Positions 1 to 64,000 of a stretch of DNA of 64,000 nucleotides are shown piece by piece. The stretch is taken from positions 248,001-312,000 of the IMG/VR virus record IMGVR_UViG_3300023179_000009. One strand, 5' to 3'. Position numbers and translations under genes: made by a program. The notes beneath the pieces were generated by a model. It made no database searches and had not been told where the DNA came from. It was given only the letters and a program-made list of their open reading frames with translations. Position 1 is the first letter of the stretch, and each line of letters opens with the position of its first letter.

Positions 1-2
1 TT

Positions 3-167
3 TGGGATGAAGAACACCATTTAAAAATATCAAAAAACAGATCGTTGCCTGTGAGTTATATCAATAGAAACAGACAAAGAATCTGCGATACAATAAATTA
101 TTTGGAACTTGAAGGAACAATAAAAGTTATGGGCCGAGAGGGCTTGGCATTCACTCATGAGGTTTAA
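3..167 (+). CDS. 3' end of a probable glycosyltransferase (paralog of next gene), truncated by window edge
   Basis: Frame 3 reads WDEEHHLKI...TINYLELEGTIKVMGREGLAFTHEV*, resembling the C-terminus of 170..988 (YDLDHHKLT...DIVKIKSLGEVAFTYTI). Confidence 0.5.
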   Translation, partial: WDEEHHLKISKNRSLPVSYINRNRQRICDTINYLELEGTIKVMGREGLAFTHEV

Positions 168-169
168 AA

Positions 170-988
170 ATGATTTCAGGAAAACTGCCATTAATTTCTT
201 GTGTTTGTGTTACCAAAGATCGTTTTGAATTATTAAAAAAATCAATTTTTTGTTATTTAAATCAAAATTACCAAAATAAAAATTTAATCATATTGAGTCA
301 AAGCAATGATGACACTAATAAAAAAATAGAAAAATACATAAAAGATTTATCAAGAGAAGATATTCTTTTTCTTGCTGCTCCAACTATGTTGACGTTAGGG
401 GCCATGAGAAACACATCTATTGAATTGGCCACCGGCGAAATAATTTGTCAATGGGACGATGACGATTTGTATCACCCCAACAGACTGACTAATCAATATA
501 AGTGTTTAAAAAGCGATAATAGAAATGTTGCTTCTTTGTATTCAAATTTTTTAAAGTATTTTGCCAATTCAAAAGAAGTATATTGGTGTGATTGGTTAAA
601 CGAATCAGAGTACTCCCACAGATTTTTGTGTGGTTCGGTGATGTTTTACAAATCTCTTTTTCATATGTGGGAAAATTTTTATCCTGAGCGTGGTGCTCAG
701 AGTTGTTGTGAGGAAGATTTAAATGTTCTTGAGAAGTTGATGTTAAAAGGGTCCATAGCCCCAGTCTTGGATGGCAATGAATATGTTTATGTTTATCACG
801 GCGTTAACACCTATGATTTAGATCACCACAAATTAACCTTGGACATTAGATGGGGTAAAAAAGTTTATACAAAAGAAGATTTATTAAAAAAGCAAGATTT
901 GATTGAGGAAACTTTTGATTTGATACAAATGGACGATATTGTTAAAATTAAGAGTTTAGGAGAAGTTGCTTTTACTTACACAATATGA
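170..988 (+). CDS. GT2-family glycosyltransferase
   Basis: N-terminal LISCVCVTKDR...LNQNY, LGAMRN, ICQWDDDD (DxD) pattern of GT-A/GT2. Confidence 0.8.
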   Translation: MISGKLPLISCVCVTKDRFELLKKSIFCYLNQNYQNKNLIILSQSNDDTNKKIEKYIKDLSREDILFLAAPTMLTLGAMRNTSIELATGEIICQWDDDDLYHPNRLTNQYKCLKSDNRNVASLYSNFLKYFANSKEVYWCDWLNESEYSHRFLCGSVMFYKSLFHMWENFYPERGAQSCCEEDLNVLEKLMLKGSIAPVLDGNEYVYVYHGVNTYDLDHHKLTLDIRWGKKVYTKEDLLKKQDLIEETFDLIQMDDIVKIKSLGEVAFTYTI

Positions 989-2007
989 AATTCGAACAAA
1001 AGTACCCCACGGCTTTATCAAACGAGAGATTTGAATTTGAATACTCTTATGTGACCAAAAGCCCAAAACTAGGACAGTGTCGTTGGTGTTCTTCTTTTAC
1101 CAAATGGATAGATGTTCTTTTTCAAGTTAACGTTTGTAGCGAAGAGTGCAACGCTGAGATGTGGCACCGCTATAGGAATGATCAAAAATTAAATGGTACT
1201 TATAAAAATTTTGAGGATCATTTTGAACAAGTAAAAAAAGAATTAAAATTGGGAGAAAAGGCCACGGATGATTGGAAAGACATATTAATTGTTGTTCATG
1301 ATCAACTTGACTATATCAAAGATTGCGTTGATTCGGTACAAAAATATACAAAAAATTACCATTTGTTTATTTGGGACAATGCATCCGGCAAAGAGACTCA
1401 AGAATATATACAAAATTTATTGTTAAAATATGATCCAAACAAAGATAAGCATTATAAATTAACAACTATAAGAAGAGAGAAAAATGTTGGATTTGTGGTT
1501 CCAAATAATGAAATGATTGCTCTCGGGGAAAGTCCCTATATCATCCTACTAAATTCTGATACCAAAGTTTTTGAAAATTGGGACAATACCATGATAGCAT
1601 TTTTAAAAAACAACCCGGAATATGCCCAGGTTGGCTATTGGGGAGGACACCTTAATGCTGATGGGCGTGGATTTGGCGGGGCGAATGGAGAACGTGTTGA
1701 CTATATCCCAGGTTGGTGCTTTTGCATACCACGTGAGACCTACGATCAATTTGGTTTGTTCGATGAACATCTCAAATTCGCTTATTGCGAAGACTCTGAT
1801 TTTTCTTTGAGACTGAAAGAAGGTGGAAAAAAGATTTATTCACTTTACGCTCCACTTGTTCACCACTATCAAAACAAAACTGTAAAACAAGTCGAAAAAG
1901 AAGGTGAATTGGATCTTCAAGCAACTTTTGATCACAATCATTCCTACTTTAAAAATCGTTGGAAAGAATATTTGTCTAAAAATCGAGTTCTTTTGGATCA
2001 AAAATAA
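985..2007 (+). CDS. GT2-family glycosyltransferase with N-terminal Cys-rich (Zn-binding?) extension
   Basis: WDNAS, NVGF..NN, ILLNSD, GLFDE..AYCEDSDFSLR, VHH motifs; N-terminal CRWC...CSEEC. Confidence 0.8.
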   Translation: MKFEQKYPTALSNERFEFEYSYVTKSPKLGQCRWCSSFTKWIDVLFQVNVCSEECNAEMWHRYRNDQKLNGTYKNFEDHFEQVKKELKLGEKATDDWKDILIVVHDQLDYIKDCVDSVQKYTKNYHLFIWDNASGKETQEYIQNLLLKYDPNKDKHYKLTTIRREKNVGFVVPNNEMIALGESPYIILLNSDTKVFENWDNTMIAFLKNNPEYAQVGYWGGHLNADGRGFGGANGERVDYIPGWCFCIPRETYDQFGLFDEHLKFAYCEDSDFSLRLKEGGKKIYSLYAPLVHHYQNKTVKQVEKEGELDLQATFDHNHSYFKNRWKEYLSKNRVLLDQK

Positions 2008-2064
2008 TTATTGTTTCGGCCAACCTTTACGTCGCTTCTTTTTTCCGTAAAATAAAGATATCCC

Positions 2065-3381
2065 ATGAGCGAAACTTTCAAGGAAAATAAAATGAGTGCG
2101 TGCTGTTTTTGCGGACAAACTAAAAAAATGACCGGTCCTTTGGTTCAAGGAAATGGTCTTGGTGACGAACACCCCGTTTACATTTGTTATAGTTGTATTA
2201 AAAGTTGCGAGGAAGCACTTGCTGAAAAAATTTCAAGCATGCGGTCGGAGAACTTGAAGAAATTAAATGTTCCAAGTCCTGTTGATCTATATCAACACCT
2301 TAATCGATATGTAATTGGCCAAGATGTCGCCAAAAAGAAACTATCGGTAGAAGTTAGCAATCACTATCAAAGACTAATAGATAGTTACGAATTAAAATCT
2401 TTTAAAAACTCCGGAGATTGTTCCGTAGAAGATCCAGAACTTAGAGATGTTGAGATTGAAAAAAATAATATTCTTCTTGTGGGACCAACAGGAAGTGGAA
2501 AAACTTTATTGGCAAAAAGTTTAGCCGAAAAACTCAATGTTCCTTTTGCAATCGGTGACGCCACAACGCTCACTGAGGCTGGTTACGTGGGAGAAGATGT
2601 TGAAAATTTGCTTTTGAAACTCTTGGTTGCAGCAGACTACAACGTTGAAGAAGCACAAAGAGGCATTATCTATATCGATGAAATTGATAAAATTCGATCC
2701 ACTGGCGGAAATGTTTCTATTACAAGGGATGTGAGTGGACAAGGTGTTCAACAAAGTCTTCTTAAAATGATAGAAGGAACTGTTTGCAATGTTCCACCTC
2801 AAGGAGGTCGCAAACATCCAGAACAAAACTACATTCAGATTGATACAACTCATATTTTGTTTATTGTTGGCGGCGCTTTCGTTGGTTTAGAAGACATTAT
2901 TCGTCGTCGTTTAAGGAAGACTGCGATTGGTTTTAATGTTGAAAATCAGGTTACTGACGAAAGAAAAGAATACAACGATGTGATGAAGAAAGTTCGCCAA
3001 GATGATTTTATTGAATTCGGTATGATACCAGAGTTAATCGGCAGGCTTCCTGTGATTAGTTCTCTGGAAGAACTCTCGGTGGATGATTTGGTTCGTGTTT
3101 TAAAAGAACCCAAAAACGCCCTGCTAAAACAGGAGCGGAAGAAAATGTCTTACAAAGGCGTTGATCTTCAATTTACCGACGATGCCGTCACAAAAATTGC
3201 AGAAATTGCTATTGAAAAAGAAATTGGAGCACGTGCTTTAAGAAGTGTTCTTGGCGAGTTTATGACAGATCTTTACTTTGATCTTTCAGACGACTGTTCT
3301 GGAAAGTCTTATCTGGTCGATGTTGATGTTGTTTTGAATAAAAAGAAGCCCGTTTTGATGAACAAAAACGAGGCTGCTTAG
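2065..3381 (+). CDS. clpX: ATP-dependent Clp protease ATP-binding subunit ClpX
   Basis: C4 Zn finger (CFCG...ICYSC), YVIGQD.AKK, GPTGSGKT, DATTLTEAGYVGEDVE, IYIDEIDK, GGRKHP, IGF loop, PELIGRLP, GARALR. Confidence 0.95.
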   Translation: MSETFKENKMSACCFCGQTKKMTGPLVQGNGLGDEHPVYICYSCIKSCEEALAEKISSMRSENLKKLNVPSPVDLYQHLNRYVIGQDVAKKKLSVEVSNHYQRLIDSYELKSFKNSGDCSVEDPELRDVEIEKNNILLVGPTGSGKTLLAKSLAEKLNVPFAIGDATTLTEAGYVGEDVENLLLKLLVAADYNVEEAQRGIIYIDEIDKIRSTGGNVSITRDVSGQGVQQSLLKMIEGTVCNVPPQGGRKHPEQNYIQIDTTHILFIVGGAFVGLEDIIRRRLRKTAIGFNVENQVTDERKEYNDVMKKVRQDDFIEFGMIPELIGRLPVISSLEELSVDDLVRVLKEPKNALLKQERKKMSYKGVDLQFTDDAVTKIAEIAIEKEIGARALRSVLGEFMTDLYFDLSDDCSGKSYLVDVDVVLNKKKPVLMNKNEAA

Positions 3382-3660
3382 CTACAGATTATTCAGATAA
3401 TCAATTTCTTCTTCTGTTAAATTGTCAAAATTAATTTGATCTTTAATTTTTAATAAAATTTGATCTGCGATTAATTTTGATGAATTTGTCAAATCTAGTT
3501 CGTATTTTATATTCTCAATTTTTTGACTGTAGTCTTTGTAAAAAGAGATTATTTTTTCTTTTTTATTTTGCGAGTATAGACTAACAGCAATAAACATAGA
3601 CACTACGATGGTTGTTGCTGTCAATAGTTCAAGAAGAGATGTTCCTTTGCGTCCTTGCAT
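3382..3660 (-). CDS. small protein with prepilin-type N-terminal cleavage/methylation signal
   Basis: MQGRKG|TSLLELL followed by a hydrophobic helix, Glu at +5 as in type IV pilin signal peptides. Confidence 0.6.
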   Translation of the reverse strand: MQGRKGTSLLELLTATTIVVSMFIAVSLYSQNKKEKIISFYKDYSQKIENIKYELDLTNSSKLIADQILLKIKDQINFDNLTEEEIDYLNNL

Positions 3661-3740
3661 TTTTGCCCCATTTTATATGAAAAACATCAATGTTTTTCAT
3701 CAATATTTACTACTATTAATTTATATTTAGGAGCAAATTC

Positions 3741-4097
3741 ATGGCTGATTTTTTTTGTTATGGAACTTTAAAAAAAGGATTCAATGCCCACAGGATATTA
3801 AAAAATGCCCCAGCAGCCTTTTTGGGCGAAGTGATTACAAATGAAGACTACCACTTGTATGATGTTGGAAGTTTTCCTGGTATGGTTTTCGACTCAACAA
3901 CAAAAGGCGGGGTTCAAGGAGAATTATATAAAATTCCAGAGCGTGCTTTCAATGACCTAGACCGTTACGAATGTGTAAGTACAGGTCTTTTTCGTCGTGA
4001 GGAAATAATTTTACAAGACGGTAGTAAAGCCTATGCTTACATATTTAATTCTAATCTAGACAATGCAATTAAAATTGAAGATGGTTTGTGGAAATAA
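3741..4097 (+). CDS. gamma-glutamylcyclotransferase (AIG2/GGCT-like) family protein
   Basis: FCYGTLKKG, LYDVGSFPG, VQGELY, LDRYE, AYAY motifs. Confidence 0.85.
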   Translation: MADFFCYGTLKKGFNAHRILKNAPAAFLGEVITNEDYHLYDVGSFPGMVFDSTTKGGVQGELYKIPERAFNDLDRYECVSTGLFRREEIILQDGSKAYAYIFNSNLDNAIKIEDGLWK

Positions 4098-4130
4098 TAC
4101 ATATTATTAGTTAATGCAGAAAGGTTTTCT

Positions 4131-5192
4131 ATGTGGGGCGATGCTTTTTGTGCTTTTCCATTTAATCGACTAAGAATAACATCCGAAGGCAATGCTTCTT
4201 TTTGTTGTTTTATGAGACCAGACCCTCTCAAAGCAGAGGAGGACGCTTATATCGGTAATGTTTTGAATAATACATTTGATGAGGTTTGGTTTGGAGAAAT
4301 TGCCGAGGAAATAAGACACGAAACACTCAAGGGCAATTTGCACAAAAAATGCCAATGTCCCGGTTGTCCTTATTTGCCGCTTAAAAAACCATACCCGATT
4401 CAGAACTTTATTTACAATGAGTATCCTAATTTCTTAGAAATAGATCTTCCGAATACCCATTGTAATGTTGGCGGATTAAAACCTCACCCGGAACACTCTC
4501 CAGCTTGCGTTATGTGTGAGCGATCAAGTCCAGTTTTCCGCCCAGAGAAAAATCATCTTTTTGAAGTTCTTGAAAAAATTAAGCACATCGTTCCCAACCT
4601 TTATCAAATACACGTTCAGGGAATAGCGGAACCTTTCTATCAAACAAGACAAGATGGATTTTTGTTGTTTGAAATTATGGATATTTTAGAATATGATAAC
4701 CATGCAGAGCAAATTACTTTAAGCATCACTACAAATGGAACCTTATTAAAACAAAATGTACGTGAGCAATATCTTAGGCGTGCTCCAAATTCTATTACTA
4801 ATTTTTCAATAGACGCCGCTACACCAGAAACTTTTAAAGCTATAAGAATATTTGATTGTTTTGATAAAGTTTTGGAGAATATGTATGCTTTTGATCAAGA
4901 GCGTGTTCGTGAGAAGCAGTTCTTGAAAATTCACAATAATATTAACATAATGAATGTGCATGAGGTTGTTGAGATGTGTCGAATTGCACACAAAGCAAGA
5001 GCGGAATTTGTTGAATTTAATCCAACAAATGGATTTAATCATAAGATTCTTGTGAACAAAAAAAATTGTGGTTTGTTTGCAAAAGCTCAACAAGATATTA
5101 TTGAAGAGTGCAATAAACTAGGACAGCCGGTTAACTTTATAAGACCACTTGACTTAAACTTAACCGACCAGTTGATACAACTCACTTTATGA
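4131..5192 (+). CDS. SPASM/twitch + radical SAM domain protein (paralog 1)
   Basis: N-terminal C.FPF..L.I...G....CC...IGN...W...C..C SPASM-like block; CNVGG-x-ACVMC (CX14CX2C); GIAEPF, TTNGTLL, FSIDAATPETF. Confidence 0.75.
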   Translation: MWGDAFCAFPFNRLRITSEGNASFCCFMRPDPLKAEEDAYIGNVLNNTFDEVWFGEIAEEIRHETLKGNLHKKCQCPGCPYLPLKKPYPIQNFIYNEYPNFLEIDLPNTHCNVGGLKPHPEHSPACVMCERSSPVFRPEKNHLFEVLEKIKHIVPNLYQIHVQGIAEPFYQTRQDGFLLFEIMDILEYDNHAEQITLSITTNGTLLKQNVREQYLRRAPNSITNFSIDAATPETFKAIRIFDCFDKVLENMYAFDQERVREKQFLKIHNNINIMNVHEVVEMCRIAHKARAEFVEFNPTNGFNHKILVNKKNCGLFAKAQQDIIEECNKLGQPVNFIRPLDLNLTDQLIQLTL

Positions 5193-5960
5193 TTTCTTTT
5201 TGTGTTTGAATTTTTTTTCAAATTTTAATAGTTTATACTGGAGGCAATTCCAAGGAATATGTGGTTGAATTATATCTATAAAACAATCATAGTCTATAGA
5301 TCCGATGTAGATCACATATTGAATTTGATTATTTTTGTTTTTTCTGCTCGGTACCGGACGAGTGTCTAGTTTCAAATCTTTTTTTATAAGACCAACTAAT
5401 CGTTCTACCTCAATTTTACTAAAATTGTGGGTACAAATAAATGCGTTGTTGCTTTTCCCAATGTATCCATCGTCACAGAACCAATAAGCTAATGTTAGAG
5501 GCGTTATGTTCAATTTTTCGGGCAATATCTTTTTTTCTTTTACATACCATTGATTTCTTAGTTTGGTAAAAATAGGATGACAACAGGTATGGTATAACAT
5601 TGTTTGTTCAACATAATTTTTCCCTTTCAAACTTCTGTTTTTTTCGTACATTTTTAGCGAGTTAGAGTAGGGTTGTAGTTCATCGTGCAAACTTTGTTGA
5701 TATTCTTGCATTGCCATCTTTTGACCTTTTTGAAAACGAGAATTGTGCGTTTCTTTTTTTGGTCGATCTAAATGAGCGTCACCTAATAATGAACCGACAA
5801 TAATCTCCATCTGCCTATCATTTATTTCAGGCAAACAAGGCACAAGACCTTTGCTTTTGCATTCCCTTGAGCAATTTTTTCTTAAATGAAACTCGGAGGG
5901 TTTTATTTCAAATATTTTACCACAAAATTGACAGGCTTTTTGTATTTTACATTTTTTCAT
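5187..5960 (-). CDS. LAGLIDADG homing endonuclease (two-motif type) with N-terminal Zn-finger
   Basis: IIVGSLLGDAHL and LAYWFCDDG motifs, CTHNFS..EV..L; N-terminal CQFCG...CSREC. Confidence 0.85.
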   Translation of the reverse strand: MKKCKIQKACQFCGKIFEIKPSEFHLRKNCSRECKSKGLVPCLPEINDRQMEIIVGSLLGDAHLDRPKKETHNSRFQKGQKMAMQEYQQSLHDELQPYSNSLKMYEKNRSLKGKNYVEQTMLYHTCCHPIFTKLRNQWYVKEKKILPEKLNITPLTLAYWFCDDGYIGKSNNAFICTHNFSKIEVERLVGLIKKDLKLDTRPVPSRKNKNNQIQYVIYIGSIDYDCFIDIIQPHIPWNCLQYKLLKFEKKFKHKKKS

Positions 5961-6007
5961 AATTATATGTATTCACATAGTTGTGTTTTTCTTAACAACA
6001 TAAACAC

Positions 6008-6190
6008 GTTGAATTTAATCCAACAAATGGATTTAATCACAAAATTTTAGTTAATGAAAAAAATTGTGGTTTGTTTGCAAAAGCTCAACAAGATATTATT
6101 GAAGAGTGCAATAAACTAGGACAGCCGGTTAACTTTTTGCGTCCTTTAGATTTAGGTTATACCGAACGGCTGATACAGTTGACTATATAG
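6008..6190 (+). pseudogene. orphaned duplicate of the last 60 codons of the radical SAM gene 4131..5192
   Basis: 183-bp copy of 5010..5192; translates VEFNPTNGFNHKILVNEKNCGLFAKAQQDIIEECNKLGQPVNFLRPLDLGYTERLIQLTI*; identical blocks alternate with recoded blocks. Confidence 0.9.
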
Positions 6191-7283
6191 TTAATTGTAT
6201 CAAGTCGTTCCCTACTACTTGTTCAAATTCCCTCACCATTTTAATGGGCATATTTATTTCTTTTGCTTTTTCTTTTGCTTTTTCAGAATTCTCTAAAAAA
6301 ACAGATACGTTATCTTTGGTGACCATTATATCTTGTATAGTTTTTTCTGATGTTAGTGATCCGCAGTCGTGAGTAGGATTGAATTGAATTTCATTAAAAT
6401 TATTATCTTTGGCAAAGACTACCATATCTTCCATTTCTTTCACGTTTAAAGTATTTATATTGTTATACATTATACTTCGATGGTTTTCTCCTTTTATTTT
6501 GTTGTATAAATTTAGATTTTTTTGAATTATTTCAAAAAAATCTCTTCTCCTTATACTTTTATAAGTTTCTTTTGTGGCAGCATCTATTGAAAAATAAATA
6601 AATGATTTTTTTACTATTTCTAGATATTTTTTTTGTAAAATTTCGTTAAAAATAGAACCATTGCTGTACGTCCAAAAATTAATATTATTTTGATATTTTT
6701 TAAATTCTATTTCTTCAAAAATTTCAAAAATTAAGTCCTTGTAGAAGGGCTCAGCCACACCCAAAACGGAGAATAAAATTAGGTTTGGAACAATACACTT
6801 TATTGAGTCTATAATTTTTTTTGTATTATTTAATTTAAAATTTTCACTTTTTCGAAAAACATCAAAATTTCTGGGACACATTACACAAGCTTGATTTTTA
6901 TCATTTGGATTTTCTCCACCTATGTTGCAATGTGTTGGTGGCAAATCTATCTCCAAAGATATTGGATAATTTTCTAAAAAAACTACTTTTTGATTATTTT
7001 CTTTTAAATTTTTGTTTATATAAGGACATCCACCCCATTCTTGACAATTATTATGCAATTCTCCATTTAAAGTTTTTTCTCTTATTTCTTTTGAAATACT
7101 ATTATTCCATATTTGTATGATATTATCTTTAAAAATATTGCCTAAAAATTTCCCTTGATAACAACACATTGTTACATCGCCGGTGACATTTATTTTTATG
7201 TGCCTAAATGGCATTTCACAAAAACTATAAATTATTTGTTTTTTATTTTTGAAGTTGGGATTTTGATTTTGATATTTGAACAT
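6183..7283 (-). CDS. SPASM/twitch + radical SAM domain protein (paralog 2)
   Basis: CEMPF...GDVTMCC...GN; CNIGG-x-ACVMC (CX13CX2C); GVAEPF, SNGS, FSIDAAT; C-terminal LIQLTI. Confidence 0.75.
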   Translation of the reverse strand: MFKYQNQNPNFKNKKQIIYSFCEMPFRHIKINVTGDVTMCCYQGKFLGNIFKDNIIQIWNNSISKEIREKTLNGELHNNCQEWGGCPYINKNLKENNQKVVFLENYPISLEIDLPPTHCNIGGENPNDKNQACVMCPRNFDVFRKSENFKLNNTKKIIDSIKCIVPNLILFSVLGVAEPFYKDLIFEIFEEIEFKKYQNNINFWTYSNGSIFNEILQKKYLEIVKKSFIYFSIDAATKETYKSIRRRDFFEIIQKNLNLYNKIKGENHRSIMYNNINTLNVKEMEDMVVFAKDNNFNEIQFNPTHDCGSLTSEKTIQDIMVTKDNVSVFLENSEKAKEKAKEINMPIKMVREFEQVVGNDLIQLTI

Positions 7284-7334
7284 TTTTAAAATTAATTAAT
7301 CATAAATAATTAGTTATTCGAGCAAGGAGGCTTT

Positions 7335-8276
7335 ATGAGCGTTTGTTTTGAAGAAAATAAGCACATTATATACTACTGGTGGAATGATAATCCCAATATT
7401 AAACCACATCAAGATTTAAAAAGTCCAGTAATTTTGTCGATAGCAACCCTTAGATCTTTTCACAAAAACGTCCCAGTAACAATTTTTGATATTAGTGATT
7501 TTGAAAGACCAAAAGAGGACTGGAAAGACTTTCAAAATATTTTAAATTTCGACGTAGTTAAAACAACAACAGATTTGAATACTTCTTCTCCAAGATATTG
7601 GAAACTTTGTTCAAAAATTGCAGATATTTCTAAAAATATACAATTTTTAAAAGAAGATAATATTGTATTTGTAGACTCCGATATTTTTTTTCTTCAACAA
7701 ATTTTTCCTTTGAAATATGAAGAGCAATTAGATAAAAATTTTTATTGTTACCCACACAACACCGGATTTTTTTACTTTAATAAAAACTTAGAATCAAATA
7801 AGGAAATATTTGAACTTTGGGCTAACACAATAAATAAATGTTTAATAGACGAAGATTTTTTTACAGAGGTGTGCTTAAAGATAAACGATTATTCAACAAA
7901 AAGTCTTCATGACGAAATTAGTTTAAGATATTTGATCAAAGAAAAAAAAATAAATAATATAAAAAACTTAGACATCTCCGAGAGTTTTGTTTTCAATCAA
8001 ACCCAAATATACGCTGCTAATTACGGAAGAATTGATAGTGAAAATTTTTTAAAACTAAAACATAAAATTAAATTTATTCATGCGATGTTAATTTATAATG
8101 GGCCAAAAAGAGGTTTACTTTGCTTAATAATCGAAGAATTAAAACAAGCAATTAGCAAATCTTTGAATGCTGAATTAATTAAAAAAATATTTAGAAATGA
8201 TATTGTAATTCCAAGTTACAATATTGATTTAATTATTAAAATGTCACATAAGCAACTCTATTGTCTACTTAATTAA
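7335..8276 (+). CDS. putative nucleotide-diphospho-sugar transferase
   Basis: LSIATLR...NIVFVDSDIFF (DxD), NTGFFYF, DE and IHAM motifs typical of GT-A folds; clustered with GT2 genes. Confidence 0.5.
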   Translation: MSVCFEENKHIIYYWWNDNPNIKPHQDLKSPVILSIATLRSFHKNVPVTIFDISDFERPKEDWKDFQNILNFDVVKTTTDLNTSSPRYWKLCSKIADISKNIQFLKEDNIVFVDSDIFFLQQIFPLKYEEQLDKNFYCYPHNTGFFYFNKNLESNKEIFELWANTINKCLIDEDFFTEVCLKINDYSTKSLHDEISLRYLIKEKKINNIKNLDISESFVFNQTQIYAANYGRIDSENFLKLKHKIKFIHAMLIYNGPKRGLLCLIIEELKQAISKSLNAELIKKIFRNDIVIPSYNIDLIIKMSHKQLYCLLN

Positions 8277-9817
8277 TTTTCTTGTGGTATTGAAATTAGT
8301 TCTATATCATCTTTTTCTTTAAAATCATACAAAGCATCACTATAAGTGTTGCATATAGGCTTCCCAGGTCCATTTAAACTTGTATTTATTATACACTCAC
8401 TCCCAGTTATTCTACCGTACTCAACAAGTAGTTCGTGTAACCAAGGATCTTTTTCCTTGTGAACCACTTGCGGCCTACTACTGTTGTCTTTGTGTACAAT
8501 TGCTGGACACTCCATTTTTGCTGCCAGATTACATTCACAACGATACTGCATGTATTCTCCTTTGGGACCAGTAAAATATCTGTCGAAGCTTTCTGCGGTT
8601 ACCATCGGAGCTAATGGGCGATAATATTCTCTTCCTTTTAACTCTTGCGAGACACGTTTTAAATTCTCATACTTACTGGCATTTGCTAATATAGATCTGA
8701 AACCCAAAGCTCTAGGGCCACACTCCGCTTTTCCACGAAGCAAGCCCACAACTTTATCTTGGGCTATCAGCTTCGCTATTTCTTTTGGCTCTTGTGGCCC
8801 TATTTTTGACAGAGGTTCTTGCAAATACATTATTGAAGGTGTTTTTAAAGCTTTTGGCCATTTTCCTTTATCTAAAAAATAACCATAAGAAGCGGCCCCC
8901 AAAACTAAACCACTATCATTTATAGCTGGTCCGAAAACAAAATCCTTAACGTAACTTGCTATATTAGTGTTCAATTCAAGAGCTAAACATGTTCCACCGC
9001 CGACCACTATTCCTAATTCTTTGTTTGGGATAAAATTTTCTAAATTCTTTTTTATTGAATCCCATGTACGATTTATCCAAAATTTATAAAATTTTGCTAT
9101 AAATTTAAGATCCTCTTCAGACGGATTGGGAAACCAAGGAAAACTTGGAATATACTCTTGTTGTCCGGGGGTCCACAACCACGCTGGGGGTGGCATATAA
9201 GGTTTTGTGAAAGATTCGACTAATCTCACAATATCATCCTCAGAAATTTTTTCTTTTGTGTCTTCTAAAAAACCAGACAACCCCATAGCTTTACCGGCAC
9301 TATTAAAACCCAACATCGACCCCAAACTACAACTGCTTGGTATAGGTGGGTCACACACTTTTAAAGAAAACCCATCTTCATTAATCATTCCGCAAAAACA
9401 ACTTCCTAAAACCATGCCATCTGCGTTTGGGCCAGCGCCGTCAAAAGCCAAAGCAAATCTTGTTTCGTCATTTTTTCTAAAAAACCAAGAAGATAATATA
9501 TGGCATAAGTGATGGCTTATGCAGTAGTTTGGCTCATATCTTATGTTTTTTTTCATCCACTCACTGAAGGTTGATTTCATTGCAACAACCGGATGTTGCC
9601 CTTCTATTGTTTCATAATTTAATCCCATGGGTGGCACGCAAACGATATCTTCTTTACTTGGAGGAGGAATAAAATCTAATATTTCTGCCAGACTGTTTTC
9701 TGTTTTTACTCGTTTACCATAACGTTCTGCGTGTGCGTAAAATTCCAAATTGCCACTCTCGTCAAGAATAGCCACTCCAGAATCGTGATAACCACCATAA
9801 AATCCATAATATCTCAT
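8273..9817 (-). CDS. carbamoyltransferase (CmcH/NodU family)
   Basis: HDSGVA, ERY.KR.K, HHLCH, DGAG, GKAMGL, GG..LN, DSGLVLGAA, ECGPRALGFRSILA, RPLAP, H.DNSSRPQ, INTSLN.PG.PI. Confidence 0.9.
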   Translation of the reverse strand: MRYYGFYGGYHDSGVAILDESGNLEFYAHAERYGKRVKTENSLAEILDFIPPPSKEDIVCVPPMGLNYETIEGQHPVVAMKSTFSEWMKKNIRYEPNYCISHHLCHILSSWFFRKNDETRFALAFDGAGPNADGMVLGSCFCGMINEDGFSLKVCDPPIPSSCSLGSMLGFNSAGKAMGLSGFLEDTKEKISEDDIVRLVESFTKPYMPPPAWLWTPGQQEYIPSFPWFPNPSEEDLKFIAKFYKFWINRTWDSIKKNLENFIPNKELGIVVGGGTCLALELNTNIASYVKDFVFGPAINDSGLVLGAASYGYFLDKGKWPKALKTPSIMYLQEPLSKIGPQEPKEIAKLIAQDKVVGLLRGKAECGPRALGFRSILANASKYENLKRVSQELKGREYYRPLAPMVTAESFDRYFTGPKGEYMQYRCECNLAAKMECPAIVHKDNSSRPQVVHKEKDPWLHELLVEYGRITGSECIINTSLNGPGKPICNTYSDALYDFKEKDDIELISIPQEN

Positions 9818-9875
9818 ATCTTCCTCTATAATTGATGCATAATTTATAAATACATATTATACATTAAATTATTTT

Positions 9876-10955
9876 ATGTTAAAAAACCCAGATAACCAAT
9901 CAACCAATTTTGCTTTTTGCTCCAATCCTTTCACGAAAGTGATATTAACCAGTTGGGGCGAAGTTTCTATGTGCTGCCATCAACATACCCAACTGGGAAA
10001 ATTAGACGAAAAAACCGATATTTTGGATATTTGGAATAATTTTGTTGCAAAAGAAATAAGAGAATTTACAAAAAATGGAAAATTGCACCCAGTTTGTTTT
10101 TCTTGGAATGTTTGTCCATTTATCACTAAGTTAAAAAAACCTTTTTATTTTGAATCTTATAAAAATTCTCGTTTTCCAATATTTTTAGAAATATGTTTGC
10201 CGGATAAGCATTGCAATATCGGCGGAGAAACACCTGATGAGGATAACCCAGCTTGCATTATGTGTGCAAGAAACTTTCACAAGCCAGACCAGCCGGATAT
10301 GACAGATTTTTTATGCGAAAAAGCAAAATCATTAATGCCCTATTTAAGATTTTTAAGTGTTTTGGGCATAGCAGAACCTTTTTGGAAGGATGCAGTTTTT
10401 AGAATTTTTGAAAAACTAGATTTTAAAAAATATAAAAATGAAATAGAATTTACAACAAATACTAATGGAACTTGTTTGAACGAGAAAACATCATTAAAGT
10501 TTTTTAATTCAACTACTAAATCTAATATCTCTTGGTCATTAGACGCTGCCGATCCAATTACTTTTAAAAAAATTAGAAGACTTGATTTGTATGACCAAGT
10601 AATAGAGAATTTAAAAAGATGGATTAAAATGAGAGAAAAATTTGGTGGCAAAAAACAACACAGAGTTTCTATTTACAACAACATAAACATGTTAAACGTT
10701 CACGAAATGTCTAAAATGGTGGAAACAGCACACAAGTTAAATGTTGAAAAACTAACAATGATCCCCACCTCAGACCAATTAGGCATTGTAAAATTGGGAG
10801 ATTTGTTGCTCAATAAAAAAAACGTTGATCTTTTTAAACAAGAGTCTGAGAAAGCGACGAGTCTGGCAAAAAAATTAGGTGTAGAATTAGAATATCCTAA
10901 ATGTTTTGATCTGGTTCCTCCCACTGTTGAGCAGTTGGTTCAATTAAGCATTTGA
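9876..10955 (+). CDS. SPASM/twitch + radical SAM domain protein (paralog 3)
   Basis: CSNPF...GEVSMCC; CNIGG-x-ACIMC (CX13CX2C); GIAEPF, NTNGT, SLDAA; C-terminal LVQLSI. Confidence 0.75.
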   Translation: MLKNPDNQSTNFAFCSNPFTKVILTSWGEVSMCCHQHTQLGKLDEKTDILDIWNNFVAKEIREFTKNGKLHPVCFSWNVCPFITKLKKPFYFESYKNSRFPIFLEICLPDKHCNIGGETPDEDNPACIMCARNFHKPDQPDMTDFLCEKAKSLMPYLRFLSVLGIAEPFWKDAVFRIFEKLDFKKYKNEIEFTTNTNGTCLNEKTSLKFFNSTTKSNISWSLDAADPITFKKIRRLDLYDQVIENLKRWIKMREKFGGKKQHRVSIYNNINMLNVHEMSKMVETAHKLNVEKLTMIPTSDQLGIVKLGDLLLNKKNVDLFKQESEKATSLAKKLGVELEYPKCFDLVPPTVEQLVQLSI

Positions 10956-10999
10956 GTTAACAATCCTAAATAAAATATAACATAACTAAAGGAGGATTT

Positions 11000-11248
11000 A
11001 TGTTTTATATAATTGGTTGGTTGTTTTATGGCTTATTAGTAGGCTTAATCGCAAAAGCATTCCACCCTGGGAATGAAGCACAAGGTTTTCTTCCAACAAT
11101 TGGTATCGGAATAGCTGGCAGCTATGTCGGTGGCTTAATCAACTATTTAATTGGTGCGGGCGGTAGCCCAATTTCGCCATCAGGCTTTGTTATGGGAATA
11201 GTTGGAGGTGTATTGTTTTGTTGGATCTATAAAAAATATTTAGCCTAA
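11000..11248 (+). CDS. GlsB/YeaQ/YmgE (transglycosylase-associated) small membrane protein
   Basis: Three Gly-rich TM helices, GLLVGLIAKAFHPG...IGIGIAGSYVGG pattern; RBS AAGGAGG upstream. Confidence 0.8.
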   Translation: MFYIIGWLFYGLLVGLIAKAFHPGNEAQGFLPTIGIGIAGSYVGGLINYLIGAGGSPISPSGFVMGIVGGVLFCWIYKKYLA

Positions 11249-11250
11249 AT

Positions 11251-11285
11251 TTTTTTTGGGGGGCAAAAACTGCCCCCCAAAAAAA
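11251..11285. repeat. perfect 15-bp inverted repeat (hairpin)
   Basis: TTTTTTTGGGGGGCA-AAAAC-TGCCCCCCAAAAAAA; the T-run precedes the stem on both strands, so it is not a canonical intrinsic terminator. Confidence 0.7.
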
Positions 11286-11305
11286 TATTTGCAACGGAGG
11301 GAGCC

Positions 11306-11635
11306 GTGCAAAAATTTTGTTTTTCTTTTAAGCCCTACACACTCAACAAATTGTGGTTTTTTGATGATCTAAAAAATGGATTAGTCAAAGAAGCACTTAC
11401 CGATGGTGTTCCCGAGGTGATAATTCGTGCTTGTCAAAAAAGCAATCTGATGCAAAATATTGAAGTGCATTTTGCAGATTTTCGTTTTGGTCGTTTTTAT
11501 CTAGATTTTCAAAAGCCATTGAGAAATGGAAATCTTTATTCTTGGAAAGAAGAAAATTTAAAATGTTGGTTCTGTCCAGCTTTATTGAAGTATTTTATAA
11601 AACCTCCAAAAAAGATTTGGTTCTCCGTAATTTAA
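11306..11635 (+). CDS. hypothetical protein (DUF6717-like)
   Basis: WFFDD...LVKEA...G...WFCPALLKYF..PPKKI pattern; family recalled, not searched. Confidence 0.5.
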   Translation: MQKFCFSFKPYTLNKLWFFDDLKNGLVKEALTDGVPEVIIRACQKSNLMQNIEVHFADFRFGRFYLDFQKPLRNGNLYSWKEENLKCWFCPALLKYFIKPPKKIWFSVI

Positions 11636-11760
11636 CAAAAAACTTAAATCAAAATCAGATTTGCTGATTATATTATATTTTGATATATTTATGGCCCGGT
11701 GGTGTGTACGATCTGGTTCGACTCCAGCCTCACATCATCGGGCTTTTTTTTGGAGATTTT

Positions 11761-13512
11761 ATGGAAAACCAACAAGATATTCAATCACACATTGAAAGAG
11801 AAGTTCAAAGAAAAACAAGCAGACTTCTCATACAGCACAACGAAGAAATTTCTGAACTAAAAAAAATTATCGAACAGTGCAGATCGGATTTGGTTCGCCA
11901 ACACAATATTATATCCAAATTATCGTCTGAGCCTTTAGTTTATGGTTATTTGCTCAAAGTCCACAAATTAGTGGATCCTGCTTGTTTTAAAAACAACGAT
12001 GAAATCATTGTCGTTGATGAAAACAGTCCACATTTTCAAAAAGGTGGCAAGATAATTCTTGCGTCGAGTTACGATAGTGTTGTTGATGAACATGGTAGTG
12101 TTCTCGTTAGATTAGTAGACGACACAGAGGAAAGATTTTTTATAGGCTCAAAGCAAGGACAATCCGCACAAATTCGCCTAACACAAAAAGCCGATGGCAC
12201 CTACGCTGTAGTGCAAATTGATGGCAAGCCATGGGAAATACAAGGTTTGCCATTTTTAGATCTTTGCGTAGGCGATTCAGTAAAAGTAAAACCAGATAAT
12301 AAAGCCATAGTTGATAAGGCAGAGGACTTGCCTGCTGGCCCAATTTGTATCGTATCCGCCGTGTTGGATCAAAATATAGAAGTCTTATATAAGGGAGATA
12401 AATTTTTAGTTTTCAATCCTAAAAACTTCACCCTAGAAGAAGGTGATAGAGTCCTAACGGACTACAATCTTTTTTCTGTTACAAAAAAACTTGAAAAAGA
12501 AAATCATTCAAAATATAAAATTTCCCAAGATTTGAATGTGAGTTGGGATGATGTCGGTGGATTAGACTTTGCAAAACAAGAATTAAAAAGCGCTTTGGAA
12601 TTTCCTTTTTTGTATCCACATCTTTTTGACCATTATAACATAGAGGGTTTACGTGGAGTTTTATTATATGGCCCACCAGGATGCGGAAAGACTCTTCTTG
12701 CAAGAGTGTGTGCTCATTCAATTGCAAAAATTCATGGAAAACAAGCAATAGACTCGGCATACATTTATGTGAAATCACCAGAAATCTTAGATAAATGGGT
12801 TGGCAATACCGAAAGAGAAATTCGTGAATTATTTGAACGTGGCAGAAAGCATTATCGTGAACATGGCTACAAAGCAATTCTTGCAATCGACGAAGCAGAT
12901 GCAATCATGCCCCAACGTGGCACACGCAGAAGCAGTGACATATCTGACACTATAGTACCTATGTTTTTGGGAGAAATGGATGGCATTGATAGCGTTCAAA
13001 CAAAAGAGAATCCAATTGTGATTCTTATGACCAATCGTGCCGATGTGTTGGATCCGGCAATTACTCGCCCAGGAAGAATCAGCCGCCATATCAAAATCGA
13101 TAGACCAAACGAGATCACATCGATTGACATATTAAAAATTCACTCTGATCGGGTTCCTTTTTCTAAAGAAGAAGAAAAAGAGGCACTTTTAACCATCACA
13201 ACAGCCGATGTTTTTTCTAAAAATCACACCCTATACAGGGTCAACAATGAATATGATTTTACACTTGGAAATTGTGTGAATGGAGCTATGTTGTCAAATA
13301 TTTTAGAAATTGCTAAAATGAATGCACTGCATAGAGATATTGAAAATAAAACAACCACCGGTGTGGATCTGGAAGACTTTCGTTTAGCGGTCAAAAAAGT
13401 TTATCGTCAACAAAGAGGATTAAATCACTCATACGATTTACAGGACTTTGCTGAAAGTTTAGGAATTCAACATCAAAATATGCAAGTTGAACGTTGCTTT
13501 GGATCTTTTTAA
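11761..13512 (+). CDS. AAA+ ATPase resembling proteasome-associated ARC/Mpa/PAN unfoldases
   Basis: N-terminal coiled coil and beta-rich region, WDDVGGL, GVLLYGPPGCGKT, VKSPEILDKWVG.TE, IDEAD, EMDG, TNRADVLDPAITRPGR; start chosen at ATG 11761 after GGAG. Confidence 0.8.
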   Translation: MENQQDIQSHIEREVQRKTSRLLIQHNEEISELKKIIEQCRSDLVRQHNIISKLSSEPLVYGYLLKVHKLVDPACFKNNDEIIVVDENSPHFQKGGKIILASSYDSVVDEHGSVLVRLVDDTEERFFIGSKQGQSAQIRLTQKADGTYAVVQIDGKPWEIQGLPFLDLCVGDSVKVKPDNKAIVDKAEDLPAGPICIVSAVLDQNIEVLYKGDKFLVFNPKNFTLEEGDRVLTDYNLFSVTKKLEKENHSKYKISQDLNVSWDDVGGLDFAKQELKSALEFPFLYPHLFDHYNIEGLRGVLLYGPPGCGKTLLARVCAHSIAKIHGKQAIDSAYIYVKSPEILDKWVGNTEREIRELFERGRKHYREHGYKAILAIDEADAIMPQRGTRRSSDISDTIVPMFLGEMDGIDSVQTKENPIVILMTNRADVLDPAITRPGRISRHIKIDRPNEITSIDILKIHSDRVPFSKEEEKEALLTITTADVFSKNHTLYRVNNEYDFTLGNCVNGAMLSNILEIAKMNALHRDIENKTTTGVDLEDFRLAVKKVYRQQRGLNHSYDLQDFAESLGIQHQNMQVERCFGSF

Positions 13513-13530
13513 AAAGGAAAAATAAAAATT

Positions 13531-14031
13531 ATGGACGCTTTAACATCTAAATTTAACATTTACGATATTGAAACTTTAATAGAGGCTATGGGCGACTGGG
13601 AAATGATGGGCAACCATGATTTCCACGTGTTGCAAATGATAAAAAATGCACCCATGCCACCAGAAGATTCGGAAGCTTTTGATGTTATGCACCAAATAAA
13701 AGAAGTGTTTCGCTCAAGAGAAAAAGATATTTTGGCCGGGAGAGCCATGCGACAAGAAAAAGCTATATTTCTCAAAGCCAAATTGCTAATGGTTCGCAGC
13801 AAACTTACGAGTGGTCAACTTTTTGATATGGGCGAAAACAGCGATGCTGTGAATCAACAAAATACACAACAATCAGCAAAAGCAATTGCAAAAAAGAATT
13901 TAGAAAAATCGAATCTAGAAAAAAGATTGGAAATGGCTGAATATTTCATAAAAGATCTCGGTGTTTGGGATCATTTTCAAAAGTTCATATCAGAAACCGC
14001 AGGTGCTTTAGACAAAAATAAGAGTAAATGA
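13531..14031 (+). CDS. hypothetical protein
   Basis: 166-aa ORF with RBS, in operon. Confidence 0.6.
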   Translation: MDALTSKFNIYDIETLIEAMGDWEMMGNHDFHVLQMIKNAPMPPEDSEAFDVMHQIKEVFRSREKDILAGRAMRQEKAIFLKAKLLMVRSKLTSGQLFDMGENSDAVNQQNTQQSAKAIAKKNLEKSNLEKRLEMAEYFIKDLGVWDHFQKFISETAGALDKNKSK

Positions 14032-14990
14032 AAAACATCAATATATTTCAGGGCGATTGTATTGATGTTGAAAAAAGAATTCCTGATGAATCGGTGGATC
14101 TTGGAATTTTTGATCCTCCTTTTGGCTTGGGTGAGTCTAATTTTGACAAACATTATAATCGAGACGAAAATAACGTACTTGTTGGCTACAAAGAAGCCCC
14201 AAAAGATTATGAAAAGTGGACACACGAGTGGCTAACAGAGGCCGTTCGTGTTTTGAAGCCTAATGGTTCCATGTACGTTTTTATGGGACACACAAATCTT
14301 AGGCACCTTCTTAATGCCGCCCATAAACTGAATTTATTTGAAATAAATCATTTAATATGGAGATATAATTTTGGAGTTTATACAAAGAAAAAGTTTGTGA
14401 CATCCCATTATCATATTCTCTATTACAAGAAATCCAAAATTTCCAAAGTCAAGTTTAATACTTTTTGTCGATTTGGTTCTCAAGAAAAAGACAACAAAAA
14501 TGGATCTTTGCTTTATCAAGACTTAGAAGACGTTTTTGTGGTAAATCGTGAGTACGCTTTTGGAGAGAAAAAAAATCAAAATAAATTACCCGAAGAAATC
14601 ATAAAAAAATTAATATTGTATTCTTCAAATGAAAATGATGTGGTTTGCGATTTCTTTATGGGTAATTTTACCACAGCACTAGCCGCAATTAAACTCGGCA
14701 GGAAAGTTGCTGGTTATGAAATTAACAAAAATTCTTATGACTACAATATTAAAAAAGTTGAAAATATTGAATATGGTTGCGACTTAAAAAATTTAAAAAA
14801 AGTTGAAAATTTAAAACCATTGAATCAAGGCAAAAAAATAACAAAAGAAGAAATTGATTCTATAAAAAAAGATTATCTTTTAATGCTAGAAAAAGGTTTT
14901 AAAAAAGGTAACATCCATTTAGAATTACAAAAAAAATATGGCAGGGGCAGATTTGCCATCAAAAACATTCTTGACAAGTGCTTGTTTTAA
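14028..14990 (+). CDS. DNA N6-adenine/N4-cytosine methyltransferase (beta class)
   Basis: GDC, SVDL..FDPPF (motif IV) precedes VCDFFMG..TT (motif I), GYEIN. Confidence 0.9.
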   Translation: MKNINIFQGDCIDVEKRIPDESVDLGIFDPPFGLGESNFDKHYNRDENNVLVGYKEAPKDYEKWTHEWLTEAVRVLKPNGSMYVFMGHTNLRHLLNAAHKLNLFEINHLIWRYNFGVYTKKKFVTSHYHILYYKKSKISKVKFNTFCRFGSQEKDNKNGSLLYQDLEDVFVVNREYAFGEKKNQNKLPEEIIKKLILYSSNENDVVCDFFMGNFTTALAAIKLGRKVAGYEINKNSYDYNIKKVENIEYGCDLKNLKKVENLKPLNQGKKITKEEIDSIKKDYLLMLEKGFKKGNIHLELQKKYGRGRFAIKNILDKCLF

Positions 14991-15033
14991 ATTTTCAAAT
15001 ACTAAATATATTGTTTAGTATTTGGTGGTCTAA

Positions 15034-15696
15034 ATGTCATGTTGGAAATCCATAGTCACAGTTACTTGGGAATTTGACTCTCTTGAATCTCGTCAAGAAT
15101 GTTTAAAAAAAGTTAAATCTCAAATAGATGAAATTATAGAATCTTCTCCTCACGGTCAAGATTTTGAGAACTTCGCTGTTCAAGTCGATCTTGTCAAGAT
15201 GAAAGATCGCAATAAGTTAATTCATATAAAAAAATATGAGCCAGAAGAAATTTTTTCTTTGGTTACACACGAAGAAGAAAAAATAGAGTTTATAGTTGGT
15301 GAAAAAAGTTATTTTGTCAAAATGAATTCAAGTCGTTATCACGTTTTTAAATCTAATCAAAATTGTGTTTCTTGCGGGTTGCAAGGCAAATACATGATAC
15401 TAGACATTAATCCTAGCGATATGTGTCCTCATTTTAATTTCTATGCTGAAGAAAACGGCAGACTCGTTTTGATGACGAAAGATCATATAGTCGCTAAATC
15501 AAAAGGAGGCACTAATGATTTATCTAATTTCCAAACCTGTTGTGCTGTTTGTAATAATTTAAAAGCCGACTATGACTTGAGTTATTGCAATGTTAAAGAA
15601 TTAAGAGAAATCTATAAAAATGACAACAAACTTTCCAAGAAAGAGTTGCGTGATCTTATTAATAAAACAAGAGAAAAAATGATATCAAAAAATTAA
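15034..15696 (+). CDS. HNH endonuclease-domain protein
   Basis: CVSCG...TKDHIVAKSKGGTNDLSNFQTCCAVCNNLK. Confidence 0.8.
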   Translation: MSCWKSIVTVTWEFDSLESRQECLKKVKSQIDEIIESSPHGQDFENFAVQVDLVKMKDRNKLIHIKKYEPEEIFSLVTHEEEKIEFIVGEKSYFVKMNSSRYHVFKSNQNCVSCGLQGKYMILDINPSDMCPHFNFYAEENGRLVLMTKDHIVAKSKGGTNDLSNFQTCCAVCNNLKADYDLSYCNVKELREIYKNDNKLSKKELRDLINKTREKMISKN

Positions 15697-15699
15697 TTT

Positions 15700-16404
15700 T
15701 CATAAAAACTTAAATCTTGATTTTTGCTCATCATAGTGGTTGTATTTTAAATAATTTGATATCACAAAAGCCAGCACAGTTCCCATGTTTGATGCTTCCT
15801 CTTTATTTTTTCTAAATTTATAAGGTATTTCTAGTTGCATTGATTGAACCATGGCATCATTGCTGTGTTTTCTAAAATATTGATTCAAGTTATTTGTATC
15901 TCTACCGGCATATCTACCACCACCTTTTCCTTCAAACACACTTTTTTTAACAACATTTTCAAAACAATCACAAAATAAATTTTTCCTCCATAATTGACAA
16001 GTCAGACTGTCTTTTTTTATCCCCAACCCGTAACCTACCACCATAGCAACTTCTTCACCGGCTCTTTTGTGAACTATATCACCACATCCGTGAATATAAA
16101 AAATATTTAATTCATTTATTTTATGCAATTTGTTAACAATTTTATTTTTTAATTTAATTATCGGCTTGAGAAACTCTTCGTAAACTACGTCTTGTTTGCA
16201 ATGATCAATTCTATTGCAATTTGCTTTATCGTTGTTGACATCAACCAACTCCGACCTCTCGAAACCTCTGTTTATAACGGCATAACAATTTAGTTCTTTT
16301 GCGGCCTTTTCCGCAATAACATCTGTATTGGTGTCGTCTGCACCGTGGGGTGCAACCAACATTACATTTTTTTTACCTAAGATTATAGACACACGTTCTT
16401 TCAT
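15700..16404 (-). CDS. putative Zn-dependent amidohydrolase/peptidase-fold protein
   Basis: LVAPHG, IHG, MQLEI motifs like N-formylglutamate amidohydrolase-type proteins. Confidence 0.4.
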   Translation of the reverse strand: MKERVSIILGKKNVMLVAPHGADDTNTDVIAEKAAKELNCYAVINRGFERSELVDVNNDKANCNRIDHCKQDVVYEEFLKPIIKLKNKIVNKLHKINELNIFYIHGCGDIVHKRAGEEVAMVVGYGLGIKKDSLTCQLWRKNLFCDCFENVVKKSVFEGKGGGRYAGRDTNNLNQYFRKHSNDAMVQSMQLEIPYKFRKNKEEASNMGTVLAFVISNYLKYNHYDEQKSRFKFL

Positions 16405-17114
16405 AAATGAATTTTTCTCTTTTTGTTTTTAAAAATGTTAAAAGCTTCGTGATTCTTTGTTCTGTTTAAGCCTATGAAATGATAACCTTTTCCTTCGCAC
16501 AATGTATATTCGCAATTTGTTATTGATTCTTTAGGTATTATAATATAATTCTTATTATCCAAAAGTGCAAGAGCTACCAATCCTTGTTCGTCAAAAGTTT
16601 CATTTTTATCATGTTCATATAATGCATTTTTTTCCCATTTTTCCCCAACATAAAATTTTATGTATTTTTCAAAATCGAAATTTGGTGGCATTCCATAAAC
16701 CCCACTGTTTATACAAAACTTTGGAGGAACATGATTTTCAAATCTTCCATAAGTTCTTCCTAAATCTTCTAATAATAAAGTGAAATTATTTTTTTTGAAA
16801 AACTCGTCTATTTGTTCGATTCTTTCATTTAAAATTATATCGTTGTCTATTGATATTTCGTGTCTTTTTATATCTAATCTCGGCGGATACAGTTTCCAAG
16901 CAACACCCGCTGCTTCTGGCATTCCGTTGATATTTTTTTGTTGTTCTACTAAGTTAAATTTTTTCAACTGTTGTGGGAGTTGGCCTAATTCACAATTATA
17001 GCAAATAAACACATCGGCTTGGTAATACTTTAAGAATGAATTGATTGATTCTATCAAACATTCATATCCGTCTTTGCTTGTTTTTCCAATTGTCCATCTT
17101 ACTAAAGGTTGCAT
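16401..17114 (-). CDS. putative glycosyltransferase-like protein
   Basis: ISIDNDII (DxD), INSGVYG, FDEQG, HFIG. Confidence 0.45.
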   Translation of the reverse strand: MQPLVRWTIGKTSKDGYECLIESINSFLKYYQADVFICYNCELGQLPQQLKKFNLVEQQKNINGMPEAAGVAWKLYPPRLDIKRHEISIDNDIILNERIEQIDEFFKKNNFTLLLEDLGRTYGRFENHVPPKFCINSGVYGMPPNFDFEKYIKFYVGEKWEKNALYEHDKNETFDEQGLVALALLDNKNYIIIPKESITNCEYTLCEGKGYHFIGLNRTKNHEAFNIFKNKKRKIHL

Positions 17115-17435
17115 AAAAAAATTATTAATTATAGATAAATAATTCTAACAAAAAAGGTATTTTTGAAAAACAAATCAAATATTATTGATTTAAGCGACTG
17201 CAATAAGATAGTTGTTTCTAAAATTATTCTATCTGTTATGGGCTATTTTGAGTCTAAAGGGAAAAAAGTAACCCTTAAAAAGAAAACACAAAAAACCCAT
17301 AAAATTCTCACTGTACAAAAAGCCACTTGACATAGTGCGTATAATGTATTGGTGGCCCAAAAACACACACCGAACAGCCCGCCTATAATTTTTGATACCA
17401 ACTAGAGCGGCGTACCCCAACCGGAGAAACCGAAA

Positions 17436-18941
17436 ATGTCTGAGTGGTTTAGTGCCCATAAAGATGGATTGCGTCAAATTGCGGAAAGGTTAGTTGAACG
17501 TCGTGGGTTCGGTATTGTAGGAGGAGAACTCTATCAAAACGTGATGGACACCAACGCAACCTCTTGCGTTATCACTCTAAATAAACTCGCTGGTCGTCCC
17601 TTGGCCGAGTTAAGCGTTGAAGACAATGATCCCAATGGATTTCCTGATTTGGCTCACGCTTGGACTGTTTTTGCTCCTTCCTTGAAAAAGAGCGACCCCA
17701 CCAAGGCTGGAAGATTTAATGTTGGCGAAAAAATGGTTCTTGCTTTTTGCAAAGAAGCCAAAATTCACACAACCAAAGGTCTTGTAGAATTTAATCAAGA
17801 AGGCAGAAAAGAATATACTCGCAGAAAGAGAGAAGTCGGCACTGAATTTTGGGCTTTAATTGAGTGTAATCAAGAGCGTTATGATCAATTTATTGATTAC
17901 ATGAGAAAAATTATCGTTAGACCAGGATTGACTTTGACGGTTAACGGGGAAATAATTCAATGTCGTGAACCACTCACTAAATTTGTTGAAAAACTACCCA
18001 CGGAAATTGCTGGCGAAGATGGCATTCTTAGAAAATCAATACGCCAGACAGAGGTTCAAATTTACGAAGCGTTGCCGGGAGAAGAACCGTACTTGTACGA
18101 AATGGGAATCCCGGTTGTCGAAACCGGAGACAAGTGGCACTATAATGTTTTGCAAAAAGTTCCGTTGAATGTTGACAGGGATAATGTCACTCCTTCTTAC
18201 TTAAGAAACTTGCGTGTCGTTGTTTTCAACAACATGCATGAAAAAATTGAAGAAAGCGACGTTACATCTTCTTGGGTCAACGAAGCAGCGGATGATAAAA
18301 ATTGTTTGCCAGATGCCGTAGAAACTTTTCGTGTTAAGAGATACGGTGAGAAATCGGTTGCTTTTGACCCGACTAACCAAGAAGCAAATGCAGAAGCCGT
18401 GGCTCATGGTTATACCTTGATACCACCTAGGGGACTGAGTTCTGGTCAAAGAAAGAATCTTTACTCAGCAGGAACTTTGGTTTCTAGTAGTGATGCTTTT
18501 CCTTTGGCTGGCAAGGGTGCGTATAGTGATGATCCAAATGCTACTCCGGTAGAAGTCATCGAAGAAAATGACTGGACCGATGACATGTGTTTGATTCACG
18601 AATACACGACAGAAGTTGCAAAAAGATTGTTGGGTAAAAATGTAGATGTGAGATTCGTTAACTGTTCACGATATGCTTATAAGCCTTGGAGTGCATGTTT
18701 TGCCAGAGGTCACTTGTTATCAACCAGTTATTTTGATTACAACATTCACGCTCTTGGCAAAAAATGGTTTTCTTCAGGGGTCAATGAGAACGTTGATGAT
18801 TTAATTTTACATGAACTTGCCCATGAGTTTGAATCCAACCATCTATCGGAAGATTATTATAAGGCTTGCACAAAACTAGGTGCCAGACTTAAGGCAGAGG
18901 TTTTGAGAGATTATGATTGGTTCTTGAAGTTTGTTAAATAA
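17436..18941 (+). CDS. GHKL-type ATPase with C-terminal HExxH metallopeptidase-like motif
   Basis: ELYQNVMD (N box), VEDND.NG, S.KK....GRFNVGEK (G2 box); C-terminal LILHELAH...H. Confidence 0.65.
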   Translation: MSEWFSAHKDGLRQIAERLVERRGFGIVGGELYQNVMDTNATSCVITLNKLAGRPLAELSVEDNDPNGFPDLAHAWTVFAPSLKKSDPTKAGRFNVGEKMVLAFCKEAKIHTTKGLVEFNQEGRKEYTRRKREVGTEFWALIECNQERYDQFIDYMRKIIVRPGLTLTVNGEIIQCREPLTKFVEKLPTEIAGEDGILRKSIRQTEVQIYEALPGEEPYLYEMGIPVVETGDKWHYNVLQKVPLNVDRDNVTPSYLRNLRVVVFNNMHEKIEESDVTSSWVNEAADDKNCLPDAVETFRVKRYGEKSVAFDPTNQEANAEAVAHGYTLIPPRGLSSGQRKNLYSAGTLVSSSDAFPLAGKGAYSDDPNATPVEVIEENDWTDDMCLIHEYTTEVAKRLLGKNVDVRFVNCSRYAYKPWSACFARGHLLSTSYFDYNIHALGKKWFSSGVNENVDDLILHELAHEFESNHLSEDYYKACTKLGARLKAEVLRDYDWFLKFVK

Positions 18942-18968
18942 TTCTTTTCATTTTCAAAGAAAGAAAAC

Positions 18969-19826
18969 ATGAATACTTTTGAGTATTATGCTCCCACAAA
19001 GTTATCCAAAGAAGAAAAAGCCGAAATTGAAAATAAAATGAAAGAAGCTTTCTTTTGCTTCGAGTCTGTGGCAAAAGAAAGATATGGATTTCCAAATGTT
19101 AAAAAACTTAGGAACGATTACAAAAAAGGATTGGTTGATCTTGATGGCAAGGCCAAAGATCTAATGGACTGGATGATTGCCAACGAACAAAGAATCATCT
19201 CGGGCTATATCAAGATGGTCAAGAAAATGGGTTTAACTCCAAGTTATCGAAGCAAAAGAAGAGGGGTTTCTTATAGCGATTATCTCCAAGAAGCCTGTTG
19301 TGCTATTTATGATGCAATGTATTTGTATAATGGAAAAAGCAAGTTTTCTACATATTGCTTTTGGGTAATCAAGAACAACATCATTAACTACAATAGGTCT
19401 CAAGAAAGACAAGATGTTGTAGAGCATCACATTGATGAAATCAAACAACAGGTGTTTGATCTTCAAAATCAAGGAATCACCGTTGAGAAGGCTGTTTCAA
19501 AATTATCTTCAACAGACGAATCTGTTTTCGGAACAATTCAAAAAGTTCAATCCTCACTATTGGGTGAATCAAGATCTTTTCAAGATGGCGATGAAAGGCT
19601 TTTGATGTGGCGGGCCATAGAAGAAACTCAACTTAGCGATCTTGAAAGAAATTTAGTAGACAATTGTATTAACGGCAATCGTGGTCACATAGCCAGAATG
19701 GCAGAAACTGTTATAAATCCAAACACGGGAAAGTTGTATACAAAACAAAGGCTTTCCCAGATTTTTATTCGGGCTTGTGAAAAAATTCGCAAAACTTATC
19801 GCACCAAGCAACGAGCGGCTGCTTAG
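18969..19826 (+). CDS. RNA polymerase sigma-70-family factor (phage-encoded)
   Basis: Region-2-like YSDYLQEACCAIYDAMYLYN..SKFSTYCFWVIKNNI; region-4-like LSDLER...TKQRLSQIFIRACEKIRK. Confidence 0.7.
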   Translation: MNTFEYYAPTKLSKEEKAEIENKMKEAFFCFESVAKERYGFPNVKKLRNDYKKGLVDLDGKAKDLMDWMIANEQRIISGYIKMVKKMGLTPSYRSKRRGVSYSDYLQEACCAIYDAMYLYNGKSKFSTYCFWVIKNNIINYNRSQERQDVVEHHIDEIKQQVFDLQNQGITVEKAVSKLSSTDESVFGTIQKVQSSLLGESRSFQDGDERLLMWRAIEETQLSDLERNLVDNCINGNRGHIARMAETVINPNTGKLYTKQRLSQIFIRACEKIRKTYRTKQRAAA

Positions 19827-19860
19827 TTTGATACTAACTAACGAAACACAAGGAGTGAAA

Positions 19861-21063
19861 ATGAGAACACAACAACAAAAAGCTTTTTTTGATTGGACGG
19901 AAGATCAGAGTTTGGCTCAAAAAGGTATCCAGCCTCCCAAGCCAAACGCCGATCAGATTCGGACAATGCTTGCTCAAAATAACTCTAAGTGTCCGCTGAA
20001 TGACATAGTTGTTAGCCCATCCAACGAAGGCAACATGCGAATTTTGCGTAGGTTCGCCTTTTCTTCATATTGCTATCACAACCACACCTGTAGGGGTTGC
20101 AATTTTGGAATTTACAGTCCCCCAGGTCAAGGTAAAACTTTTGTTGTGAAGAAGTTTGCTGAAACTATTGGGATTCCTTTTGTTTTTGTTCAAAGCAGTT
20201 CTTTAGAGAACAATTTCATGCTGTTTCAGCAGATCTCTGAGGTTATGGAAAAGTTTGGAACTCCTTTGGTTCAAGAACAACACAAGGATCGAGACTTTTA
20301 TTTGCCTCCTTGTATTGTGTTTTTTGATGAGGCGCATGAGTTAAAAGATTCTATGACAAAAGGATCTTTGTTAAATGCCATGGAGCCGAACGATGCAATG
20401 ATGGTTGTGAAAACTCCTGGCAAAAATGGTTCAACTTTTCGTGTTGATTGCTGGGAGGTTTGTTGGATCGCAGCAACCACAGAGCGGGGCGATCTTTTCG
20501 ATGCGTTTGAAAGTCGTCTCAGCACTGCTATTGAATGGCATCCTGCCGAGGGTGATGAGTTGGTTCAAATTGTAAAGAATGGTTTGACCAACAAAGTTAA
20601 AACTGGCGAGTTGCCTTATGCTCCTCCAGATGATGTTTGTGCTTTGATTGCAAAATATCAGAAGGTTCCTCGCTTGGCAATTCACGGCTTCGGAACAAAG
20701 GTGGTTCAACATAAAATGTATATGCCAAGTTGTTCTTGGCGTGAGTGTTGTGATGTTGTGGCAAATGATATTGGCATGAACAATTTCGGTTTAACCAAGA
20801 AGCAGATGGTCATCCTGTCCGCACTCGGACAGCGACCAATTGCAGAAAATCGCCTTGCGGATATTGCTCGTTGCAGGTTGGCTCAGATTAAAAAGTACGA
20901 ACTGCCAGCATTGATGCAATACTCAGCAGGTGGCCCTTTTGTAATCAGTGTTTCTGGCAAAGGTCTCTGTATTACCAAGGCCGGAATATCGCTACTTGAT
21001 AAAATGAACATAGAACACAACGGTTCAAAAATTACCGCAGAGTTTTTTGAATCTAGGCGTTGA
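19861..21063 (+). CDS. AAA+ ATPase, RuvB-like
   Basis: YSPPGQGKT, FFDEAH, IAATT....DAFESR, VPRLA, C-terminal wHTH-like GLT...IL..L...E.P.L; start at ATG 19861 after AGGAG. Confidence 0.65.
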   Translation: MRTQQQKAFFDWTEDQSLAQKGIQPPKPNADQIRTMLAQNNSKCPLNDIVVSPSNEGNMRILRRFAFSSYCYHNHTCRGCNFGIYSPPGQGKTFVVKKFAETIGIPFVFVQSSSLENNFMLFQQISEVMEKFGTPLVQEQHKDRDFYLPPCIVFFDEAHELKDSMTKGSLLNAMEPNDAMMVVKTPGKNGSTFRVDCWEVCWIAATTERGDLFDAFESRLSTAIEWHPAEGDELVQIVKNGLTNKVKTGELPYAPPDDVCALIAKYQKVPRLAIHGFGTKVVQHKMYMPSCSWRECCDVVANDIGMNNFGLTKKQMVILSALGQRPIAENRLADIARCRLAQIKKYELPALMQYSAGGPFVISVSGKGLCITKAGISLLDKMNIEHNGSKITAEFFESRR

Positions 21064-21138
21064 AAACAATGTTGTTAAAGATTTTTAATTTGATTAGAAT
21101 GATGACTTCACTCAAACCCCAACAAGTGGAGTTATCAC

Positions 21139-21765
21139 ATGGAATCTTTAAAAAGCGAAGTTAAGACATATTACGAAGGCGGAAGAGGCAAAAAACAATG
21201 TTCGAAGTGCTACAAATACGTCGCCGCAGTAACAAAAATTTGTGCTTGCGGAGCCGAATTTGCCGCAAAGACAAATTTTAAGGCTGAAATTTCCACCTTC
21301 TCGACAGGAGGCAGGGGTAGAAAAGAATGCCCTGACTGTCGTAAGTTTGTTGGCGCAATAGTGCCAAAATGTGTTTGTGGCTTTGATTTTAAACAAGCGA
21401 AGATTTCCAAAAAAGACGCATTATCTCAATCAATCAAATCGGCACTACAAGCAGCGAACTTACAATCCCAAGAAAAACTTACATTAAGTCCCGAATTTGC
21501 TTCTTTAATGGTTGGGTGCAAGTCAACAATAATCGCACCAGCAGGAAGTTGTCCTCATAAACTCGACAGTACGGAACCTGATAAAATAGATGAATGGATC
21601 AGCAAGGTGAGATTGTCATTCAAAAACAAACAACAGTTTCTAACAATCTCTGGAGTAATTTATTTCATTCATCAATTTTTTAATATGTTCAGTCCAGAAT
21701 ACAAAATTGTCAGGGATTACGTAGAAAAAAGTTTAGGTTCGGAAAGAAGTTTAGGTCTTAGTTAA
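21139..21765 (+). CDS. protein with two tandem Zn-ribbon repeats
   Basis: GGRGKKQCSKC...CACGAEF and GGRGRKECPDC...CVCGFDF. Confidence 0.65.
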   Translation: MESLKSEVKTYYEGGRGKKQCSKCYKYVAAVTKICACGAEFAAKTNFKAEISTFSTGGRGRKECPDCRKFVGAIVPKCVCGFDFKQAKISKKDALSQSIKSALQAANLQSQEKLTLSPEFASLMVGCKSTIIAPAGSCPHKLDSTEPDKIDEWISKVRLSFKNKQQFLTISGVIYFIHQFFNMFSPEYKIVRDYVEKSLGSERSLGLS

Positions 21766-21792
21766 TACCAACTAGTAAGTCGGAGAGCAACA

Positions 21793-22200
21793 ATGAACAC
21801 GCCAGAAAAACAGCCGATTGTTTTGTCGATGATTTCGCAGGGAACACCAGAGTATCCTCGTTTTTACATAGCCGATCAATATCTTCGTTATTGGACGGGA
21901 GATGGTTGGACGAAGCAAAAAGATGATAAAAACGCATTGATGTATGCTGATTCAAATCAGGCTCTTTCTGATATGAATAGTTTGTTGGTTACCCAACACG
22001 AAAACAAGGTTGTTAAAAGATACAAAGCACCTATTTATATAGAAGTTTTCTCTGATCAAGAAATTCCTTTACGTGACTTAAAGATGTGGCTTTTCAAAGC
22101 AACAAAGTTGTTGATTGATTCGCCAAAACATGGAAATGGTCCAGTGGCTGGTTCTCTCGGCACCTGTAGAATCGAATACTCCGAAATGGAAAGTTACTAA
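21793..22200 (+). CDS. hypothetical protein
   Basis: 135-aa ORF after motif copy and GGAG RBS. Confidence 0.6.
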   Translation: MNTPEKQPIVLSMISQGTPEYPRFYIADQYLRYWTGDGWTKQKDDKNALMYADSNQALSDMNSLLVTQHENKVVKRYKAPIYIEVFSDQEIPLRDLKMWLFKATKLLIDSPKHGNGPVAGSLGTCRIEYSEMESY

Positions 22201-22201
22201 A

Positions 22202-22891
22202 ATGTTTCTTGAATTAGTCACTAAAATTTGCATTGTGATATTTGCCGTTTCGATGGTTAAGGTTAAGGTGTCAAGCCCGGAGTTTGCTACTAATTTTGCT
22301 ATTGCGATGTTGGCTTTGAGTTTTTTGAGAGATTGGTATATTCGGCGTAATGAAATTTTTCGTATGTTGCCTACTTTTGGTTTTTGGTGGATTGTTACAT
22401 ACTTGATATTATTGCCATTAATGCCACTTTCAAAAACTTTGACGGGGCAATATTTTTTCAATGCATGGGAAACAGTTTTTGCAACATCAGTTTGTGCTTT
22501 TGCGTTCAGGGTATTCTTGATTGCCAATGAAGGTGTGGCACGTGCAATTATGACTTTGTTGGGTTTTGATAACAAAAGATTAGACAGGGTTCAGAGGACC
22601 ATGCAACAGAGATTTTATGGCAATGTCAGGAATAAAGGTAACAGTTGTGTGGTCGATGGTTCTTGTGGTATCAATAATTTTGTTCAGCCAGAGCAGGGGT
22701 ATTACTTATATGAATCGTGTGGAGAGCAAGGTTGTTGTTCTAGGTGCGGAGCAGTGGAGGTAAACTCTTTTGAACCTTGTTGGAACTGCGGGCTTGCCAA
22801 GCAACAAGTTGCCACTAGAAGATTTAAATGCAAATCTTGTAAGCCAAAAAATATAGATTTTAATTACACAAATGTTCAACCAAAAAGATGA
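22202..22891 (+). CDS. membrane protein with C-terminal Cys-rich domain
   Basis: About four hydrophobic segments, then CSRCG, CWNCG, CKSC. Confidence 0.55.
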   Translation: MFLELVTKICIVIFAVSMVKVKVSSPEFATNFAIAMLALSFLRDWYIRRNEIFRMLPTFGFWWIVTYLILLPLMPLSKTLTGQYFFNAWETVFATSVCAFAFRVFLIANEGVARAIMTLLGFDNKRLDRVQRTMQQRFYGNVRNKGNSCVVDGSCGINNFVQPEQGYYLYESCGEQGCCSRCGAVEVNSFEPCWNCGLAKQQVATRRFKCKSCKPKNIDFNYTNVQPKR

Positions 22892-24023
22892 TATGTTATG
22901 TACACAAAAGTATCTGCTGTCAGGCAAGACTTGTGATGATTTGAGTAATGAGTTTTGTATAAAAACTAATTTTCACCCAGATCTTCCTTTGGTCATTTTA
23001 AACTATGACCAAATTAATTCTCCTAAAAAACATCCTATTGTTAGGGAGTGTAGAGGTCTTGTTCTAAATAGTAGTGACTGGTCTTTAGTCGCTCGTTCTT
23101 TTCCTAGATTTTTTAATTGGGGAGAAGTTCCTGAAGAAATGGATTTCTTCGATTTTGATGATTTCGTTGTTCAATCCAAAGAAGACGGATCTTTAGTAAT
23201 CATTTATTTTTTCAATAATGAATGGCATGTAAACACAAAAGGTTCTTTTGCAACAGATATGATGCAGAATCAATCTTTTACTTGGAGACAAGCTGTTTGC
23301 AAAGGTTTAGGAATAAGCGATCTAAAAGATCTGAACTCCATATTGGATCCCAAATTAACTTACATTTGTGAGTTTGTTAGTCCTTGGAATAAAGTTGTAA
23401 GATATTACAAAAATCCACAAGTCTATCTACTGACTGCTTTTGAAGAACACAAGGAAATAGCATTAGAAAATATAGATGTTTCTAGAATTAAAGTTTTTCA
23501 AAATCTTGATATTTTTGAATTTAGAAGCATTCAACAAATTCAAAAATTTTTAGAAGAAAAATCTGTGAAAGATAAAACTTTTGAAGGTTTTGTGATTTGT
23601 GATAAAAACAAAAACAGATGGAAGATTAAGAATCCAAGTTATCTCTCTTTACACAAGATTAAAGGTGAAGGAGATAATCTATTTCATCCCAAATACTTAC
23701 TTCCATTTGTTCTAAAAAATGAAGCAGACGAGTTGTTTACTTATTTTGAAGAAGTAAAAGACCAATATTTTTCAATCAAAAATCAAGTAGATAATTTTTA
23801 CGAACAAACCTTAAAAGTTTGGCAAGAAAACAAGAACATAGAATCTCAAAAAGAATTTGCACTATCAATTCAACAAGAAGATTTCAAATCTGTCCTGTTT
23901 GATGTTCGAAAAAAGTACGGTCAAAACCAAACAGAAAAAAATTTGAGAGAAGAATTTTTAGCCCACCCAGATCTGATTCTAAAAAAATTGAAATCAAAGC
24001 AGTCCGTTTTTCAAGAATCTTAA
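22872..24023 (+). CDS. T4 Rnl1-like RNA ligase
   Basis: ECRGL, ARSFPRFFNWGE, motif I KEDGS, CEFVSP.N.VV, EGFV, KIK...Y. Confidence 0.85.
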   Translation: MFNQKDDMLCTQKYLLSGKTCDDLSNEFCIKTNFHPDLPLVILNYDQINSPKKHPIVRECRGLVLNSSDWSLVARSFPRFFNWGEVPEEMDFFDFDDFVVQSKEDGSLVIIYFFNNEWHVNTKGSFATDMMQNQSFTWRQAVCKGLGISDLKDLNSILDPKLTYICEFVSPWNKVVRYYKNPQVYLLTAFEEHKEIALENIDVSRIKVFQNLDIFEFRSIQQIQKFLEEKSVKDKTFEGFVICDKNKNRWKIKNPSYLSLHKIKGEGDNLFHPKYLLPFVLKNEADELFTYFEEVKDQYFSIKNQVDNFYEQTLKVWQENKNIESQKEFALSIQQEDFKSVLFDVRKKYGQNQTEKNLREEFLAHPDLILKKLKSKQSVFQES

Positions 24024-24240
24024 AATTTTTTGGGTCAAAATTTTAGATTTTTTTGCATAAATGCTTGATTTTAAGCCACTTAAAGCGTGTTGTTAACGAT
24101 AAAAAAAAATTTCGGTATTTGATATTGACGACTTCTTTAAAAATTTTCTTGACTTTTGAGTTTTCTGTGTAAGGATTGATTTGAGGGCAAGGGTTGCCCT
24201 AAAGTTTTTACTTTTCAAGAACGGAATCAAGGAACAACCA

Positions 24241-24450
24241 ATGCTTGTTTTAACCAGAAAAGAAGGCGAACAGATACGGATTGGCAACAGCGTGACCATC
24301 ACCTTGGTGTGCGTCAACGGCGATAGAGCAAGAATCGGAATCGACGCTCCAGAAAACATTCCGATTGACAGGGCGGAAATTGCGATAGCGAAGATTAATG
24401 GCGTGGCTCCAAAAAAGTTTAAGAAACTTAATCAAAACCAAAGATGGTAA
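24241..24450 (+). CDS. csrA: carbon storage regulator CsrA/RsmA
   Basis: MLVLTRKEGEQIRIG..V.I......RIGIDAP.NIPIDRAEI signature. Confidence 0.9.
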   Translation: MLVLTRKEGEQIRIGNSVTITLVCVNGDRARIGIDAPENIPIDRAEIAIAKINGVAPKKFKKLNQNQRW

Positions 24451-24471
24451 CTTTGAAGAGGAGAAACAGCA

Positions 24472-25035
24472 ATGTCTCGTAAAGCAAGTGAGTTCACTCA
24501 AGCGATTCGAAAGATTTGTCAAGAACACAATTTCAACATCACTTATGCTGATGCTCGTCCTATTTTGCTTAAAATGGGATTTAAATTAGCAAAAGAACCA
24601 GAAGACAAATCTGAGAATTACAAGGCATTTGAAGAAAAAAGAAAAGGTTCTCTTCCCAAAAAGGAAGAAGAAGTTATTGAATACTACAAAAAGTTTGTAA
24701 AAGCAGCAGGCTTATCAAACTTGGAGTTAGATTCAATAATGAAAGAAGATGCTGTTCATCGTGCTTTTTGTAACGAAAGAAATATTTTTGATGTTACAAA
24801 ACACAACTGGTACCGAACTCTGAACAGGATGGATTTGTCAAGTGTTGTTGTGAAAAAGAAACACCAAACTTTAAAAAGCAAAGAAGCTTTGGAAATAATG
24901 AAACTTCTTTTAGAGTCTGGTGGCTCTGATGCCATTAAGGCTAAAATCAAGTCTTTAAATGTAGAGATAGATCGTTTGTCATCTATCTTGAAAAAGGCCG
25001 TGAAGGTTCGTAAGTTGTTTCCTGACGCTGCTTGA
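24472..25035 (+). CDS. hypothetical protein
   Basis: 187-aa ORF with GAGGAG RBS. Confidence 0.6.
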   Translation: MSRKASEFTQAIRKICQEHNFNITYADARPILLKMGFKLAKEPEDKSENYKAFEEKRKGSLPKKEEEVIEYYKKFVKAAGLSNLELDSIMKEDAVHRAFCNERNIFDVTKHNWYRTLNRMDLSSVVVKKKHQTLKSKEALEIMKLLLESGGSDAIKAKIKSLNVEIDRLSSILKKAVKVRKLFPDAA

Positions 25036-25059
25036 TTTCAAAAATCATTGTTGTAGAAT

Positions 25060-25098
25060 ATCTTGGGTGCGTGATCTTTATGGTCACGCACCCAAGAT
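25060..25098. repeat. 17-bp stem-loop in intergenic region
   Basis: ATCTTGGGTGCGTGATC-TTTAT-GGTCACGCACCCAAGAT, immediately followed by TATAAT and a motif variant. Confidence 0.7.
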
Positions 25099-25147
25099 TA
25101 TAATTTGATACTATCTAGCAGGATGCATCCGACTCAAAAGGAATTTT

Positions 25148-26338
25148 ATGAAATATCAAGTCAATTTGTCACGCACAATTTCTAAGCGTATCCGACCAGA
25201 AAAGATTCAAGCCCAAGTAGACTTTTTAATTCAAAGAGCCATGAACGGTAATCGTGGCAGGTGTTGGGCCTTTGAGTGCGAAAGCGTCAACGGTCCAGAA
25301 TCCACACCGGCTGGTTGGAAATATTCTTGTGATGTAAGTTTTGAAAAAACCAGCGGCAAAGGAATTGGTGGAGAAATTGAATTTAAACAGTGGCAAGATA
25401 TTAAAGCCATGTTAACCCAAACAGGCAAAAATTCAAAGTTCCAAGATAGCCCTTGGATAATCACCGACAATAACGAATCTTTCTCAGAATCGGATGTTGA
25501 AGAAAACAATAGCTCAGTTGACGGCGTAAGCACCGTTGCCGCTTGTGTTTCTGATAAAGTTTTGGATTGGCAGGATCTAAAGTTTCCAGAAGAATTACTT
25601 GAAGGTGATGAAGCACTTGCTGGTCATCCTGCTTTTTGTGATCTTTATGATTTGGGACCGCAAATTCGAACCGTGTTGTCGGCTATCAAGCGTGCAGTTG
25701 ATACAAACGGCGCTAGTAGATACCACTCTGTTTTGTATGGCGAACCTGGGTGTGGAAAGACTAGCACTCTTCGTGCAGTAGAAAAACTTTTCGGTCCTGG
25801 ATCGGTTTTGCATTTGGATGCCACAACCACAACCAAGGCTGGTATTGAGAAATTGTTTTTCAATGAGTTAAAGCAATACCCAAGGCTTGTTTTTCTTGAA
25901 GAAGCAGAGAAGGCACCCGAAGATGGTTTAAAGATTTGGTTAGGTGCCTTGGATGATCGTGGCGAACTTCGAAAGGTAAACTTTCGTCAAACGCAAGTGC
26001 GTGAGATACAGATATTGTTTTTTTGCACCGCCAATAACAAACGTGCTTTTGACAACATGATGGGAACCGGTAGCGGTGAACCTGGCGCATTGTCTAGTCG
26101 CTGTGTAAATGAAATTCAATTTCCTCGACCTGCCGAAAGTACACTTCGAAAGATTTTAGAAAAAGAAATTGATCTTAAAGGCGGAAACAAAAAATGGGTA
26201 ACTCCATGTTTGGATCTTGCTCGTGAATTAAAAGTTGCAGATCCAAGAAAAGTTAAAGCCTTCCTTACTGGCGGGGATAGACTTTTGGATGGATCTTTTC
26301 AAGAAGATCAAAGGTCAATTCGCAAAGTAAATGTTTGA
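25148..26338 (+). CDS. AAA-family ATPase
   Basis: VLYGEPGCGKT, VFLEEAEK, FCTAN, ALSSR. Confidence 0.75.
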   Translation: MKYQVNLSRTISKRIRPEKIQAQVDFLIQRAMNGNRGRCWAFECESVNGPESTPAGWKYSCDVSFEKTSGKGIGGEIEFKQWQDIKAMLTQTGKNSKFQDSPWIITDNNESFSESDVEENNSSVDGVSTVAACVSDKVLDWQDLKFPEELLEGDEALAGHPAFCDLYDLGPQIRTVLSAIKRAVDTNGASRYHSVLYGEPGCGKTSTLRAVEKLFGPGSVLHLDATTTTKAGIEKLFFNELKQYPRLVFLEEAEKAPEDGLKIWLGALDDRGELRKVNFRQTQVREIQILFFCTANNKRAFDNMMGTGSGEPGALSSRCVNEIQFPRPAESTLRKILEKEIDLKGGNKKWVTPCLDLARELKVADPRKVKAFLTGGDRLLDGSFQEDQRSIRKVNV

Positions 26339-26834
26339 TGTTAAAAAAATAATTTATTTGAAAAAAAATCTTTATTTAAATGATTTTAATTCAAATAATA
26401 TTGTTTTTGTTCCTAATATTTTGAGCGATAGTGGAGTTTTTACTTCTTCTTTTGAATCAGAGGAAGCAAAAAAGCATTATCTAGATTGGTACAAAAAAGG
26501 GGTTTGGAAACAAGATAATGTTTGGTTTTGCAAAAACTTTGTTCTTGGTCAAACTCAATTCCTAAAATGCAATTTTAATGAATTAGATTTTTTTGTTGCC
26601 AATATGCTTTGCAAAAAAGGATTAGGTGGAGTCAGATCTCTTAGGTACAATTCTTTTTCTCGTTGTATGGATTTGTTGGTTTCTTTTTGTGAGAAACATA
26701 GTTTTGATTTGTCTAAAGTTGAAGTTAGAATCAACTACGGTAGTTTCGAAAAAGGAGTTGATTGGAAATTGGTTGAAAGTCTGATATTTGATTGTTGGGT
26801 CGAAAGAGGCTTGCAAGTAAAAATTTATCTTTGA
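26331..26834 (+). CDS. divergent macro-domain-like protein
   Basis: Y..WY...LG..Q...VANM....G.....RY.....C...G...DW.LVE.LI layout of phage macro (Appr-1-p) proteins; the N-terminal motif is degenerate. Confidence 0.4.
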   Translation: MFDVKKIIYLKKNLYLNDFNSNNIVFVPNILSDSGVFTSSFESEEAKKHYLDWYKKGVWKQDNVWFCKNFVLGQTQFLKCNFNELDFFVANMLCKKGLGGVRSLRYNSFSRCMDLLVSFCEKHSFDLSKVEVRINYGSFEKGVDWKLVESLIFDCWVERGLQVKIYL

Positions 26835-26841
26835 GGATAAG

Positions 26842-27996
26842 ATGGAATATTATCATTGGCAAACTATGGTTGATGAACATCGTTGGATTCATCGACAAGA
26901 CAAAAAGAGAGTTCGTAATCTGACTGATGCTCAGATTAGGGATATTGAAATGGAGAATATATTGACTACTCCATTTAAAAAAGAGTCTAATCGTTGGCGC
27001 AGAGTGATTCGTTTGACAGGAGAAAATGTTTGGATCAATGCTGGCAAGCCATACTACAACATTCACCCTCAAATGGTTAGGTCGCTTTGCAATACAAATT
27101 TAGACAAGATACCAGCAAATTTGATCGAAGTTCCGGCGGGTCTGGAGGCAGTAGTTTTTAGATTTGCCGAGGATGTTCCGATTCGCCATATCTCAAATGA
27201 TGGATTTCACACTGTGGCAGCAGATGAGGTGCATCATTCTCCCATTTATTGTAGATCAGTTTTGTTTGGAAAAATAAAAAACGATCATTCAAAAAATGTA
27301 GCTGAAAATATAAAGAAAACCGCAGGAGATTTTTTTCAATTAATGAACATGCCTTCTTTAAGCGACAGTGTAAAATCTGTTATAGATATGGCCTCTGAAG
27401 GCTTTTATAAAGATGTTGATGACTTTATGATAATGTGTGTTGACGAAGGCTTTAGAGTTAAAGATCGTGGCGTTGATAGAAGTTTGTGTAATTTGATCAC
27501 TATTAATTGCAAACATGGTCAAAGCGTCTCAGAAGCAATACAGACTACCGTAGAACAAGCCTCCGCTGGTGAACAGGCTGTTATGGTTACTATGGGTAAT
27601 CGTTTATCAAATCTAATTCGTGTGATCGTATCTGCTGGTTTTTTGGCAAATTGTCCTGAAGACGATTTGGTTGTCCCAGATATTTTGAGTGCTGATAAAC
27701 AAAGTTTCAAAGATGCCTCTCAACGTGGAGATTCGGCGGCAATCCAAACTATTGTTGAGCGTGCAAAAAGGCGTGGCAAAAACGGTTACAATATCGGCAC
27801 ATCAGAGATGTTCGTCTCAGAGAACGAATCTGAACATCAAAAACAATACGATAGCACCGGCAAACAATTAAGTTTTAGCCACTTACGTGGTGGTCATCCT
27901 CATGCCGTCAGATATGGTGAGGGCAAAAATAAAGTAAAAATTAAATGGTTTAGACCAACTAGAGTCAGGCCGGATCTGCCATTTAAAAATGTTTAA
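26842..27996 (+). CDS. hypothetical protein
   Basis: 384-aa ORF, C-terminal HLRGGH..VRYG.G....KWF.P motif. Confidence 0.6.
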   Translation: MEYYHWQTMVDEHRWIHRQDKKRVRNLTDAQIRDIEMENILTTPFKKESNRWRRVIRLTGENVWINAGKPYYNIHPQMVRSLCNTNLDKIPANLIEVPAGLEAVVFRFAEDVPIRHISNDGFHTVAADEVHHSPIYCRSVLFGKIKNDHSKNVAENIKKTAGDFFQLMNMPSLSDSVKSVIDMASEGFYKDVDDFMIMCVDEGFRVKDRGVDRSLCNLITINCKHGQSVSEAIQTTVEQASAGEQAVMVTMGNRLSNLIRVIVSAGFLANCPEDDLVVPDILSADKQSFKDASQRGDSAAIQTIVERAKRRGKNGYNIGTSEMFVSENESEHQKQYDSTGKQLSFSHLRGGHPHAVRYGEGKNKVKIKWFRPTRVRPDLPFKNV

Positions 27997-28067
27997 TTAT
28001 TTTTAAAACCTTGACGATCACATTTTCTAACGTATCATGATTGTGTCACACATGAAGGGATTTCGCA

Positions 28068-29111
28068 GTGGACACTCAAGAAGATTTTGACTTTCTTAAA
28101 GCAATAGAAAACACAGAGCCCGACTTTGTTCGGGCATACCTTGGAGGCATTAAGTCAGATATGTCTAAGACAAATGTTCAACTTACCGTTCGTCAGTGCG
28201 CATCTTTACTTGGCGTTTGCCAGAATACTGTTCTCAACCACATCAAAGCAAACAAATTAAAAGCCAAACTTGTTGAAGGCCAGTGGTTTATACAAGAAAG
28301 CGATTTTGATTCATACAGGTCGTCTATTGTTGTTTCAAAAGGAAAAGATAGTCGTTCGATTATAAGATTTTCTAAAAAATCAAAAGAAACTAAAGTTTCT
28401 TCAAACAAAGAAGAGGTTCATGTCATGGATGAAAAAATTCGTTATCAAAAAGCAACCTCAAGAACTGTCACAGACTTTCTTCACGATTGGCACCGCAACA
28501 AGTCGTCCGGATTTTCCTTGTTGACTATTTGCAGAGACTTTAACCAAGTTTCAGCAAATCCAACCAATGAAAATCAGATGAGCGGGATTTTGTCATCGCT
28601 TAGAAACAAGGGAATAGTTATCCGCAAAGGCAAGGGCATTTACCAAGTTAGCCCTTCAATTGTCGGAGAAATAATTGAAGATCAATCGCATTCAACTACA
28701 GATACCACTCCAGAAACACAGGCAACTTTAATCGACACAGACATTGAGCAAATTCGCACTTCTTTGAAAAAGACTGAGCGAATGGCTGTTGAGGCTTTTA
28801 TAAGAAATCATGCTTCTCCCGGTGTTGATTTTTATTTTACAATCGCTGATGTTGCTCGTGAGTATCCGCATCTTGATCGCAACAAACTCGGCAAAGCTTG
28901 CGTTAACATGTGCCAAACCGGCAAACTTGTAAAGAGCCAAGGTTTGGGAGAATATGTTAAGCAAACTAAAGAAAACCATGTGCAAGAACGAAATCAGAGT
29001 GTCAAGCAACCTTCTACCGATAGCGTTCTTGAAAAAATTAATCGAATCATCAACTCTGACTTTGAAGATAAATTTAAAGAGGAACTTATAAAAGGAATTA
29101 TGCAAAATTAA
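28068..29111 (+). CDS. multi-HTH DNA-binding protein (excisionase-like HTH at N-terminus)
   Basis: LTVRQCASLLGVCQNTVLNHIKANKLKA..V.GQWFI; later wHTH-like LSSLRNKGIV...GKGIY; upstream TTGACG-16-TATCAT (28011-28038). Confidence 0.65.
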   Translation: MDTQEDFDFLKAIENTEPDFVRAYLGGIKSDMSKTNVQLTVRQCASLLGVCQNTVLNHIKANKLKAKLVEGQWFIQESDFDSYRSSIVVSKGKDSRSIIRFSKKSKETKVSSNKEEVHVMDEKIRYQKATSRTVTDFLHDWHRNKSSGFSLLTICRDFNQVSANPTNENQMSGILSSLRNKGIVIRKGKGIYQVSPSIVGEIIEDQSHSTTDTTPETQATLIDTDIEQIRTSLKKTERMAVEAFIRNHASPGVDFYFTIADVAREYPHLDRNKLGKACVNMCQTGKLVKSQGLGEYVKQTKENHVQERNQSVKQPSTDSVLEKINRIINSDFEDKFKEELIKGIMQN

Positions 29112-29117
29112 TTTTTC

Positions 29118-29154
29118 ATGGAAAAAAATCTTTTACCAAAAGAAGAACTAAATC
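29118..29154 (+). repeat. left copy of 37-bp direct repeat (mscL 5' end) flanking the cas-CRISPR cassette
   Basis: ATGGAAAAAAATCTTTTACCAAAAGAAGAACTAAATC, identical to 31770..31806. Confidence 0.95.
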
Positions 29155-29155
29155 T

Positions 29156-30781
29156 ATGTTAGAACAAGAAGAAAATAATTGTGTTGTTATTAAAGTTCCA
29201 TTGATTTGTAACCAAAAGCAAATTAAATTGCTTAAAAGTAGATTTAATTCTTCTAGAGTTTTTTATAATTCTTGTTTAGCAGAGTGCGAAAGAAGAAGGA
29301 AAATTCTTGTCGTTCATCCTAATCGTATCGAAGCCAATAGAATATACAAAGAATTAAAAGAAAAAGACAAACAAGTTAAAGAAAAAAAAATTACTAGAAG
29401 TTCTTATGACTTTAAAAAGAACAAAGAACTCTATAGTTCTCTTTATCGAAAATCTGAGAGGGAGACGGGTTTTTATTTAAGATCTAGTGCCACAAATGAT
29501 ATGACAAATTCTTTAGAACAATGGGTTTCGAATGTAAGAAATGGAACCAATATTGAAAAAGAGTTGGATAGCCACACCTGTATGACTTTAATGGATCGAG
29601 CATTTAAAGCATCTAAAAGAGTTTTAAATGCTCGATGGGTATTTAATAAGAAAAAAAACACTTACATAAAACCATCGGTTCAGTTTAAGAGTGTAAAAAA
29701 ACCAATCCTTAGCATTTCTAGCAAAAGCCAAAAATCTTCTCTTAAATTTTTATTAGAAAGCAAAACAATTCGGGTTCCTCATGTCGTTTGGACAATTAAC
29801 AAAAAAGCAATATGGCCTATTTTAAATTTGGACCCAATTGATCCTTATCATAACTTTTTAATTGAAAACTACCACAAAGTGGGTCATATTAAATTGTGTC
29901 GTGAAGAAATTAAAGGAAAGTGGGTTTATTCTATGCAGGCTACTTGTAGCATAGATTCAATGAGTAAATTTTATTTGGGAGTTAAACCAAAATATTTAGG
30001 TGAAGGTGTTTGTGGAGTTGATATTGGAGCAAGCGACTTTGCCTTTTCAGCACCGAACCACTCGGAAATTACAAAATTATTTCCGGAGTTTGATTTAGGT
30101 GTTGAGAAAAAGTTAAAGCAACTACACAAACAAAATTCTCGTATGCTCAGACAGAACAACCCAAACAATTTTGAGCCTGATACTTGGGAAAAAAATCCCA
30201 ATGGCAAACTAATTAAGAAATTTGGATCACAAAAAAAGGGTTGCAAAAATTTTATTAGCAAAAGGCACAAAAAAGTGCTACTTCAGATGAAGGAAATTTA
30301 TAGAAAACTCAAAGAAAGTCGTAGCATTTCTCATAAAAAAGCGGCAATTCGCTTACGTTCAAAAGCCGACAATCTAAGAATGGAAGATCTCAACTATTTT
30401 TCGTGGCAAAAAGGCGGCATGGGCAAATCATCCCAAATACGCTCTCCCGGACTATTTAGTAAAACTTTAGAGAACACATTCAAAAAAACCGGCGGTAAGG
30501 TTGAAAAAATTGATCCTTTTAAATCTTGTCTTTCGCAAATTTGTCCCAATTGCGGAAGCAAAAAAAAGAAAGAAAGAAGTCAGGATTGGCACGAGTGCGA
30601 AGAGTGCGGTTACGGTAAGAAATTTCCAGTTCAAAGAGACTTGAATTCTGCTATGCTTGCGTGTACAGTTGATTTGAAAACTCAAACTGTCGATGTGGAA
30701 GAAGCCAAAAAACTTCTTCGGGATAGAGGACCGATCCTGCGGACGACATCGGCTAGTTTTAAAAAAGGTGCGAAGAACTAG
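29156..30781 (+). CDS. compact type V CRISPR effector (TnpB/Cas12-like RuvC nuclease, 541 aa)
   Basis: TnpB-like N-terminus (R.FYN.CL), RuvC-I GVDIG (D289), RuvC-II MEDL (E410), Zn finger CPNC...CEEC, RuvC-III QRDLNSA (D495); adjacent to a CRISPR array. Confidence 0.85.
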   Translation: MLEQEENNCVVIKVPLICNQKQIKLLKSRFNSSRVFYNSCLAECERRRKILVVHPNRIEANRIYKELKEKDKQVKEKKITRSSYDFKKNKELYSSLYRKSERETGFYLRSSATNDMTNSLEQWVSNVRNGTNIEKELDSHTCMTLMDRAFKASKRVLNARWVFNKKKNTYIKPSVQFKSVKKPILSISSKSQKSSLKFLLESKTIRVPHVVWTINKKAIWPILNLDPIDPYHNFLIENYHKVGHIKLCREEIKGKWVYSMQATCSIDSMSKFYLGVKPKYLGEGVCGVDIGASDFAFSAPNHSEITKLFPEFDLGVEKKLKQLHKQNSRMLRQNNPNNFEPDTWEKNPNGKLIKKFGSQKKGCKNFISKRHKKVLLQMKEIYRKLKESRSISHKKAAIRLRSKADNLRMEDLNYFSWQKGGMGKSSQIRSPGLFSKTLENTFKKTGGKVEKIDPFKSCLSQICPNCGSKKKKERSQDWHECEECGYGKKFPVQRDLNSAMLACTVDLKTQTVDVEEAKKLLRDRGPILRTTSASFKKGAKN

Positions 30782-30980
30782 TACTCACTCTAATTGAAAA
30801 ATTAGTTTGCCGAAAAATCTACTTTTTAGAAAAACACCTAAAGAGTCAGAGTACCTCGTCCGTGAAACTACGAGCGATTTAGAATGACAGCCCTCATCGG
30901 AATAGTTTTAAATCGTCGTGGTCTCGTCTTTTGTTGCGAGAGGTACGGTGGCGTTAAAAACCGCCGTACCTCTCGTTTTT
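30782..30980 (+). ncRNA. putative tracrRNA (5' end uncertain)
   Basis: Anti-repeat CTCGTCTTTTGTT (30923-30935) pairs with repeat AACAAAAGATGAG (one G-U). TGACAGCCCTCATC (30885-30898) is partly complementary to the repeat 3' end. Long stem at about 30868-30885/30905-30921; ends in a terminator. Confidence 0.7.
30937..30980 (+). terminator. intrinsic terminator
   Basis: 15-bp stem CGAGAGGTACGGTGG / CCGCCGTACCTCTCG, 9-nt loop, followed by TTTTT. Confidence 0.8.
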
Positions 30981-31073
30981 ACTTAAATACTGTGTTGTCA
31001 ATGATTTACAGAACTCTTATTTTGTTTTTTGATATTTGATGGATCTAAATTTTAACAACCTCTCGCAAAGGTC

Positions 31074-31102
31074 TTGTTTTTTGTTGTGGTTTTTTGTATA
31101 AT
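31074..31102 (+). promoter_or_regulatory. sigma70-like promoter in CRISPR leader
   Basis: TTGTTT (31074-79) - 17 bp - TATAAT (31097-31102), 11 bp before repeat 1. Confidence 0.6.
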
Positions 31103-31113
31103 TTTAATGTGCT

Positions 31114-31772
31114 ATTGCAGTACTTAAAACAAAAGATGAGTATGTCAAGTGGTCTCTAGGGCATCGTTGGCGTCTCGGTAAACCAAATTGCAGTACTTAA
31201 AACAAAAGATGAGTATGTCAAGAGGGCATCGTTGGCGTCTCGGTAAACCAAATTGCAGTACTTAAAACAAAAGATGAGTATGTCAAGGACATTGAGAAGG
31301 TACTCGGAATCTTGTTCGGGGGATTGCAGTACTTAAAACAAAAGATGAGTATGTCAAGGTGCTGCTCAGGCGTTAGTGGAGGTTTGTTGGTAGCCAATTG
31401 CAGTACTTAAAACAAAAGATGAGTATGTCAAGAATTAGCGGCAGTACGAGCCACCGACCATCAGCAGATTGCAGTACTTAAAACAAAAGATGAGTATGTC
31501 AAGGAAACCCAAGTCCATAGACGCAAGAGGCAAAAACGGATTGCAGTACTTAAAACAAAAGATGAGTATGTCAAGTACCGATGGGCTACCAAAAACATCG
31601 CCAGGGCGGCAAAATTGCAGTACTTAAAACAAAAGATGAGTATGTCAAGATGACCAAGGCAAAAACCCGCCATTGCAGTACTTAAAACAAAAGATGAGTA
31701 TGTCAAGGTCAAGTGGCGTATTATTAGACAACGTGAGTTCTCATTGGATTTCAGTGCTTAAAACAAAAGATG
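31114..31772 (+). CRISPR. CRISPR array, 9 identical 36-bp repeats + 1 degenerate truncated repeat, 9 spacers
   Basis: Repeat ATTGCAGTACTTAAAACAAAAGATGAGTATGTCAAG at 31114, 31187, 31252, 31323, 31397, 31468, 31540, 31614, 31672. Partial ATTTCAGTGCTTAAAACAAAAGATG at 31748. Spacer lengths 37, 29, 35, 38, 35, 36, 38, 22, 40. Orientation taken from the leader, the degenerate trailer repeat and the anti-repeat. Confidence 0.97.
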
Positions 31773-32195
31773 GAAAAAAATCTTTTACCAAAAGAAGAAC
31801 TAAATCGTTATAAGCAATTTGCTTTTAAAGACGATATGTTCAAATTGGCTATAGGTTTTATTTTAGGCAATTCTTTCAATAATGTGGTTGGTGGAATTAG
31901 CAGTTTTCTAATTATGCCGGTGGTTAATTTTTTAACTACACAAACAGGAGAGAATTGGAGAACTATTGTTTTTTCGCCAGTGAGTGGTTTGGATTTTGAA
32001 CTAGGAAAACTTTTAGGAACTTTTGTAGATTTTTTACTAACATCTATTGTTCTTTATGTAATTTACGTTAAAATTTTAGGGTCAATAAAAAAACAAGAAG
32101 AAGATTGTAATTTGAAACAATGCAATCGTTGTCTAAGTTTAATTCATGTTGACGCAACAAGATGCAAGTTCTGCACCAGCCCAATTAAAAAATAA
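31770..32195 (+). CDS. mscL: large-conductance mechanosensitive channel MscL family protein
   Basis: YKQFAFK.D...LAIGFILGNSF..VV......IMP, G.LLG..VDFL; C-terminal C..C...I...ATRC.FCTS Zn ribbon; the ATG is supplied by the truncated last CRISPR repeat. Confidence 0.8.
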   Translation: MEKNLLPKEELNRYKQFAFKDDMFKLAIGFILGNSFNNVVGGISSFLIMPVVNFLTTQTGENWRTIVFSPVSGLDFELGKLLGTFVDFLLTSIVLYVIYVKILGSIKKQEEDCNLKQCNRCLSLIHVDATRCKFCTSPIKK

Positions 32196-32196
32196 C

Positions 32197-33210
32197 ATGA
32201 GAAAATTAGCATCTATACAAATTGTTAATTCAATTAAGCCTATCCCTAATGCAGATGCTATTGAATGTGTCGGTGTTCTTGGTTGGGAGTGTGTTTCAAA
32301 AAAAGGTGAATTCAAAGTTGGTGATAAATGTGTTTATTTTGAAATCGACAGTTTGCTACCAGAAACAGAAACATTCGAGTTTTTAAGAAAAAATTGCTAT
32401 AGAAAAGATCTTAAAAAGTTTAGATTAAAAACCGCTAAATTGCGTGGTCAACTTAGCCAAGGTCTCGCCCTGCCTTTGAGTTTATTCCCCGATCTATACC
32501 ACCTAGAGGCGTGTGCGGATGTCACCGATCTGCTGAATGTAGAAAAATATGAGCCTCCGATTCCGGCTCAAATTTCGGGCGATGCAAAGTCTTTTAGTTG
32601 GCCTATTGCGAAAACAGATGAGGTCAGAGTTCAGACCGATGAGGGCTTGAACTTGTTGGGTGCCCTTCACGGCAAGCCTTATTATTTAAGCCTTAAATTG
32701 GACGGAACGAGTTGTTCGTTTATCATAGATCCGTCAAACAAAGAATTTCATGTTTGTGGAAGAAATTATAGTTATAAAAACAAACCAAATCATAGTTTTT
32801 GGACAATAAATGAACGATACCAAGTAGAAGAACGATTGCGTTCAATTGGTGAAAATTTAGCCTTGCAGGGAGAATGTGTTGGCCCAGGTATTCAACAAAA
32901 TAAACTTGGATTACCTAACATTGATTATTACATATTTAATGTAGTTGATACTTCTACTCGCAAAAGACTATCTCTTGAAGATTCTTTGAGTGTCGTAAAA
33001 GAACTCAAAATGAATTTTGTTCCAATATTGGAAAAAGGCGATTCATTCAAATACAATATGGAACAGTTGCTTGAAAAAGCAAAAGGAAAGTATCGTGAAC
33101 ATTTTGAAAATGCAAAGCAGCATCAAGAGCGTGAAGGAATAGTGATTCGAAGTTTGTGCGGATCAGTTAGTTTCAAAGCCATAAATAACGAATTTCTCCT
33201 ACAAGAATAA
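32197..33210 (+). CDS. RNA ligase (ATP), DRB0094/Rnl2-like family
   Basis: MRKLASIQ..IKPIPNADAIE OB-like N-terminus, LRGQLSQGL, KTDE.R.Q, KLDGTS, QGE..GPGIQ.N, REGIV, FKAIN. Confidence 0.9.
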   Translation: MRKLASIQIVNSIKPIPNADAIECVGVLGWECVSKKGEFKVGDKCVYFEIDSLLPETETFEFLRKNCYRKDLKKFRLKTAKLRGQLSQGLALPLSLFPDLYHLEACADVTDLLNVEKYEPPIPAQISGDAKSFSWPIAKTDEVRVQTDEGLNLLGALHGKPYYLSLKLDGTSCSFIIDPSNKEFHVCGRNYSYKNKPNHSFWTINERYQVEERLRSIGENLALQGECVGPGIQQNKLGLPNIDYYIFNVVDTSTRKRLSLEDSLSVVKELKMNFVPILEKGDSFKYNMEQLLEKAKGKYREHFENAKQHQEREGIVIRSLCGSVSFKAINNEFLLQE

Positions 33211-33211
33211 T

Positions 33212-33820
33212 ATGTCGATTACAGTTATCGGTGATGTTCACGGCCATTACGCACGATATCACAAAATCGTGCGTCAAAAAGATCGTCACCCACACACTGT
33301 TCAAATTGGCGATTTTGGTTTTGAGTATGAAACATTAAAAAATGTTGATGCCAATAATCATAAGGTTATTGGTGGAAATCATGACAATTATAATAAAATT
33401 ATTGATACTCCTCATTATTTGGGTGATTTTGGGAACGTTTCTTTAAACAATGTTAATTTTTTCTTTTTGCGTGGTGCTTTTTCTATTGATCAACAATATC
33501 GAGTAATCGGTAGAAGTTGGTGGCCTGAAGAAGAATTGAACAACGATAGTTTTAATGAGGCAATGAAGTTGTATGTTGAAAAAAAGCCAAAAATTGTTTT
33601 AACACACACTTGTCCAATTTCAATTGTGCCTCAGTTGTTGCCTGCTGGTAGTCACTTATTCCAAAGTAAAACAGAGATGTTCCTGGAATCAATGCTTAAT
33701 GCACATCAGCCAGAGTTATGGATATTTGGTCACTTTCATGTTTCTAGGACAATCAATCAAACTTTAAATGGAACTCAATTTGTTTGCCTAGATGAATTAG
33801 AAACTTACAAATTAGGTTAA
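33212..33820 (+). CDS. calcineurin-like metallophosphoesterase
   Basis: GDVHG, QIGDFG, GNHD, THTCP, FGHFH. Confidence 0.9.
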   Translation: MSITVIGDVHGHYARYHKIVRQKDRHPHTVQIGDFGFEYETLKNVDANNHKVIGGNHDNYNKIIDTPHYLGDFGNVSLNNVNFFFLRGAFSIDQQYRVIGRSWWPEEELNNDSFNEAMKLYVEKKPKIVLTHTCPISIVPQLLPAGSHLFQSKTEMFLESMLNAHQPELWIFGHFHVSRTINQTLNGTQFVCLDELETYKLG

Positions 33821-33822
33821 AA

Positions 33823-34332
33823 ATGTCTCTTATCATTGTTGATGTTGAAAGCGATGGACCTATTCCCTGTGAATATAGTATGATTTGTTTCGGTGCGGTA
33901 ATTTTTGACGAAAATCTAAATGAAACATTTTATGGACAAACAAAGCCTATTTCTAAAAACTATCAACCCGACACATTAAAAATAAGTGGATTTACTAGAG
34001 AACAACATGAAAATTTTGATAATCCATATGATGTAATGGTGAAGTTTAGTTATTGGATAAAAGAAAACAGTAGGGGTAAACCTATCTTTATAAGCGATAA
34101 TCCATGTTATGATTGGCAGTGGATAAACTATTATTTTCATTATTTTGTTGGAGAAAATCCTTTTGGATACTCTGGCAGAAGAATTGGCGATTTATTTTGT
34201 GGAATGAAAGGTGACGCTAGAGCATCTTGGAAACATTTGAGAAAAACAGTTCACGACCACAATCCAGTGAACGACGCTATAGGCAATGCCGAAGCATTGC
34301 TTGAGATGAAAAAAATGGGTCTAAAAATTTGA
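33823..34332 (+). CDS. DEDDh 3'-5' exonuclease (Rv2179c-like exoribonuclease)
   Basis: VDVESDGP, YD, HNPVNDA. Confidence 0.8.
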   Translation: MSLIIVDVESDGPIPCEYSMICFGAVIFDENLNETFYGQTKPISKNYQPDTLKISGFTREQHENFDNPYDVMVKFSYWIKENSRGKPIFISDNPCYDWQWINYYFHYFVGENPFGYSGRRIGDLFCGMKGDARASWKHLRKTVHDHNPVNDAIGNAEALLEMKKMGLKI

Positions 34333-34523
34333 CTGGAGAACAGATGAGGCGTAGAATTTTTTTGAGTTCGGCAATTTTTGTTGGTTTGTTTAACACCCCA
34401 ATTTTTGCTGCCAGCAAAACTTACCGATACAAATGCCCCAAATGCAAATTAATTCAAGAGTATGGTTCAATCGGCACAAAAAAGTGTCCAAATGATGGAA
34501 GAACCATGATTAGGGTAAACTAA
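34329..34523 (+). CDS. small Zn-ribbon protein with Tat-like signal
   Basis: RRRIFL + hydrophobic stretch, CPKC...CPND. Confidence 0.45.
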   Translation: MTGEQMRRRIFLSSAIFVGLFNTPIFAASKTYRYKCPKCKLIQEYGSIGTKKCPNDGRTMIRVN

Positions 34524-34675
34524 AAAATCTAAAAATTTCTAGAAAAAATTTTGATTCTTGGCTAGACGATTTCGATGCGCTGTGTATACTAAAGTTAGGA
34601 TGTTTTTAGTTTTAATTTCATTTTGATTATTCGAACGGAATAGAATTTATCAAATTTTAAATAAGGGTTAAAAAA

Positions 34676-35338
34676 GTGATCTCTGGTTCTTCGCAAAGAG
34701 TGAGTTCTTCTAATAGGCCGGTCAAGACGAATAGTTTTTCAACAATTTCAAACAGTGGGTTATATTCTAAAGTGAAAGAGTTAAATCAAAAAGAATATTA
34801 TAACGAATCCAGAAACGAAACCAACCAAGACACAGACATCAAGAAAAATAGAGTGGCAGTTTTTCTTGATGGATCAAATTTCTTTTATATGCAGAAGGAT
34901 GCCTTGAATTGGTTTATTGATCCAAAGAAACTTTTAAATTGGATAAATCAATTTGGGGATATCACCGATGCGAATTACTACACCACAGTTGACAATCAAA
35001 ATCAAGGTCAACTAAATTACATCAGGGCGCTTAATCACATGGGCTTTAGAGTTGATGCAAAGCCTATTGATTCTTATGAAGATTCTGATGAAGGGTTCGA
35101 TGGTAGTGTAGATTTAGATATGTTGATTGATATCTTGGTGCAAATGGAAAATTATGATATGGCTGTTATAATTTCCGGCGATGCTGATTTTGCGAGAATT
35201 GTTGAGGTTTTGCGTCAACGTGGCAAGAAGTATCTTGTTCTTAGTACGAAAGGCATGGTCTCTGGAGCCGTAAAGAGTGCTGCTGGCTTGCATTACAAAG
35301 ACATAGCGGAACTCAGAAGTAAAATTGAGAAGAATTAA
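34676..35338 (+). CDS. NYN (LabA/DUF88, PIN-like) domain protein
   Basis: VAVFLDGSN, VDLDM, IISGDADF....LRQRGK. Confidence 0.85.
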   Translation: MISGSSQRVSSSNRPVKTNSFSTISNSGLYSKVKELNQKEYYNESRNETNQDTDIKKNRVAVFLDGSNFFYMQKDALNWFIDPKKLLNWINQFGDITDANYYTTVDNQNQGQLNYIRALNHMGFRVDAKPIDSYEDSDEGFDGSVDLDMLIDILVQMENYDMAVIISGDADFARIVEVLRQRGKKYLVLSTKGMVSGAVKSAAGLHYKDIAELRSKIEKN

Positions 35339-35940
35339 ATTGGGCGTCAGATGAATAAGCACAAAATTATTTCGCAGGATGCGGAACTGGTCTCCATCAG
35401 TGTGGGGAAAGTTGACGGTAAACCTCGGTTGTTTTTAACTTTTAGGTTTGATAAAAATGATTTTTCTACTCAAACTATAAGTTTAAAATCGAGACAAGCG
35501 GTTCGTTTAAAAAACGATATTAATGATTTGGCAAATAAAAGTCCTTTATTTCAAAAGGTTCTAAGTAAAGCCAAAAATTACTATAGTTCTTTTGAACGAA
35601 TATTTTTTGATCGGCCCCCGGTATAAAATTTGTTATGAGAAAAACAGTTTCTAAATTAACAAGTAAAGAAATATCTTTTCTAATGAGGTTGTATAACGAA
35701 CAGTCTCTAGGAATTGATAAACTTCCTTACACCCCAGAGTTTGATAATATTGTTTTTCAATTCCATCAAGTTTTCGGAAATGAAAACGGACATAGAGAAT
35801 TGTGGCACACTCTTATCAATCTTAGAAAACAAAAAAAACTTTTGAGAAAAACTCGAAGTCGATGATGATTGATACCAACTAGGACTTTGCAAAAAGGCAT
35901 GGATTTCCGTGCCTTTTTGTTTTTATAGAAAGGATTCACT

Positions 35941-36375
35941 ATGATTTTTGCAACCATTACAACCAAGGTCGATGTCCAAAAAAAAGACGTTCAAAATTTG
36001 CTTGTTGGTCTTTTTGAAAACAACTATTCGCCTTGGCTAAGAGAAATTAAATCAAAGAATTTTGCAGAAGGATACACGTTTACCGATTTTAGAGTAGGCG
36101 GGAAGATGCAAGATATGAAAGACTATTATCATTGGTCTCAAATCATACCCGTGACAGAAGGTTGTTCCTTAACCCTCTCTGTGGATGATCCCGATAGCGA
36201 CAAAGGTGGTGAAAAAGACGTTATTTTAGATTGCGAATCTATTTATCGTGGCTTACAAGTAATGGCTACAAAATATCGAGAACATTGGGAAAATTTTATT
36301 TACAAAGATGATGATGCAATTACGGCTGATGTTTTTGGACAATGCTGTGTTTACGGAGAGGTTTTTTACTCTTAA
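35941..36375 (+). CDS. hypothetical protein
   Basis: ORF between two motif copies, AGAAAGGA RBS; C-terminal DAITADV..Q..VYGEV. Confidence 0.6.
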   Translation: MIFATITTKVDVQKKDVQNLLVGLFENNYSPWLREIKSKNFAEGYTFTDFRVGGKMQDMKDYYHWSQIIPVTEGCSLTLSVDDPDSDKGGEKDVILDCESIYRGLQVMATKYREHWENFIYKDDDAITADVFGQCCVYGEVFYS

Positions 36376-36411
36376 TCAATACCAACTATGGATGGTGGAA
36401 AGGAACTAAAA

Positions 36412-38517
36412 ATGACCACCACAACCGATAATCCTATTTTTCGCACTATTCGTAATCGTTTTTCTAAAAATTGCTCTGTTTGTAGTATTATTGTTGAAGC
36501 AAATCAAGGTTATGCTTGCGAACACAAAACTGGTTGGGCTACTTATTGTGAGGCTCATGTCCCGGTGAAAATTGAGCCGGAACGTGCCGAAATTACCAAG
36601 GAAGGTCACGTTTATTTTCCTTACCACCCCGATGCTGTTTCGCTCGTTAAAAGTCTCTATTATTCATCATTTAATCGTGAAGGAAAGTTTTGGCGAGTTT
36701 CTATTGAACCCGAGCATATCAATCGTGTAATTCAAGTTGGTCGGCAGTTAGGGCTAAAAATTGCAGATGAGTTGCTTGAACTTGCCAGTGATGTAAAGCA
36801 GGAAGCCGAAGAAAAAGTAGAAACTAATTTTGATACGGTTGGCTTGTTTCCTTTTCAAGTTACCGGCGCTTCGTTTTTGGCAAACAGGTCTCGTTGCTTG
36901 CTTGGTGACGAGATGGGTACTGGCAAAACTGTACAAACTCTTGCGGCATTGCCCAAGGAGTTTGGCACTCTTGTTGTCTGTCCTGCCAGTTTAAAGTTCA
37001 ATTGGCGTGATGAAGCCGCCAAGTGGAGACCGGATCTATCTCCTGTTGTTTTGAATGGTCGTAAAAGTTTTCGTTTGCCTGAAGCGGGTGAAATTGTAAT
37101 TGTAAATTATGATATTCTTCCTCAAGACTTAAATGAAATTCAAAAGAAAAATTTTGTTCTTGTTTGCGACGAAGTTCATCTTTGTAAGAACTACAAAGCA
37201 AAGCGATCACGTGCTGTTAAAATTTTGTCTAATATAGCAAAAAAGACAATCGGACTCACCGGAACTCCGTTGATGAATCGTCCTTTTGATCTTTATGGTG
37301 TATTGTCTTCGCTTCATCTTGAAAATGAAGTCTTTGGTAATTGGGCAGGATTTCTTCGTGCTTTTAATGGATATAAAAATGAATGGGGTGGTTATACATT
37401 CGGTGCTGTTTCGCCGTTAGTACCCGAGTTGCTTCGCAGAGTTATGCTGCGTCGTCGCCGTGAAGAAGTTCTGCCCGATTTGCCTAAAAAATCATACTCC
37501 ACCATTACAGTCGATAGTGTTTCTAGGAGCCTTCAACGACAACTTGATGAAATTTATAATGAAGTTGAATTGTTGCTTGAAATGAAGGAACTTCCTCCTT
37601 TTGAAATGTTCGCTGAAATTCGTGCCGCTTTGGCGGAAAGCAGAGTGGAAGCGATGTTAGAGATGGTAGAAAACCATGAAGAAGAAGAAATTCCTCTCGT
37701 TGTTTTCTCTGCTCATAGGTTGCCTATTGATACTCTTGCGGAGCGTGAGGGTTGGGCAACGATTACTGGTTCTACAAAACCAGAAGATCGACAAGATATT
37801 GTTCGTAAGTTCCAATCTGGAGAACTCAAGGGAATTGGTTTAACAATTTCTGCCGGTGGAGTTGGCTTGACTTTAACCAGAGCATGGAAGGCTTTGTTTG
37901 TTGATTTAGATTGGACTCCAGCATTGAATGCTCAAGCAGAGGATCGCATTTGCCGAATCGGCCAGACCAAGCCGTGTGAAATTGTTCGCATGGTGTCTGA
38001 TCATGTTCTAGATCGTCACATTCATGCTTTGATTGCGGAAAAAATTGAATTGTTTAACAATGCTATCGACAAAGATATTGGCAATGTTTCTTTGAACATT
38101 AATCAAGGTGAGACTGATGAGCAATATAACGCTCGCATGGCCGCTTTGCAGGCTGCTGTTGATGCACGTGAGGCCGAAATGGCAGCAAAGCACGAACAAG
38201 AGCAAAAAATTATTGCAAAGAAAAAAGTCGATATGATTGTTGATCGTGAAATGAATCGTGTGACTAACGGTGGTAAGAAAAAGTTCAAGATGCCTGAGTT
38301 CACACCTGTTTTGGTTTGTTCGATTCACGACAATTTGGCGAAAATGTTGGGTGTTTGTGACGGTGCCAGAGAGCGTGACAATGTAGGTTTTAACAAACCG
38401 GATGCTATGCTTTCCCGTTGGCTTTACGCCGCTGGTCTTGAAGAACCTGAGACACTCCAGGCGGCATATCTGATGTTGCTGCGGTATCCTCGGCAGGTTC
38501 GGCTCAAACTCAAGTGA
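36412..38517 (+). CDS. SNF2-family (SF2) helicase
   Basis: LFPFQ..G, GDEMGTGKT, VCPA, DEVH, LTGTP..N, GVGLTLT, QAEDRICRIGQ. Confidence 0.9.
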   Translation: MTTTTDNPIFRTIRNRFSKNCSVCSIIVEANQGYACEHKTGWATYCEAHVPVKIEPERAEITKEGHVYFPYHPDAVSLVKSLYYSSFNREGKFWRVSIEPEHINRVIQVGRQLGLKIADELLELASDVKQEAEEKVETNFDTVGLFPFQVTGASFLANRSRCLLGDEMGTGKTVQTLAALPKEFGTLVVCPASLKFNWRDEAAKWRPDLSPVVLNGRKSFRLPEAGEIVIVNYDILPQDLNEIQKKNFVLVCDEVHLCKNYKAKRSRAVKILSNIAKKTIGLTGTPLMNRPFDLYGVLSSLHLENEVFGNWAGFLRAFNGYKNEWGGYTFGAVSPLVPELLRRVMLRRRREEVLPDLPKKSYSTITVDSVSRSLQRQLDEIYNEVELLLEMKELPPFEMFAEIRAALAESRVEAMLEMVENHEEEEIPLVVFSAHRLPIDTLAEREGWATITGSTKPEDRQDIVRKFQSGELKGIGLTISAGGVGLTLTRAWKALFVDLDWTPALNAQAEDRICRIGQTKPCEIVRMVSDHVLDRHIHALIAEKIELFNNAIDKDIGNVSLNINQGETDEQYNARMAALQAAVDAREAEMAAKHEQEQKIIAKKKVDMIVDREMNRVTNGGKKKFKMPEFTPVLVCSIHDNLAKMLGVCDGARERDNVGFNKPDAMLSRWLYAAGLEEPETLQAAYLMLLRYPRQVRLKLK

Positions 38518-38544
38518 TACCAACTAGGGTTCAAGGAGGATGTT

Positions 38545-39138
38545 ATGAAAATTACAGAGGAGACTGTGGAAAAAATCAACATTGATAAAGATTTTATTGA
38601 TGTTGATTTCAAACTTTCAATTGGACCCAAAGAAGGTTGGATCAAAATTGAAGGCGATATCAACGAATGTGATTATGGCTGTATTGGCAAATTAGAGTTA
38701 GTGCAATTTAATTTTTTTAAAGTTAATTATGCTTGGATTGATTTAATTGATGAAGTTAACGATGATACCCTAGCTACGCTAAAGCCAATTATAGATGCAA
38801 AAAATTGCGATTACTCAGGTGAGTTCTTGGACATTTTAGATGGAGAATATCCAAGTTCCGTTATTGAAATTCAAAGGTTATTTATTGATTTGGAATTTAG
38901 AGGTAATAACTTGTTGGGCGGAATTTTAAGAATTATTCAAACTCTAAACGACTCTCCAATAGTTCTAACTCCATGTCCTTTGCAACACGCAAACGGTGAA
39001 GATAATTTAAGGGTAATGGGAAGAAATAAAAAAGCCAAAAGATCCGATTTTAAAAACGATTTTCAAAAACTATGCAAACATTATGAGAAGCATGGTTTTA
39101 AGAGAATTAAAAAGTCTAAAACTTGGGTTTTGCCTTAA
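38545..39138 (+). CDS. hypothetical protein, possible GNAT-like fold
   Basis: LFID.EFRGN and L.KHY..HGF patterns. Confidence 0.45.
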   Translation: MKITEETVEKINIDKDFIDVDFKLSIGPKEGWIKIEGDINECDYGCIGKLELVQFNFFKVNYAWIDLIDEVNDDTLATLKPIIDAKNCDYSGEFLDILDGEYPSSVIEIQRLFIDLEFRGNNLLGGILRIIQTLNDSPIVLTPCPLQHANGEDNLRVMGRNKKAKRSDFKNDFQKLCKHYEKHGFKRIKKSKTWVLP

Positions 39139-39159
39139 AATTGCAATTGAAAGAACATA

Positions 39160-40071
39160 ATGAAACTAGGTCTCTGCTGTATATCCTTGAACCTTCAAGA
39201 GCGTGATCCGCCTTTGAAGTTCCAGAAAATGACTTTTAAACGTTTTAGTTCTCTTCCAAGAGAAGAGGCTTTAGAAATTTTGGGCAGTCGTATTCTAAAC
39301 AACATGATTGTTACCAATGAAACAATTAAATATTGCTCAGAGAATAATTTGTGCTATCGAATGAGTTCAGATTTGTTTCCTTTAATTACTTATGATGCCG
39401 CAGAAGTTGAACTTACCGATTTGCCAAATCACGATGATATTCAAGATGCTTTTGATTCTATTGAAAATACAATTAAAGAAACCAGCGTAAGAATATCTGC
39501 GCATCCCTCAGAATTTAATGTTCTTGCAAGCAAAAACGAAACCGCCGTTAAAAAAACAATTGATGAACTTAACTTTTATTCATCTTTTATGGACAGAATT
39601 GGTTGCCCACCTAACCATGAAAGTCCGATGAATTTGCACATCAACAACAAAGATGGAAGTTATGAAGATGTTATCGCTAGGTTTATGGATAGTTTTTCTA
39701 AACTAGATACAAATTGTCAAAATAGACTTACTGTAGAACAAGACGATAAGACATCAGGGTGGAGTGCAAAAGAATTAGTCGAAGAGTTTTATTCACGTAC
39801 TAAAATTCCCATCACTTATGATTATTTACACGATAAGTGTAATCCTTCCTATGATAGCGAAGAACTTGCTATTCGTGCTTGTTATGATACTTGGGAAGAT
39901 TGCATCCCTCTTTTTCATTATAGTGAATCGGCTCCCGGCAATAATCCTAGAAAACACGCAGACTATGCTACTCAGGTATTCGACACTTATGGCTTAGATT
40001 TTTGTTTAGATTTTGAACTTAAAGAAAAATGTCGAGCAATCAGCAATTACAAGAAAGTTTATTTGGTTTAA
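39160..40071 (+). CDS. uvsE: UV DNA damage endonuclease UvsE/UvdE
   Basis: LGLCC, YRMSSDLFP, SAHP..F.VL.S, N.H, RLTVE.DD, DYLH, PLFHYS, HAD, ELK.K. Confidence 0.9.
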   Translation: MKLGLCCISLNLQERDPPLKFQKMTFKRFSSLPREEALEILGSRILNNMIVTNETIKYCSENNLCYRMSSDLFPLITYDAAEVELTDLPNHDDIQDAFDSIENTIKETSVRISAHPSEFNVLASKNETAVKKTIDELNFYSSFMDRIGCPPNHESPMNLHINNKDGSYEDVIARFMDSFSKLDTNCQNRLTVEQDDKTSGWSAKELVEEFYSRTKIPITYDYLHDKCNPSYDSEELAIRACYDTWEDCIPLFHYSESAPGNNPRKHADYATQVFDTYGLDFCLDFELKEKCRAISNYKKVYLV

Positions 40072-40417
40072 AATATGAATACCCTTGATGGTGTTTACAT
40101 TTTGTTGCAAAAAGGCGTGCCTCTCCTTTGGAAACAAAAAGGACAAGATGGAGAAGAGGTTGCTGGTTTAGTGATTGCATTAAACCACTACGATGCAAAG
40201 AGGCTGAGTCAGCAATGGTCTGAAAAATATCAAATGAAGATTAGTCCGTACCTTGTCGGATCAGCCACAGAAAATTTTAATTTAAGCGTTACAGAATTTT
40301 ATGCTCACATTAAAGGCGAAGAACTTGATGTTGTTTTCGTTTTGCATTACGAAGAGGATCGTCCAAAGTTTTGGTTTGTACCTCCAGATCAACTCACTGA
40401 ATTTTTAAAGGGACAAA

Positions 40418-40882
40418 ATGGATAAAGAAAACTTTGAAGAAGCAACAAAAAAATGCTTAGAGGAAGGTTTAATTAAAGTCCACTTTACTTTAAAAGATCA
40501 AAGCGGCCCAGTGGGAGAAAGTGTTTGGGCCACACCAATTGGTAAAAAATACGCAAAAATAAACAATATACCTTTCTTTGTAGATAATGTTAGCATCAAC
40601 GACATTGTTGAAATTAAAACCAACTCAGACAGTTACATCAAAGAATTTGTAAATTTAGTGAGTCGTGGAAGTCGAAAAAGTTTGGCATCATATCACATAG
40701 GTGAAAATCATGAAGAAACCGTAAGTAATTTTACGGATTTACGTGATTATATTGTCGCTCAAAATTGTATGATTGAAGGAGCGTCTCCGGGTTTTTGTGT
40801 TGTTGCTTTTCCTGTAGAGACAACAAAAGCAAAAGCAAAAAAGATTTTATCGAAAGCACCCCATATTAAGGATTTTAGTTGA
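40418..40882 (+). CDS. DUF4265-like protein
   Basis: ESVWA...NIPFF...S..DIV pattern; family recalled, not searched. Confidence 0.5.
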   Translation: MDKENFEEATKKCLEEGLIKVHFTLKDQSGPVGESVWATPIGKKYAKINNIPFFVDNVSINDIVEIKTNSDSYIKEFVNLVSRGSRKSLASYHIGENHEETVSNFTDLRDYIVAQNCMIEGASPGFCVVAFPVETTKAKAKKILSKAPHIKDFS

Positions 40883-41509
40883 AATGATTAAAGTAAGATT
40901 TAATTTGGGTAAAGGTAAAAATTACAAAAAATGGCAAGTAAAACGAGGAACAAAAGTAGAATATTTTGATCCCGATGTTTGTCAATTGAAAATGTTTGAT
41001 TGCAAACTGAGGAATCAACCGAAAACAGCAACAAAAATTTTTCAAGGAAGAAATAAAACAGTTTGTGCTTGGATTGATTGTTCAACCATCGAAATTAGCA
41101 AAACAACAGAGGAAGTTGAAAATAATTCTAGAATTCACTATAATCCTAAAGTAGCCCCTTTTTGGCAAAATGAGCAAGGTTTAAATGTTGATAATGCTCA
41201 TTTTGATTTTTTAATTAGTAGGGGTCGAGTTATTTTTGTTAAGGATTCTTATGAAAATTACATATCGAACACTTGCGCAATTAATTGAAAGACTTAGCGA
41301 AGAACAAAAAGACAAAGAAGTTAGTGTTGATATTTGGGATGGTGCCTCTCTAGAAACTTACGGTGCAGAGTTTCGTATAGTCAATGACAAACATGACTTT
41401 TTAGAACACAACCATCCCGTTTTATGTGTTAATCAAGTTGATGATTTGGGCAAATTAATTAACGATGTAGATTGGATATCACGATCTATAGGGATAGTAA
41501 AGGAGTAAA

Positions 41510-42198
41510 ATGAATATTTCAAATTTAGATATTGAAAATTTATATTATCATCTTGCTCACAATTTCAATTTTAGATGCGATCATAGAGTTGTTCAAGAGT
41601 TTGATTGGATTGTAAATAATTTAGAACCACATGGTACACCAATTTATTTTGATACACTACTAAATAAAATACAATTGCAACAAGCTGGTCAAAGTCCAAG
41701 TTTTGAACAACCTTCTAAGAGCCAATTAGTGGCAGGGTTGAAAAAACTTCTTAAGCACGATCTTGTTGAAATTAATGGCGAGATAAAACATATAAAACAC
41801 GTACCAAAAAAAATTCCAAAACACACAGAGGAAAAAATAAATAAAACAAATTTATTTGCAAAGAAAACAAAGAAAGCAACTTCGAGAAAAAGTGCTATCA
41901 AAAAAGGAGTTAAAAGAAAACAATGAGTGAAATAGAGAAAGGTTGTTATTCGCTACATCCAGAGTTTAATCCAGCACACCGCACTGTGAAAATTTACAAT
42001 TGGATAGTTAATCAAATCAAGGAAGAATCCCATCCTGTTTGTTTTCAAACAATCTTTTCTAAAATTCAACATGACTTTACAAGCAACATAAAAAACATAA
42101 ACAACATAAACAAGGACGAACCTCCTTCAAAAGAGCAAACTATAGAGGGCTTAAAAAGTTTGCTGGCCGAGCGATTGATCGTATCTAATACTAACTAG
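41510..42198 (+). other. tandem pair of paralogous small proteins (41510..41926 and 41923..42198)
   Basis: Shared WIVN...P..F.T...KIQ...PSK.Q...GLK.LL...L pattern. Confidence 0.55.
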
Positions 42199-42380
42199 AC
42201 AACCGCAGGGCGTTTAAATGTCTTTTACTTGGGGTGAAGTTAGCAAGTGGGCAAAAGACCACGGCTACAAAATTAGCCGCAAAGAACAAAAGTTTTATTG
42301 GACAAACACCACCACAGAAGATTCTGGAGAGTGTTATTCGTTAGAAGATTTAACCAAATCAGTCTTTAACAAAATAACAA

Positions 42381-42926
42381 ATGATAAGTGGGTTGATCAC
42401 CAAAAAAACTATGAAAAAAAGCAAAAATAATTGTGGTCCTATTTTAAGTTTTGTTGAAATTGCTCAAAAGCAAGGTTGGAAATATATACCTTGTGTCGTT
42501 GTTGCGGATGATGGCAGAAGAAAAGTTAACCCCGAAGCCGTTCATTTAAATAACGGAACATACGCAACAATTGTTAGCCCCGATGGTCTTGTGCAATTTG
42601 CTTTAGACCACACAATTGTTTACTACCATAATGGGAATGTATGGAGGGGTGACCCCACCGATATTAGAAATGATTTAATTATTATTGCAGCAGTAGTTGT
42701 TGATAAAAATTTTCGAAGAAAAGGTTATGGTACGAAAGCCATAAAAAACTTTCTTGAAATTGCCAATGTTCTAAACATGAAGGTTATGTTGGAAGCCTGT
42801 CCGATACATCAATTTTCTCTCAAATCAAAAAACATTACCCAAAAAAAGTTGATACAATGGTACAAAAAACTAGGATTTGTTTCGGCCTATCCAAATCAAG
42901 GCGATCAAATACTTTGTTATCCGTAG
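42381..42926 (+). CDS. GNAT-family acetyltransferase
   Basis: VDKNFRRKGYGT (motif A), LIQWYKKLGF (motif B). Confidence 0.8.
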   Translation: MISGLITKKTMKKSKNNCGPILSFVEIAQKQGWKYIPCVVVADDGRRKVNPEAVHLNNGTYATIVSPDGLVQFALDHTIVYYHNGNVWRGDPTDIRNDLIIIAAVVVDKNFRRKGYGTKAIKNFLEIANVLNMKVMLEACPIHQFSLKSKNITQKKLIQWYKKLGFVSAYPNQGDQILCYP

Positions 42927-44506
42927 CCCTTATCAGATACCAACTAGAAAATCCTTCCTCTATATCTCGGAGAAAAAAATGAATTACGATATCCTTTACG
43001 TTGCCGATGGTGAAATTTTTAAGGTCGGTCCCTTTTTATCTGAGGCCGAGGCTTTGGAATACATTCGCAACAACAATGGCGAATCTGGTGAGTTTGATAT
43101 AGATAATCAACACATCTATATTATTGACTCACAACTTAGAATGAATGAAATTTTTTCAAGCGACATTGAGGATTGAAATGAGTAAAAAAACTATTAAGAG
43201 ACTTCACGAAGTTCAATCGGGAGAAGTTTTTGAATATGTTCATCCTCTTGTACCGGGCACAGGAGGAAAGTACGTTCGTGTTTTTGGCACAAAGTACAAT
43301 GTACTCTGTTTGAATAGTTTTCAAATTGGCATGAGTGACTTAAACGAAGAGGTCAGGGTAATAGGCAAAATTAATTACAATCTTTTTGAAGAAAGGGTTA
43401 ATTCAAGATTCGATGAATTGTTTGCTGCCGCCGTTGCTGGTTTGGTAGAATTTTACGAAGAACTTGAAGATGCGAGTATTGTTTTAGAAATCAAACAAAG
43501 AATTGAAGATATTGATACGGGGAATGATCAAAAAGATTATGTGTCTATTAAAAATTTAGTTGAGAATCAAGTTCAAAATTGGATTGTTGACAAGCGATTT
43601 ATTTGAAATTTACAAGAAAACCAATATGAAAAAGTATCAAGTAACTTTAGTTAGACGGGTGGGAAAAGTAGTAAGCACTTTTACTATGGATGTATCGGCA
43701 AGTAACCGCAGAAGTGCCGCTTTGGGGGCCGAGAGTTCGGCAAACAAATTTGACCCAGGCGATGATCAAAAAAAATTGACAGGCAGAGGTTGGAAAACTC
43801 AAAAGGTGGTGTCTTCAAGTGATACCAACTATGAATCGCAAGGAGAAAAGCATGACGATTAAAATGGTTGTTGCAGCAAGCGGCTTTGACGGACCAGATC
43901 TTTATTTTTGCAAAGTCGAATGCACCGAAGAACAATACGAGAATGGCGATCATTACGATTGCGCAAAAGAGGCTGCGGCAGAATCTGGTTACGAAGAGCC
44001 AATGGTGGCATTTGATGAAAATGATTCTCCTAAGCCTTTGTTTGATTTGTTTGCTTGGGACTCCGCATCGACTTTCAAGGTTTGATTGTGTCTGTTGGTT
44101 ATCCCGATGTTTTGCCGTGGTTTGATAACGAATCAGACTTGTACGATGAGTTACCAACCGAAGATGTTGCTTATGATGAATGAAAGGTTTTTATGATTCG
44201 TGCCGAAGTTCATAGTGATGATTATGTTCGTCAAGTTAAATTTGACGCTACTAAATGGTTTGAATCCGCCTCTGATCAAGAAATAATTAATTTGATTAAT
44301 TGTGACTTTGGCGGCGATTACCCTGCTGATCGTGTTGCCGAAAATCTTTCCGTGTTTAATCAGGAACTAAGCGATTTTTTCTCTTATTTTGATGATAAGC
44401 CGGTGATGCTAAACGGAGATATTGTTGGTTTTGAGTGCCATGTTAACCAAAGCGATGCCGAGAATTGGATTAAAAACAATCGTTCAAATTTGAAAGAATT
44501 TTTGAA

Positions 44507-45811
44507 ATGAAAACACATCATTTTGATTATGTAGAAAAAATGGTTCGTGATCTTCGTGCTACAAGTGGCACGTTAGAGAAAGAAAGCATCATTGGCGAGT
44601 ATTGCAATCGCAACACTGCGGCTGCTGTTTTTGCTAAAAATATTTTGCTATATGTTTACCATCCAATGTGGCAATATAATGTAACAAGTGATAATTTAAA
44701 GAAGAAACATCAACTTTCAGGTAGAGACTTTGGTGACATTTTCTTTTTGCTAAACGCACTGAAAGATCGTCAAGTTACAGGTCATGATGCTATTGGTGCC
44801 GTGAATACTTTTGTGAACAATCACGCAGAGTATAAGGAACTCATTCATTGCATCATTGACAAAGATCTTAAAACTCGGGCAGGCGACAAAATAATTAACA
44901 AGGCCATCCCAGATTGGATTCCGGAATTTAGTGTTGCTTTGGCCGAAAAATACGAGCCTGATTTGGTTGATTGGGAAGAAGGTTGGTATGTTAGCCGCAA
45001 ACTGGACGGTTGTAGATGTATTGCTATTATTGACGATCACAGTAACGCTATTTTCTATTCCCGTGCGGGAAAAACATTTGATACTCTTGATCGTGTTGCT
45101 AGTGGCATTAAGAGTCTTGGCATTAAGAATGTAGTATTTGATGGAGAGTTGTGTCTTATTGACAAGAATGGCAACGAAGACTTTCAAGGCGTGATGAAAG
45201 AACTTCGTAAGAAAAATCACATTATTGCTAATCCTTCATATAAAATTTTTGATATGATTAGTCATGAAGAATTTTATTCGAAAAAAGGCGACTCTCAAAA
45301 GTCTTATTCGCATCGGTACAAAAACTTGAGAACTATTATTCAAAACAATACTTATTTAAGTGTGTTGGAACAAGAAAAAATTAAAAGTGATGATCATTTT
45401 ATAGAGTGGGCAACAAGATCGAGTCAAAATCAATGGGAAGGCTTGATACTTCGTGCTGACACACCTTATAAGGGCAAGAGAAGTAAAGATCTTTTAAAAT
45501 ATAAAAGTTTTTGTGATGATGAGTATGTTGTTTTAGATGTTGAAAACGGTCCTTTCCGTTATGTGAAAAATGGAAAGGAGGTCGAAGAAAAAATGTTAAG
45601 TTGTGTCGTGATTGAACACAAAGGCCACAAAGTTCGGGTAGGAAGCGGTTTTACGATTGAACAACGTCAAGAATTTTTTAAACACCCCGATAGGTTGATA
45701 AACAAGCAAATCACTGTACAATATTTCTCGGAAAGCGAAAATCAACAAGGCGGATTGAGTCTTCGTTTTCCAACTTTCAAATATTTACACGGTGAAAAAC
45801 GGGAACTGTAA
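44507..45811 (+). CDS. ATP-dependent DNA ligase
   Basis: SRKLDGCR (motif I), FDGE, IFD, EGLILR, LLKYK, VGSGF, LRFP. Confidence 0.93.
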   Translation: MKTHHFDYVEKMVRDLRATSGTLEKESIIGEYCNRNTAAAVFAKNILLYVYHPMWQYNVTSDNLKKKHQLSGRDFGDIFFLLNALKDRQVTGHDAIGAVNTFVNNHAEYKELIHCIIDKDLKTRAGDKIINKAIPDWIPEFSVALAEKYEPDLVDWEEGWYVSRKLDGCRCIAIIDDHSNAIFYSRAGKTFDTLDRVASGIKSLGIKNVVFDGELCLIDKNGNEDFQGVMKELRKKNHIIANPSYKIFDMISHEEFYSKKGDSQKSYSHRYKNLRTIIQNNTYLSVLEQEKIKSDDHFIEWATRSSQNQWEGLILRADTPYKGKRSKDLLKYKSFCDDEYVVLDVENGPFRYVKNGKEVEEKMLSCVVIEHKGHKVRVGSGFTIEQRQEFFKHPDRLINKQITVQYFSESENQQGGLSLRFPTFKYLHGEKREL

Positions 45812-46424
45812 ATGCAGGATTACTGGAATGATCTTGAGTCAAGAGCGGCAATAAATTTGATTTGTGCTTTAGATGCTGAGATAGTAGCCAAGCAACAAAC
45901 TCTTTTGATGTGCTGCGACAAAGATTTTCCAGAAATTTTTAGGCAAAAAATTTGGGATTCGATTAACAATCTTTCTTTGGAAACTGGCTCAGGTCGCATA
46001 CAACAGAATGTTGATTTCTACAAAAAAACAAAGAGAAGTTTGTTGTTAGATTCTCTTAAAACAATTTGGCAAGAGATTGCAAGCAAAAATTATCCAACAC
46101 GATTTGGTATGCTACTAGCAGATCCTGCTAGTAATTTATCTGCTAGAGATTCGTACAACAAAGAGATGGAAGAATTTGATCTTAAAGAACGTGGCGAAAC
46201 CAAGTAGTTGATACCAACTAGTGGGAAAGTTATGATTTTTTTATTTTTGTTTTTCATTGTAATTATTGCGTTTGCAAATCAAATTGCCCAATATTACCGG
46301 TATAATCTGTTTCTCTACAGAAAAGAAATAGAACAACGAGAACACGCAGAATTCCAACTACAAATGCAACGTGAACGTGCCATTCAACAATTAAACCGAA
46401 TTCGAAAATATTACGAGAACTAAT

Positions 46425-47066
46425 ATGATCAGAGTTGCTAAATTTTTGTTGAGCAAAAAGCAGCAATATCATATTGCTGTAAGTATGGGCACGGATAGTG
46501 TTGCTGCTTTGTTTTGGTTAAAGTCTAAAGGTTATTCTATTATTCCTTTGCATTTTAATCATAACTTGCGGGCGCAAAACGGCACAATGCACGAAAGATT
46601 TCTTGAACTTTGCAAAGACTTGAATCTTGAGTGTAAAAGTGATATTGGTATCGGTTTGAAAACCGAGAACGAATGCCGACAGGCAAGATTAGATTTTTAT
46701 TCAAGAGTAGCCAAAGGCGGAACTATTGTAACGGCTCATCATCTTAATGATTGGGTTGAAAGTTATTTGTTAAACTGTCTGCGTGGTCACCCAAATCATC
46801 AGCCGATAAGTTTTCAGAGCGAATTTACTGATTTTAAAATTATTCATCCTTTTTTGTTAACTAGAAAGCAAGATTTTAAACAATATCTTGAGCGGAATGG
46901 ATGGATGAAGTATGTTGTTGAAGATTCTTCAAATACTGTTGTGAAAGGCAGTAGGAGAAACTGGATTAGAAACACAATTATTCCACAAATGCAAACGCAA
47001 AAATTGTCTTTAGAAAAATTTGCAAAAAAGAAAATCGAAAAGATGATTGTTAAGATCGGGGATTGA
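46425..47066 (+). CDS. tilS: tRNA(Ile)-lysidine synthetase-like protein (catalytic domain only)
   Basis: AVSMGTDS PP-loop variant, HFNHNLR, E...R..R, TAHHLND..E..L....RG, HPFL, EDSSN, RNWIR. Confidence 0.85.
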   Translation: MIRVAKFLLSKKQQYHIAVSMGTDSVAALFWLKSKGYSIIPLHFNHNLRAQNGTMHERFLELCKDLNLECKSDIGIGLKTENECRQARLDFYSRVAKGGTIVTAHHLNDWVESYLLNCLRGHPNHQPISFQSEFTDFKIIHPFLLTRKQDFKQYLERNGWMKYVVEDSSNTVVKGSRRNWIRNTIIPQMQTQKLSLEKFAKKKIEKMIVKIGD

Positions 47067-47129
47067 CTTTTCTTTTTTTTTACGTAGAATAGCACTGGTG
47101 TTCGTTTACTTTTTTAAGAAAGAAATAAG

Positions 47130-47306
47130 ATGGACGAGAAAATGGTTGGCAAGGTTTGTTTTTATCTTGGCTTTGTTTCGATTGCCGCAAGCATCGCTAT
47201 TTGGTTTTTGAGCAAAGAACCTGACGCTGCTCACGGTGAACGATTTGGTATCTTTGTTGGGCTTTGGGCTCCAACATTTTTTGCTTTAGCAAATCGTTGG
47301 AAGTGA
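47130..47306 (+). CDS. small two-TM membrane protein (58 aa, below ORF-track cutoff)
   Basis: MDEKMVGKVCFYLGFVSIAASIAIWFLSKEPDAAHGERFGIFVGLWAPTFFALANRWK; upstream TTGACT-16-TAGAAT (47063-47090). Confidence 0.6.
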   Translation: MDEKMVGKVCFYLGFVSIAASIAIWFLSKEPDAAHGERFGIFVGLWAPTFFALANRWK

Positions 47307-47350
47307 AAATAGAATAAAAAGTAAGGAAACAAGAAAGCAAAGACAAAATT

Positions 47351-47425
47351 CCGAGAGTAGCTCAATTGGTCAGAAGCGCCGCTCTCATAAAGCGGATGTT
47401 GTGGGTTCAAGTCCCACCTCTCGGA
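47351..47425 (+). tRNA. tRNA with CAT anticodon (Met or Ile2)
   Basis: Acceptor CCGAGAG/CTCTCGG, anticodon arm CCGCT-CTCATAA-AGCGG, T arm GTGGG-TTCAAGT-CCCAC; CCA not encoded. Confidence 0.9.
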
Positions 47426-47426
47426 T

Positions 47427-47972
47427 TCAACTATCAAGTCTAATAGCCCAATGTTCTTCTCTATGGCAATTTGCACATAGCAGATCGCATTTATCTAATT
47501 CTTTTTTTATTCTATCGCTTAATTTACGACAGCCATATTTTTTGCACAAAGAAAAATCTTTTTCTTTTGGATTTCTATGGTGAAAATCTAAAGCGGCTTG
47601 ACATTTAGCGTATCCGCATCTTTGGCATTTTCCGCCTTTATACTGAATACAATCTAATTTGAGTTTTCTACCCCTTTCTACAGTTTGATCTTTTACGCAT
47701 TTTTTGCAGTGACCAGAATAATTATCTCCTCTTCTTTCATAAAATTCAATGAATTTTTTGTATGTATTACAGTGAGGGCAGTATCGTGTTTCTCCTATGA
47801 TCTTTATTCTGTTGCTGTAGTCATGTCCGTCCTTAAAACTTTTAAAATTAGGTTTCAATCCATACTTCTTCATCCAATAGCGAATTGAACTAAAGCACTT
47901 GTGGCTCTCAGCAGATATTTGTCTAATTGTCAGGTTCCTATCAAGATAATCTTTTAATTCTTCATATTTCAT
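47427..47972 (-). CDS. HNH endonuclease with N-terminal HTH and Zn finger
   Basis: KGGKCQRCGY...ALDFHH..P..K...ELDKCDLLCANCHREEH. Confidence 0.85.
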   Translation of the reverse strand: MKYEELKDYLDRNLTIRQISAESHKCFSSIRYWMKKYGLKPNFKSFKDGHDYSNRIKIIGETRYCPHCNTYKKFIEFYERRGDNYSGHCKKCVKDQTVERGRKLKLDCIQYKGGKCQRCGYAKCQAALDFHHRNPKEKDFSLCKKYGCRKLSDRIKKELDKCDLLCANCHREEHWAIRLDS

Positions 47973-48370
47973 ACCTTAATGTAGTGTGGTCTAAACAAAA
48001 AATACTAACCAATTGAGTTATTGCATTTTCCCCCAATTCAAACAAAATAAATCTATGCACTCTGAAATCAAAATATGCGAAGTAAAAAATAAAGAACATG
48101 AAGATAAGTTGTTAGAAGTCGCTAAATGGTTAGACGACACTACGTTTTCATGTACTTTTTCAATTATTGATGGCATCGCTCATTTCGATATAGACGCAGC
48201 AGATCCAGATTTTTGGGATCAAGATAGGTTTGAAAAATTTTCATCTCAAGAAGTTTTAAGTGCTTTGGCAAAATTTTTAGTTTGAAAAACAAAAACGACA
48301 CTTTACAATAAAAAAGTCGTTTTGTCGCCAACGCACACATTTGATACCAACTAGACGAAAGTAGAATCGG

Positions 48371-48523
48371 ATGCGTAGCAGATATTATTTTATTACTGGG
48401 GCTTTCCTCAGTTTTGTTTTAAGCGTTACTTTGTGGTTTGTTTTTGACAATCAACTACAAGGTATTTTTGTTGGAATTTGGGTTCCTAGCATTTTGTGCT
48501 TAGGAAGGTATTTTGATGAATAA
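48371..48523 (+). CDS. small two-TM membrane protein (50 aa), paralog of 47130..47306
   Basis: MRSRYYFITGAFLSFVLSVTLWFVFDNQLQGIFVGIWVPSILCLGRYFDE; shared GIFVG(L/I)W.P. Confidence 0.55.
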   Translation: MRSRYYFITGAFLSFVLSVTLWFVFDNQLQGIFVGIWVPSILCLGRYFDE

Positions 48524-49319
48524 TTTTGTGTTATTCATTTGTGGATCAATAGTATCAACATTCGCAGGAATGGGTGTTTTGGTTTATATGGTGCATCTTG
48601 GGTATAAACAAAATAAGAAAAAGGATTAAATATATGCCACAATTTAGAGTCGAAATTTGCAGAGTTGGCTACGGTTTTAACGAAGTTTTAGTTGATGCAG
48701 CCAATGAAAGTGAAGCGCAGTATAAGGCTTTAGAAGATGCCGGGAACTTGTTGTTCTCTGAAAAAAGCAGCGAATATAATGTGAATTTTTGTGTAGAGTT
48801 ACAAAAGAAACCAGCCCTCCAGGATTAAAACAATGTTTGAACGTGAAATTGCTTTTACGGGAGAATATGCGGCAATTCCAAAAAATATGCAAGAAAGTAT
48901 GCTTGGATATGTGTTTGAAAACAAGCCTGTAGGTTCGTTTTTAGAAGCCGTCATCTGCAATGATCTAAAGGGTGCTTTTGGAAGAGCCGACAGCACAAAC
49001 TTGCCACTTTTACATCTTTATGTATTGTGGTTTTACAACGTGTGTCCTGCTCATTTAGTGGGACTTGATAATTATGTTTGTCACACTAAAAACAAATCAG
49101 AGTCCGTAACAAAAATCGGTTAGTTTTCGGAGCAAAAATTTATTTTGTATGATTTTAACGAAGACTATAGTTGGGAAGATAGTCTAAGATACTTTTTTAT
49201 TTGGTATCAGAATCTTTTAAAATCTGAAGCCGATACGAAAAACGATGGTTGGAGGTAAAAAACGAAATAATGTATACTACCTAGAGCCGCAAAGGATGGC
49301 ACTCAAGGGATTGTACTTT

Positions 49320-49724
49320 ATGAATCTTGATAAGATTATAGAAATAAGTTTTGCGTTATCTGGCAAGAGAAATACAACACAAAGATGTCGGCATTTTTCT
49401 TTTATATGTGACCGAAATAGAATACTTTCTATAGGAATGAACAGCCCGAAAACGCATCCTTTTAATTTAAAATATAATTATATCAACAAACAAAAACACA
49501 ATATAAGAAATATAGTAGGCACACACTCTGAGTTAAGTGCTGTTTTGAAGATCGGGGCAGAGGATTGTCGTGGACTTACTATAATCAACACGAGAATCAA
49601 CAGAAAAAACGAAATAGATTTTAGCCGTCCGTGTAATGGTTGCATGGACATGATAAACAAAATCGGATTTAAGCGATTAGTTTACACAACTAAAGATCAA
49701 GAGTTTGAATTCGTTGATCTTTGA
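49320..49724 (+). CDS. cytidine/deoxycytidylate deaminase-like Zn protein
   Basis: HSE ... SRPCNGC deaminase motifs. Confidence 0.75.
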   Translation: MNLDKIIEISFALSGKRNTTQRCRHFSFICDRNRILSIGMNSPKTHPFNLKYNYINKQKHNIRNIVGTHSELSAVLKIGAEDCRGLTIINTRINRKNEIDFSRPCNGCMDMINKIGFKRLVYTTKDQEFEFVDL

Positions 49725-51733
49725 TCAAACTAATTAAGAATGGAGTCTTGTTTGAAAAACCTACTTTGTTTGTTGATTTTTTACTTACAGGGTGGCCCAC
49801 ACCTTTACTTTCAGAAAAAGGATTCGAACTATAATGAATGAGTCAATTCAGAGATTGGTGGATTACGCAGTTGAAAAAAATCTGAGCAATAAAAGAATTA
49901 GAGAGCGATGCCATAATGCTCTTAATTCTGTGCGTTCTTTTTGCAAAGAAATTGAGCAACTTCGTTTTAGAGCAAAAGGTTTTGAGGGATCAGCCGAGGT
50001 ATCTATTTCCGAACTGATTTCATACTCTGATTCAGGAGACCCTGTTTCTTTTGTTGAATTTGATAGTGGAGACTTTAATCCAGAGATTGGGAGTTTCCGG
50101 TTTGTTTCGGTTGTTGATCAAAATGATGTCAAAATTAGAGTTGATATTTATGATATCGAAGACCGAAGGTTTGTTCCGGAAAACAAATATATTAGCGTAT
50201 CCGATGCTGTTTCTATGGTCATGGATTGGGCTTTAGCAAACAATGTGATTTTGCCGCAATGAAAAACAAAGTAAGAACCCCACAGCAATTGATGGTGTTA
50301 ATGAGGCAATATTGTGAAAAAAATGATATTGTTTCGTTTGTCGATCAATTGAGTTTTGAAGAAATTACTTTGTGTACAATGTGTTCTGAGTTATTGATGA
50401 GCGACCCTCAATTGAGCCTATTAGAAAGAACCGAGCGAGAAAGTCAGTTTGAGTTTTTTAATAACTTGCGGAAAAGCAGGATAGAGGTAAACTAGATTTG
50501 ATACCAACTAGAACCATGACCCCTGAGAAAGACAAAAACATGAAACTCAACAATAAAGACGAAATTATCGTTGTTGCAAGCGATGATGAAACTTTTGAAA
50601 AGTATGGTGATGAAATAGACTTCACTGTTGAGGTTGAATGGGACGAATCAACAATAAGTTGGACAAGTGATATTTGGAATGTTTATGCTGGGCCGACCGC
50701 ACTTTTAGAAGAATTTGTTGGTGCTAAACTTAAGCAAGCCAAGTTAGATGGCAAACTTATGCCTATAACGGATGATCTTGAAAAGTTTGCAATCAAGAAA
50801 TTAAAAGAAGGATGGCATAAGGCTCCAAATAGATTAAATGGCTATAGTGGAGAGATTTTAGATATTCGGGCAGAAAGCGATGCCAGCTTCTAAAAGATGG
50901 TATAGATGTTGAAGATTGATCAAAATATTGAAACGGTTGATTGATACTAGCTAGCGTTGAAAACAAACTTGACAACAACAAATTGTTGTCTAAAATAAAT
51001 AGAAAGGATTCAATTCTCGTGTCGGAACCATCGGCAGATAACACCATTAATCTTATTTATTCTATTATGCAAGAACTTCATGAAAGAAATCGTGATGTTG
51101 AAATGACTCTATATGGGAACGGATCTGGCAGATTTAAAGTAGGTCTGCGTGAAAAAAACTTTAGCAGTCTCAAAAATGGATTGATTAAAATTCAAGAGAT
51201 GCTAAATTTTGAAAATAAGTAATTCTTGATACTTACTAGACAATAGCCACTAGGAACTAACGATCCCTACGGACAGCCCGAAAATTGTTGCGGGAATAAT
51301 GTGGCGATGCAACCGAAAGCCGTGACGTTGCTTTTTGCGTGAGTCTAGCAGACTGGATTGGGGTATACTATTCAACAGGCCGATGTGTGCTTGGGTAAAA
51401 CCGGCATTGGTGTTTGATGCGTCATGCTTCAAACTAGAATACCAACTACTAAGGTGCAATTCCTTGGTCACGCTTTTTTGGTTTGTGTTTAATTCTATAG
51501 AAAGATTGTTATGAAAACTCAAAAAGCAAGAACTGTTTTGGTTCATATTGAAAATGAAGATCTACAGCGCATCGTTGAAGAACAAAAAGGTGGAATAACA
51601 TTAGAAATAATTGTCACTCATGCCAATATCAAAGTCGATGCCAGAACCGGCGAAGATGAAAAAGTAAAACTGTATCGTTTCAAGTAATACCAACTAGTAA
51701 CCCAGTTCGATTCACTTTTATAGAAAGATTTTT

Positions 51734-53833
51734 ATGAAGATTGCAACCAACAACTCGACCGTTCAAACCAATTCGACCAGCATTGAGAGCCACAATTTTT
51801 CTATCGGTGATGTTAGCACGATCATCGACATTCTGCGTAATCGTCTGTATAGCAACCCTATTCAAACGCTGACGCAAGAGTATCTTTCTAATGCCCGTGA
51901 TAGCCACCGTGAATCGAATCAAAAGCGTCCGATTACGGTCACGCTGCCGACTAAACTTGATAGTGTTCTCAAGATTCGTGACTATGGTGTTGGTCTTGAC
52001 AAGCAGCGTGTTCGTGATGTGTTTGTGAATTATGGCATTAGCACTAAGCGTAGCGATAATACGCAGACTGGTGGCTTTGGTCTTGGTGCCAAGAGTGCAT
52101 GGGCATATACGGACTCTTTCTGTGTGGTTAGTTATTACGATGGTGTTCGATACACTTATGTTGCCCACACTGGCAAGAACAAGAACGGTACGTTTGAATT
52201 GATTGATGAGTGCAGCACCAGTGAGCCTAATGGTGTCGAGGTTCAGATTCCTGTTAAGGAGTCTGATATCTTCAAGTTCATTAATGCTGTTTACCGAACT
52301 ACTTTCTTTTGGGATACGAAGCCTGAGTTGCAGGGCATCACTAAACTGGAAGTTCCCAAGGTGTATAGCCACAATGAGTACGATTTTCAGAAGAACAAGA
52401 CTACGATTGTCAAGGAATCTGATTTTACTCGGTTGTTGTTTAACACTGGTTACAACACGAATAAGATCTTCGCCCTTATTGACGGCATTCCCTACGATTT
52501 GTCGAAGGTTGTTGGTTCTATTCCTGCCGCTCGTCGTATCACCAATATGATGAAGGGTAACTATATCACTTTTATTTCTGTAAATAATGGCGATATCAGT
52601 GTGGCTGCTTCTCGTGAAGAAATCAGTAGCGACGAAAGTAACGTCAAGGCTGTCACCGCATTCTGTGATCGTGTCGTTGCTGATATTGTCGAGATTGTTC
52701 TTGATGAGTTTAACCGTTCGTTTGATTCACTCCAGGATTATGTTGATACTTATGAAAGTGTTGCTGAGGTAGTTAATTATCATCAGTTGTCGCTCACCGA
52801 TGAGCAGAAGAAGATGGTGTTTCGTTATACGGAGAATGGGGTCGAGTTCACGTTTGATCTGACTAATAACTACACCTGTGCTAAGTTTGAAAAGATTCGG
52901 CGTTATCGTTTGAGGAAGAAGCGAGTTCGTCATCACCTTGAAGTTGATGAGAACTCTCATATCAGTTCTGATTCCAAGTCTATTGTTGTAATCAACGATC
53001 AGGTGTTTGCCAACTCTGTCAAGTCGCAGAAAATTCGTGCGCTGCTTGGTCAAAATTACGATACGGTTTATGAGGTTGATTGCAAGGAGGGTTATCAATC
53101 AAAGATTCAAGCAATTTGCAAGGCTCAGTTGATGAGTGAATTGCAGTATGCTAAGAAGACCTATAATCGTACCACTGGTCGTGTTAAGGAAGATGATGAA
53201 GTTCAGATTCGTTGTCTGGCCCCTAGTTACGATTGTGTTGAGAGCGAGGGTATTGAAACCCATAAGGTTGAAGATCTTACCGATGATGGTAACAACTATG
53301 TGTTGATTCCATTTACTCGCAACGAAGAAAAGTTTAATAGCAACAACGCTGATTTTTTTCGGATGGTGCAGTTTCTTCGTGGCCGTGGTTGGAAGGTTGT
53401 TAAGTGTGGTAAGCGTGATTACGATTTGCTTAGTGAACTTGATAACTTTCATGAATATGATGAGGTTGTGGAAAACATCCCTGAATATTTTCCTATCAGC
53501 GATGCTGTGATTCGGACTAAGATTCTTTCTACGGTGAACACTTACCTTTATAACTTGAAGCGGTTCCGTGAACAGATTGTTTGCCCTATGTTTGCTGAAT
53601 TGTTTGGGTTGTATCCTGATCGACTTGATAGAAGTCCCCTGGATATTCATGAAGAGATTCTTGATACTTACTACCCAAGTCACAAGAAGTTTCGTAAGGA
53701 TTTTGCTCAACTTCAAAAGTTGGAGAGCAAAATCTATACCGACTACCCACTGTTGTCTTCTTGTCATAGCGAACGCATGATTGCAGAATACGTTGTTTAT
53801 ATCAATGCCAAGTATGAGTCCAGAAAGAAGTAA
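51734..53833 (+). CDS. rIIA-like protein (N-terminal GHKL/HSP90-like ATPase)
   Basis: LYSNPI...EYLSNARDSH, IRDYGVG, STKR.DN..GGFGLGAKS..AY.DSF.V.S, PNGVEV.IP. Confidence 0.75.
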   Translation: MKIATNNSTVQTNSTSIESHNFSIGDVSTIIDILRNRLYSNPIQTLTQEYLSNARDSHRESNQKRPITVTLPTKLDSVLKIRDYGVGLDKQRVRDVFVNYGISTKRSDNTQTGGFGLGAKSAWAYTDSFCVVSYYDGVRYTYVAHTGKNKNGTFELIDECSTSEPNGVEVQIPVKESDIFKFINAVYRTTFFWDTKPELQGITKLEVPKVYSHNEYDFQKNKTTIVKESDFTRLLFNTGYNTNKIFALIDGIPYDLSKVVGSIPAARRITNMMKGNYITFISVNNGDISVAASREEISSDESNVKAVTAFCDRVVADIVEIVLDEFNRSFDSLQDYVDTYESVAEVVNYHQLSLTDEQKKMVFRYTENGVEFTFDLTNNYTCAKFEKIRRYRLRKKRVRHHLEVDENSHISSDSKSIVVINDQVFANSVKSQKIRALLGQNYDTVYEVDCKEGYQSKIQAICKAQLMSELQYAKKTYNRTTGRVKEDDEVQIRCLAPSYDCVESEGIETHKVEDLTDDGNNYVLIPFTRNEEKFNSNNADFFRMVQFLRGRGWKVVKCGKRDYDLLSELDNFHEYDEVVENIPEYFPISDAVIRTKILSTVNTYLYNLKRFREQIVCPMFAELFGLYPDRLDRSPLDIHEEILDTYYPSHKKFRKDFAQLQKLESKIYTDYPLLSSCHSERMIAEYVVYINAKYESRKK

Positions 53834-53837
53834 TTCA

Positions 53838-55157
53838 ATGAAGTACTATCTGTTGAATAGCAGCATTGTTGTGTTTGTTGACAATAATGTTCACACCATT
53901 AGCAACAACGATTACCGATTCGAACAAGTCAAGGCTGCTATTGCTTGTAACAATCTTGATTTTGTTCGTTCGTTGATTGACCCTAACTATAGTCTTAACA
54001 AAGAAGGTTTTGTAATTCGTAATGGTGTTGTCTTTTATCAAGACAATCCTATCCCCACCGTGTTGGGAAATCGGTTCATGAGCATGAGCCAGGATAGTTT
54101 TGAATTTCGTAGTATCTTCAACTTTTGGTTCAATATGAAGACCAGGGTTGATGATGATACGGCTTCAAACATTATCAATGAACTTGTCCACAGGAATGCC
54201 TATGCTGTTACTGAGGATGGTTTCTATCTTCTTTACAACAATAAGGAGATTGATCAAACCAATAATGTTCTCAACAAGCGTAATCAAAATGAAGTGTTTC
54301 ACTTCTATAATTATGCTACCTGTCCTGCTAAGTATTTTGCTATGTTTGAAGAACAGCGTAGTTTTAGCAGTGTGATTCAAGAAGTGTTTGGTTTCTGCAC
54401 TAAGAAGTTGCGAAACCTTGCTGTTCAAAAAGTGTTTAACACCAAGGATAACTTCTTTAATTATAAGTGGCTTTTCTATGGCGAGGCATTCAAAGATATT
54501 CTCGCCACAGATAATATTCTTTATGCTATTGAACACGAACTTCTCAATACTGATTTGGGAGACATCGACAACTATCAGGATTTGAAGGTGTTTCTCAAAG
54601 ATTATTGTGTAGAAAAGAATGGATCCTATAGTCAAAAGAAGATGCTTAACTTCTTGGAAAGTGTCACCGACAAACACCAACTTGTTGAAATTGGTACTTT
54701 CTACACGGCTGTTAAGCACCAGTTTAGCATAGATATTCAGGGTTTAAATTTTGTCAATAACTGCGATACGATTCACGCTTATATGAAACGTGAGTATGGT
54801 CGCATCCAAAATCCAATTTTTATGCTTAACAATGATCCTGAGATTGAGGCTTTGGATGAAGTTGAATTTGCTAATTTTCGTGTTATGGTTCCTAAGACCA
54901 ATCATGACTTGATCGCATGGGGCGGAATTATGCACCATTGCGTTGGCGGTTTTACTTATGCGAAAGATGTTAAAAACAAAGTTTGTCAGATTCTTTCGAT
55001 AAACGACAAGACCACTAACGAAATGCTTTATACTCTTGATATTCGTAGAAAATCTTTATCTCAATGTCTTGGCAAATACAATAAAGCACCTTCGGCTGAA
55101 GATCGCAATACTATCGTTGAATTCCTGCGTAACAAGAATCTTATTTATAAGGAGTAA
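53838..55157 (+). CDS. protein with rIIB-like N-terminus and PcfJ-like C-terminal domain
   Basis: Directly follows the rIIA-like gene; N-terminal V.Y...IP.VL..R...FNFW.N...TEDG resembles rIIB; C-terminal DL..WG..MHHCVG..Y. Confidence 0.5.
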   Translation: MKYYLLNSSIVVFVDNNVHTISNNDYRFEQVKAAIACNNLDFVRSLIDPNYSLNKEGFVIRNGVVFYQDNPIPTVLGNRFMSMSQDSFEFRSIFNFWFNMKTRVDDDTASNIINELVHRNAYAVTEDGFYLLYNNKEIDQTNNVLNKRNQNEVFHFYNYATCPAKYFAMFEEQRSFSSVIQEVFGFCTKKLRNLAVQKVFNTKDNFFNYKWLFYGEAFKDILATDNILYAIEHELLNTDLGDIDNYQDLKVFLKDYCVEKNGSYSQKKMLNFLESVTDKHQLVEIGTFYTAVKHQFSIDIQGLNFVNNCDTIHAYMKREYGRIQNPIFMLNNDPEIEALDEVEFANFRVMVPKTNHDLIAWGGIMHHCVGGFTYAKDVKNKVCQILSINDKTTNEMLYTLDIRRKSLSQCLGKYNKAPSAEDRNTIVEFLRNKNLIYKE

Positions 55158-55274
55158 TACCAACTATGCCAACTACAACGCCAACTAAAGCACCCACAAA
55201 AACCCCAGCCAGACCCAAACCGGCTCCGTTCAATCCTCCTAAACCAGAACAGTTACCCGAACCTAAAAACTAAA

Positions 55275-56315
55275 ATGTACGAAAACAGCCTGTATGTAAA
55301 CCCTGCGATTCGTAATTTCTGGCGTAATCTCAAAAAGAATGATTCGCCGTTCCATGTTTTCAAGCACAATCGCAACATGGTGTTTTTTGGTGATAGTCTC
55401 AGCAAGGCTTCATTCGAATATATTACCGAGCGTTTGCAAAAGTTAAATGTTGAATATGATCTTGCCGGTATAGGCCAAGCATTTATTGAACTAAGCGAAC
55501 ACGAACAGGGACATACCGAAACTCTTAAAAATCTTGCCATCAAGGCTGTGAGTGAGGCTCTTGATATTCCTGAAGATTTATTAGAGGCCAATCTCAATGA
55601 GAATAGCGATGTGGAACTCAACAATTCCACAAAGCAAAAGAATTACGATTACAATGTTTTGTCGCAAGAACTCAAAGATCAAATCAACAAGCGTATTTTG
55701 TTGAACTGTATCATTCAGGGTTCAAGCATTCATTCGTTTTACACTTTGCATCATGTTGTAAAGAGTGAAATTGATGCAATCAATCCCGAGTTGATCCCGT
55801 TGTATGATAAGTTTGCTGCCGGTTCAGCAAGAACCTACTACAGTGTTGATTACAGTTCTTTGATTGACAATGAGCAGATCGCTCAATTTGCTGCTTTAGG
55901 TAGTGTGAAGGTTGAATATGATGAGAACAAGCCTAAAGTTGTTGCTAATGCAAAGAGTTTTCCGGTATTGTGTCAAGAACTTGTAAAGGGTGCATTTGAA
56001 ACAATTTGTTTGCACGGCTTGCAAAACATTAGCAAGGAAGATCTTGATAAGATCTACTACTTTGCTGATGCTCGAAAGGATGAACCTCGTTACATTCAGA
56101 TAGGTAGCAAGGTTTGGCGTAACATTCTTGAACTCAACAAGATGATTCGCCAAGATAATAATGTTACCATCCCCGAATTGATTATGAGTATTAGCCGGAT
56201 GGATTGCCAAACTATCGACTTGTTTTTCGAAAAGTTGAATGATAATGATTTTGAAGATGCTTGTGAAATGTATTTAGAAATTTCCGATAATGGAGACGAC
56301 TATGACTCTCAATGA
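55275..56315 (+). CDS. hypothetical protein
   Basis: 346-aa ORF, no recognised motif. Confidence 0.65.
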   Translation: MYENSLYVNPAIRNFWRNLKKNDSPFHVFKHNRNMVFFGDSLSKASFEYITERLQKLNVEYDLAGIGQAFIELSEHEQGHTETLKNLAIKAVSEALDIPEDLLEANLNENSDVELNNSTKQKNYDYNVLSQELKDQINKRILLNCIIQGSSIHSFYTLHHVVKSEIDAINPELIPLYDKFAAGSARTYYSVDYSSLIDNEQIAQFAALGSVKVEYDENKPKVVANAKSFPVLCQELVKGAFETICLHGLQNISKEDLDKIYYFADARKDEPRYIQIGSKVWRNILELNKMIRQDNNVTIPELIMSISRMDCQTIDLFFEKLNDNDFEDACEMYLEISDNGDDYDSQ

Positions 56316-57554
56316 TACCGTTCATGTAGAATGTCGGACTTGTGGCAAAGTTTGTTCTATACAGTGTAACAAAGAGGATTTGTCTAAATGGAGAAATGGT
56401 GAAGGTTATATTCAAGACTTATTGCACTACCTTTCTGCTGCTCAACGAGAACTTTTAATTAGTGGCACATGCGGTGAGTGTTTCGATGAGATGTTTTCTT
56501 TAGATGAAGACGAAGAAGAGAGCGACGATACCAACTAAGAAATCGGAGGTAAACAAATGCAAGATTTAATTGATCGCTTTCAAACTCAACAAGGCTGGGA
56601 CAATAATACTATTCTAGATCTGCTCAAAAGTTTTATTGCCACCAGACAATCATACTGGCCCGATGATAACCCAATGATTCGTGATCTTGAGGGGATGTTT
56701 CAAAATGTTGCCGACGTTGAAAATGGAATTATCTAGAATCAACATCATTAGGAATCAAACAAATGAAAACCGTTTACACTAAAGATGCCCCCAAATCAAG
56801 ACAACGTAAAAACCCCCCTAGTGGTGTGTGCTTTAGTTTTCCTTGGGAAAGCATTTGCCATATTGTTCAAGACTTTCGTGTGAAACATAATTTCACCAAC
56901 GAAAAGGAAGGTGTTATTGAGGTTTTTGTGGATGACCAAGGCGTGACTTTTTACACCGAACGTGTTTGATACCAACTAGAATCCTGCACCTTGCCCCTAA
57001 AATAAAAAAATGGCTACAAAGATTGACATTAGTTCACTTGATGCGACCACTAAGAAAAAAATCAAAGAATTAAAGAATAGAGTTGGCGAACTTACCGAAG
57101 GGGTAAGTAAGAAAATTACCATCACTGTTGAAGTAAACCTTAACGCTCATTGGGCAATGGGAGAAACTTGCTTTACAGATTTTTATTATCCCGATGACGA
57201 ATCGGCAATTGATCTTGAAACGAAAAAATACAAGAAACAAATTGATGAGGAAATCAAGGTTATCCTAGATTTCTCTGACAGCGTTGCCGATAAACTTGGC
57301 GTTGATCGCACCGAATTTTGGGATCAGTGCTTTTTGGGTTAAATGATACCAACTAGAAGTGAAAGGAGCAAAAAAAAATATGAGTAGGAAACTGTACACT
57401 GTATACACGCTAAAGAGATTTGTTGATGGATTAAAGTATGTTGTTTATAAATGGGAACATGGAAGGGTTCAACCCACTTATTACAGCAATAAGAAACTCG
57501 CTGAACAAAATAAAAATTGGGTGGCTGGTTAAAAATTACAAATGATACCAACTA

Positions 57555-57585
57555 GAGGGGAGCGAACGAGTGATTCGCTCCCCTC
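57555..57585. repeat. 12-bp stem-loop directly after a motif copy
   Basis: GAGGGGAGCGAA-CGAGTGA-TTCGCTCCCCTC. Confidence 0.65.
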
Positions 57586-57608
57586 CCTAAAACAAAAAGG
57601 AACACAAC

Positions 57609-57998
57609 ATGAAGCGTAATGTTGAAATTGACGACACGCTGCCGGATCGGGTTGAAAACGCTATTGAAGAAGTGCGTGAACAACTGATTGAATACATCAA
57701 GGAAAACAAGCCCGACAGCACCCCCGATCTGCATAACGATCTGGATTACAGCGGTTCAATCCACGAAATCGTTGATGGTTGTGTTCCCGTCTATACTAAA
57801 GAAATTGACGACGCTTGGTATCTCCATAAGCGTGATCTTATCGAAGCCTATGAAAATGCAGGTGTGGGCAGCAACCCTAATGAGAATGACGGCATGGCTG
57901 CGATTTATTATTACATTCACGAACAGGTTTGTGAATGGTATGATAAGAACGCCGACGAAATCTATGACGAAATTATGAACGGACAGGAAACGGAGTAA
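57609..57998 (+). CDS. acidic hypothetical protein, possibly Ocr-like DNA mimic
   Basis: 129 aa, very D/E-rich; IHEIVDGCVPVYTKEI resembles the HM.AD.AVP.Y..I segment of T7 Ocr (recalled). Confidence 0.4.
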   Translation: MKRNVEIDDTLPDRVENAIEEVREQLIEYIKENKPDSTPDLHNDLDYSGSIHEIVDGCVPVYTKEIDDAWYLHKRDLIEAYENAGVGSNPNENDGMAAIYYYIHEQVCEWYDKNADEIYDEIMNGQETE

Positions 57999-60900
57999 AA
58001 CCATGAAAGAAACCATTGCTAAAAAGTGGGTGAAAGCACTTCGGTCTGGTAAGTACAAGCAAGGAAAAGATTTGTTAAAAAAGATTACCAAGAAACAAGA
58101 ACAGCATTGTTGCTTGGGAGTTCTCTGCGATCTTTACAACAAAGAACAAAAATTAAAGAATAAGCCACCGATTAAGCAGAAGATTGAGCGAGACATCTCA
58201 AATCGTTATGATCTTGTTCGTTTTGGCACCACAGCCGAATTGTTACCAACAACGGTTAGGCGTTGGGCTGGTGTAAAAACAAGCGATGGCATGATATTGT
58301 TTAAAGATTACATACATCGTGATAGTTTATCGAGTTTAAATGATCGAGGTGTTACTTTTAAGAAAATTGCCAACTTGATTGAAAAACACTTTAAGTACCT
58401 TTAAGGAAACACAAATGTCAAGTGCTATTTTAGAAGAAAAGAAGATAGAGAAAACGGCAAAAACTTCAGAGAATCAAATTTTGGATATGCTTTGGAGAGA
58501 AAAAGGCAAGCCAAAAAATTATCTCAAAATCAAAGTTGTAAATGTTTTTGACAACGCCTACAGAGTAAATGTTTGGTCTGAGTTTGAGGACAAGATTCAC
58601 AAGATCAATCGTGTGAGAATTTCTCATAGTTACTTTTGCAAAGTTGTTGACCAGGAATTGTTGGTGATATAATGAAAAAGATTCTTTTTGTTTTGTTTGT
58701 TTTGATGAGTGGGTGTGATAATGCTAACTCGGAAGTTGACAAGATACTCAAAGCAAAGCAAATTGTTTTGAGTAAAATTAATTTCCCAGACACCGCTGAT
58801 TTTCATGAAATGAAAACCCAAGTTCAGGGAAATAATGTTAGTCTTACTGTGACGGCAAAAAATGCTTTCGGTGTGCCTGCCACTCAAACCTTCACCGTTC
58901 GTGTTGACTAGGAAAAATTATGGGCTACCTTACAACATTCACTATTTACAATGATGGCATACATTTAATCAAAGAACATCCTCAAGATTTTGCAGAGGGT
59001 GTGTTTTCGGCAGCAAATGAATTTAGAAACGCTCCTATTGATATTGCAATTGGCGGATTTGTTAATCTAATTAGGGTGCAAAGAAGTCGTCACGCTGATG
59101 ATAATACCATCTATGTTCACATGGGAAATTGTGTTGTTGAACTAAACCCTTATTCGGAAGAAACTAAACGTCTAGCAGAAACAAAACCTGAGTTTTTCAA
59201 GAAATTAGTGCAGTTTCTTTCTAAAGACGTAAAAGAACTTAAAACCTTGATTAAAAAGAAAAACGATGAATAGTTTTCTTAAAGGTTTTATGAGTTTGTT
59301 TAGTTGGATAGATTCATTTCACGATCTTTCTCCGAAAGATCGTGTTGATCAAGTGTTAGATGATTTTTACAACGATCATCCTTGGATAGAGCGTGATGAT
59401 AATAAGGCTCTTCAAAAAGATGCTGAAACTATAGCAAGAGATTTTTATGAAAGACGATAAAGTTGTAATGAGTTGCATTGCTTTTTTATTTTGGATTTTT
59501 GGCATGAGTCTGATTGTTTATCATGCTGGTTGGGGGGTTGCCATTGGTTTGTTTTTCGTTATGTGGGCTGATAATGTTAATTCGGTTTTAAGATTAGAAA
59601 AATGTGGAATTAAATGGTGGTTTTATGACATCTAAAAAAAGTAACAATCAATATTATTTCGTGTTTGTTTGGGGCGACGTTGAACCAGAGATTCACGGTC
59701 CTTACAAAACTCCACAATCACGTTTTAAAGCAGTTCGTGCTAGCGTCAAAGAAAACGGGCTGGATGGCAATAGTCATTTTTGGCTTGACAACGTGAATGG
59801 TAAACTTGAGATTGGAACATACGCTAGTAGTGATTTTAGTGATATAGTTGAAAATGAAGAGTGTGTATAAAGGATAAATCAATGAGTGAAAATTTTGTTG
59901 ATTATAGTTTTACCGCAACCGGAAGTTGGTCTATACAAAAACAGTTAAAGCCCTTTTTTGGCAGTCTCAACAATGTTATTGGATTTGAATTACCAGACGG
60001 TCGATCTGTTAGGCTGGTAATTGCTCTTGAAGTTGAAAACAAACAGACCGGCGATATGCAATATGTGACCAGTGAGCGAGAAATGGATGATTTAGGATTT
60101 TATGCTTTAGAGTATGATCGTCTCGATTTTGAAATGTTAGAAGAGTGATTTTGATACCAACTAGCAAAGCGTAATTTCAAACTAAAAAAAGGAACTTAAA
60201 AATGTCGAAAGTCAAGCGTTGCGTTGAATTGTCTCGTCAAGAAGCCGAAATTTTGGTCGCAGAGAACATTTACGAAACTTTGGTAAATGACGCCAATTAT
60301 TTAAAAGAACTTATTCTTGAAGATGGGTTTGACGATCATTTTGGGCCTGTGAAAAATTTTACCGATGAAGCACTTGCCGACAGGATTTTTGAATTAAATC
60401 TTGCTGAGAAAATCGCACAGGACAACGATGCTGAAATGGTTGTTTTGCGTCTTAATCAAATTAGTAATTTTGTTGTTTACGAACGAGAAGATGAGTTGAA
60501 TATCAACACCACGGCTGTTGACACAATCGTTCACGCCGGTTAAAACTTCGATACCAACTAGGACCACGCCAGTTCACAAAGGAGTAAAAATGAAAAAGTT
60601 TAATATCCCAGAGAAGTGTATCATCAAGTATCTTCGTGATCGCAAGCGAAATCCTTGTGGAGTTTTGGTTGCCGCAAGAAGAACTGACGGAACGGTGAGT
60701 GTTCATTACTCATATTGCAACAAGAAGACTGATCGCTTTAACAAGTTCACCGCCTTGACGATTGCTTTTGGTCGTGCGTTAGAAGATAAGCCTTACGAAG
60801 ATTTTAGCAAACTTCCTCGCCATGTGCAGCGTGAATTGGCTGAGTTTAACACAAGAGCAACTAAGTATTTTAAGGTTAACAAGGAAGAAATTTGTAGTTG

Positions 60901-61511
60901 GATGTGATTTATGAATAATATCCAAAACTTGTTGCATCAACTTGAAAGCGAATACATTTTAGAAAAGGCGAATCATCAAAAAACAGTTGACCGCAACTGT
61001 GAGTTGTTCAAGATTTTGGCAACTGTTAAGAATGATTTAGAAAAAACTCTCAAAAAGCCAGAATCGTTAAAAGAAACAGTTTATGGTTGTATCAATTTGT
61101 TGAGAGCAAACACTCCTTATTACAGCACAAATGAAGGTTGTAATAAAATTGATCCGCCCTTAACAGAAGATCAGAAGACTTTATGAACAATCAACGTGAC
61201 GATTTGATTTTAGAATTGAAAGAAATGCAAGGTTTAGGTGTTTTTGTGAGCGAAAAATGCTTAGATCATGCAAAAACTGCGGATTTGAGTGAATATTGTT
61301 GCAAGATTTCAGATCTGGCGAGTTTATTCTTGGAGTTGTACAATTGAGTGATTATGTTGTTTGTTGGTTTGGTGCGATTGCCAAACATTGGGAAGTAATT
61401 TCTGGTTATGATGCAATGCAAGAAAGAGTAAACGAACTGGTGGAAAAGGGGGTTAAAGAAGATGATATTGTAGTCGGAGAAATTACAAAAGATACAGAGT
61501 AAGAAAATGTT

Positions 61512-61583
61512 GCCGATGTAGCACAACGGCAGTGCAATTGATTTGTAATCAATAGGTTGGAGGTTCAAATCCTCTCGTCGGCT
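61512..61583 (+). tRNA. tRNA-Thr(TGT)
   Basis: GCCGATG/CGTCGGC acceptor, ATTGA-TTTGTAA-TCAAT anticodon arm, GGAGG-TTCAAAT-CCTCT T arm. Confidence 0.9.
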
Positions 61584-61587
61584 CTTT

Positions 61588-61659
61588 GGCCCTGTGGTGA
61601 AATAGATATCACAACTCTCTTCTAAAGAGTTATTCCTCGTGCGATTCGAGGCAGGGCTA
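61588..61659 (+). tRNA. tRNA-Arg(TCT)
   Basis: GGCCCTG/CAGGGCT acceptor, ACTCT-CTTCTAA-AGAGT anticodon arm, CCTCG-TGCGATT-CGAGG T arm (atypical TGC loop). Confidence 0.8.
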
Positions 61660-62202
61660 CTTTTTTCTAATGTATTTTTTTGTGTTTATTTCTTCATGTA
61701 CTTCTCGGTGACAATTAGAACAAAACAAGTTGCATTTATCTAATTCTCGCTTCATTTCTTCATTAAAACACCGTTGCTTTGCGTGGGCTATTGTAAAGTC
61801 TTTTTTAGATGGATCTTTGTGATGAAACTCTAGAGCTGCCTTGCATTTTTTATACCCGCATTTTTCACATTTTCCTCCCTTGTACTTAATCATTTTTAAT
61901 TTAATTTGTCTTTGTCTTGCGATTGTCTGCTCATTGGTGCATATTTTGCAATAAACAGAAGAGTTTGGCTTTCCTCTTCGTGAATAAAAATCTTCTGTAG
62001 GAACCTGTTCTTTACATCGAGGACAAAAGCGGAATTCCCCGTACTCCCCTGTGGGCTTGTCTTTAAATGTGACAAACTTTGATTTTAGTTCATGTTTTTT
62101 AGTCCAGTAACGGATAGTGGTTAAAGACTTGCCAGTTTTTTTACTAATTTGATTTAATGATAAATTTTGATTGATATAATTTTCAAGAATATGTTTTTCC
62201 AT
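61657..62202 (-). CDS. HNH endonuclease with N-terminal HTH and Zn finger (paralog of 47427..47972)
   Basis: KGGKCEKCGY...ALEFHH.DP..K...ELDKCNLFCSNCHREVH; its stop codon overlaps the tRNA-Arg 3' end. Confidence 0.85.
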   Translation of the reverse strand: MEKHILENYINQNLSLNQISKKTGKSLTTIRYWTKKHELKSKFVTFKDKPTGEYGEFRFCPRCKEQVPTEDFYSRRGKPNSSVYCKICTNEQTIARQRQIKLKMIKYKGGKCEKCGYKKCKAALEFHHKDPSKKDFTIAHAKQRCFNEEMKRELDKCNLFCSNCHREVHEEINTKKYIRKK

Positions 62203-64000
62203 ACTCTATAATAGTGGATTATTTTGATTTTTTATCCCTTTTTGCTATAATCTCCTTTTCATTAACTACAAGTAAGATTATGAGCGATAAAATCACAAAA
62301 GATGAAATAGAATACGTAGAGATGTTGTGTCTTCAAACAAACACACCAGTTCCAAGCGATTTAAGAGAATATACAGTTAAGCAGTTGTTTGATTTTCTTA
62401 GCATATTAAGAAAAAAAACAACTAATGATAATCGCACCAATGTGCAACTAGACAATCGTATGCCCAATGTATCCTCTGTAAATTTTGAAGGTGAATGATG
62501 AGAGTTGTGGCAAAAACGCCCTCGGGTTGGTATGAAAGAAAAAATATCAAACTAACACCAACCGAACGACAAGAATTGTTTTATGGTTGTGATGATGTTA
62601 AGCGTGAACAAATTGTGAAAAATTTTAAAGAACAATCCATTGTCAAATTAAACGATAACGAAATAGATTGTTTTGAAAAAATTTTTCAATCATTTAACAT
62701 AGATGGCGAATTAGTTATTGCTAATTTGATGATTCACTCTTGTAGGGCCACAGTAGTTACCAAAAATAAGAACACGTTCACAAGGACTGAGCATCAATGG
62801 TCAAGTTAACGCAAGAAGATATTGAAAATCTAAAAACGGTTCTTAACGAACAGTTTGAGAGCATACAAAGATTAATGCCTTTGTTGTATGCTACTTGCAA
62901 ACAACCAAAAGATTTTCAAGAAATTTATCAAGATATTTTAGAGTGCAATACAGTGATGATGGAGATAATTGAAGGCCCAAAAGGCGGCATTGAAAAACTC
63001 ATAGATCGAACGATTTAATCGCAATGTGTGGAACATATCTTGAAAAGTCGTTTTGAAAATCACCCCACCGAAACGCTCATTCGATACCATCTAGCGTGTC
63101 AGAGAACACTAGTTGTCTTAAAAAGTGAAAACATCACTCAACTGATTGTTGAGTTACAAAATGAATTGAGTCGTAGAAATGAAACTGTTTGCAATTTTCA
63201 AGAATGAAGAATTTTTAGGAACAGTGAAAAATTTTAGTGGTGGTGGTCTTAGAGATTGGGCAAGTCAGTTCTATAAAATTCCTATTGTTGAAATCAAAGT
63301 TTATGAACTTGTTGAGGTGAAGTAAAATTCATCTAATCAAATTCTAATAGTAAAATGGTAAAATCATAGTATTACTAATTTACTATGACTAACATTTTAT
63401 TATGGATCGCTTTGTCCGCTCATGTTTTTTTTCTTTTTAGAGTAAGAAATTCTCCTGCTCAAAGTAAAAAGAAAAAAAGAATTCCAAAGCAATATATCGA
63501 AACAAAAAAATATATCAAAAGTTTAGAAAAACAAGTTGTGGATTTAGGACTTTTACAAACTAAGCCTTAAAAATGTCTCATTTAAATCTTGTTGATTTGG
63601 AACCAGAGTATCGTCAATCGGTTGTTGCTTTCCGCCAACTGCTCGATATGCTTCGTGAAGGTGTTGAAGAACCCGTAGGTGAAACATCGAAGATTGTGGT
63701 TCGTTGGCACGAATGCGATTTTATGGGATTGTGTAGCATTGATCCGATTGAAAGCGATTCTATAGATTCCAGGTACAGTTTTTTGGTTGAAAGGATTTTG
63801 AGTCGTTGGAACAATGTTGTTGGTTCAACGATTCGTTTAAACGACAAAATAGCATATCACTTAAATGTTGATAAGAGTTTGGTGTGGCGCAGTTTTTTCG
63901 ATGACGGAAAGTAAACGATGGAACAACAATGCGATGTAAATTTGTGGGTTGTTAAAGTGTTAGACAACCGAACCGAAAATTTTAATATTATCGGTGGTAT

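What the first reader, a model, noticed from the sequence alone, without database searches (positions are those of the whole stretch)
17392..63094. About 25 strand-specific copies of TTGATACCAACTAG punctuate gene boundaries: candidate phage promoter/operator regulon or gene-cassette site
Seen by eye: 12 exact GATACCAACTAG, 19 with the core ATACCAACTA, and 6 variants differing only in the central 3 nt (ATAC-YWN-CTA). All are on the + strand and none lies left of 17.3 kb. Many overlap the upstream stop codon (TAA/TGA ending at 21765, 38517, 51687, 55157, 56969; TAG/TAA ending at 42198, 56538). Most lie about 10-60 nt before the next start codon, and some are followed by hairpins (35888-35919, 57555-57585). 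Some pairs bracket a single small ORF (35869/36376, 51436/51684, 56966/57343, 57343/57542, 60151/60548). Inference: conserved halves with a variable centre suggest a protein-recognised site, either a non-sigma70 promoter (the sigma gene at 18969 sits in the first motif-headed unit) or an RNA processing/binding site. Alternatively it is a recombination site that shuffles single-gene cassettes in this hypervariable region. I do not recognise it as a described element.
Basis: partly seen in the sequence, partly recalled or inferred. Interest (0 to 1): 0.8.

Follow-up and report, generated by a model that had tools for sequence, protein, structure and literature searches.

The report
Huge-phage promoter motif bounding gene cassettes
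A 13-letter DNA word repeated about 30 times on one strand of this 459-kb freshwater phage is most likely the phage's own promoter, probably read by its own sigma factor, and its copies also mark where related phages have gained, lost or swapped genes.

Summary
tG-ATACCAACTA-G occurs 12 (exact 12-mer) to about 29 times (credible variants) in the window. All copies are on the + strand, all lie right of 17.3 kb, and chance predicts none. Nearly all copies sit in short spacers between + strand genes.

The window is part of a 459-kb uncultivated freshwater phage. The motif continues beyond the window and sits at the same gene boundaries in relatives whose proteins are only 38-47% identical. There it has drifted in a graded, lineage-specific way: TGATACC..., TGATGCC..., TGACGCC..., and a longer form in a relative with 61% GC.

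Six bases after the block, a pyrimidine-purine step occurs in 57 of 88 sites against a 21% background. This also holds in the distant lineages and looks like a start-site signature. No -35 element is conserved.

The neighbouring ORF is a full sigma factor with domains 2, 3 and 4. One residue on its region-3.0-like helix co-varies with the motif base at -15, and a prediction made from this held in two further lineages.

Gene-content differences between relatives and natural populations break at motif copies, as with PeSL cassettes of T4-like phages.

Verdict: a phage-specific, single-block promoter family. It is a new member of a known kind. No RNA data exist.

The parts
17392..17405 (+). Motif copy TTGATACCAACTAG. 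First of the series, in the divergent junction, 30 nt before the GHKL-ATPase-like gene (17436-18941).
   Evidence: Kept at the same place in L121, L122, L123, L131, L132, L133 and L134.
18417..18430 (+). Motif-like copy TTGATACCACCTAG inside the 501-aa ORF, about 540 nt before the sigma gene. Possible internal promoter; weaker call.
   Evidence: Kept with changes in L121 and L123. In distant relatives the sigma gene has its own intergenic copy.
18969..19826 (+). Phage sigma factor, 285 aa, with sigma domains 2, 3 and 4. Proposed reader of the motif.
   Evidence: Pfam Sigma70_r2, E 7e-9. The profile aligns to RpoD/SigA from region 2 to region 4.2, E 2e-7. The AlphaFold model (pLDDT 84) best matches sigma-A chains of initiation complexes. 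Residue 154 co-varies with motif base -15.
19828..19841 (+). Motif copy TTGATACTAACTAA, 1 nt after the sigma stop and 19 nt before the AAA+ gene start (19861).
   Evidence: The orthologous copy is present in all relatives.
21762..21775 (+). Motif copy TTAATACCAACTAG. Its TAA is the stop of ORF 21139-21765.
25060..25098 (+). Very stable hairpin (-30.9 kcal/mol) directly upstream of the motif copy at 25105.
25105..25118 (+). Motif copy TTGATACTATCTAG, 29 nt before ORF 25148-26338.
   Evidence: Kept in L121.
27949..27962 (+). Motif-like copy TTTAGACCAACTAG in the last 50 nt of the AcrVA2-like ORF. The variable HTH/TnpB/MscL segment starts 26 nt after it.
35869..35882 (+). Motif copy TTGATACCAACTAG, 3 nt after the stop of ORF 35635-35865.
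35889..35920 (+). Terminator-like hairpin with a T-run. It begins at the inferred start position of the 35869 copy.
   Evidence: -21.1 kcal/mol.
36376..36389 (+). Motif copy TCAATACCAACTAT, abutting the stop of ORF 35941-36375, before the SNF2 helicase gene.
38514..38527 (+). Motif copy GTGATACCAACTAG. Its TGA is the stop of the SNF2 helicase gene.
42185..42198 (+). Motif copy CTAATACTAACTAG. Its TAG is the stop of ORF 41923-42198.
42934..42947 (+). Motif copy CAGATACCAACTAG.
43819..43832 (+). Motif copy GTGATACCAACTAT.
46208..46221 (+). Motif copy TTGATACCAACTAG, abutting the stop of ORF 45812-46207. The next ATG is only 10 nt behind.
48341..48354 (+). Motif copy TTGATACCAACTAG. It restarts + strand ORFs after the minus-strand ORF 47427-47972.
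49271..49284 (+). Variant copy TGTATACTACCTAG. Weaker call.
50498..50511 (+). Motif copy TTGATACCAACTAG. Homology to the rearranged relative L126 starts about 60 nt to its left.
50941..50954 (+). Variant copy TTGATACTAGCTAG, followed by a canonical sigma70-like promoter at 50969-50996.
51226..51239 (+). Variant copy TTGATACTTACTAG.
51436..51449 (+). Copy AGAATACCAACTAC, followed by a small hairpin.
51684..51697 (+). Motif copy GTAATACCAACTAG. Its TAA is the stop of ORF 51511-51687. It heads the rIIA gene.
53661..53674 (+). Variant copy TTGATACTTACTAC inside the 3' end of rIIA, about 170 nt before rIIB. L126 has a copy at the same relative position.
55154..55167 (+). Motif copy GTAATACCAACTAT. 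Its TAA is the stop of rIIB.
56525..56538 (+). Motif copy ACGATACCAACTAA. Its TAA is the stop of ORF 56290-56538. Homology breaks in L126 and in population X7 lie here.
56966..56979 (+). Motif copy TTGATACCAACTAG. Its TGA is the stop of ORF 56763-56969. A crossover lies in its leader (56986-56994) in X5 and X7.
57343..57356 (+). Motif copy ATGATACCAACTAG.
57542..57555 (+). Motif copy ATGATACCAACTAG. It is the right boundary of a 509-nt segment that is replaced in populations X5 and X7.
57555..57585 (+). Stable hairpin directly behind the 57542 copy.
   Evidence: -23.3 kcal/mol.
60151..60164 (+). Motif copy TTGATACCAACTAG.
60548..60561 (+). Motif copy TCGATACCAACTAG.
63081..63094 (+). Variant copy TCGATACCATCTAG. 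L126 has ATACCTACTA at the orthologous place.
17327..17345 (+). TTGACA-N7-TATAAT element about 50 nt upstream of the first motif copy. It occurs once per genome segment and is kept in L122 and L131. Candidate host-type (early) promoter or operator that would give the first sigma mRNA.
   Evidence: Function is inferred only.

Best explanation
The motif is a phage-specific promoter built as one contiguous block. With the core's first A as position 0, the conserved letters run from -2 to +10. The inferred transcription start is the purine at +17, which places the block at about -19 to -7. ATAC (-17 to -14) acts as an extended -10-like half and CTA(G) (-10 to -7) as a -10-like half, and there is no -35 element.

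The most likely reader is host core RNA polymerase carrying the phage's own sigma factor (18969-19826). Its domain 3 would read the upstream half and its domain 2 the downstream half.

The proposed sequence of events is as follows. A host-type promoter in the divergent junction gives the first transcripts of the GHKL-ATPase, sigma and AAA+ genes. Sigma then switches on all motif-headed units, including its own gene in most lineages. These units carry pre-replicative and accessory genes: ligases, helicase, rIIA/B, CsrA, an Acr-like gene and many small ORFs.

Stable hairpins placed just before or just behind some copies act as terminators for incoming transcription. This makes composite terminator/promoter joints.

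As a by-product, the ~14-50 nt of identity shared by motif plus leader serve as crossover points for homologous recombination. Genes are therefore gained, lost and moved as motif-headed units.

Shown here: the motif, its positions, its conservation and drift, the Y-R step, the hairpins, the breakpoints, and the sigma fold. Inferred: that it is a promoter, where transcription starts, who reads it, and the timing.
For: (1) Real, strand-specific and intergenic.

(2) It continues outside the window: 12 or more copies in the 12.5 kb of L005 and 20 copies in the 19.6 kb of L126, all on +.

(3) It is kept before the same genes (500-aa gene, sigma, AAA+) in relatives with 38-47% sigma identity, where the spacers are otherwise unalignable.

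(4) It shows lineage-specific graded drift. The forms are TGATACCAACTA (window, L122, L128, L130, L133), TGATACCAACAA (L134), GATACTGACTA (L136), TGA[C/T]GCC[A/T]ACTATG (L132), TGACGCCCACTA (L131) and CTGACGGACACCCGATA (L129, 61% GC), always on the + strand only. This argues for a phage-encoded reader.

(5) A pyrimidine at +16 and a purine at +17 occur together in 57/88 sites against a 21% background (p 1e-18). In the distant lineages alone the figure is 20/29 (p 9e-8). It holds where the start codon is 35-100 nt away, so it is not the ribosome site. Bacterial-type polymerases start 6-8 nt after the -10-like element, as in phiEco32 and phage 7-11 (PMC8948821).

(6) The distance from motif to start codon ranges from 6 to about 100 nt, and one copy (L005:800) precedes a tRNA cluster. 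A translation signal is therefore unlikely.

(7) Intrinsic-terminator-like hairpins lie immediately upstream of copies at L005:11188, L122:17514, L128:7531 and L129:6282.

(8) The ORF at 18969 is a complete sigma factor and is syntenic with the motif series in every lineage.

(9) Alignment column 169 (window residue 154) lies on the long helix that aligns with sigma70 region 3.0. It is Lys in all three lineages with G at -15 and His/Ser/Thr/Ala/Gly in all eight with A. Column 188 behaves the same way. The rule was stated before P0008 and P0009 were fetched, and both obeyed it.
Against: There are no RNA data. No RNA run was listed as holding this genome, so neither the start site nor promoter activity is shown.

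The sigma has a region-4.2-like helix that is nearly invariant in the family, yet no -35 element is conserved. In phiEco32 the single-element promoter was explained by the sigma lacking region 4 (PMC8948821).

The co-variation rests on few events: the sigma tree supports two switches but forces only one.

Three copies are followed by a hairpin with a T-run that begins at or near the inferred start (35889; L129:6606 and 17487). That is awkward for a promoter unless the start lies inside the stem.

A few copies leave only 6-10 nt to the ATG (46208, L005:5376, L005:9866). This implies leaderless or nearly leaderless mRNAs.

Only about a quarter of the 459-kb genome was seen, so a phage-encoded RNA polymerase cannot be excluded.
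Confidence: 0.6

Rival explanations
1. It is a promoter, but for an RNA polymerase encoded by the phage itself, for example a virion-packaged multisubunit enzyme as in phiKZ/AR9-like jumbo phages. The sigma gene would then be just one of the early genes it drives.
For: AR9 virion-RNAP early promoters have the same architecture: a ~13-nt conserved block, 6 unspecified bases, then a conserved purine start. phiKZ and phiR1-37 are similar (PMC5312081). The motif-headed genes look like early genes. The sigma gene itself is motif-headed in most lineages. That is simpler if another enzyme reads the motif. Only about 110 of 459 kb were seen.
Against: No RNA polymerase subunit gene was found in the window, L005 or the relatives' loci. 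The phage invests in a complete sigma factor, which implies it uses host core enzyme. Two sigma domain-3 residues co-vary with the motif. The block is not AT-rich, unlike the phiKZ-type early promoters.
Confidence: 0.15
2. It is a binding site for a phage regulator (operator or activator box) rather than the promoter core. It would sit next to promoters that are too weakly conserved to be seen.
For: It is a compact asymmetric 13-nt site. Host-type promoter elements lie directly upstream of a few copies: L005:756-790, and TATAAT before 17392 and 25105.
Against: Most copies have no -10 or -35-like element at any fixed distance on either side. The spacers are often too short (17-20 nt to the ATG) to hold another promoter downstream. 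The Y-R step at a fixed 6 nt is what a promoter core predicts. The HTH_17 gene at 28068 is absent at that locus from relatives that keep the motif.
Confidence: 0.08
3. It acts in RNA as a cleavage or binding site that cuts a long + strand transcript into single-gene mRNAs or controls their translation or stability.
For: It is strand-specific, sits at cistron boundaries and often overlaps the upstream stop codon. At some copies a stable hairpin starts at the block's last bases: L005:8576 and L129:13778 pair with the motif's own TAG or GATA. Where a host-type promoter lies upstream, the motif is in the transcript.
Against: No known phage or host ribonuclease reads a 13-nt single-stranded word. 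The graded drift with a sigma domain-3 residue and the Y-R step 6 nt downstream have no rationale in this model. Terminator-then-motif arrangements mean that many copies would never be transcribed from upstream. Rfam finds nothing but tRNAs.
Confidence: 0.07
4. It is a dedicated recombination site, like an integron attC or a homing target, that a phage recombinase uses to move single-gene cassettes.
For: Gene gain, loss and replacement boundaries fall at copies: 56513-56528, 56986-56994, 57543 and L126:4243. Hyperplastic stretches are made of motif-headed single genes.
Against: No integrase or recombinase lies next to the arrays. The site has no inverted-repeat structure. Crossover points are spread over motif plus leader rather than fixed. 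It is equally conserved before core genes that never move, namely sigma, AAA+ and rIIA. Recombination between repeated promoters explains the same pattern in T4-like phages without a dedicated enzyme (PMC2839356, PMC4122927).
Confidence: 0.03

Closest known systems
Single-element middle/late promoters of phage phiEco32 (tAATGTAtA) read by its sigma gp36, and late promoters of phage 7-11 (GTAAtg-16-aCTA) read by gp47 (PMC8948821)
   Same: A phage-encoded sigma redirects host core polymerase to a short phage-specific word placed before phage genes. The start lies 6-9 bp behind the word. Related phages keep promoter positions while the word changes with the sigma. The 7-11 -10-like element is also aCTA.
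   Different: Here the block is longer (13 nt) and extends into the extended -10 zone. The sigma keeps a region-4-like domain although no -35 element is seen. There are dozens of copies, about one per 1-2 genes, against 6-8 in those phages. Nothing has been tested experimentally.
PeSL (promoter-early stem-loop) cassettes of T4-like phages (PMC2839356, PMC4122927)
   Same: Repeated promoter plus stem-loop units sit in front of small orphan genes in hyperplastic regions. Insertions, deletions and replacements between close relatives have their crossover points inside these units. The stem-loop can lie before, within or behind the promoter.
   Different: PeSLs are ~100-bp strong sigma70-like -35/-10 promoters read by the host sigma. 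Here the unit is a 13-nt non-sigma70 block plus a variable leader, and only about 15 of 87 copies have a strong hairpin. Mini-circles have not been looked for.
Virion-RNA-polymerase early promoters of phiKZ/AR9-type jumbo phages (AAATATATATTAT-6N-G; PMC5312081)
   Same: A block of about 13 nt, a 6-nt unspecified gap and a purine start, in many copies before early genes of a very large phage.
   Different: Those blocks are AT-rich and are read by a phage-encoded, sigma-less multisubunit polymerase. This phage encodes a sigma factor, and no phage polymerase gene was seen in the parts available.
T4 late promoters (TATAAATA) read by gp55
   Same: A single -10-type element without a -35 element, read by a phage sigma. 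It often overlaps the stop codon of the gene before it. This comparison is from general knowledge and was not checked here.
   Different: gp55 is a minimal region-2-only sigma that serves late structural genes. Here a full-length sigma sits with early- and middle-type genes.

Membership tests
sigma70-family sigma factor (for ORF 18969-19826) | Region 2 (core binding, -10 recognition) | tested here: met
   Pfam Sigma70_r2, E 7e-9, above the curated cut-off. The FSTY..W..K/R N motif is conserved in 13 homologues.
sigma70-family sigma factor (for ORF 18969-19826) | Regions 3 and 4 in the canonical order | tested here: met
   The family profile aligns to RpoD/SigA from region 2 through region 4.2, E 2e-7. 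The model (pLDDT 84) matches full-length sigma-A chains over more than 300 columns, Foldseek probability 1.00.
sigma70-family sigma factor (for ORF 18969-19826) | Binds core RNA polymerase and directs initiation | not testable with these tools
   Needs biochemistry.
Phage-sigma-dependent single-element promoter (phiEco32 gp36 type) | Short conserved word on the coding strand directly upstream of phage genes, absent from the other strand | tested here: met
Phage-sigma-dependent single-element promoter (phiEco32 gp36 type) | No conserved -35 element | tested here: met
   The logo of 47 sites is flat from -50 to -3.
Phage-sigma-dependent single-element promoter (phiEco32 gp36 type) | Transcription starts 6-8 bp downstream of the element | tested here: inconclusive
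   Only an indirect signature is available: a Y-R step exactly 6 nt after the block in 57/88 sites, p 1e-18. No RNA run was listed.
Phage-sigma-dependent single-element promoter (phiEco32 gp36 type) | Sigma lacks region 4, the explanation given for the missing -35 in phiEco32 | tested here: not met
   This sigma has a conserved region-4.2-like helix. It works like that type, but the sigma is of a different build.
Phage-sigma-dependent single-element promoter (phiEco32 gp36 type) | The word changes together with the sigma among related phages | tested here: met
   Six motif variants were found across eleven sigma lineages. Residue 154 (Lys or not) tracks G or A at -15, and the prediction held for two new lineages. 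The tree forces only one switch.
PeSL regulatory cassette (T4-like phages) | Strong sigma70-like -35/-10 promoter | tested here: not met
   No -35/-10 pair lies in or next to the block.
PeSL regulatory cassette (T4-like phages) | Adjacent stable stem-loop acting as terminator | tested here: inconclusive
   About 15 of 87 copies have a hairpin of -19 kcal/mol or stronger within 48 nt, several with T-runs. Most copies have none.
PeSL regulatory cassette (T4-like phages) | Precedes orphan genes in hyperplastic regions; indel and replacement crossovers lie inside the element | tested here: met
   Window versus L126. Natural populations X5 and X7. A shared motif plus leader precedes unrelated ORFs.
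phiKZ/AR9 virion-RNAP early promoter | Phage encodes split beta/beta'-like RNA polymerase subunits | not testable with these tools
   Only about 110 kb of the 459-kb contig could be read, and none was seen there.
phiKZ/AR9 virion-RNAP early promoter | AT-rich ~13-nt block, 6 N, purine start | tested here: inconclusive
   The geometry matches. The block is not AT-rich.
Integron attC-like recombination site | Imperfect inverted repeats that fold, with an integrase nearby | tested here: not met
   The block has only a 3-bp inverted repeat (TTG..CAA). No integrase was found in the window.

The most novel reading that the evidence does not exclude
The block is a promoter whose upstream half is read base by base by sigma domain 3, with Lys154 pairing with G at -15. 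In that case this clade of huge phages carries a naturally diversified set of orthogonal sigma/promoter pairs. The same units would also act as an evolved gene-shuffling system, forming promoter-bounded mini-circles that let huge phages trade accessory genes while keeping each gene under phage-timed control.
Probability: 0.2. Interest if true: 0.6.

Novelty: new member of a known kind. Interest (0 to 1): 0.42.

Why it matters
Huge uncultivated phages are known almost only as gene lists. A recognisable promoter word gives their transcription units, a first temporal class of genes, and a way to find the regulon in any related contig.

The graded motif series with a co-varying sigma residue is a ready-made natural experiment on how sigma domain 3 reads DNA, and it could supply orthogonal sigma/promoter pairs.

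The breakpoints at motif copies extend the PeSL idea. Repeated promoters acting as recombination joints that move ready-to-express genes are now seen outside T4-like phages with host-type promoters, in a different phage group with its own promoter type.

Tried and rejected
1. Motif as a -35 or MotA-box-like element with a -10 further downstream. Rejected: nothing is conserved downstream except the Y-R step, and the ATG is often only 17-20 nt away.

2. The 5' half (TTGATA/CTGACG) as a true -35 hexamer read by region 4. Rejected on geometry: it would lie at -20 to -15.

3. A T7-type promoter with the start inside the block. Not supported: the positional signal lies 6 nt behind the block.

4. A ribosome-related signal. 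Rejected: distances to the ATG range from 6 to 100 nt, and one copy precedes tRNA genes.

5. A link to the TnpB gene at 29156 (a TTGAT-like target motif, recalled from memory). No support: the TnpB unit is an insertion absent from relatives that keep the motif.

6. The 501-aa neighbour as a polymerase. It is GHKL-ATPase-like by Atlas features.

7. Cultured relatives. None were found: megablast found nothing, tblastn with sigma found nothing, and rIIA is 32% identical at best.

8. An exact 14-mer scan of viral contigs.

9. RNA evidence. No RNA run was listed as holding the stretch.

10. Sigma70-like sites overall. They are not enriched: 66 found against 60 expected.

11. My crude gene model mis-called some starts and let a few spurious minus-strand ORFs win. 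Stop-codon distances are reliable, start distances less so.

12. One search failed on a size limit and was not repeated for 16-36 kb.

Full report
**What is there.** GATACCAACTAG occurs 12 times, all on the + strand, with none expected from shuffles. ATACNNNCTA occurs 37 times against 3.5 expected, 35 of them on +. With up to two mismatches to TTGATACCAACTAG there are 22 sites on + and none on -. A logo of 47 sites shows one compact block, T-G-ATACCAACTA-G, and nothing conserved in the 50 nt upstream. Left of 17.3 kb the genes lie on both strands and no credible copy exists. From 17.4 kb on, almost all genes are on +. About 90% of that stretch is coding, yet most copies lie in the spacers. The block starts -14 to +7 nt from the upstream stop codon in 17 strong sites, and its own TGA, TAA or TAG often serves as that stop.

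**What genome this is.** The window is positions ~248-312 kb of IMGVR_UViG_3300023179_000009, a 458,813-bp viral contig. Runs that hold it are lake and freshwater metagenomes. Genes in the motif region include a sigma factor, AAA+ proteins, two RNA ligases, a DNA ligase, an SNF2 helicase, rIIA/rIIB, CsrA, MscL, an AcrVA2-like protein, TnpB and many small ORFs. No cultured phage is close. The motif goes on beyond the window. L005 (contig 318.9-331.5 kb) has at least 12 copies in 12.5 kb, all on +.

**Conservation and drift.** A relative at 88% nucleotide identity (L121, with L123 and L124) keeps the copies at orthologous places. Further along the same relative contig, L126 has 20 + strand copies in 19.6 kb.

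More telling are contigs that carry sigma homologues of only 38-47% identity. They are syntenic: two minus-strand genes, a ~500-aa gene, sigma, an AAA+ gene, an RNA ligase and CsrA. They carry a related word before the same genes:
- ATACCAACTA in L122, L128, L130 and L133.
- TGATACCAACAA, eight copies, in L134.
- GATACTGACTA in L136.
- TGA[C/T]GCC[A/T]ACTATG in L132.
- TGACGCCCACTA in L131.
- CTGACGGACACCCGATA, 10-12 copies, in the 61%-GC relative L129.

All of these are on the + strand only. A spacer word that survives this much divergence is under selection. A word that changes by lineage points to a reader encoded by the phage, not the host's housekeeping machinery. A more distant phage that shares only rIIA (L127) has no such word.

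**Why a promoter.**
1. Six bases after the block there is a pyrimidine-purine step: Y at +16 in 64 sites, R at +17 in 73, and both together in 57 of 88. The YR background in the same sequences is 21% (p 1e-18). The distant lineages alone give 20 of 29 (p 9e-8), although their start codons are 35-100 nt away, so the signal is not the ribosome site. This is the geometry of initiation by bacterial-type polymerases. In phiEco32 and phage 7-11, starts lie 6-9 bp behind the sigma-specific element, and the 7-11 element is aCTA (PMC8948821). It puts the block at about -19 to -7, with ATAC in the extended -10 zone and CTA(G) in the -10 zone.
2. The distance to the start codon varies from 6 to ~100 nt, and one copy precedes a tRNA cluster. 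This argues against a translation signal.
3. Terminator-like hairpins with T-runs sit immediately before copies at L005:11188, L122:17514, L128:7531 and L129:6282. This is the classic end-of-unit, start-of-unit arrangement. Other copies have a strong hairpin right behind them (35889, 57555, L005:8576, L129:6606, 13778, 17487). PeSLs show the same range of stem-loop placements (PMC2839356).
4. Internal copies lie near the 3' ends of long genes, ahead of the next gene. An example is inside rIIA ~170-190 nt before rIIB, in both the window and L126.

**Who reads it.** The ORF at 18969-19826 is a complete sigma factor:
- Pfam region 2.
- A profile alignment to RpoD/SigA from region 2 through region 4.2.
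- A confident model whose best structural matches are sigma-A chains in initiation complexes.

It is syntenic with the motif series in all lineages and is itself motif-headed in most.

Sorting the sigmas by the motif base at -15 gave two alignment columns in which the three G lineages (L132, L131, L129) share one residue that none of the A lineages has. One is column 169 (window residue 154), with Lys against His/Ser/Thr/Ala. It lies on the long helix that aligns with sigma70 region 3.0, the part that reads the extended -10. The other is column 188 (residue 172), with Phe. I then predicted that P0009 (Gly) and P0008 (Ser) would have A-type motifs, even though P0009 is the closest relative of G-type P0007. 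Both did.

The sigma tree is poorly resolved. It supports two switches but forces only one, so this is suggestive, not proof.

The HTH protein at 28068 is an unlikely reader. It lies in a 3.8-4.1-kb segment (HTH, TnpB, MscL) missing from L121, L123 and L124, which keep the motif.

**Bootstrapping.** In the divergent junction of each lineage there is a small conserved + ORF (17163-17330). Next comes a host-type element, CTTGAC(A/G)-N7-TAT(A/T)AT in three low-GC lineages and TTGCAA-N16-TACGAT in L129. The first motif copy follows about 50-70 nt later. A canonical TTGACA-N16-TATAAT also lies just before the copy at L005:800. Tandem host-type and phage-type promoters would let host polymerase make the first sigma mRNA. 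This step is inferred.

**The cassette aspect.** Between the orthologues of window genes 56557 and 57010, the window has one gene. L126 has seven unrelated ones, with six motif copies in that stretch. The genes behind L126:15388, 15808, 16282 and 17692 are not paralogues, yet they share the block plus a similar ~35-nt leader, which also resembles the leader at 17392. A block of genes (window 58.0-63.9 kb) lies on the other side of rIIA in L126 and begins right behind a motif copy.

I laid contigs of four related freshwater populations on 55-61 kb:
- A replacement of 57034-57542 has its right boundary at the first letters of the copy at 57542.
- Homology breaks lie at 56513-56519, just left of the copy at 56525. 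L126 homology also ends there.
- A crossover at 56986-56994 lies in the leader of the copy at 56966. The foreign side ends in its own TTGATGCCAACTAG plus a similar leader.

The breaks are spread over block plus leader, and no recombinase is nearby. This fits recombination between dispersed repeats, as shown for PeSLs (PMC2839356, PMC4122927), rather than a dedicated site.

**Rivals.** The strongest rival is a promoter for a phage-encoded polymerase. AR9, phiKZ and phiR1-37 virion-RNAP early promoters are also a ~13-nt block, 6 N and a purine start (PMC5312081). The motif-headed genes look early, and three quarters of the genome was not seen. Against it stand the complete sigma gene, the sigma co-variation, the lack of any polymerase gene in the parts read, and the block's non-AT composition. 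An operator, an RNA processing site and a dedicated recombination site each explain less; details are in the Rival explanations section.

**Weak points.** There are no RNA data. The sigma has a region-4-like domain without a visible -35 partner. Three copies are followed by a T-run hairpin starting at or near the inferred start. A few copies imply nearly leaderless mRNAs.

**Verdict.** This is a phage-specific, single-block promoter family, probably sigma-dependent, whose copies also serve as recombination joints. It is a new member of known kinds (phage-sigma promoters and PeSL-like cassettes) in an uncultivated huge-phage clade. It offers a usable motif series and a testable sigma-DNA recognition rule.

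Noticed in passing
window 27989-32109: A variable segment holds an HTH_17 protein (28068-29111), a TnpB-like gene (29156-30781) and an MscL homologue (31770-32195). L121 lacks 27989-31769, and L123/L124 lack 27989-32109. The first 37 nt of the MscL gene are duplicated at 29118-29154, directly in front of the TnpB ORF.
   Followed up: partly
window 17327-17345; L122:8234; L131:8232: CTTGAC(A/G)-N7-TAT(A/T)AT is conserved once per genome in the divergent junction of three lineages. The 7-nt spacing is too short for a normal -35/-10 pair. It could be an extended -10 promoter plus something else, or an operator.
   Followed up: partly
window 17163-17330: A small + strand ORF of about 55 aa with a TTG start lies in the divergent junction. 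It is conserved in position and partly in sequence in L122, L129 (called gene 4505-4687), L130 and L131. It is not motif-headed.
   Followed up: no
window 24181-24450 and relatives: A CsrA homologue is encoded by the phage (Pfam E 6e-19). It is present in most relatives at varying places, so the phage may interfere with host post-transcriptional control.
   Followed up: no
window 26842-27996: The orthologues of this ORF in relatives carry the Pfam family AcrVA2-like (anti-CRISPR-like).
   Followed up: no
window 1-16400: The motif-free left part encodes two family-2 glycosyltransferases, a ClpX-like ATPase, three radical-SAM/SPASM proteins, a carbamoyltransferase, an AAA ATPase and an N6/N4 DNA methylase. 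It may be a modification cluster.
   Followed up: no
window 35924, 50997, 51495, 51716; L005:3790: A second recurrent word, TATAGAAAG(G/A)ATT, ends 5-9 nt before start codons, usually behind a motif copy plus hairpin. It may be a strong ribosome site or a further signal.
   Followed up: partly
L005:814-896: Directly behind a motif copy and before tRNA-Leu lies a stretch with a tRNA-like T-arm (GGTTCGATTCC). Neither ARAGORN nor Rfam called it. It could be a degenerate tRNA or a structured leader.
   Followed up: no
L129 (whole locus): A syntenic relative has 61% GC, against 33-43% in the others. It has its own 17-nt motif, so the clade spans hosts of very different composition.
   Followed up: partly
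window 56727-56743: A 16-nt insertion (ATTATCTAGAATCAAT) is present in contigs of populations X5 and X7 but not in the window.
   Followed up: no
window 47427-47972 and 61657-62202 (minus strand): Two 181-aa minus-strand ORFs lie inside the + strand motif region. They have no Pfam hit and no motif on their strand. Each lies next to tRNA genes (47350; 61512 and 61588).
   Followed up: no

What the first reader, a model, noticed from the sequence alone, without database searches (positions are those of the whole stretch)
29118..31806. The cas-tracr-CRISPR unit is bracketed by an exact 37-bp duplication of the mscL start: an inserted cassette wired into the local operon
Seen: 29118-29154 equals 31770-31806. 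The left copy forms a 14-codon leader ORF (MEKNLLPKEELNLC*, stop ending at 29162) that overlaps the nuclease ATG at 29156. On the right, the last CRISPR repeat is truncated exactly at its internal ATG, which becomes the mscL start codon. No transposase or integrase is adjacent. Inference: the module inserted at the 5' end of mscL while preserving it, uses the original mscL translation start by coupling, and could be excised by recombination between the repeats. This resembles homing-endonuclease-style spread of an RNA-guided nuclease cassette, and the same logic appears at the LAGLIDADG locus in this window.
Basis: partly seen in the sequence, partly recalled or inferred. Interest (0 to 1): 0.78.

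Follow-up and report, generated by a model that had tools for sequence, protein, structure and literature searches.

The report
Swappable Cas12 cassette in jumbo phage
A 2.65-kb unit holding a small RNA-guided nuclease, its helper RNA and a CRISPR array sits in a 459-kb freshwater phage between two exact 37-bp copies of the start of a channel gene, and a 97-98% identical phage has the same site empty with one copy, so it is a real insertion/deletion cassette, though probably not one that spreads by cutting the empty site itself.

Summary
Window 29118-29154 equals 31770-31806 (37/37; none expected by chance). The two copies bracket a 541-aa TnpB-like Cas12 nuclease, a conserved tracr-like RNA region and a nine-repeat CRISPR array. 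Two independent assemblies reproduce the structure.

The predicted empty allele exists. A 1,678-bp contig from another lake sample (L028) reads HTH gene, TTTTTC, then mscL with one 37-mer and no cassette. It is 97.0% and 98.4% identical to the window's flanks.

Related phages carry the same cassette at two other junctions (L004, L007) without any duplication. The HTH gene is a resident gene that is also present where the cassette is absent.

The 459-kb genome encodes no integrase, resolvase, TnpA or Cas1.

RNA-guided homing is not supported. No spacer matches the empty site. The terminal repeat lacks its conserved 3' handle. Because of the duplication, every word of 38 nt or less in the empty allele is also present in the carrier.

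My best reading is that the cassette was captured from a related co-infecting phage by microhomology-mediated recombination. The duplication is a by-product that keeps mscL intact, supplies a leader ORF for cas12, and allows precise loss. Spacers point to competition between related phages.

The parts
26842..27996 (+). 384-aa gene labelled AcrVA2-like (PF26125) in precomputed annotation. It is the upstream neighbour and not part of the cassette.
   Evidence: Precomputed Pfam. My own hmmscan gave no hit. In the near clade (L003, L018-L023) this gene abuts mscL directly.
28011..28038 (+). Sigma-70-like promoter match (TTGACG-16-TATCAT) ahead of the HTH gene. It is the possible start of the transcript that would carry the HTH gene, the leader ORF and cas12.
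   Evidence: 10 of 12 positions. This is a consensus match only.
28068..29111 (+). 347-aa HTH_17 (excisionase/MerR-type HTH) protein gene. It is a resident gene of this phage group and the left neighbour of the insertion site.
   Evidence: Pfam PF12728. Homologs sit at the syntenic position with the cassette in L004 and without it in L014, L015 and L028.
29118..29154 (+). Left copy of the 37-bp duplication (mscL codons 1-12 plus 1 nt), preceded by TTTTTC exactly as in the empty allele.
29118..29162 (+). 14-codon leader ORF (MEKNLLPKEELNLC*) whose stop lies just after the nuclease ATG. It is a candidate for termination-reinitiation coupling.
   Evidence: SD-bearing leaders are present in L004 (AAGGAG) and L007 (GAGGA) but absent here.
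29156..30781 (+). 541-aa TnpB-like Cas12 nuclease with an intact RuvC triad and a CxxC..CxxC zinc ribbon.
   Evidence: PF07282 at 5.9e-9. NF040570 at 77 bits. D289, D495 and four Cys are conserved in a 27-sequence alignment. AF2 pLDDT 89.6. Foldseek top hits are Cas12f, TnpB and Cas12p.
30838..31075 (+). Conserved non-coding tracr-like region. It includes hairpin 30937-30975 followed by a T-run, and an anti-repeat at 31013-31028 (14 of 16 complementary to the repeat).
   Evidence: 89% column identity among window, L004 and L007, higher than in the coding part. Two compensatory pairs in the hairpin. Inverted repeats I9-I18. No Rfam family matches.
31097..31102 (+). TATAAT box 12 nt before the first repeat. 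It is a candidate array promoter and is conserved in L007.
   Evidence: Read from the sequence. The role is inferred.
31114..31707 (+). CRISPR array of nine identical 36-nt repeats with spacers of 22-40 nt at 42-57% GC. Spacers 1 and 2 share a 29-nt core.
   Evidence: Foreign contigs in runs X6 and X1 match spacers 1, 5 and 9.
31748..31772 (+). Degenerate terminal repeat (2 mismatches) that lacks the last 11 nt (AGTATGTCAAG) of the repeat. Its ATG is the mscL start codon.
   Evidence: The missing 3' handle is the repeat part that is conserved in L004, L007 and a 37%-identical relative, L036.
31770..31806 (+). Right copy of the 37-bp duplication, which is the true 5' end of mscL.
31770..32195 (+). 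Intact mscL (141 aa) carrying a C-terminal CxxC..CxxC tail.
   Evidence: PF01741 at 1.4e-16. 93-97% identical to cassette-less relatives.

Best explanation
The 2,652-bp segment (one 37-mer plus cas12, the tracr region and the CRISPR array) is an accessory cassette in a hypervariable island of a family of freshwater jumbo phages. Three parts of the account follow.

Shown: the cassette is present or absent among near-identical strains, and it occupies different gene junctions in relatives.

Inferred origin: this lineage captured the cassette from a co-infecting relative by illegitimate, microhomology-mediated recombination or template switching. The two genomes were aligned at the shared HTH gene. 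Copying left the recipient after mscL nt 37, joining next to the cas12 ATG (possible ATC microhomology). It returned from the last repeat at the mscL ATG (ATG microhomology), 37 nt upstream of where it left. That offset produced the duplication.

Inferred consequences: the arrangement was kept because it leaves mscL whole. It replaces cas12's own ribosome-binding leader with the mscL start as a 14-codon leader ORF that can couple translation. The two copies are also a substrate for precise loss or re-gain by homologous recombination.

Function: an adaptation-less type V CRISPR system used against other mobile DNA, including related phages.
For: Empty allele:
- L028 reads HTH, TTTTTC, then mscL with a single 37-mer.
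- It is 96.96% and 98.43% identical to the flanks, and sequencing depth over the cassette in that run is zero.

Independent assemblies of the filled allele.

Cassette elsewhere:
- L004 has HTH, cassette, then DUF6915. L007 has DUF6915, a 190-aa gene, then the cassette.
- L015 and L014 have the HTH gene without the cassette.
- L004's cassette has no flanking duplication.

No recombinase, TnpA or Cas1 in the genome.

Junctions: they share only 3 nt or less with the target.

TnpB comparison: a TnpB insertion in relatives is clean, without duplication.

Nuclease and RNA: the nuclease is intact and the tracr region is conserved, with compensatory changes.

Targets:
- Foreign contigs in the same lakes match spacers 1, 5 and 9.
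- L004 spacers 4 and 5 equal L004's own genes except at third codon positions, so they derive from close relatives.
Against: - The direction of the event is not resolved. L028 could be the ancestral state or a secondary loss.
- The HTH-cas12 adjacency in both L004 and the window could mean the cassette is ancestral next to the HTH gene and the 37-mer arrived later.
- Cas12 divergence between window and L004 (79% nt) is similar to that of core genes (67-75%), which is compatible with vertical descent.
- The donor and the template-switch steps are inferred, not observed.
- No expression data exist. The listed metatranscriptome runs held none of the sampled words.
- The window's spacer targets could not be identified in IMG/VR or GTDB genomes.
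Confidence: 0.6

Rival explanations
1. RNA-guided homing. The cassette's nuclease, guided by an RNA that reads into the mscL start, cuts cassette-less alleles in co-infecting phages. Repair from the carrier then copies the cassette in, as with TnpB or homing endonucleases.
For: - The nuclease has TnpB ancestry, and four more TnpB genes lie in the genome.
- The 37-mer has the modal spacer length of 35-38 nt.
- In the empty allele the 37-mer follows TTC. The three protospacers seen in run X6 follow TAC, TTC and TAC.
- The terminal repeat is followed by the 37-mer, which is the position a guide would take.
- Arrays of this cassette family do target close relatives.
Against: - No spacer matches the empty site or any relative.
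- The terminal unit lacks the 11-nt 3' handle that is conserved across the family.
- The left copy keeps TTC plus the full 37-mer, and the right copy keeps the 37-mer plus mscL. No word of 38 nt or less is therefore unique to the empty allele, and a guide would cut the carrier as well.
- IMG/VR holds no array with the 37-mer as a spacer.
- The PAM rests on three flanks only.
Confidence: 0.08
2. Site-specific integration. The 37-mer is an att core, and the cassette is a small integrative element moved as a circle by a recombinase acting in trans, perhaps the neighbouring HTH_17 protein.
For: - Identical direct repeats flank the insert, and there is a single copy in the empty allele, which is the attL/attR/attB pattern.
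- The HTH_17 domain is of the excisionase type.
- The slot just downstream of the HTH gene holds different cargo in different relatives.
Against: - The 459-kb genome, estimated 91% complete, has no tyrosine or serine recombinase.
- The HTH protein shows no catalytic domain and is conserved in cassette-less phages.
- L004's cassette has no flanking repeat.
- L007 carries the cassette away from the HTH gene.
Confidence: 0.06
3. Ancestral cassette with later tinkering. The cassette has sat directly after the HTH gene since the common ancestor with L004. The 37-mer was copied in later between the HTH gene and cas12, and cassette-less strains are deletions.
For: - The HTH-cas12 adjacency and large-scale synteny are shared with L004.
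- Cas12 divergence is similar to that of core genes.
- Run X5, a strain with about 5% divergence in the HTH gene, already has the 37-mer-cas12 junction.
Against: - It needs extra steps: an ectopic copy of exactly the mscL start replacing the native leader.
- The nearest clade (L003, L018-L023; at least 7 samples) lacks both the HTH gene and the cassette.
- L007 shows the cassette at another junction.
Confidence: 0.15
4. Assembly artefact: the second copy or the cassette placement is a misjoin.
For: k-mer contigs break at the repeat.
Against: Two other assemblies from other samples span both copies at 100% and 99.92% identity without gaps. A diverged strain in run X5 carries the same left junction.
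Confidence: 0.01

Closest known systems
Type V-F CRISPR-Cas12f (Cas14) loci with tracrRNA
   Same: A compact TnpB-like RuvC nuclease with a zinc ribbon. A tracr-like RNA is encoded between the nuclease gene and the array, with the array downstream. Foldseek top hits are Cas12f structures.
   Different: - Only 12-15% identity to solved Cas12f, and no PDB hit with the single sequence.
- No cas1, cas2 or cas4 anywhere in the genome.
- It is phage-borne.
- The family profile hits TnpB and LaTranC before Cas12f.
TnpB/omega-RNA elements of IS200/IS605 and their guide-directed homing (Meers et al. 2023, listed in the references of PMC11656645; the mechanism as stated here is from my own knowledge)
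   Same: A related nuclease, and a guide-like flank directly after the last RNA scaffold unit. TnpB-only elements are polymorphic in these same phages.
   Different: - It has a CRISPR array and a separate tracr region instead of a single omega RNA.
- There is no TnpA.
- IS200/IS605 elements insert without duplication, as seen in L018 versus L019, whereas here 37 bp are duplicated.
- The duplication defeats discrimination between the empty and filled sites.
Phage-encoded CRISPR systems held in a swappable accessory or anti-defence locus (ICP1 type I-F; adaptation-less systems of jumbo phages), as reviewed in PMC11656645
   Same: Present in only some strains at a fixed variable locus. Jumbo-phage systems often lack an adaptation module. 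Spacers aim at competing elements.
   Different: A different CRISPR type. Here the cassette borders are defined to the base, by a duplication of the neighbouring gene's start.
Free-standing homing endonuclease genes of T4-like phages (my own knowledge)
   Same: A nuclease gene cassette lies between conserved genes, is present or absent among close relatives, and has no recombinase.
   Different: Homing does not duplicate the target, and the insert destroys or separates the recognition site. Here the site is duplicated and no guide against it exists.
Campbell-type or att-site integration that rebuilds the target gene's end
   Same: The insert is flanked by identical direct repeats, there is one copy in the empty allele, and the target gene stays intact.
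   Different: The genome has no integrase or resolvase. No circular form has been observed.
TranC (transposon-CRISPR intermediate) nucleases, e.g. LaTranC (PDB 9jfq/9jfo)
   Same: The family profile matches LaTranC at E about 3e-18. Both are TnpB-like in size and both use tracr plus CRISPR RNA.
   Different: The homology is remote. I did not test dual guide use or membership by phylogeny.

Membership tests
Type V CRISPR-Cas (Cas12 effector with array) | Single effector with a split RuvC domain (D..E..D) and a zinc-ribbon/TNB insertion | tested here: met
   PF07282. D289 and D495 are invariant or nearly so, and C463/C466/C481/C484 are conserved. The RuvC-II glutamate was read from the consensus motif, not from the list of conserved columns. 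AF2 model pLDDT 89.6 with Cas12f/TnpB fold matches at probability 1.00.
Type V CRISPR-Cas (Cas12 effector with array) | Adjacent array of regular repeats with unique spacers | tested here: met
   Nine identical 36-nt repeats with 22-40-nt spacers. Homologous arrays with different spacers occur in L004 and L007.
Type V CRISPR-Cas (Cas12 effector with array) | Spacers derived from foreign DNA | tested here: met
   Foreign contigs in runs X6 and X1 match spacers 1, 5 and 9. L004 spacers 4 and 5 come from a close relative's orthologs.
Type V CRISPR-Cas (Cas12 effector with array) | RNA-guided DNA cleavage with a PAM | not testable with these tools
   There is only a tentative 5' T(A/T)C motif from three protospacer flanks.
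Cas12f (subtype V-F) | Sequence or phylogenetic membership in the Cas12f clade | tested here: inconclusive
   Only the domain-level PF07282 hit. Best structural matches include CnCas12f1, Al3Cas12f, TnpB and Cas12p at TM 0.50-0.55 and 12-15% identity. The profile hits TnpB and TranC first.
Cas12f (subtype V-F) | tracrRNA with an anti-repeat encoded next to the array | tested here: inconclusive
   A conserved 240-nt non-coding region with 2 compensatory pairs and a 14-of-16 anti-repeat. Only 3 sequences were available, and there is no RNA evidence.
TnpB / IS200-IS605 (OMEGA) element | TnpB-family protein above the curated threshold | tested here: not met
   NF040570 scored 77.2 bits against a cut-off of 100.
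TnpB / IS200-IS605 (OMEGA) element | TnpA partner or transposon ends; insertion without target duplication | tested here: not met
   No Y1 TnpA in the genome. There is a 37-bp duplication here, whereas the TnpB insertion in L018 is clean.
Homing nuclease cassette | Presence/absence polymorphism at one site among close relatives | tested here: met
   L028 versus the window.
Homing nuclease cassette | The nuclease recognises the empty site, and the carrier is immune because the insert disrupts it | tested here: not met
   No spacer matches. The duplication keeps every word of 38 nt or less from the empty allele in the carrier, including TTC plus the 37-mer.
Site-specific integrative element | attL and attR identical to a single attB | tested here: met
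Site-specific integrative element | A tyrosine or serine recombinase available | tested here: not met
   No PF00589 or PF00239 match in the 458,813-bp genome, while the control genomes do match.

The most novel reading that the evidence does not exclude
The 37-mer is a former spacer/protospacer pair. A cassette-bearing phage held a spacer against the TTC-flanked mscL start of a rival. Cas12 cleavage, followed by spacer-protospacer recombination, then carried the whole cas12-tracr-array unit into the rival's genome. Afterwards the self-targeting unit was disarmed by loss of 14 nt between two AAGATG words, which gives exactly the truncated terminal repeat seen. That would be CRISPR-guided self-insertion, a living intermediate between TnpB homing and CRISPR immunity.
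Probability: 0.07. Interest if true: 0.9.

Novelty: new variant of a known kind. Interest (0 to 1): 0.6.

Why it matters
This case shows, base by base, how a complete miniature RNA-guided nuclease system behaves as a promoter-less gene cassette. It is swapped among related jumbo phages without any recombinase of its own. It borrows a neighbour's translation start while rebuilding that neighbour.

The filled and empty alleles occur in nature at 97-98% identity. That makes the capture, loss and expression logic testable.

It also gives a clear reason why a target duplication is incompatible with guide-directed homing. This bears on how CRISPR type V systems left their transposon past.

The nuclease family is far from every solved Cas12 or TnpB. 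It comes with a conserved tracr region and could be of use as a compact editor.

Tried and rejected
- Searched IMG/VR for relatives of the nuclease and of the HTH protein: none found.
- The one metagenome scan, with MscL as query, returned only the window's own contig and a 40% relative.
- Exact scans for spacers 1, 5 and 9 and for one protospacer flank in IMG/VR, and for spacers 1 and 5 in GTDB genomes: no hits. The window's targets stay unidentified.
- The 37-mer core occurs in IMG/VR only in L003's contig, so no array uses it as a spacer.
- Window spacers have no DNA match (up to 30% mismatches) or peptide match in the window's own genome or in fetched relatives.
- GenBank phages hold no close relative of the nuclease; all hits are below 30% identity and annotated as transposases.
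- L003's 177-kb record has neither the HTH gene nor the nuclease.
- L004's cassette has no bracketing repeat, and the genome's other TnpB genes have none.
- Rooting the gain-or-loss question from Logan contig variants was abandoned: there are three taxa, no usable outgroup, and recombination is likely.
- The contig for P0052 was too short to show context.
- Rejected: transposition with a staggered cut (37 bp is far beyond known target duplications, and there is no transposase), and Cas1-Cas2-type integration (no Cas1).
Full report
**The observation**

The window is part of a 458,813-bp IMG/VR virus record estimated to be 91% complete. Positions 29118-29154 and 31770-31806 are identical over 37 nt, in direct orientation and 2,652 bp apart. 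Allowing three mismatches finds no further copy, and shuffles give none.

Between the copies lie:
- a 541-aa ORF at 29156-30781;
- about 330 nt of non-coding DNA;
- nine identical 36-nt repeats at 31114-31707.

The right copy is the start of a 141-aa MscL gene (PF01741). The left copy opens a 14-codon ORF whose stop lies two bases after the nuclease ATG. The last repeat unit follows the repeat consensus up to its internal ATG and then continues as mscL.

The structure is not an assembly artefact. A 428-kb contig from another assembly is 100% identical over 13 kb across both copies. A contig from a different freshwater sample is 99.92% identical without gaps. Logan contigs (k=31) stop inside the repeat, as a 37-bp repeat would make them do.

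**The parts**

The nuclease:
- It carries the Cas12f1-like TNB domain and an IS605 OrfB-type N-terminal helix-turn-helix.
- It scores 77 bits on NCBI's TnpB model, below the cut-off of 100.
- It has 874 relatives among 50%-identity cluster representatives, the best at 35-38% identity.
- In a 27-sequence alignment the RuvC aspartates D289 and D495 and four zinc-ribbon cysteines are conserved.
- The AlphaFold model is confident (pLDDT 89.6).
- The model matches Cas12f, TnpB and Cas12p structures at TM 0.50-0.55 but only 12-15% identity.
- The single sequence finds nothing in the PDB.
- The family profile finds TnpB and LaTranC first.

The non-coding region is more conserved among the three known cassettes (89% column identity) than the coding part (79-83%). 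It has two compensatory pairs in a long hairpin and contains a 14-of-16 anti-repeat. No Rfam family matches it.

The genome has no Cas1. This is therefore an adaptation-less type V system with a tracr-like RNA.

**The relatives**

The nuclease has only two close relatives in 5.8 billion proteins.

- L004 (75% identical protein) has the order AAA-ATPase gene, a 109-aa gene, HTH gene, cas12, tracr, six-repeat array, DUF6915, a 190-aa gene, a 58-aa gene, NYN. It is syntenic with the window on the large scale.
- L007 (82% identical) has the cassette after DUF6915 and the 190-aa gene instead.

The 347-aa HTH_17 gene to the left of the window's cassette is a resident gene of the group:
- L015 has HTH directly followed by DUF6915.
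- L014 has a methyltransferase gene between them.

The closest clade (L003, L018-L023; 82-88% nt identity; at least seven samples) has the AcrVA2-like gene abutting mscL. It has neither the HTH gene nor the cassette. The region between the AAA-ATPase gene and the NYN gene is therefore a hypervariable island where genes are exchanged at gene borders.

**The empty allele**

I laid Logan contigs of four lake metagenomes on window 27400-32600.
- In run X6, one 1,678-bp contig runs along the HTH gene to 29117 and continues at 31770. It skips exactly 2,652 bp, with 37 letters fitting both sides. Depth over the cassette is zero while the flanks stand at about 8.
- I recovered that contig as L028. It reads HTH stop, TTTTTC, ATG of mscL, with one 37-mer. 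It is 96.96% identical to the window on the left and 98.43% on the right.
- A third strain, in run X5, carries the cassette with the same left junction.

The cas12-tracr-CRISPR unit is a discrete indel bracketed by the duplication. Whether L028 is the state before insertion or the product of recombination between the two copies cannot be told from these data.

**How it moves**

The whole genome lacks tyrosine and serine recombinases, Y1 TnpA and Cas1, although controls for these families match.

It holds four other TnpB genes, none flanked by repeats. A polymorphic TnpB insertion in relatives (L018 versus L019) is a clean 1,301-bp insertion without duplication. L004's cassette has no flanking repeat. 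The 37-bp duplication is thus peculiar to this one insertion rather than a signature of the element.

The two junctions share at most three bases with the target. ATG is shared between the repeat and mscL. ATC may be shared at the cas12 side, by comparison with L007's leader.

The most economical account is two microhomology-mediated joins or template switches with a cassette-bearing relative aligned at the homologous HTH gene. The return point lay 37 nt upstream of the departure point. This also explains why the cassette again lies just after the HTH gene, as it does in L004. These steps are inferred.

**Why not RNA-guided homing**

Several points argue against it.
- None of the nine spacers matches the empty site, the window's own genome or any fetched relative, at the DNA or the peptide level.
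- The terminal unit lacks the last 11 nt of the repeat. That part is conserved in L004, L007 and a 37%-identical relative in another phage, L036.
- The left copy keeps TTC plus the whole 37-mer, and the right copy keeps the 37-mer plus the rest of mscL. Every word of 38 nt or less in the empty allele therefore also exists in the carrier, and a guide against the empty site would cut the carrier too.

Some features keep a small door open.
- The 37-mer has the modal spacer length.
- It follows TTC, and the three protospacers seen in run X6 follow TAC, TTC and TAC.
- A full repeat followed by the 37-mer would differ from the observed sequence only by 14 nt lying between two AAGATG words.
- IMG/VR holds no array with the 37-mer as a spacer.

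**Wiring and function**

All genes here are on one strand. A promoter-like site precedes the HTH gene, and no plus-strand terminator was called in this stretch.

L004 and L007 have Shine-Dalgarno-bearing leaders before cas12. In the window that leader is replaced by the mscL start, six bases after the HTH stop, forming the leader ORF. Coupled translation is plausible but untested. mscL would be read from transcripts that run through the array. No RNA data were available.

As to purpose:
- Spacers are 42-57% GC in a 35% GC genome.
- Foreign contigs in the same lakes match three of them.
- L004's spacers 4 and 5 equal L004's own genes except at third codon positions and encode the same peptides. 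They were therefore taken from close relatives.

This fits the known use of phage-borne CRISPR in competition between viruses, and the strain-variable placement known from ICP1 (PMC11656645).

**Verdict**

- The interpretation as an inserted, operon-wired cassette with an empty allele is supported.
- The homing mechanism is not supported.

It is a new variant of a known kind: a phage-borne, adaptation-less type V system carrying a base-precise duplication that is not known as a mark of CRISPR locus mobility.

Noticed in passing
window 5010-6188: A LAGLIDADG_2 endonuclease gene (5190-5960, minus strand) is bracketed by a 181-nt direct repeat (5010-5190 and 6008-6188). The repeat is 85% identical with an 80-nt exact stretch. 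The gene lies between two ORFs that each carry SPASM and radical SAM domains. Its repeats are much longer and diverged.
   Followed up: partly
window 26842-27996: The gene just upstream of the HTH gene is labelled AcrVA2-like (PF26125) in precomputed annotation. A possible anti-Cas12a gene therefore sits two genes from the phage's own Cas12-like nuclease. My own hmmscan found no family for it.
   Followed up: no
L004 1150-1186 and 1731-1769; L004 array 10205-10314: L004 spacers 4 and 5 match L004's own genes except at third codon positions (9 of 9 and 5 of 5 differences, apart from the last two letters, CT, which I assigned to the next repeat). They encode identical peptides. The spacers therefore come from a GC-richer close relative.
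   Followed up: yes
G000:C1 at about 25.9, 189.9, 232.8 and 456.7 kb; L018 2168-3468: The genome has four further TnpB genes (387-423 aa) with no TnpA anywhere. In relatives, a 392-aa TnpB element is present in L018, L021 and L023 but absent in L019, L020 and L022, as a clean 1,301-bp insertion.
   Followed up: partly
window 31150-31251: Spacers 1 and 2 share the same 29-nt core, and spacer 1 has 8 extra bases. The first two repeat-spacer units are thus a near duplicate.
   Followed up: no
window 31702-31713: The last six bases of the ninth repeat (GTCAAG) are tandemly repeated. Run X5 shows a further GTCAAG inserted here. The X6 protospacer for spacer 9 differs at two of the first four bases if the spacer starts at 31714. 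That would fit an escape variant.
   Followed up: partly
L007 1290-1330 (window 29381-29389): L007's nuclease gene is split by one extra A in an A-run (10 A versus 9 in the window). This could be a real frameshift or a sequencing error.
   Followed up: no
L003 6428-6731: L003 has about 300 bp, with a 121-aa minus-strand ORF, between mscL and the RNA ligase gene. The window lacks this segment. L003 also has about 1 kb that the window lacks at window position 35611-35634.
   Followed up: no
L004 array 9953-10348: Four of L004's spacers end in a shared CGCCCG(A/C)AACT-like motif, so its repeat unit aligns over 46 nt rather than 36. I have no explanation for this.
   Followed up: no
window 27953 and 31017 (run X1): A low-depth (2.8) contig in run X1 joins 27953 to 31017 with 14 unrelated letters in between (table 5c). 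It may be noise, or a relative in which the array leader follows the AcrVA2-like gene.
   Followed up: no
G000:C1:342532-358273 (outside the window): A family of about 40-nt GC-rich hairpin repeats (TGATACCAACTAGGGGG...CCCCCTAG) recurs between genes over 16 kb of the genome.
   Followed up: no
L036 5144-5281: A 37%-identical nuclease in another phage is followed by three irregularly spaced copies of TGCGAGTATGRRTTGGTCAAG. This motif shares the GAGTATG..TCAAG handle with the window's repeat.
   Followed up: partly

Follow-up and report, generated by a model that had tools for sequence, protein, structure and literature searches.

A probably active, TranC-like miniature type V CRISPR cassette in the accessory region of a freshwater megaphage

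Small systems similar to the one described here have already been published, namely Cas12f, Cas12n, Cas12p, and TranC. Cas12p ('hacker') is phage-associated, rare, and tracr-dependent, has 500-700 aa and a 37-nt repeat, and has been placed as an early intermediate from TnpB (bioRxiv 10.1101/2025.01.20.633832). CauTranC9 is also phage-associated and tracr-dependent (bioRxiv 10.64898/2026.03.27.714800), and some TranC systems are viral and phage-directed (bioRxiv 10.64898/2026.03.27.714800; PMC13565253). A preliminary description of the present locus had taken the described phage effectors to be tracr-independent, a premise that is contradicted by Cas12p 'hacker' and CauTranC9. It had also suggested an undescribed tracr-dependent branch of miniature Cas12. 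The lineage is indeed uncharacterised, but since phage-encoded, tracr-dependent miniature Cas12 and TranC systems have been published (Cas12p, TranC), the cassette is an already known kind of system.

We analysed a window of 64,000 nucleotides from the contig IMG/VR UViG 3300023179_000009 (458,813 bp), which represents a freshwater phage of ~459 kb (a megaphage). Positions are counted from the first base of the window, and all features of the cassette given below lie on the + strand. The window carries a CRISPR unit made of a 541-residue TnpB-like nuclease candidate, a helper RNA, and nine spacers, and this unit is a real and uncharacterised lineage. With a probability of roughly 0.7, we regard the cassette as a genuine, adaptation-less miniature type V system derived from TnpB ('TranC-like'), which is predicted to be active and is located in a hypervariable accessory region of the phage. 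As far as the sequences indicate, its most likely use is against rival phages. Direct support is given by the gene, its motifs and fold, the array, the conserved and covarying RNA, the linkage of effector, RNA, and array, the absence of adaptation and transposase genes, and the spacer matches of a relative. Cas1, Cas2, Cas4, TnpA, and other recombinases were all missing from the results of Pfam searches of ~55 ORFs of at least 100 aa in the 64 kb and from the precomputed Pfam annotation of the central 13.6 kb. The preliminary description had outlined a TnpB-derived, type V-like CRISPR system of small size on a phage contig, comprising an intergenic helper RNA but no adaptation or transposase genes in 64 kb, and this outline was borne out. 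Furthermore, the cassette is identical in three metagenomes (samples), and the ORF is intact in three independent assemblies. The lineage is rare, with only three clusters at 90% identity among 5.8 billion proteins. Upstream of the cassette, an AcrVA2-like label for the gene at 26842-27996 was not reproduced with Pfam (local copy) or PDB.

The effector gene (29156-30781) encodes a candidate RNA-guided nuclease with the TnpB/Cas12 fold, according to its 541-aa ORF, HMM matches, AF2 model, and Foldseek results. In the alignment, the acidic residues of RuvC I, II, and III are D289, E410, and D495; among 60 family members, D289 never varies, and conservation reaches at least 90% at E410 and D495. 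All 10 members of the subclade share the zinc-finger residues C463, C466, C481, and C484. Both the intact triad and the C4 zinc finger had been proposed from the sequence, and the alignment and the family conservation confirm them. The insert RQNNPNNF...KKG, also pointed out at that stage, occupies residues 332-362 and is real relative to the canonical 389-aa TnpB, with N335 invariant and R332 and P336 at least 90% conserved in 60 sequences; however, it is common to the whole family and not peculiar to the 541-aa protein. In Pfam, the effector matched Cas12f1-like_TNB (5.9e-9). The AF2 model had a pLDDT of 89 and a pTM of 0.82, and its best PDB matches in Foldseek were all RNA-guided nucleases (Cas12p, the TnpBs of ISDra2 and ISFba1, Cas12f, LaTranC, and Cas12m). 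Judged by the modelled fold, the effector is about equally far from Cas12p, TnpB, Cas12f, and TranC. The conserved triad and the fold match together provide the split RuvC-like nuclease domain (D..E..D) and the TnpB ancestry by which type V is recognised. Meanwhile, a PDB sequence search with the effector alone returned no homologue, the sole match being a chance zinc-ribbon, and the Cas12 HMMs of PADLOC matched only the C-terminal part. By these results, the effector is not near-identical to any characterised subtype, and at the sequence level it appears to be no characterised Cas12 subtype.

The same layout of effector, RNA, and array was found on phage contigs for two homologues, P0002 (75% identity; loci L001 and L002) and P0003 (82%; L004), whose repeats are related to those of the window and whose spacers are different. 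A more distant homologue, P0075 (35% identity; L040), is accompanied by an array of at least 12 repeats ending in GGTCAAG. The association of effector and array, stability of which is expected of a type V system, is therefore present in the window, L001/L002, L004, and L040, with different spacers. In the tree, the effector is nested among phage-borne solo TnpB-like genes, which are its nearest relatives, and some of them carry one to a few guide units. A search for related loci in IMG/VR recovered distant TnpB-like genes only, 13 of 15 without any repeat cluster. The locus L039 has one repeat and L040 has 12, and their proteins are identical; we did not accept L039 as a natural single-guide state, because its array may have collapsed during assembly.

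The array (31114-31747), found by repeat analysis, contains nine identical 36-nt repeats (ATTGCAGTACTTAAAACAAAAGATGAGTATGTCAAG) and nine spacers of 37, 29, 35, 38, 35, 36, 38, 22, and 40 nt; spacer 2 is spacer 1 minus its first 8 nt. The nine perfect repeats span 31114-31707, and the first one lies 332 nt past the effector stop codon, exactly where a 36-bp-repeat array had been reported. A degenerate tenth repeat (31748-31783) ends the array. Its first 25 nt match the repeat with two mismatches, MscL coding sequence stands in place of the guide-adjacent 3' part (AGTATGTCAAG), and the internal ATG of the repeat is the MscL start codon. The end of the unit had been set at 31772, which is the ATG of this next gene, but the degenerate repeat runs on to 31783. 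In the array leader, comparison of the loci revealed a second copy (31059-31067) of the box CCTCTCGCA from the 3' arm of the RNA hairpin described below, and this leader box covaries with the 5' arm of the hairpin across lineages. A candidate array promoter (31074-31102; TTGTTT, 17 nt, TATAAT) was read from the leader sequence; it ends 12 nt short of the first repeat and is conserved in L004. A promoter scan made no call at this place because the -35 element matches at only 3 of 6 positions.

Between the effector gene and the array, there is a conserved, structured non-coding region (30841-30985), which is the candidate tracrRNA, with predicted boundaries. It is near-invariant in three loci, where it is conserved more than the effector protein, and a covariance model recovers the same RNA element in the same place in L039/L040. 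The region combines an imperfect long hairpin with the anti-repeat CTCGTCTTTTGTT (30923-30935), and a T-run follows its second, terminator-like hairpin (30936-30976). In the terminator-like hairpin, 87.5% of the cells are paired, with 4 compensatory pairs, and its covariation score was reached by one of 500 shuffles. The 13-nt anti-repeat forms the best duplex with the repeat and keeps the same relative position in 4 loci, even though anti-repeat and repeat in the L040 type have other sequences than in the window type. These features are those expected of a tracrRNA, that is, a conserved non-coding RNA with an anti-repeat, and 30923-30935, directly 5' of the covarying hairpin, is the best-supported anti-repeat. 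This role does not fall to the intergenic inverted repeat nearest the array. That inverted repeat (31013-31028) does pair with the array repeats, but it is not conserved in L001 (the 75% homologue) and is outside the three best duplexes, and we rejected it in favour of the conserved one. An Rfam search of 29000-32000 gave no match.

We propose that the system could work as follows. Translation of the effector is possibly coupled to that of a leader ORF of 14 codons, which the insertion of the cassette left behind. The region just past the effector gene would be transcribed into a tracrRNA of ~140 nt ending at the intrinsic-terminator-like hairpin, and the pre-crRNA would be transcribed from the leader promoter. 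The 13-nt anti-repeat (30923-30935) would pair with the core AACAAAAGAUGAG of each pre-crRNA repeat, and the pre-crRNA would presumably be processed into crRNAs. In the resulting RNP, the conserved repeat end ...GUCAAG would be followed by the spacer, which would serve as the guide and find complementary DNA next to a putative PAM, and the RuvC site would cut this DNA. As there is no Cas1/Cas2, the spacer set would be fixed. The most likely targets would be related phages that have a higher G+C content and rival this one for its host.

The use against competing elements, which had been suggested before, is supported by the spacers of the relative L001 and not by the window's own array, whose targets are presumed. 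Spacer 4 of L001 matches L001's own 242-aa gene at 28 of 37 nt, and spacer 5 matches its own 137-aa gene at 30 of 35 nt, with all five mismatches at third codon positions. The peptides encoded by these spacers and by the matched genes are identical and the mismatches are synonymous only, which points to targeting of related phages. When all spacers of the four arrays were compared with every fetched locus (nucleotide and peptide), only these self-homologue matches of L001 appeared. For the window, no protospacer was found, and the searches returned self matches or nothing: blastn of 29000-32000 against GenBank phages, an exact search of IMG/VR with spacer 1, and wobble patterns of spacer 3 in JGI metagenomes and of spacers 7 and 5 in IMG/VR. 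The wobble pattern of L001 spacer 5 also gave nothing in IMG/VR. It is improbable in our view that the array targets the bacterial host, for example by shutting down host genes or resident elements during infection. The window spacers have 42-57% G+C vs 35.6% for the window and phage, none of them matches the window or related phage loci, and spacer 8 resembles a gene start (ATG ACC AAG...), all of which would suit a host target. However, spacer 6 (wobble) and spacer 8 (exact) had no match in the GTDB genomes (one genome per species, 185,579 species), and wherever the origin of a spacer in the family can be identified, it is a homologue of a phage gene. Furthermore, the L001 phage has 43% G+C and its spacers 50-64%; thus, G+C-rich spacers are compatible with phage targets. 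It is very unlikely that the locus has lost its activity and is a relic, or that it encodes a regulator that binds DNA without cutting, as in Cas12m, Cas12c, or TldR. The irregular spacer lengths (22-40 nt) and the duplicated spacer could reflect a decaying array, and the degenerate terminal repeat and the static array would agree with this. Nevertheless, the whole RuvC triad is in place, as is the zinc finger, and both are conserved; there is 100% identity among the nine repeats, the RNA region shows visible constraint and compensatory changes, and no assembly of the three has a broken ORF.

The insertion site also has to be weighed. The first 37 bp of the MscL gene occur twice, once on either side of the cassette: the left copy is at 29118-29154 and the right copy at 31770-31806 (two exact copies; 0 expected in shuffles). 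The MscL gene itself (31770-32195) truly begins with the right copy, as indicated by the sequence and by the empty-site allele in the related phage L010 (87% nucleotide identity). The left copy and the next bases can be read as the 14-codon mini-ORF (29118-29162), whose stop is 2 nt past the effector ATG. In addition, the position used in L001 is empty in L018, and the context of the cassette differs among loci: in L001 it follows HTH347, in L004 a 190-aa gene, and in the window HTH347 together with the 37 bp. These empty sites and changing contexts, and a duplication whose 37 bp is a typical spacer length here, are what might be left by a chiefly selfish homing element acting in the manner of TnpB, in which an RNA-guided cut of cassette-less genomes would let repair copy the cassette in and the array would be secondary. 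The guide could come from read-through of the last repeat into the flanking DNA or from a spacer against the insertion site. The solo TnpB-like phage genes as nearest relatives fit such an element, and so do the fragments of the repeat that directly precede the effector gene in L039/L040 (17 of 18 nt) and L004 (23 of 36, P ~0.015). Derivation of the first effector codons from the 3' part of the repeat is suggestive in L004 and L039/L040; it was rejected for the window (P 0.68) and L001 (P 0.17), where it is not significant. On the other hand, the terminal repeat lacks the guide-adjacent end conserved in the clade (G[TC]CAAG), so that a functional flank-reading crRNA is unlikely, and, if functional, such a crRNA would find a second match in the phage's own left 37-bp copy. 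Most spacers are clearly not flank-derived. Moreover, in the related phage L017, a methyltransferase gene of no relation to the cassette has been inserted at a comparable site, and a ~20-nt remnant of the 5' end of the downstream gene precedes it; thus, such duplications seem to be left by gene insertions in general in this group of phages. We therefore consider homing as the chief role unlikely. Rather doubtful, too, is an autonomous mobile CRISPR cassette that would spread between related megaphages by RNA-guided cutting of cassette-less genomes and recombination at spacer-length homology, with the 37-bp duplication as its footprint and the split terminal repeat as its scar. If that were true, the surrounding clade would capture the transition from TnpB to CRISPR inside phage genomes.

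Under the preferred reading, an adaptation-less system used against rival phages, the cassette adds a very rare lineage of compact RNA-guided nuclease candidates, and its guide apparatus can be read whole from the sequence (a 541-aa protein, a ~140-nt RNA, and a 36-nt repeat). Because its solo TnpB-like phage relatives include some with one to a few guide units, the group forms a natural series in which to study the passage from a transposon nuclease with a single RNA to one with a tracrRNA and an array. The group is also suited to studying how phages deploy such systems against each other. In addition, the cassette is one more candidate small genome editor, whose value depends on its PAM and activity.

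Among known systems, CasPhi (Cas12j) and CasLambda resemble the cassette in being type V systems of phages that have a single effector and no cas1/cas2 and are presumably aimed at competing elements. However, they have ~700-800 aa and are tracr-independent; CasLambda2 was a weak fold match (E ~5e-4, TM 0.38/0.29), and Cas12j was absent among the matches listed. Cas12f (V-F) and Cas12n (V-U4) are miniature, tracr-dependent type V effectors like the candidate here, but neither matches over the full length. For Cas12f, the PADLOC matches cover residues 331-507 or 429-517 only (E ~1e-11, best 5.7e-12), and its structures match in fold at TM ~0.5 with 12-15% identity. The link to V-U4/Cas12n in the preliminary description was not supported: the Cas12u4 HMM (3.7e-12) spans residues 419-519 only and is no better than Cas12f or Cas12u2, and the Cas12n structure 9j09 is a weak fold match (Foldseek E 3e-4, TM 0.21/0.39, 303 columns) whose profile match is limited to the RuvC part. 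Furthermore, the tree places the effector among the phage solo TnpB-like genes, and the locus has no adaptation genes.

The TnpBs of IS200/IS605 and IS607 (ISDra2, PDB 8h1j/8exa) and the long TnpBs of the 'ISChy9 orfB' type have the same fold, and guided_TnpB (NCBIfam) matches residues 65-500. The effector also matches PHROG 506 'transposase' (2.4e-34), and the nearest ESM Atlas clusters are long TnpBs at TM ~0.8. As in TnpB, the 3' end of the gene and the sequence beyond it encode the RNA, whose 3' side carries the guide. Nevertheless, the scores stay below the TnpB cut-offs (NF040570, 77.2 bits vs 100; IS607_TnpB, 28 vs 350), no associated TnpA or serine recombinase was found within 64 kb, and a nine-spacer array with a separate anti-repeat RNA stands here in place of the single flank-derived omega-RNA guide. 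Cas12p (type V-P; PDB 9jfs/9jg3) is the top Foldseek match (E 7.5e-13, TM 0.54, 14% identity), but only the fold is common, as there is no sequence-level match to 9jfs/9jg3. The Cas12p repeat ends in a conserved AAAC, which forms a pseudoknot with UUUG, whereas the repeats of this clade end in G[TC]CAAG (GTCAAG in the window); Cas12p is further marked by a thioredoxin-binding insertion and a GTN PAM.

In organisation, the cassette is close to TranC, the transposon-CRISPR intermediates. TranC has a TnpB-sized effector with the RuvC triad and zinc finger (such as LaTranC, PDB 9jfo/9jfq, and the phage-borne CauTranC9), an array of 32-38-nt repeats with few spacers, and a tracrRNA between gene and array, and it has no cas1/2/4. 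LaTranC is also the best PDB match of the family profile (E 1e-18), in the RuvC/TNB half only. The effectors differ, with 12-13% identity in the structural alignment, and the use of both crRNA and transposon-type RNA is a TranC feature. As a descriptive fit, the cassette would belong with TranC, for it combines a protein of near-TnpB size, an array, a predicted guide split into tracrRNA and crRNA, and a position nested among TnpBs.

The compact phage type V system proposed in the preliminary description is real, and its outline was read correctly: an effector gene, a helper RNA region, and an array, without adaptation or transposase genes. The effector ORF (29156-30781, plus strand) encodes 541 residues. 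Pfam searches found a Cas12f1-like TNB domain (5.9e-9) and, weakly, the IS605 OrfB helix-turn-helix, and the guided_TnpB model of NCBIfam matched residues 65-500 with 77 bits, below its cut-off of 100. Alignments with homologues placed the RuvC I, II, and III residues at D289, E410, and D495; over 60 sequences, D289 was invariant, and E410 and D495 were conserved in at least 90%. The zinc finger consists of C463, C466, C481, and C484. The insert noticed after RuvC-I (R332 to G362) is indeed missing in the canonical 389-aa TnpB, but it is family-wide, with N335 invariant in 60 members.

The AF2 model of the effector was confident (pLDDT 89, pTM 0.82), and Foldseek matched it in the PDB exclusively to RNA-guided nucleases, namely Cas12p, ISDra2 and ISFba1 TnpB, several Cas12f, LaTranC, and Cas12m2 (E 1e-13 to 1e-10, TM about 0.5, 9-16% identity). 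The effector alone gave no relevant match as a PDB sequence query. The family profile matched LaTranC (1e-18), Cas12n 9j09 (1.5e-15), and ISDra2 TnpB (1e-12), each in the RuvC/TNB half only. An affinity to V-U4/Cas12n had been suggested earlier, and we found no specific support for it: the PADLOC models of Cas12u4, Cas12f, and Cas12u2 matched equally (about 1e-11 to 1e-12), all confined to the C-terminal part. PHROG 506, a phage "transposase", matched far better than these models (2.4e-34), and the ESM Atlas neighbours were long "ISChy9 orfB"-type TnpBs (TM about 0.8). The effector is assignable to no characterised subtype.

Just two close clusters were found among the 5.8 billion proteins searched: P0002, with 75% identity to the effector, on contigs L001 (119 kb) and L002 (23 kb), and P0003, with 82% identity, on contig L004. 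In the P0003 gene, a frameshift within ten consecutive A (L004:1300-1320) leaves two ORFs of 85 and 434 aa; the gene may be truly disrupted, or its sequence may contain an error. An exhaustive profile search retrieved 4,314 relatives, 642 of them below 1e-30 and mostly of about 500 aa. In a tree of 60 relatives, the window protein was placed on a long branch within an 11-member clade (SH-aLRT 100), and its identity to the remaining clade members was 31-36%. The genomic contexts read for four clade members were phage-like and contained no transposase.

The CRISPR array contains nine identical 36-nt repeats (31114-31707), starts 332 nt past the effector stop codon, and is followed by a degenerate tenth repeat (31748-31783). 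Its spacers are 37, 29, 35, 38, 35, 36, 38, 22, and 40 nt long in order, and their G+C content is 42-57%, compared with 35.6% for the window. Spacer 2 equals spacer 1 minus its first 8 nt. In addition, spacer 9 opens with GTCAAG (31708-31713), a duplicate of the repeat's 3'-terminal six bases; this start and the 22-nt spacer 8 look like signs of recombinational array remodelling. The same non-coding region and then arrays were found 3' of both the P0002 and P0003 genes, whose repeats share a common core (AAAACAAAAGATGAG..TGTCA.G) and whose spacers are all different. Furthermore, P0075, a more distant clade relative (35% identity, on L040), lies next to an array with at least 12 repeats, and three or four short repeat units were found for P0059 and P0020. 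The repeats of the clade all end with G[TC]CAAG. No array was found at the more distant members examined (L005 and L013). These arrays and contexts show that the CRISPR association is conserved within the effector's lineage, which itself branches from within solo phage TnpB-like genes.

Contigs L039 and L040 are identical over 2,864 nt, a stretch that includes the RNA region and an identical 525-aa effector. In L039, a single repeat (2829-2864) precedes a DNA polymerase III alpha gene; L040 has at least 12 repeats (2880-3723). Either the two states are a natural polymorphism between a single guide and an array, or the array collapsed during assembly. Repeat-derived sequence was also found at the effector start, shortly before it or overlapping it: L040 (1045-1075, equal to L039:994-1024) matches the 3' half of the repeat at 17/18 nt, and L004 (1063-1098) matches the repeat at 23/36 nt. 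Repeat-like sequence may thus lie on both flanks of the cassette.

The region 3' of the gene is conserved more than the effector protein, and about 30841-30985 is nearly invariant in the three close loci. RNAalifold predicted a long imperfect hairpin, then a short unpaired stretch, and a 16-bp G+C-rich hairpin (30936-30976) followed by a T-run, so that the element ends like an intrinsic terminator. Over five lineages, 87.5% of cells in this hairpin were paired, compared with about 40% when the partners were slid; four pairs had changes on both sides, and the covariation score was reached by 1 of 500 shuffles. A covariance model of the element, derived from the three close loci, located it at the corresponding site of L039/L040 (21.6 bits, E 0.0015). 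Rfam gave no match to the region. In the window, L001, L004, and L040, the repeat forms its strongest duplex with the non-coding region of the same locus directly 5' of the hairpin. In the window, the anti-repeat CTCGTCTTTTGTT (30923-30935) pairs with AACAAAAGATGAG with a duplex energy of -25.4 kcal/mol (shuffled sequences, -16.7 +/- 2.5); the L040 duplex has the same position with both partner sequences different. An inverted repeat at 31013-31028 was rejected as the anti-repeat, as it is not conserved in L001 and does not rank among the three strongest pairings. A perfect TATAAT (31097-31102), with TTGTTT 17 nt upstream, ends 12 nt before the first repeat and is conserved in L004. In the array leader, about 90 nt past the hairpin, the 3'-arm box CCTCTCGCA occurs a second time (31059-31067; L001:11908-11916; L039:2774-2782). 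It reads CCGCTCGCA in L037 (5720-5728) and covaries with the hairpin 5' arm. This second copy may take part in an alternative pairing of the RNA or serve as half of a protein operator site.

Among the window's spacers that were scanned, none had a protospacer in GenBank phages, IMG/VR, JGI metagenomes, or GTDB genomes. On L001, spacer 5 matched the contig's own 137-aa gene (30/35 nt) and spacer 4 its own 242-aa gene (28/37 nt). The peptides encoded by spacers and matches are identical (TDMHKLLMTQH and VYATTCEAAARQ), and all five mismatches of spacer 5 are at third codon positions; therefore, the source of both spacers was a related phage of higher G+C content that has the homologous genes. Synonymous differences from the spacers would spare the phage that carries the array. 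This pattern is as expected for phage-against-phage interference, which we carry over to the window by inference. Spacer 3' ends are also biased: four of five L001 spacers end with CGCCCG[AC](A)(A)A (11999-12312), window spacers 1, 2, and 7 with CAA(A) (31150-31671), and four of 11 L040 spacers with GCA (2916-3687). The CAA at the end of L001 spacer 4 is also present in the homologous target gene, and the motif is therefore protospacer-derived.

The window belongs to a 458,813-bp freshwater metagenome contig, a viral genome according to IMG/VR, and the cassette recurs in two further metagenomes with zero differences. Cas1, Cas2, Cas4, TnpA, and other recombinases were absent from about 55 ORFs searched with Pfam and from the precomputed annotation. 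The genes are those usually seen in very large phages: ClpX-like and AAA proteins, LAGLIDADG and HNH endonucleases, a DNA methylase, a sigma-like factor, DNA and RNA ligases, UvdE, an SNF2 helicase, MscL, three radical SAM/SPASM proteins, and tRNA genes Met-CAT (47350-47426), Thr-TGT (61512-61584), and Arg-TCT (61588-61660). The LAGLIDADG homing endonuclease gene (5187-5960, minus strand) lies between two radical SAM/SPASM genes (4131-7283), near the third (9876-10955), a carbamoyltransferase (8273-9817), and two glycosyltransferases (170-2007); these genes may form a cluster for modification or biosynthesis. A 384-aa gene located two genes before the effector (26842-27996, plus strand) has a precomputed Pfam hit to PF26125, AcrVA2-like, which is an anti-Cas12a family. 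This gene had no match in the local Pfam copy, PHROGs, PADLOC, or PDB, and its homologues occur in the same variable region of the related phage loci L010, L017, and L018.

Directly downstream of the array is the gene of a large-conductance mechanosensitive channel homologue, MscL (31770-32195; Pfam 1.4e-16), whose L010 copy is 95% identical in protein. Its first 37 nt form an exact direct repeat flanking the cassette (29118-29154 and 31770-31806). The left copy lies 6 nt past the stop codon of HTH347, and the right copy starts at the ATG within the degenerate terminal repeat. A 14-codon ORF (29118-29162) consists of the duplicated MscL start (MEKNLLPKEELNLC) and the next bases, and stops 2 nt after the effector ATG. 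The effector has no obvious Shine-Dalgarno of its own in the window, so its translation may be coupled to this ORF; L001 has AAGGAG. In L010 (87% nucleotide identity), the AcrVA2-like gene leads directly to MscL, without HTH347 and the cassette. DUF6915 directly follows the HTH gene in L018, the empty site for L001, and in L004 the cassette is placed after a 190-aa gene instead. RNA-guided homing of the cassette is possible but unlikely. The terminal repeat has lost the guide-adjacent end conserved in the clade, which counts against a working guide that reads the flank. In L017 (7062-7960), the HTH gene and DUF6915 are separated by a methyltransferase gene, and a 16/20-nt remnant of the DUF6915 start lies just before it; the architecture is the same as that of the window's duplication, without any nuclease. 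Thus, short 5'-end duplications of the downstream gene seem to be a general insertion mark in this variable region.

It is established that arrays have captured TnpB repeatedly and independently, with forty further V-U branches described (PMC10691335), and TranC intermediates were described by Jin et al. (Cell 2025), according to the summary in PMC13565253. The window system belongs to a known system type, as a rare and uncharacterised lineage, and its novelty is therefore moderate. Two known systems are close to it in kind: the Cas12p "hacker", which is phage-associated and tracr-dependent, with 500-700 aa and a 37-nt repeat (bioRxiv 10.1101/2025.01.20.633832), and Caudoviricetes TranC9, a phage-associated, tracr-dependent miniature effector aimed at phages (bioRxiv 10.64898/2026.03.27.714800). 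In its working, the window system would resemble both; at the sequence level, it belongs to none of the published systems with which it was compared.
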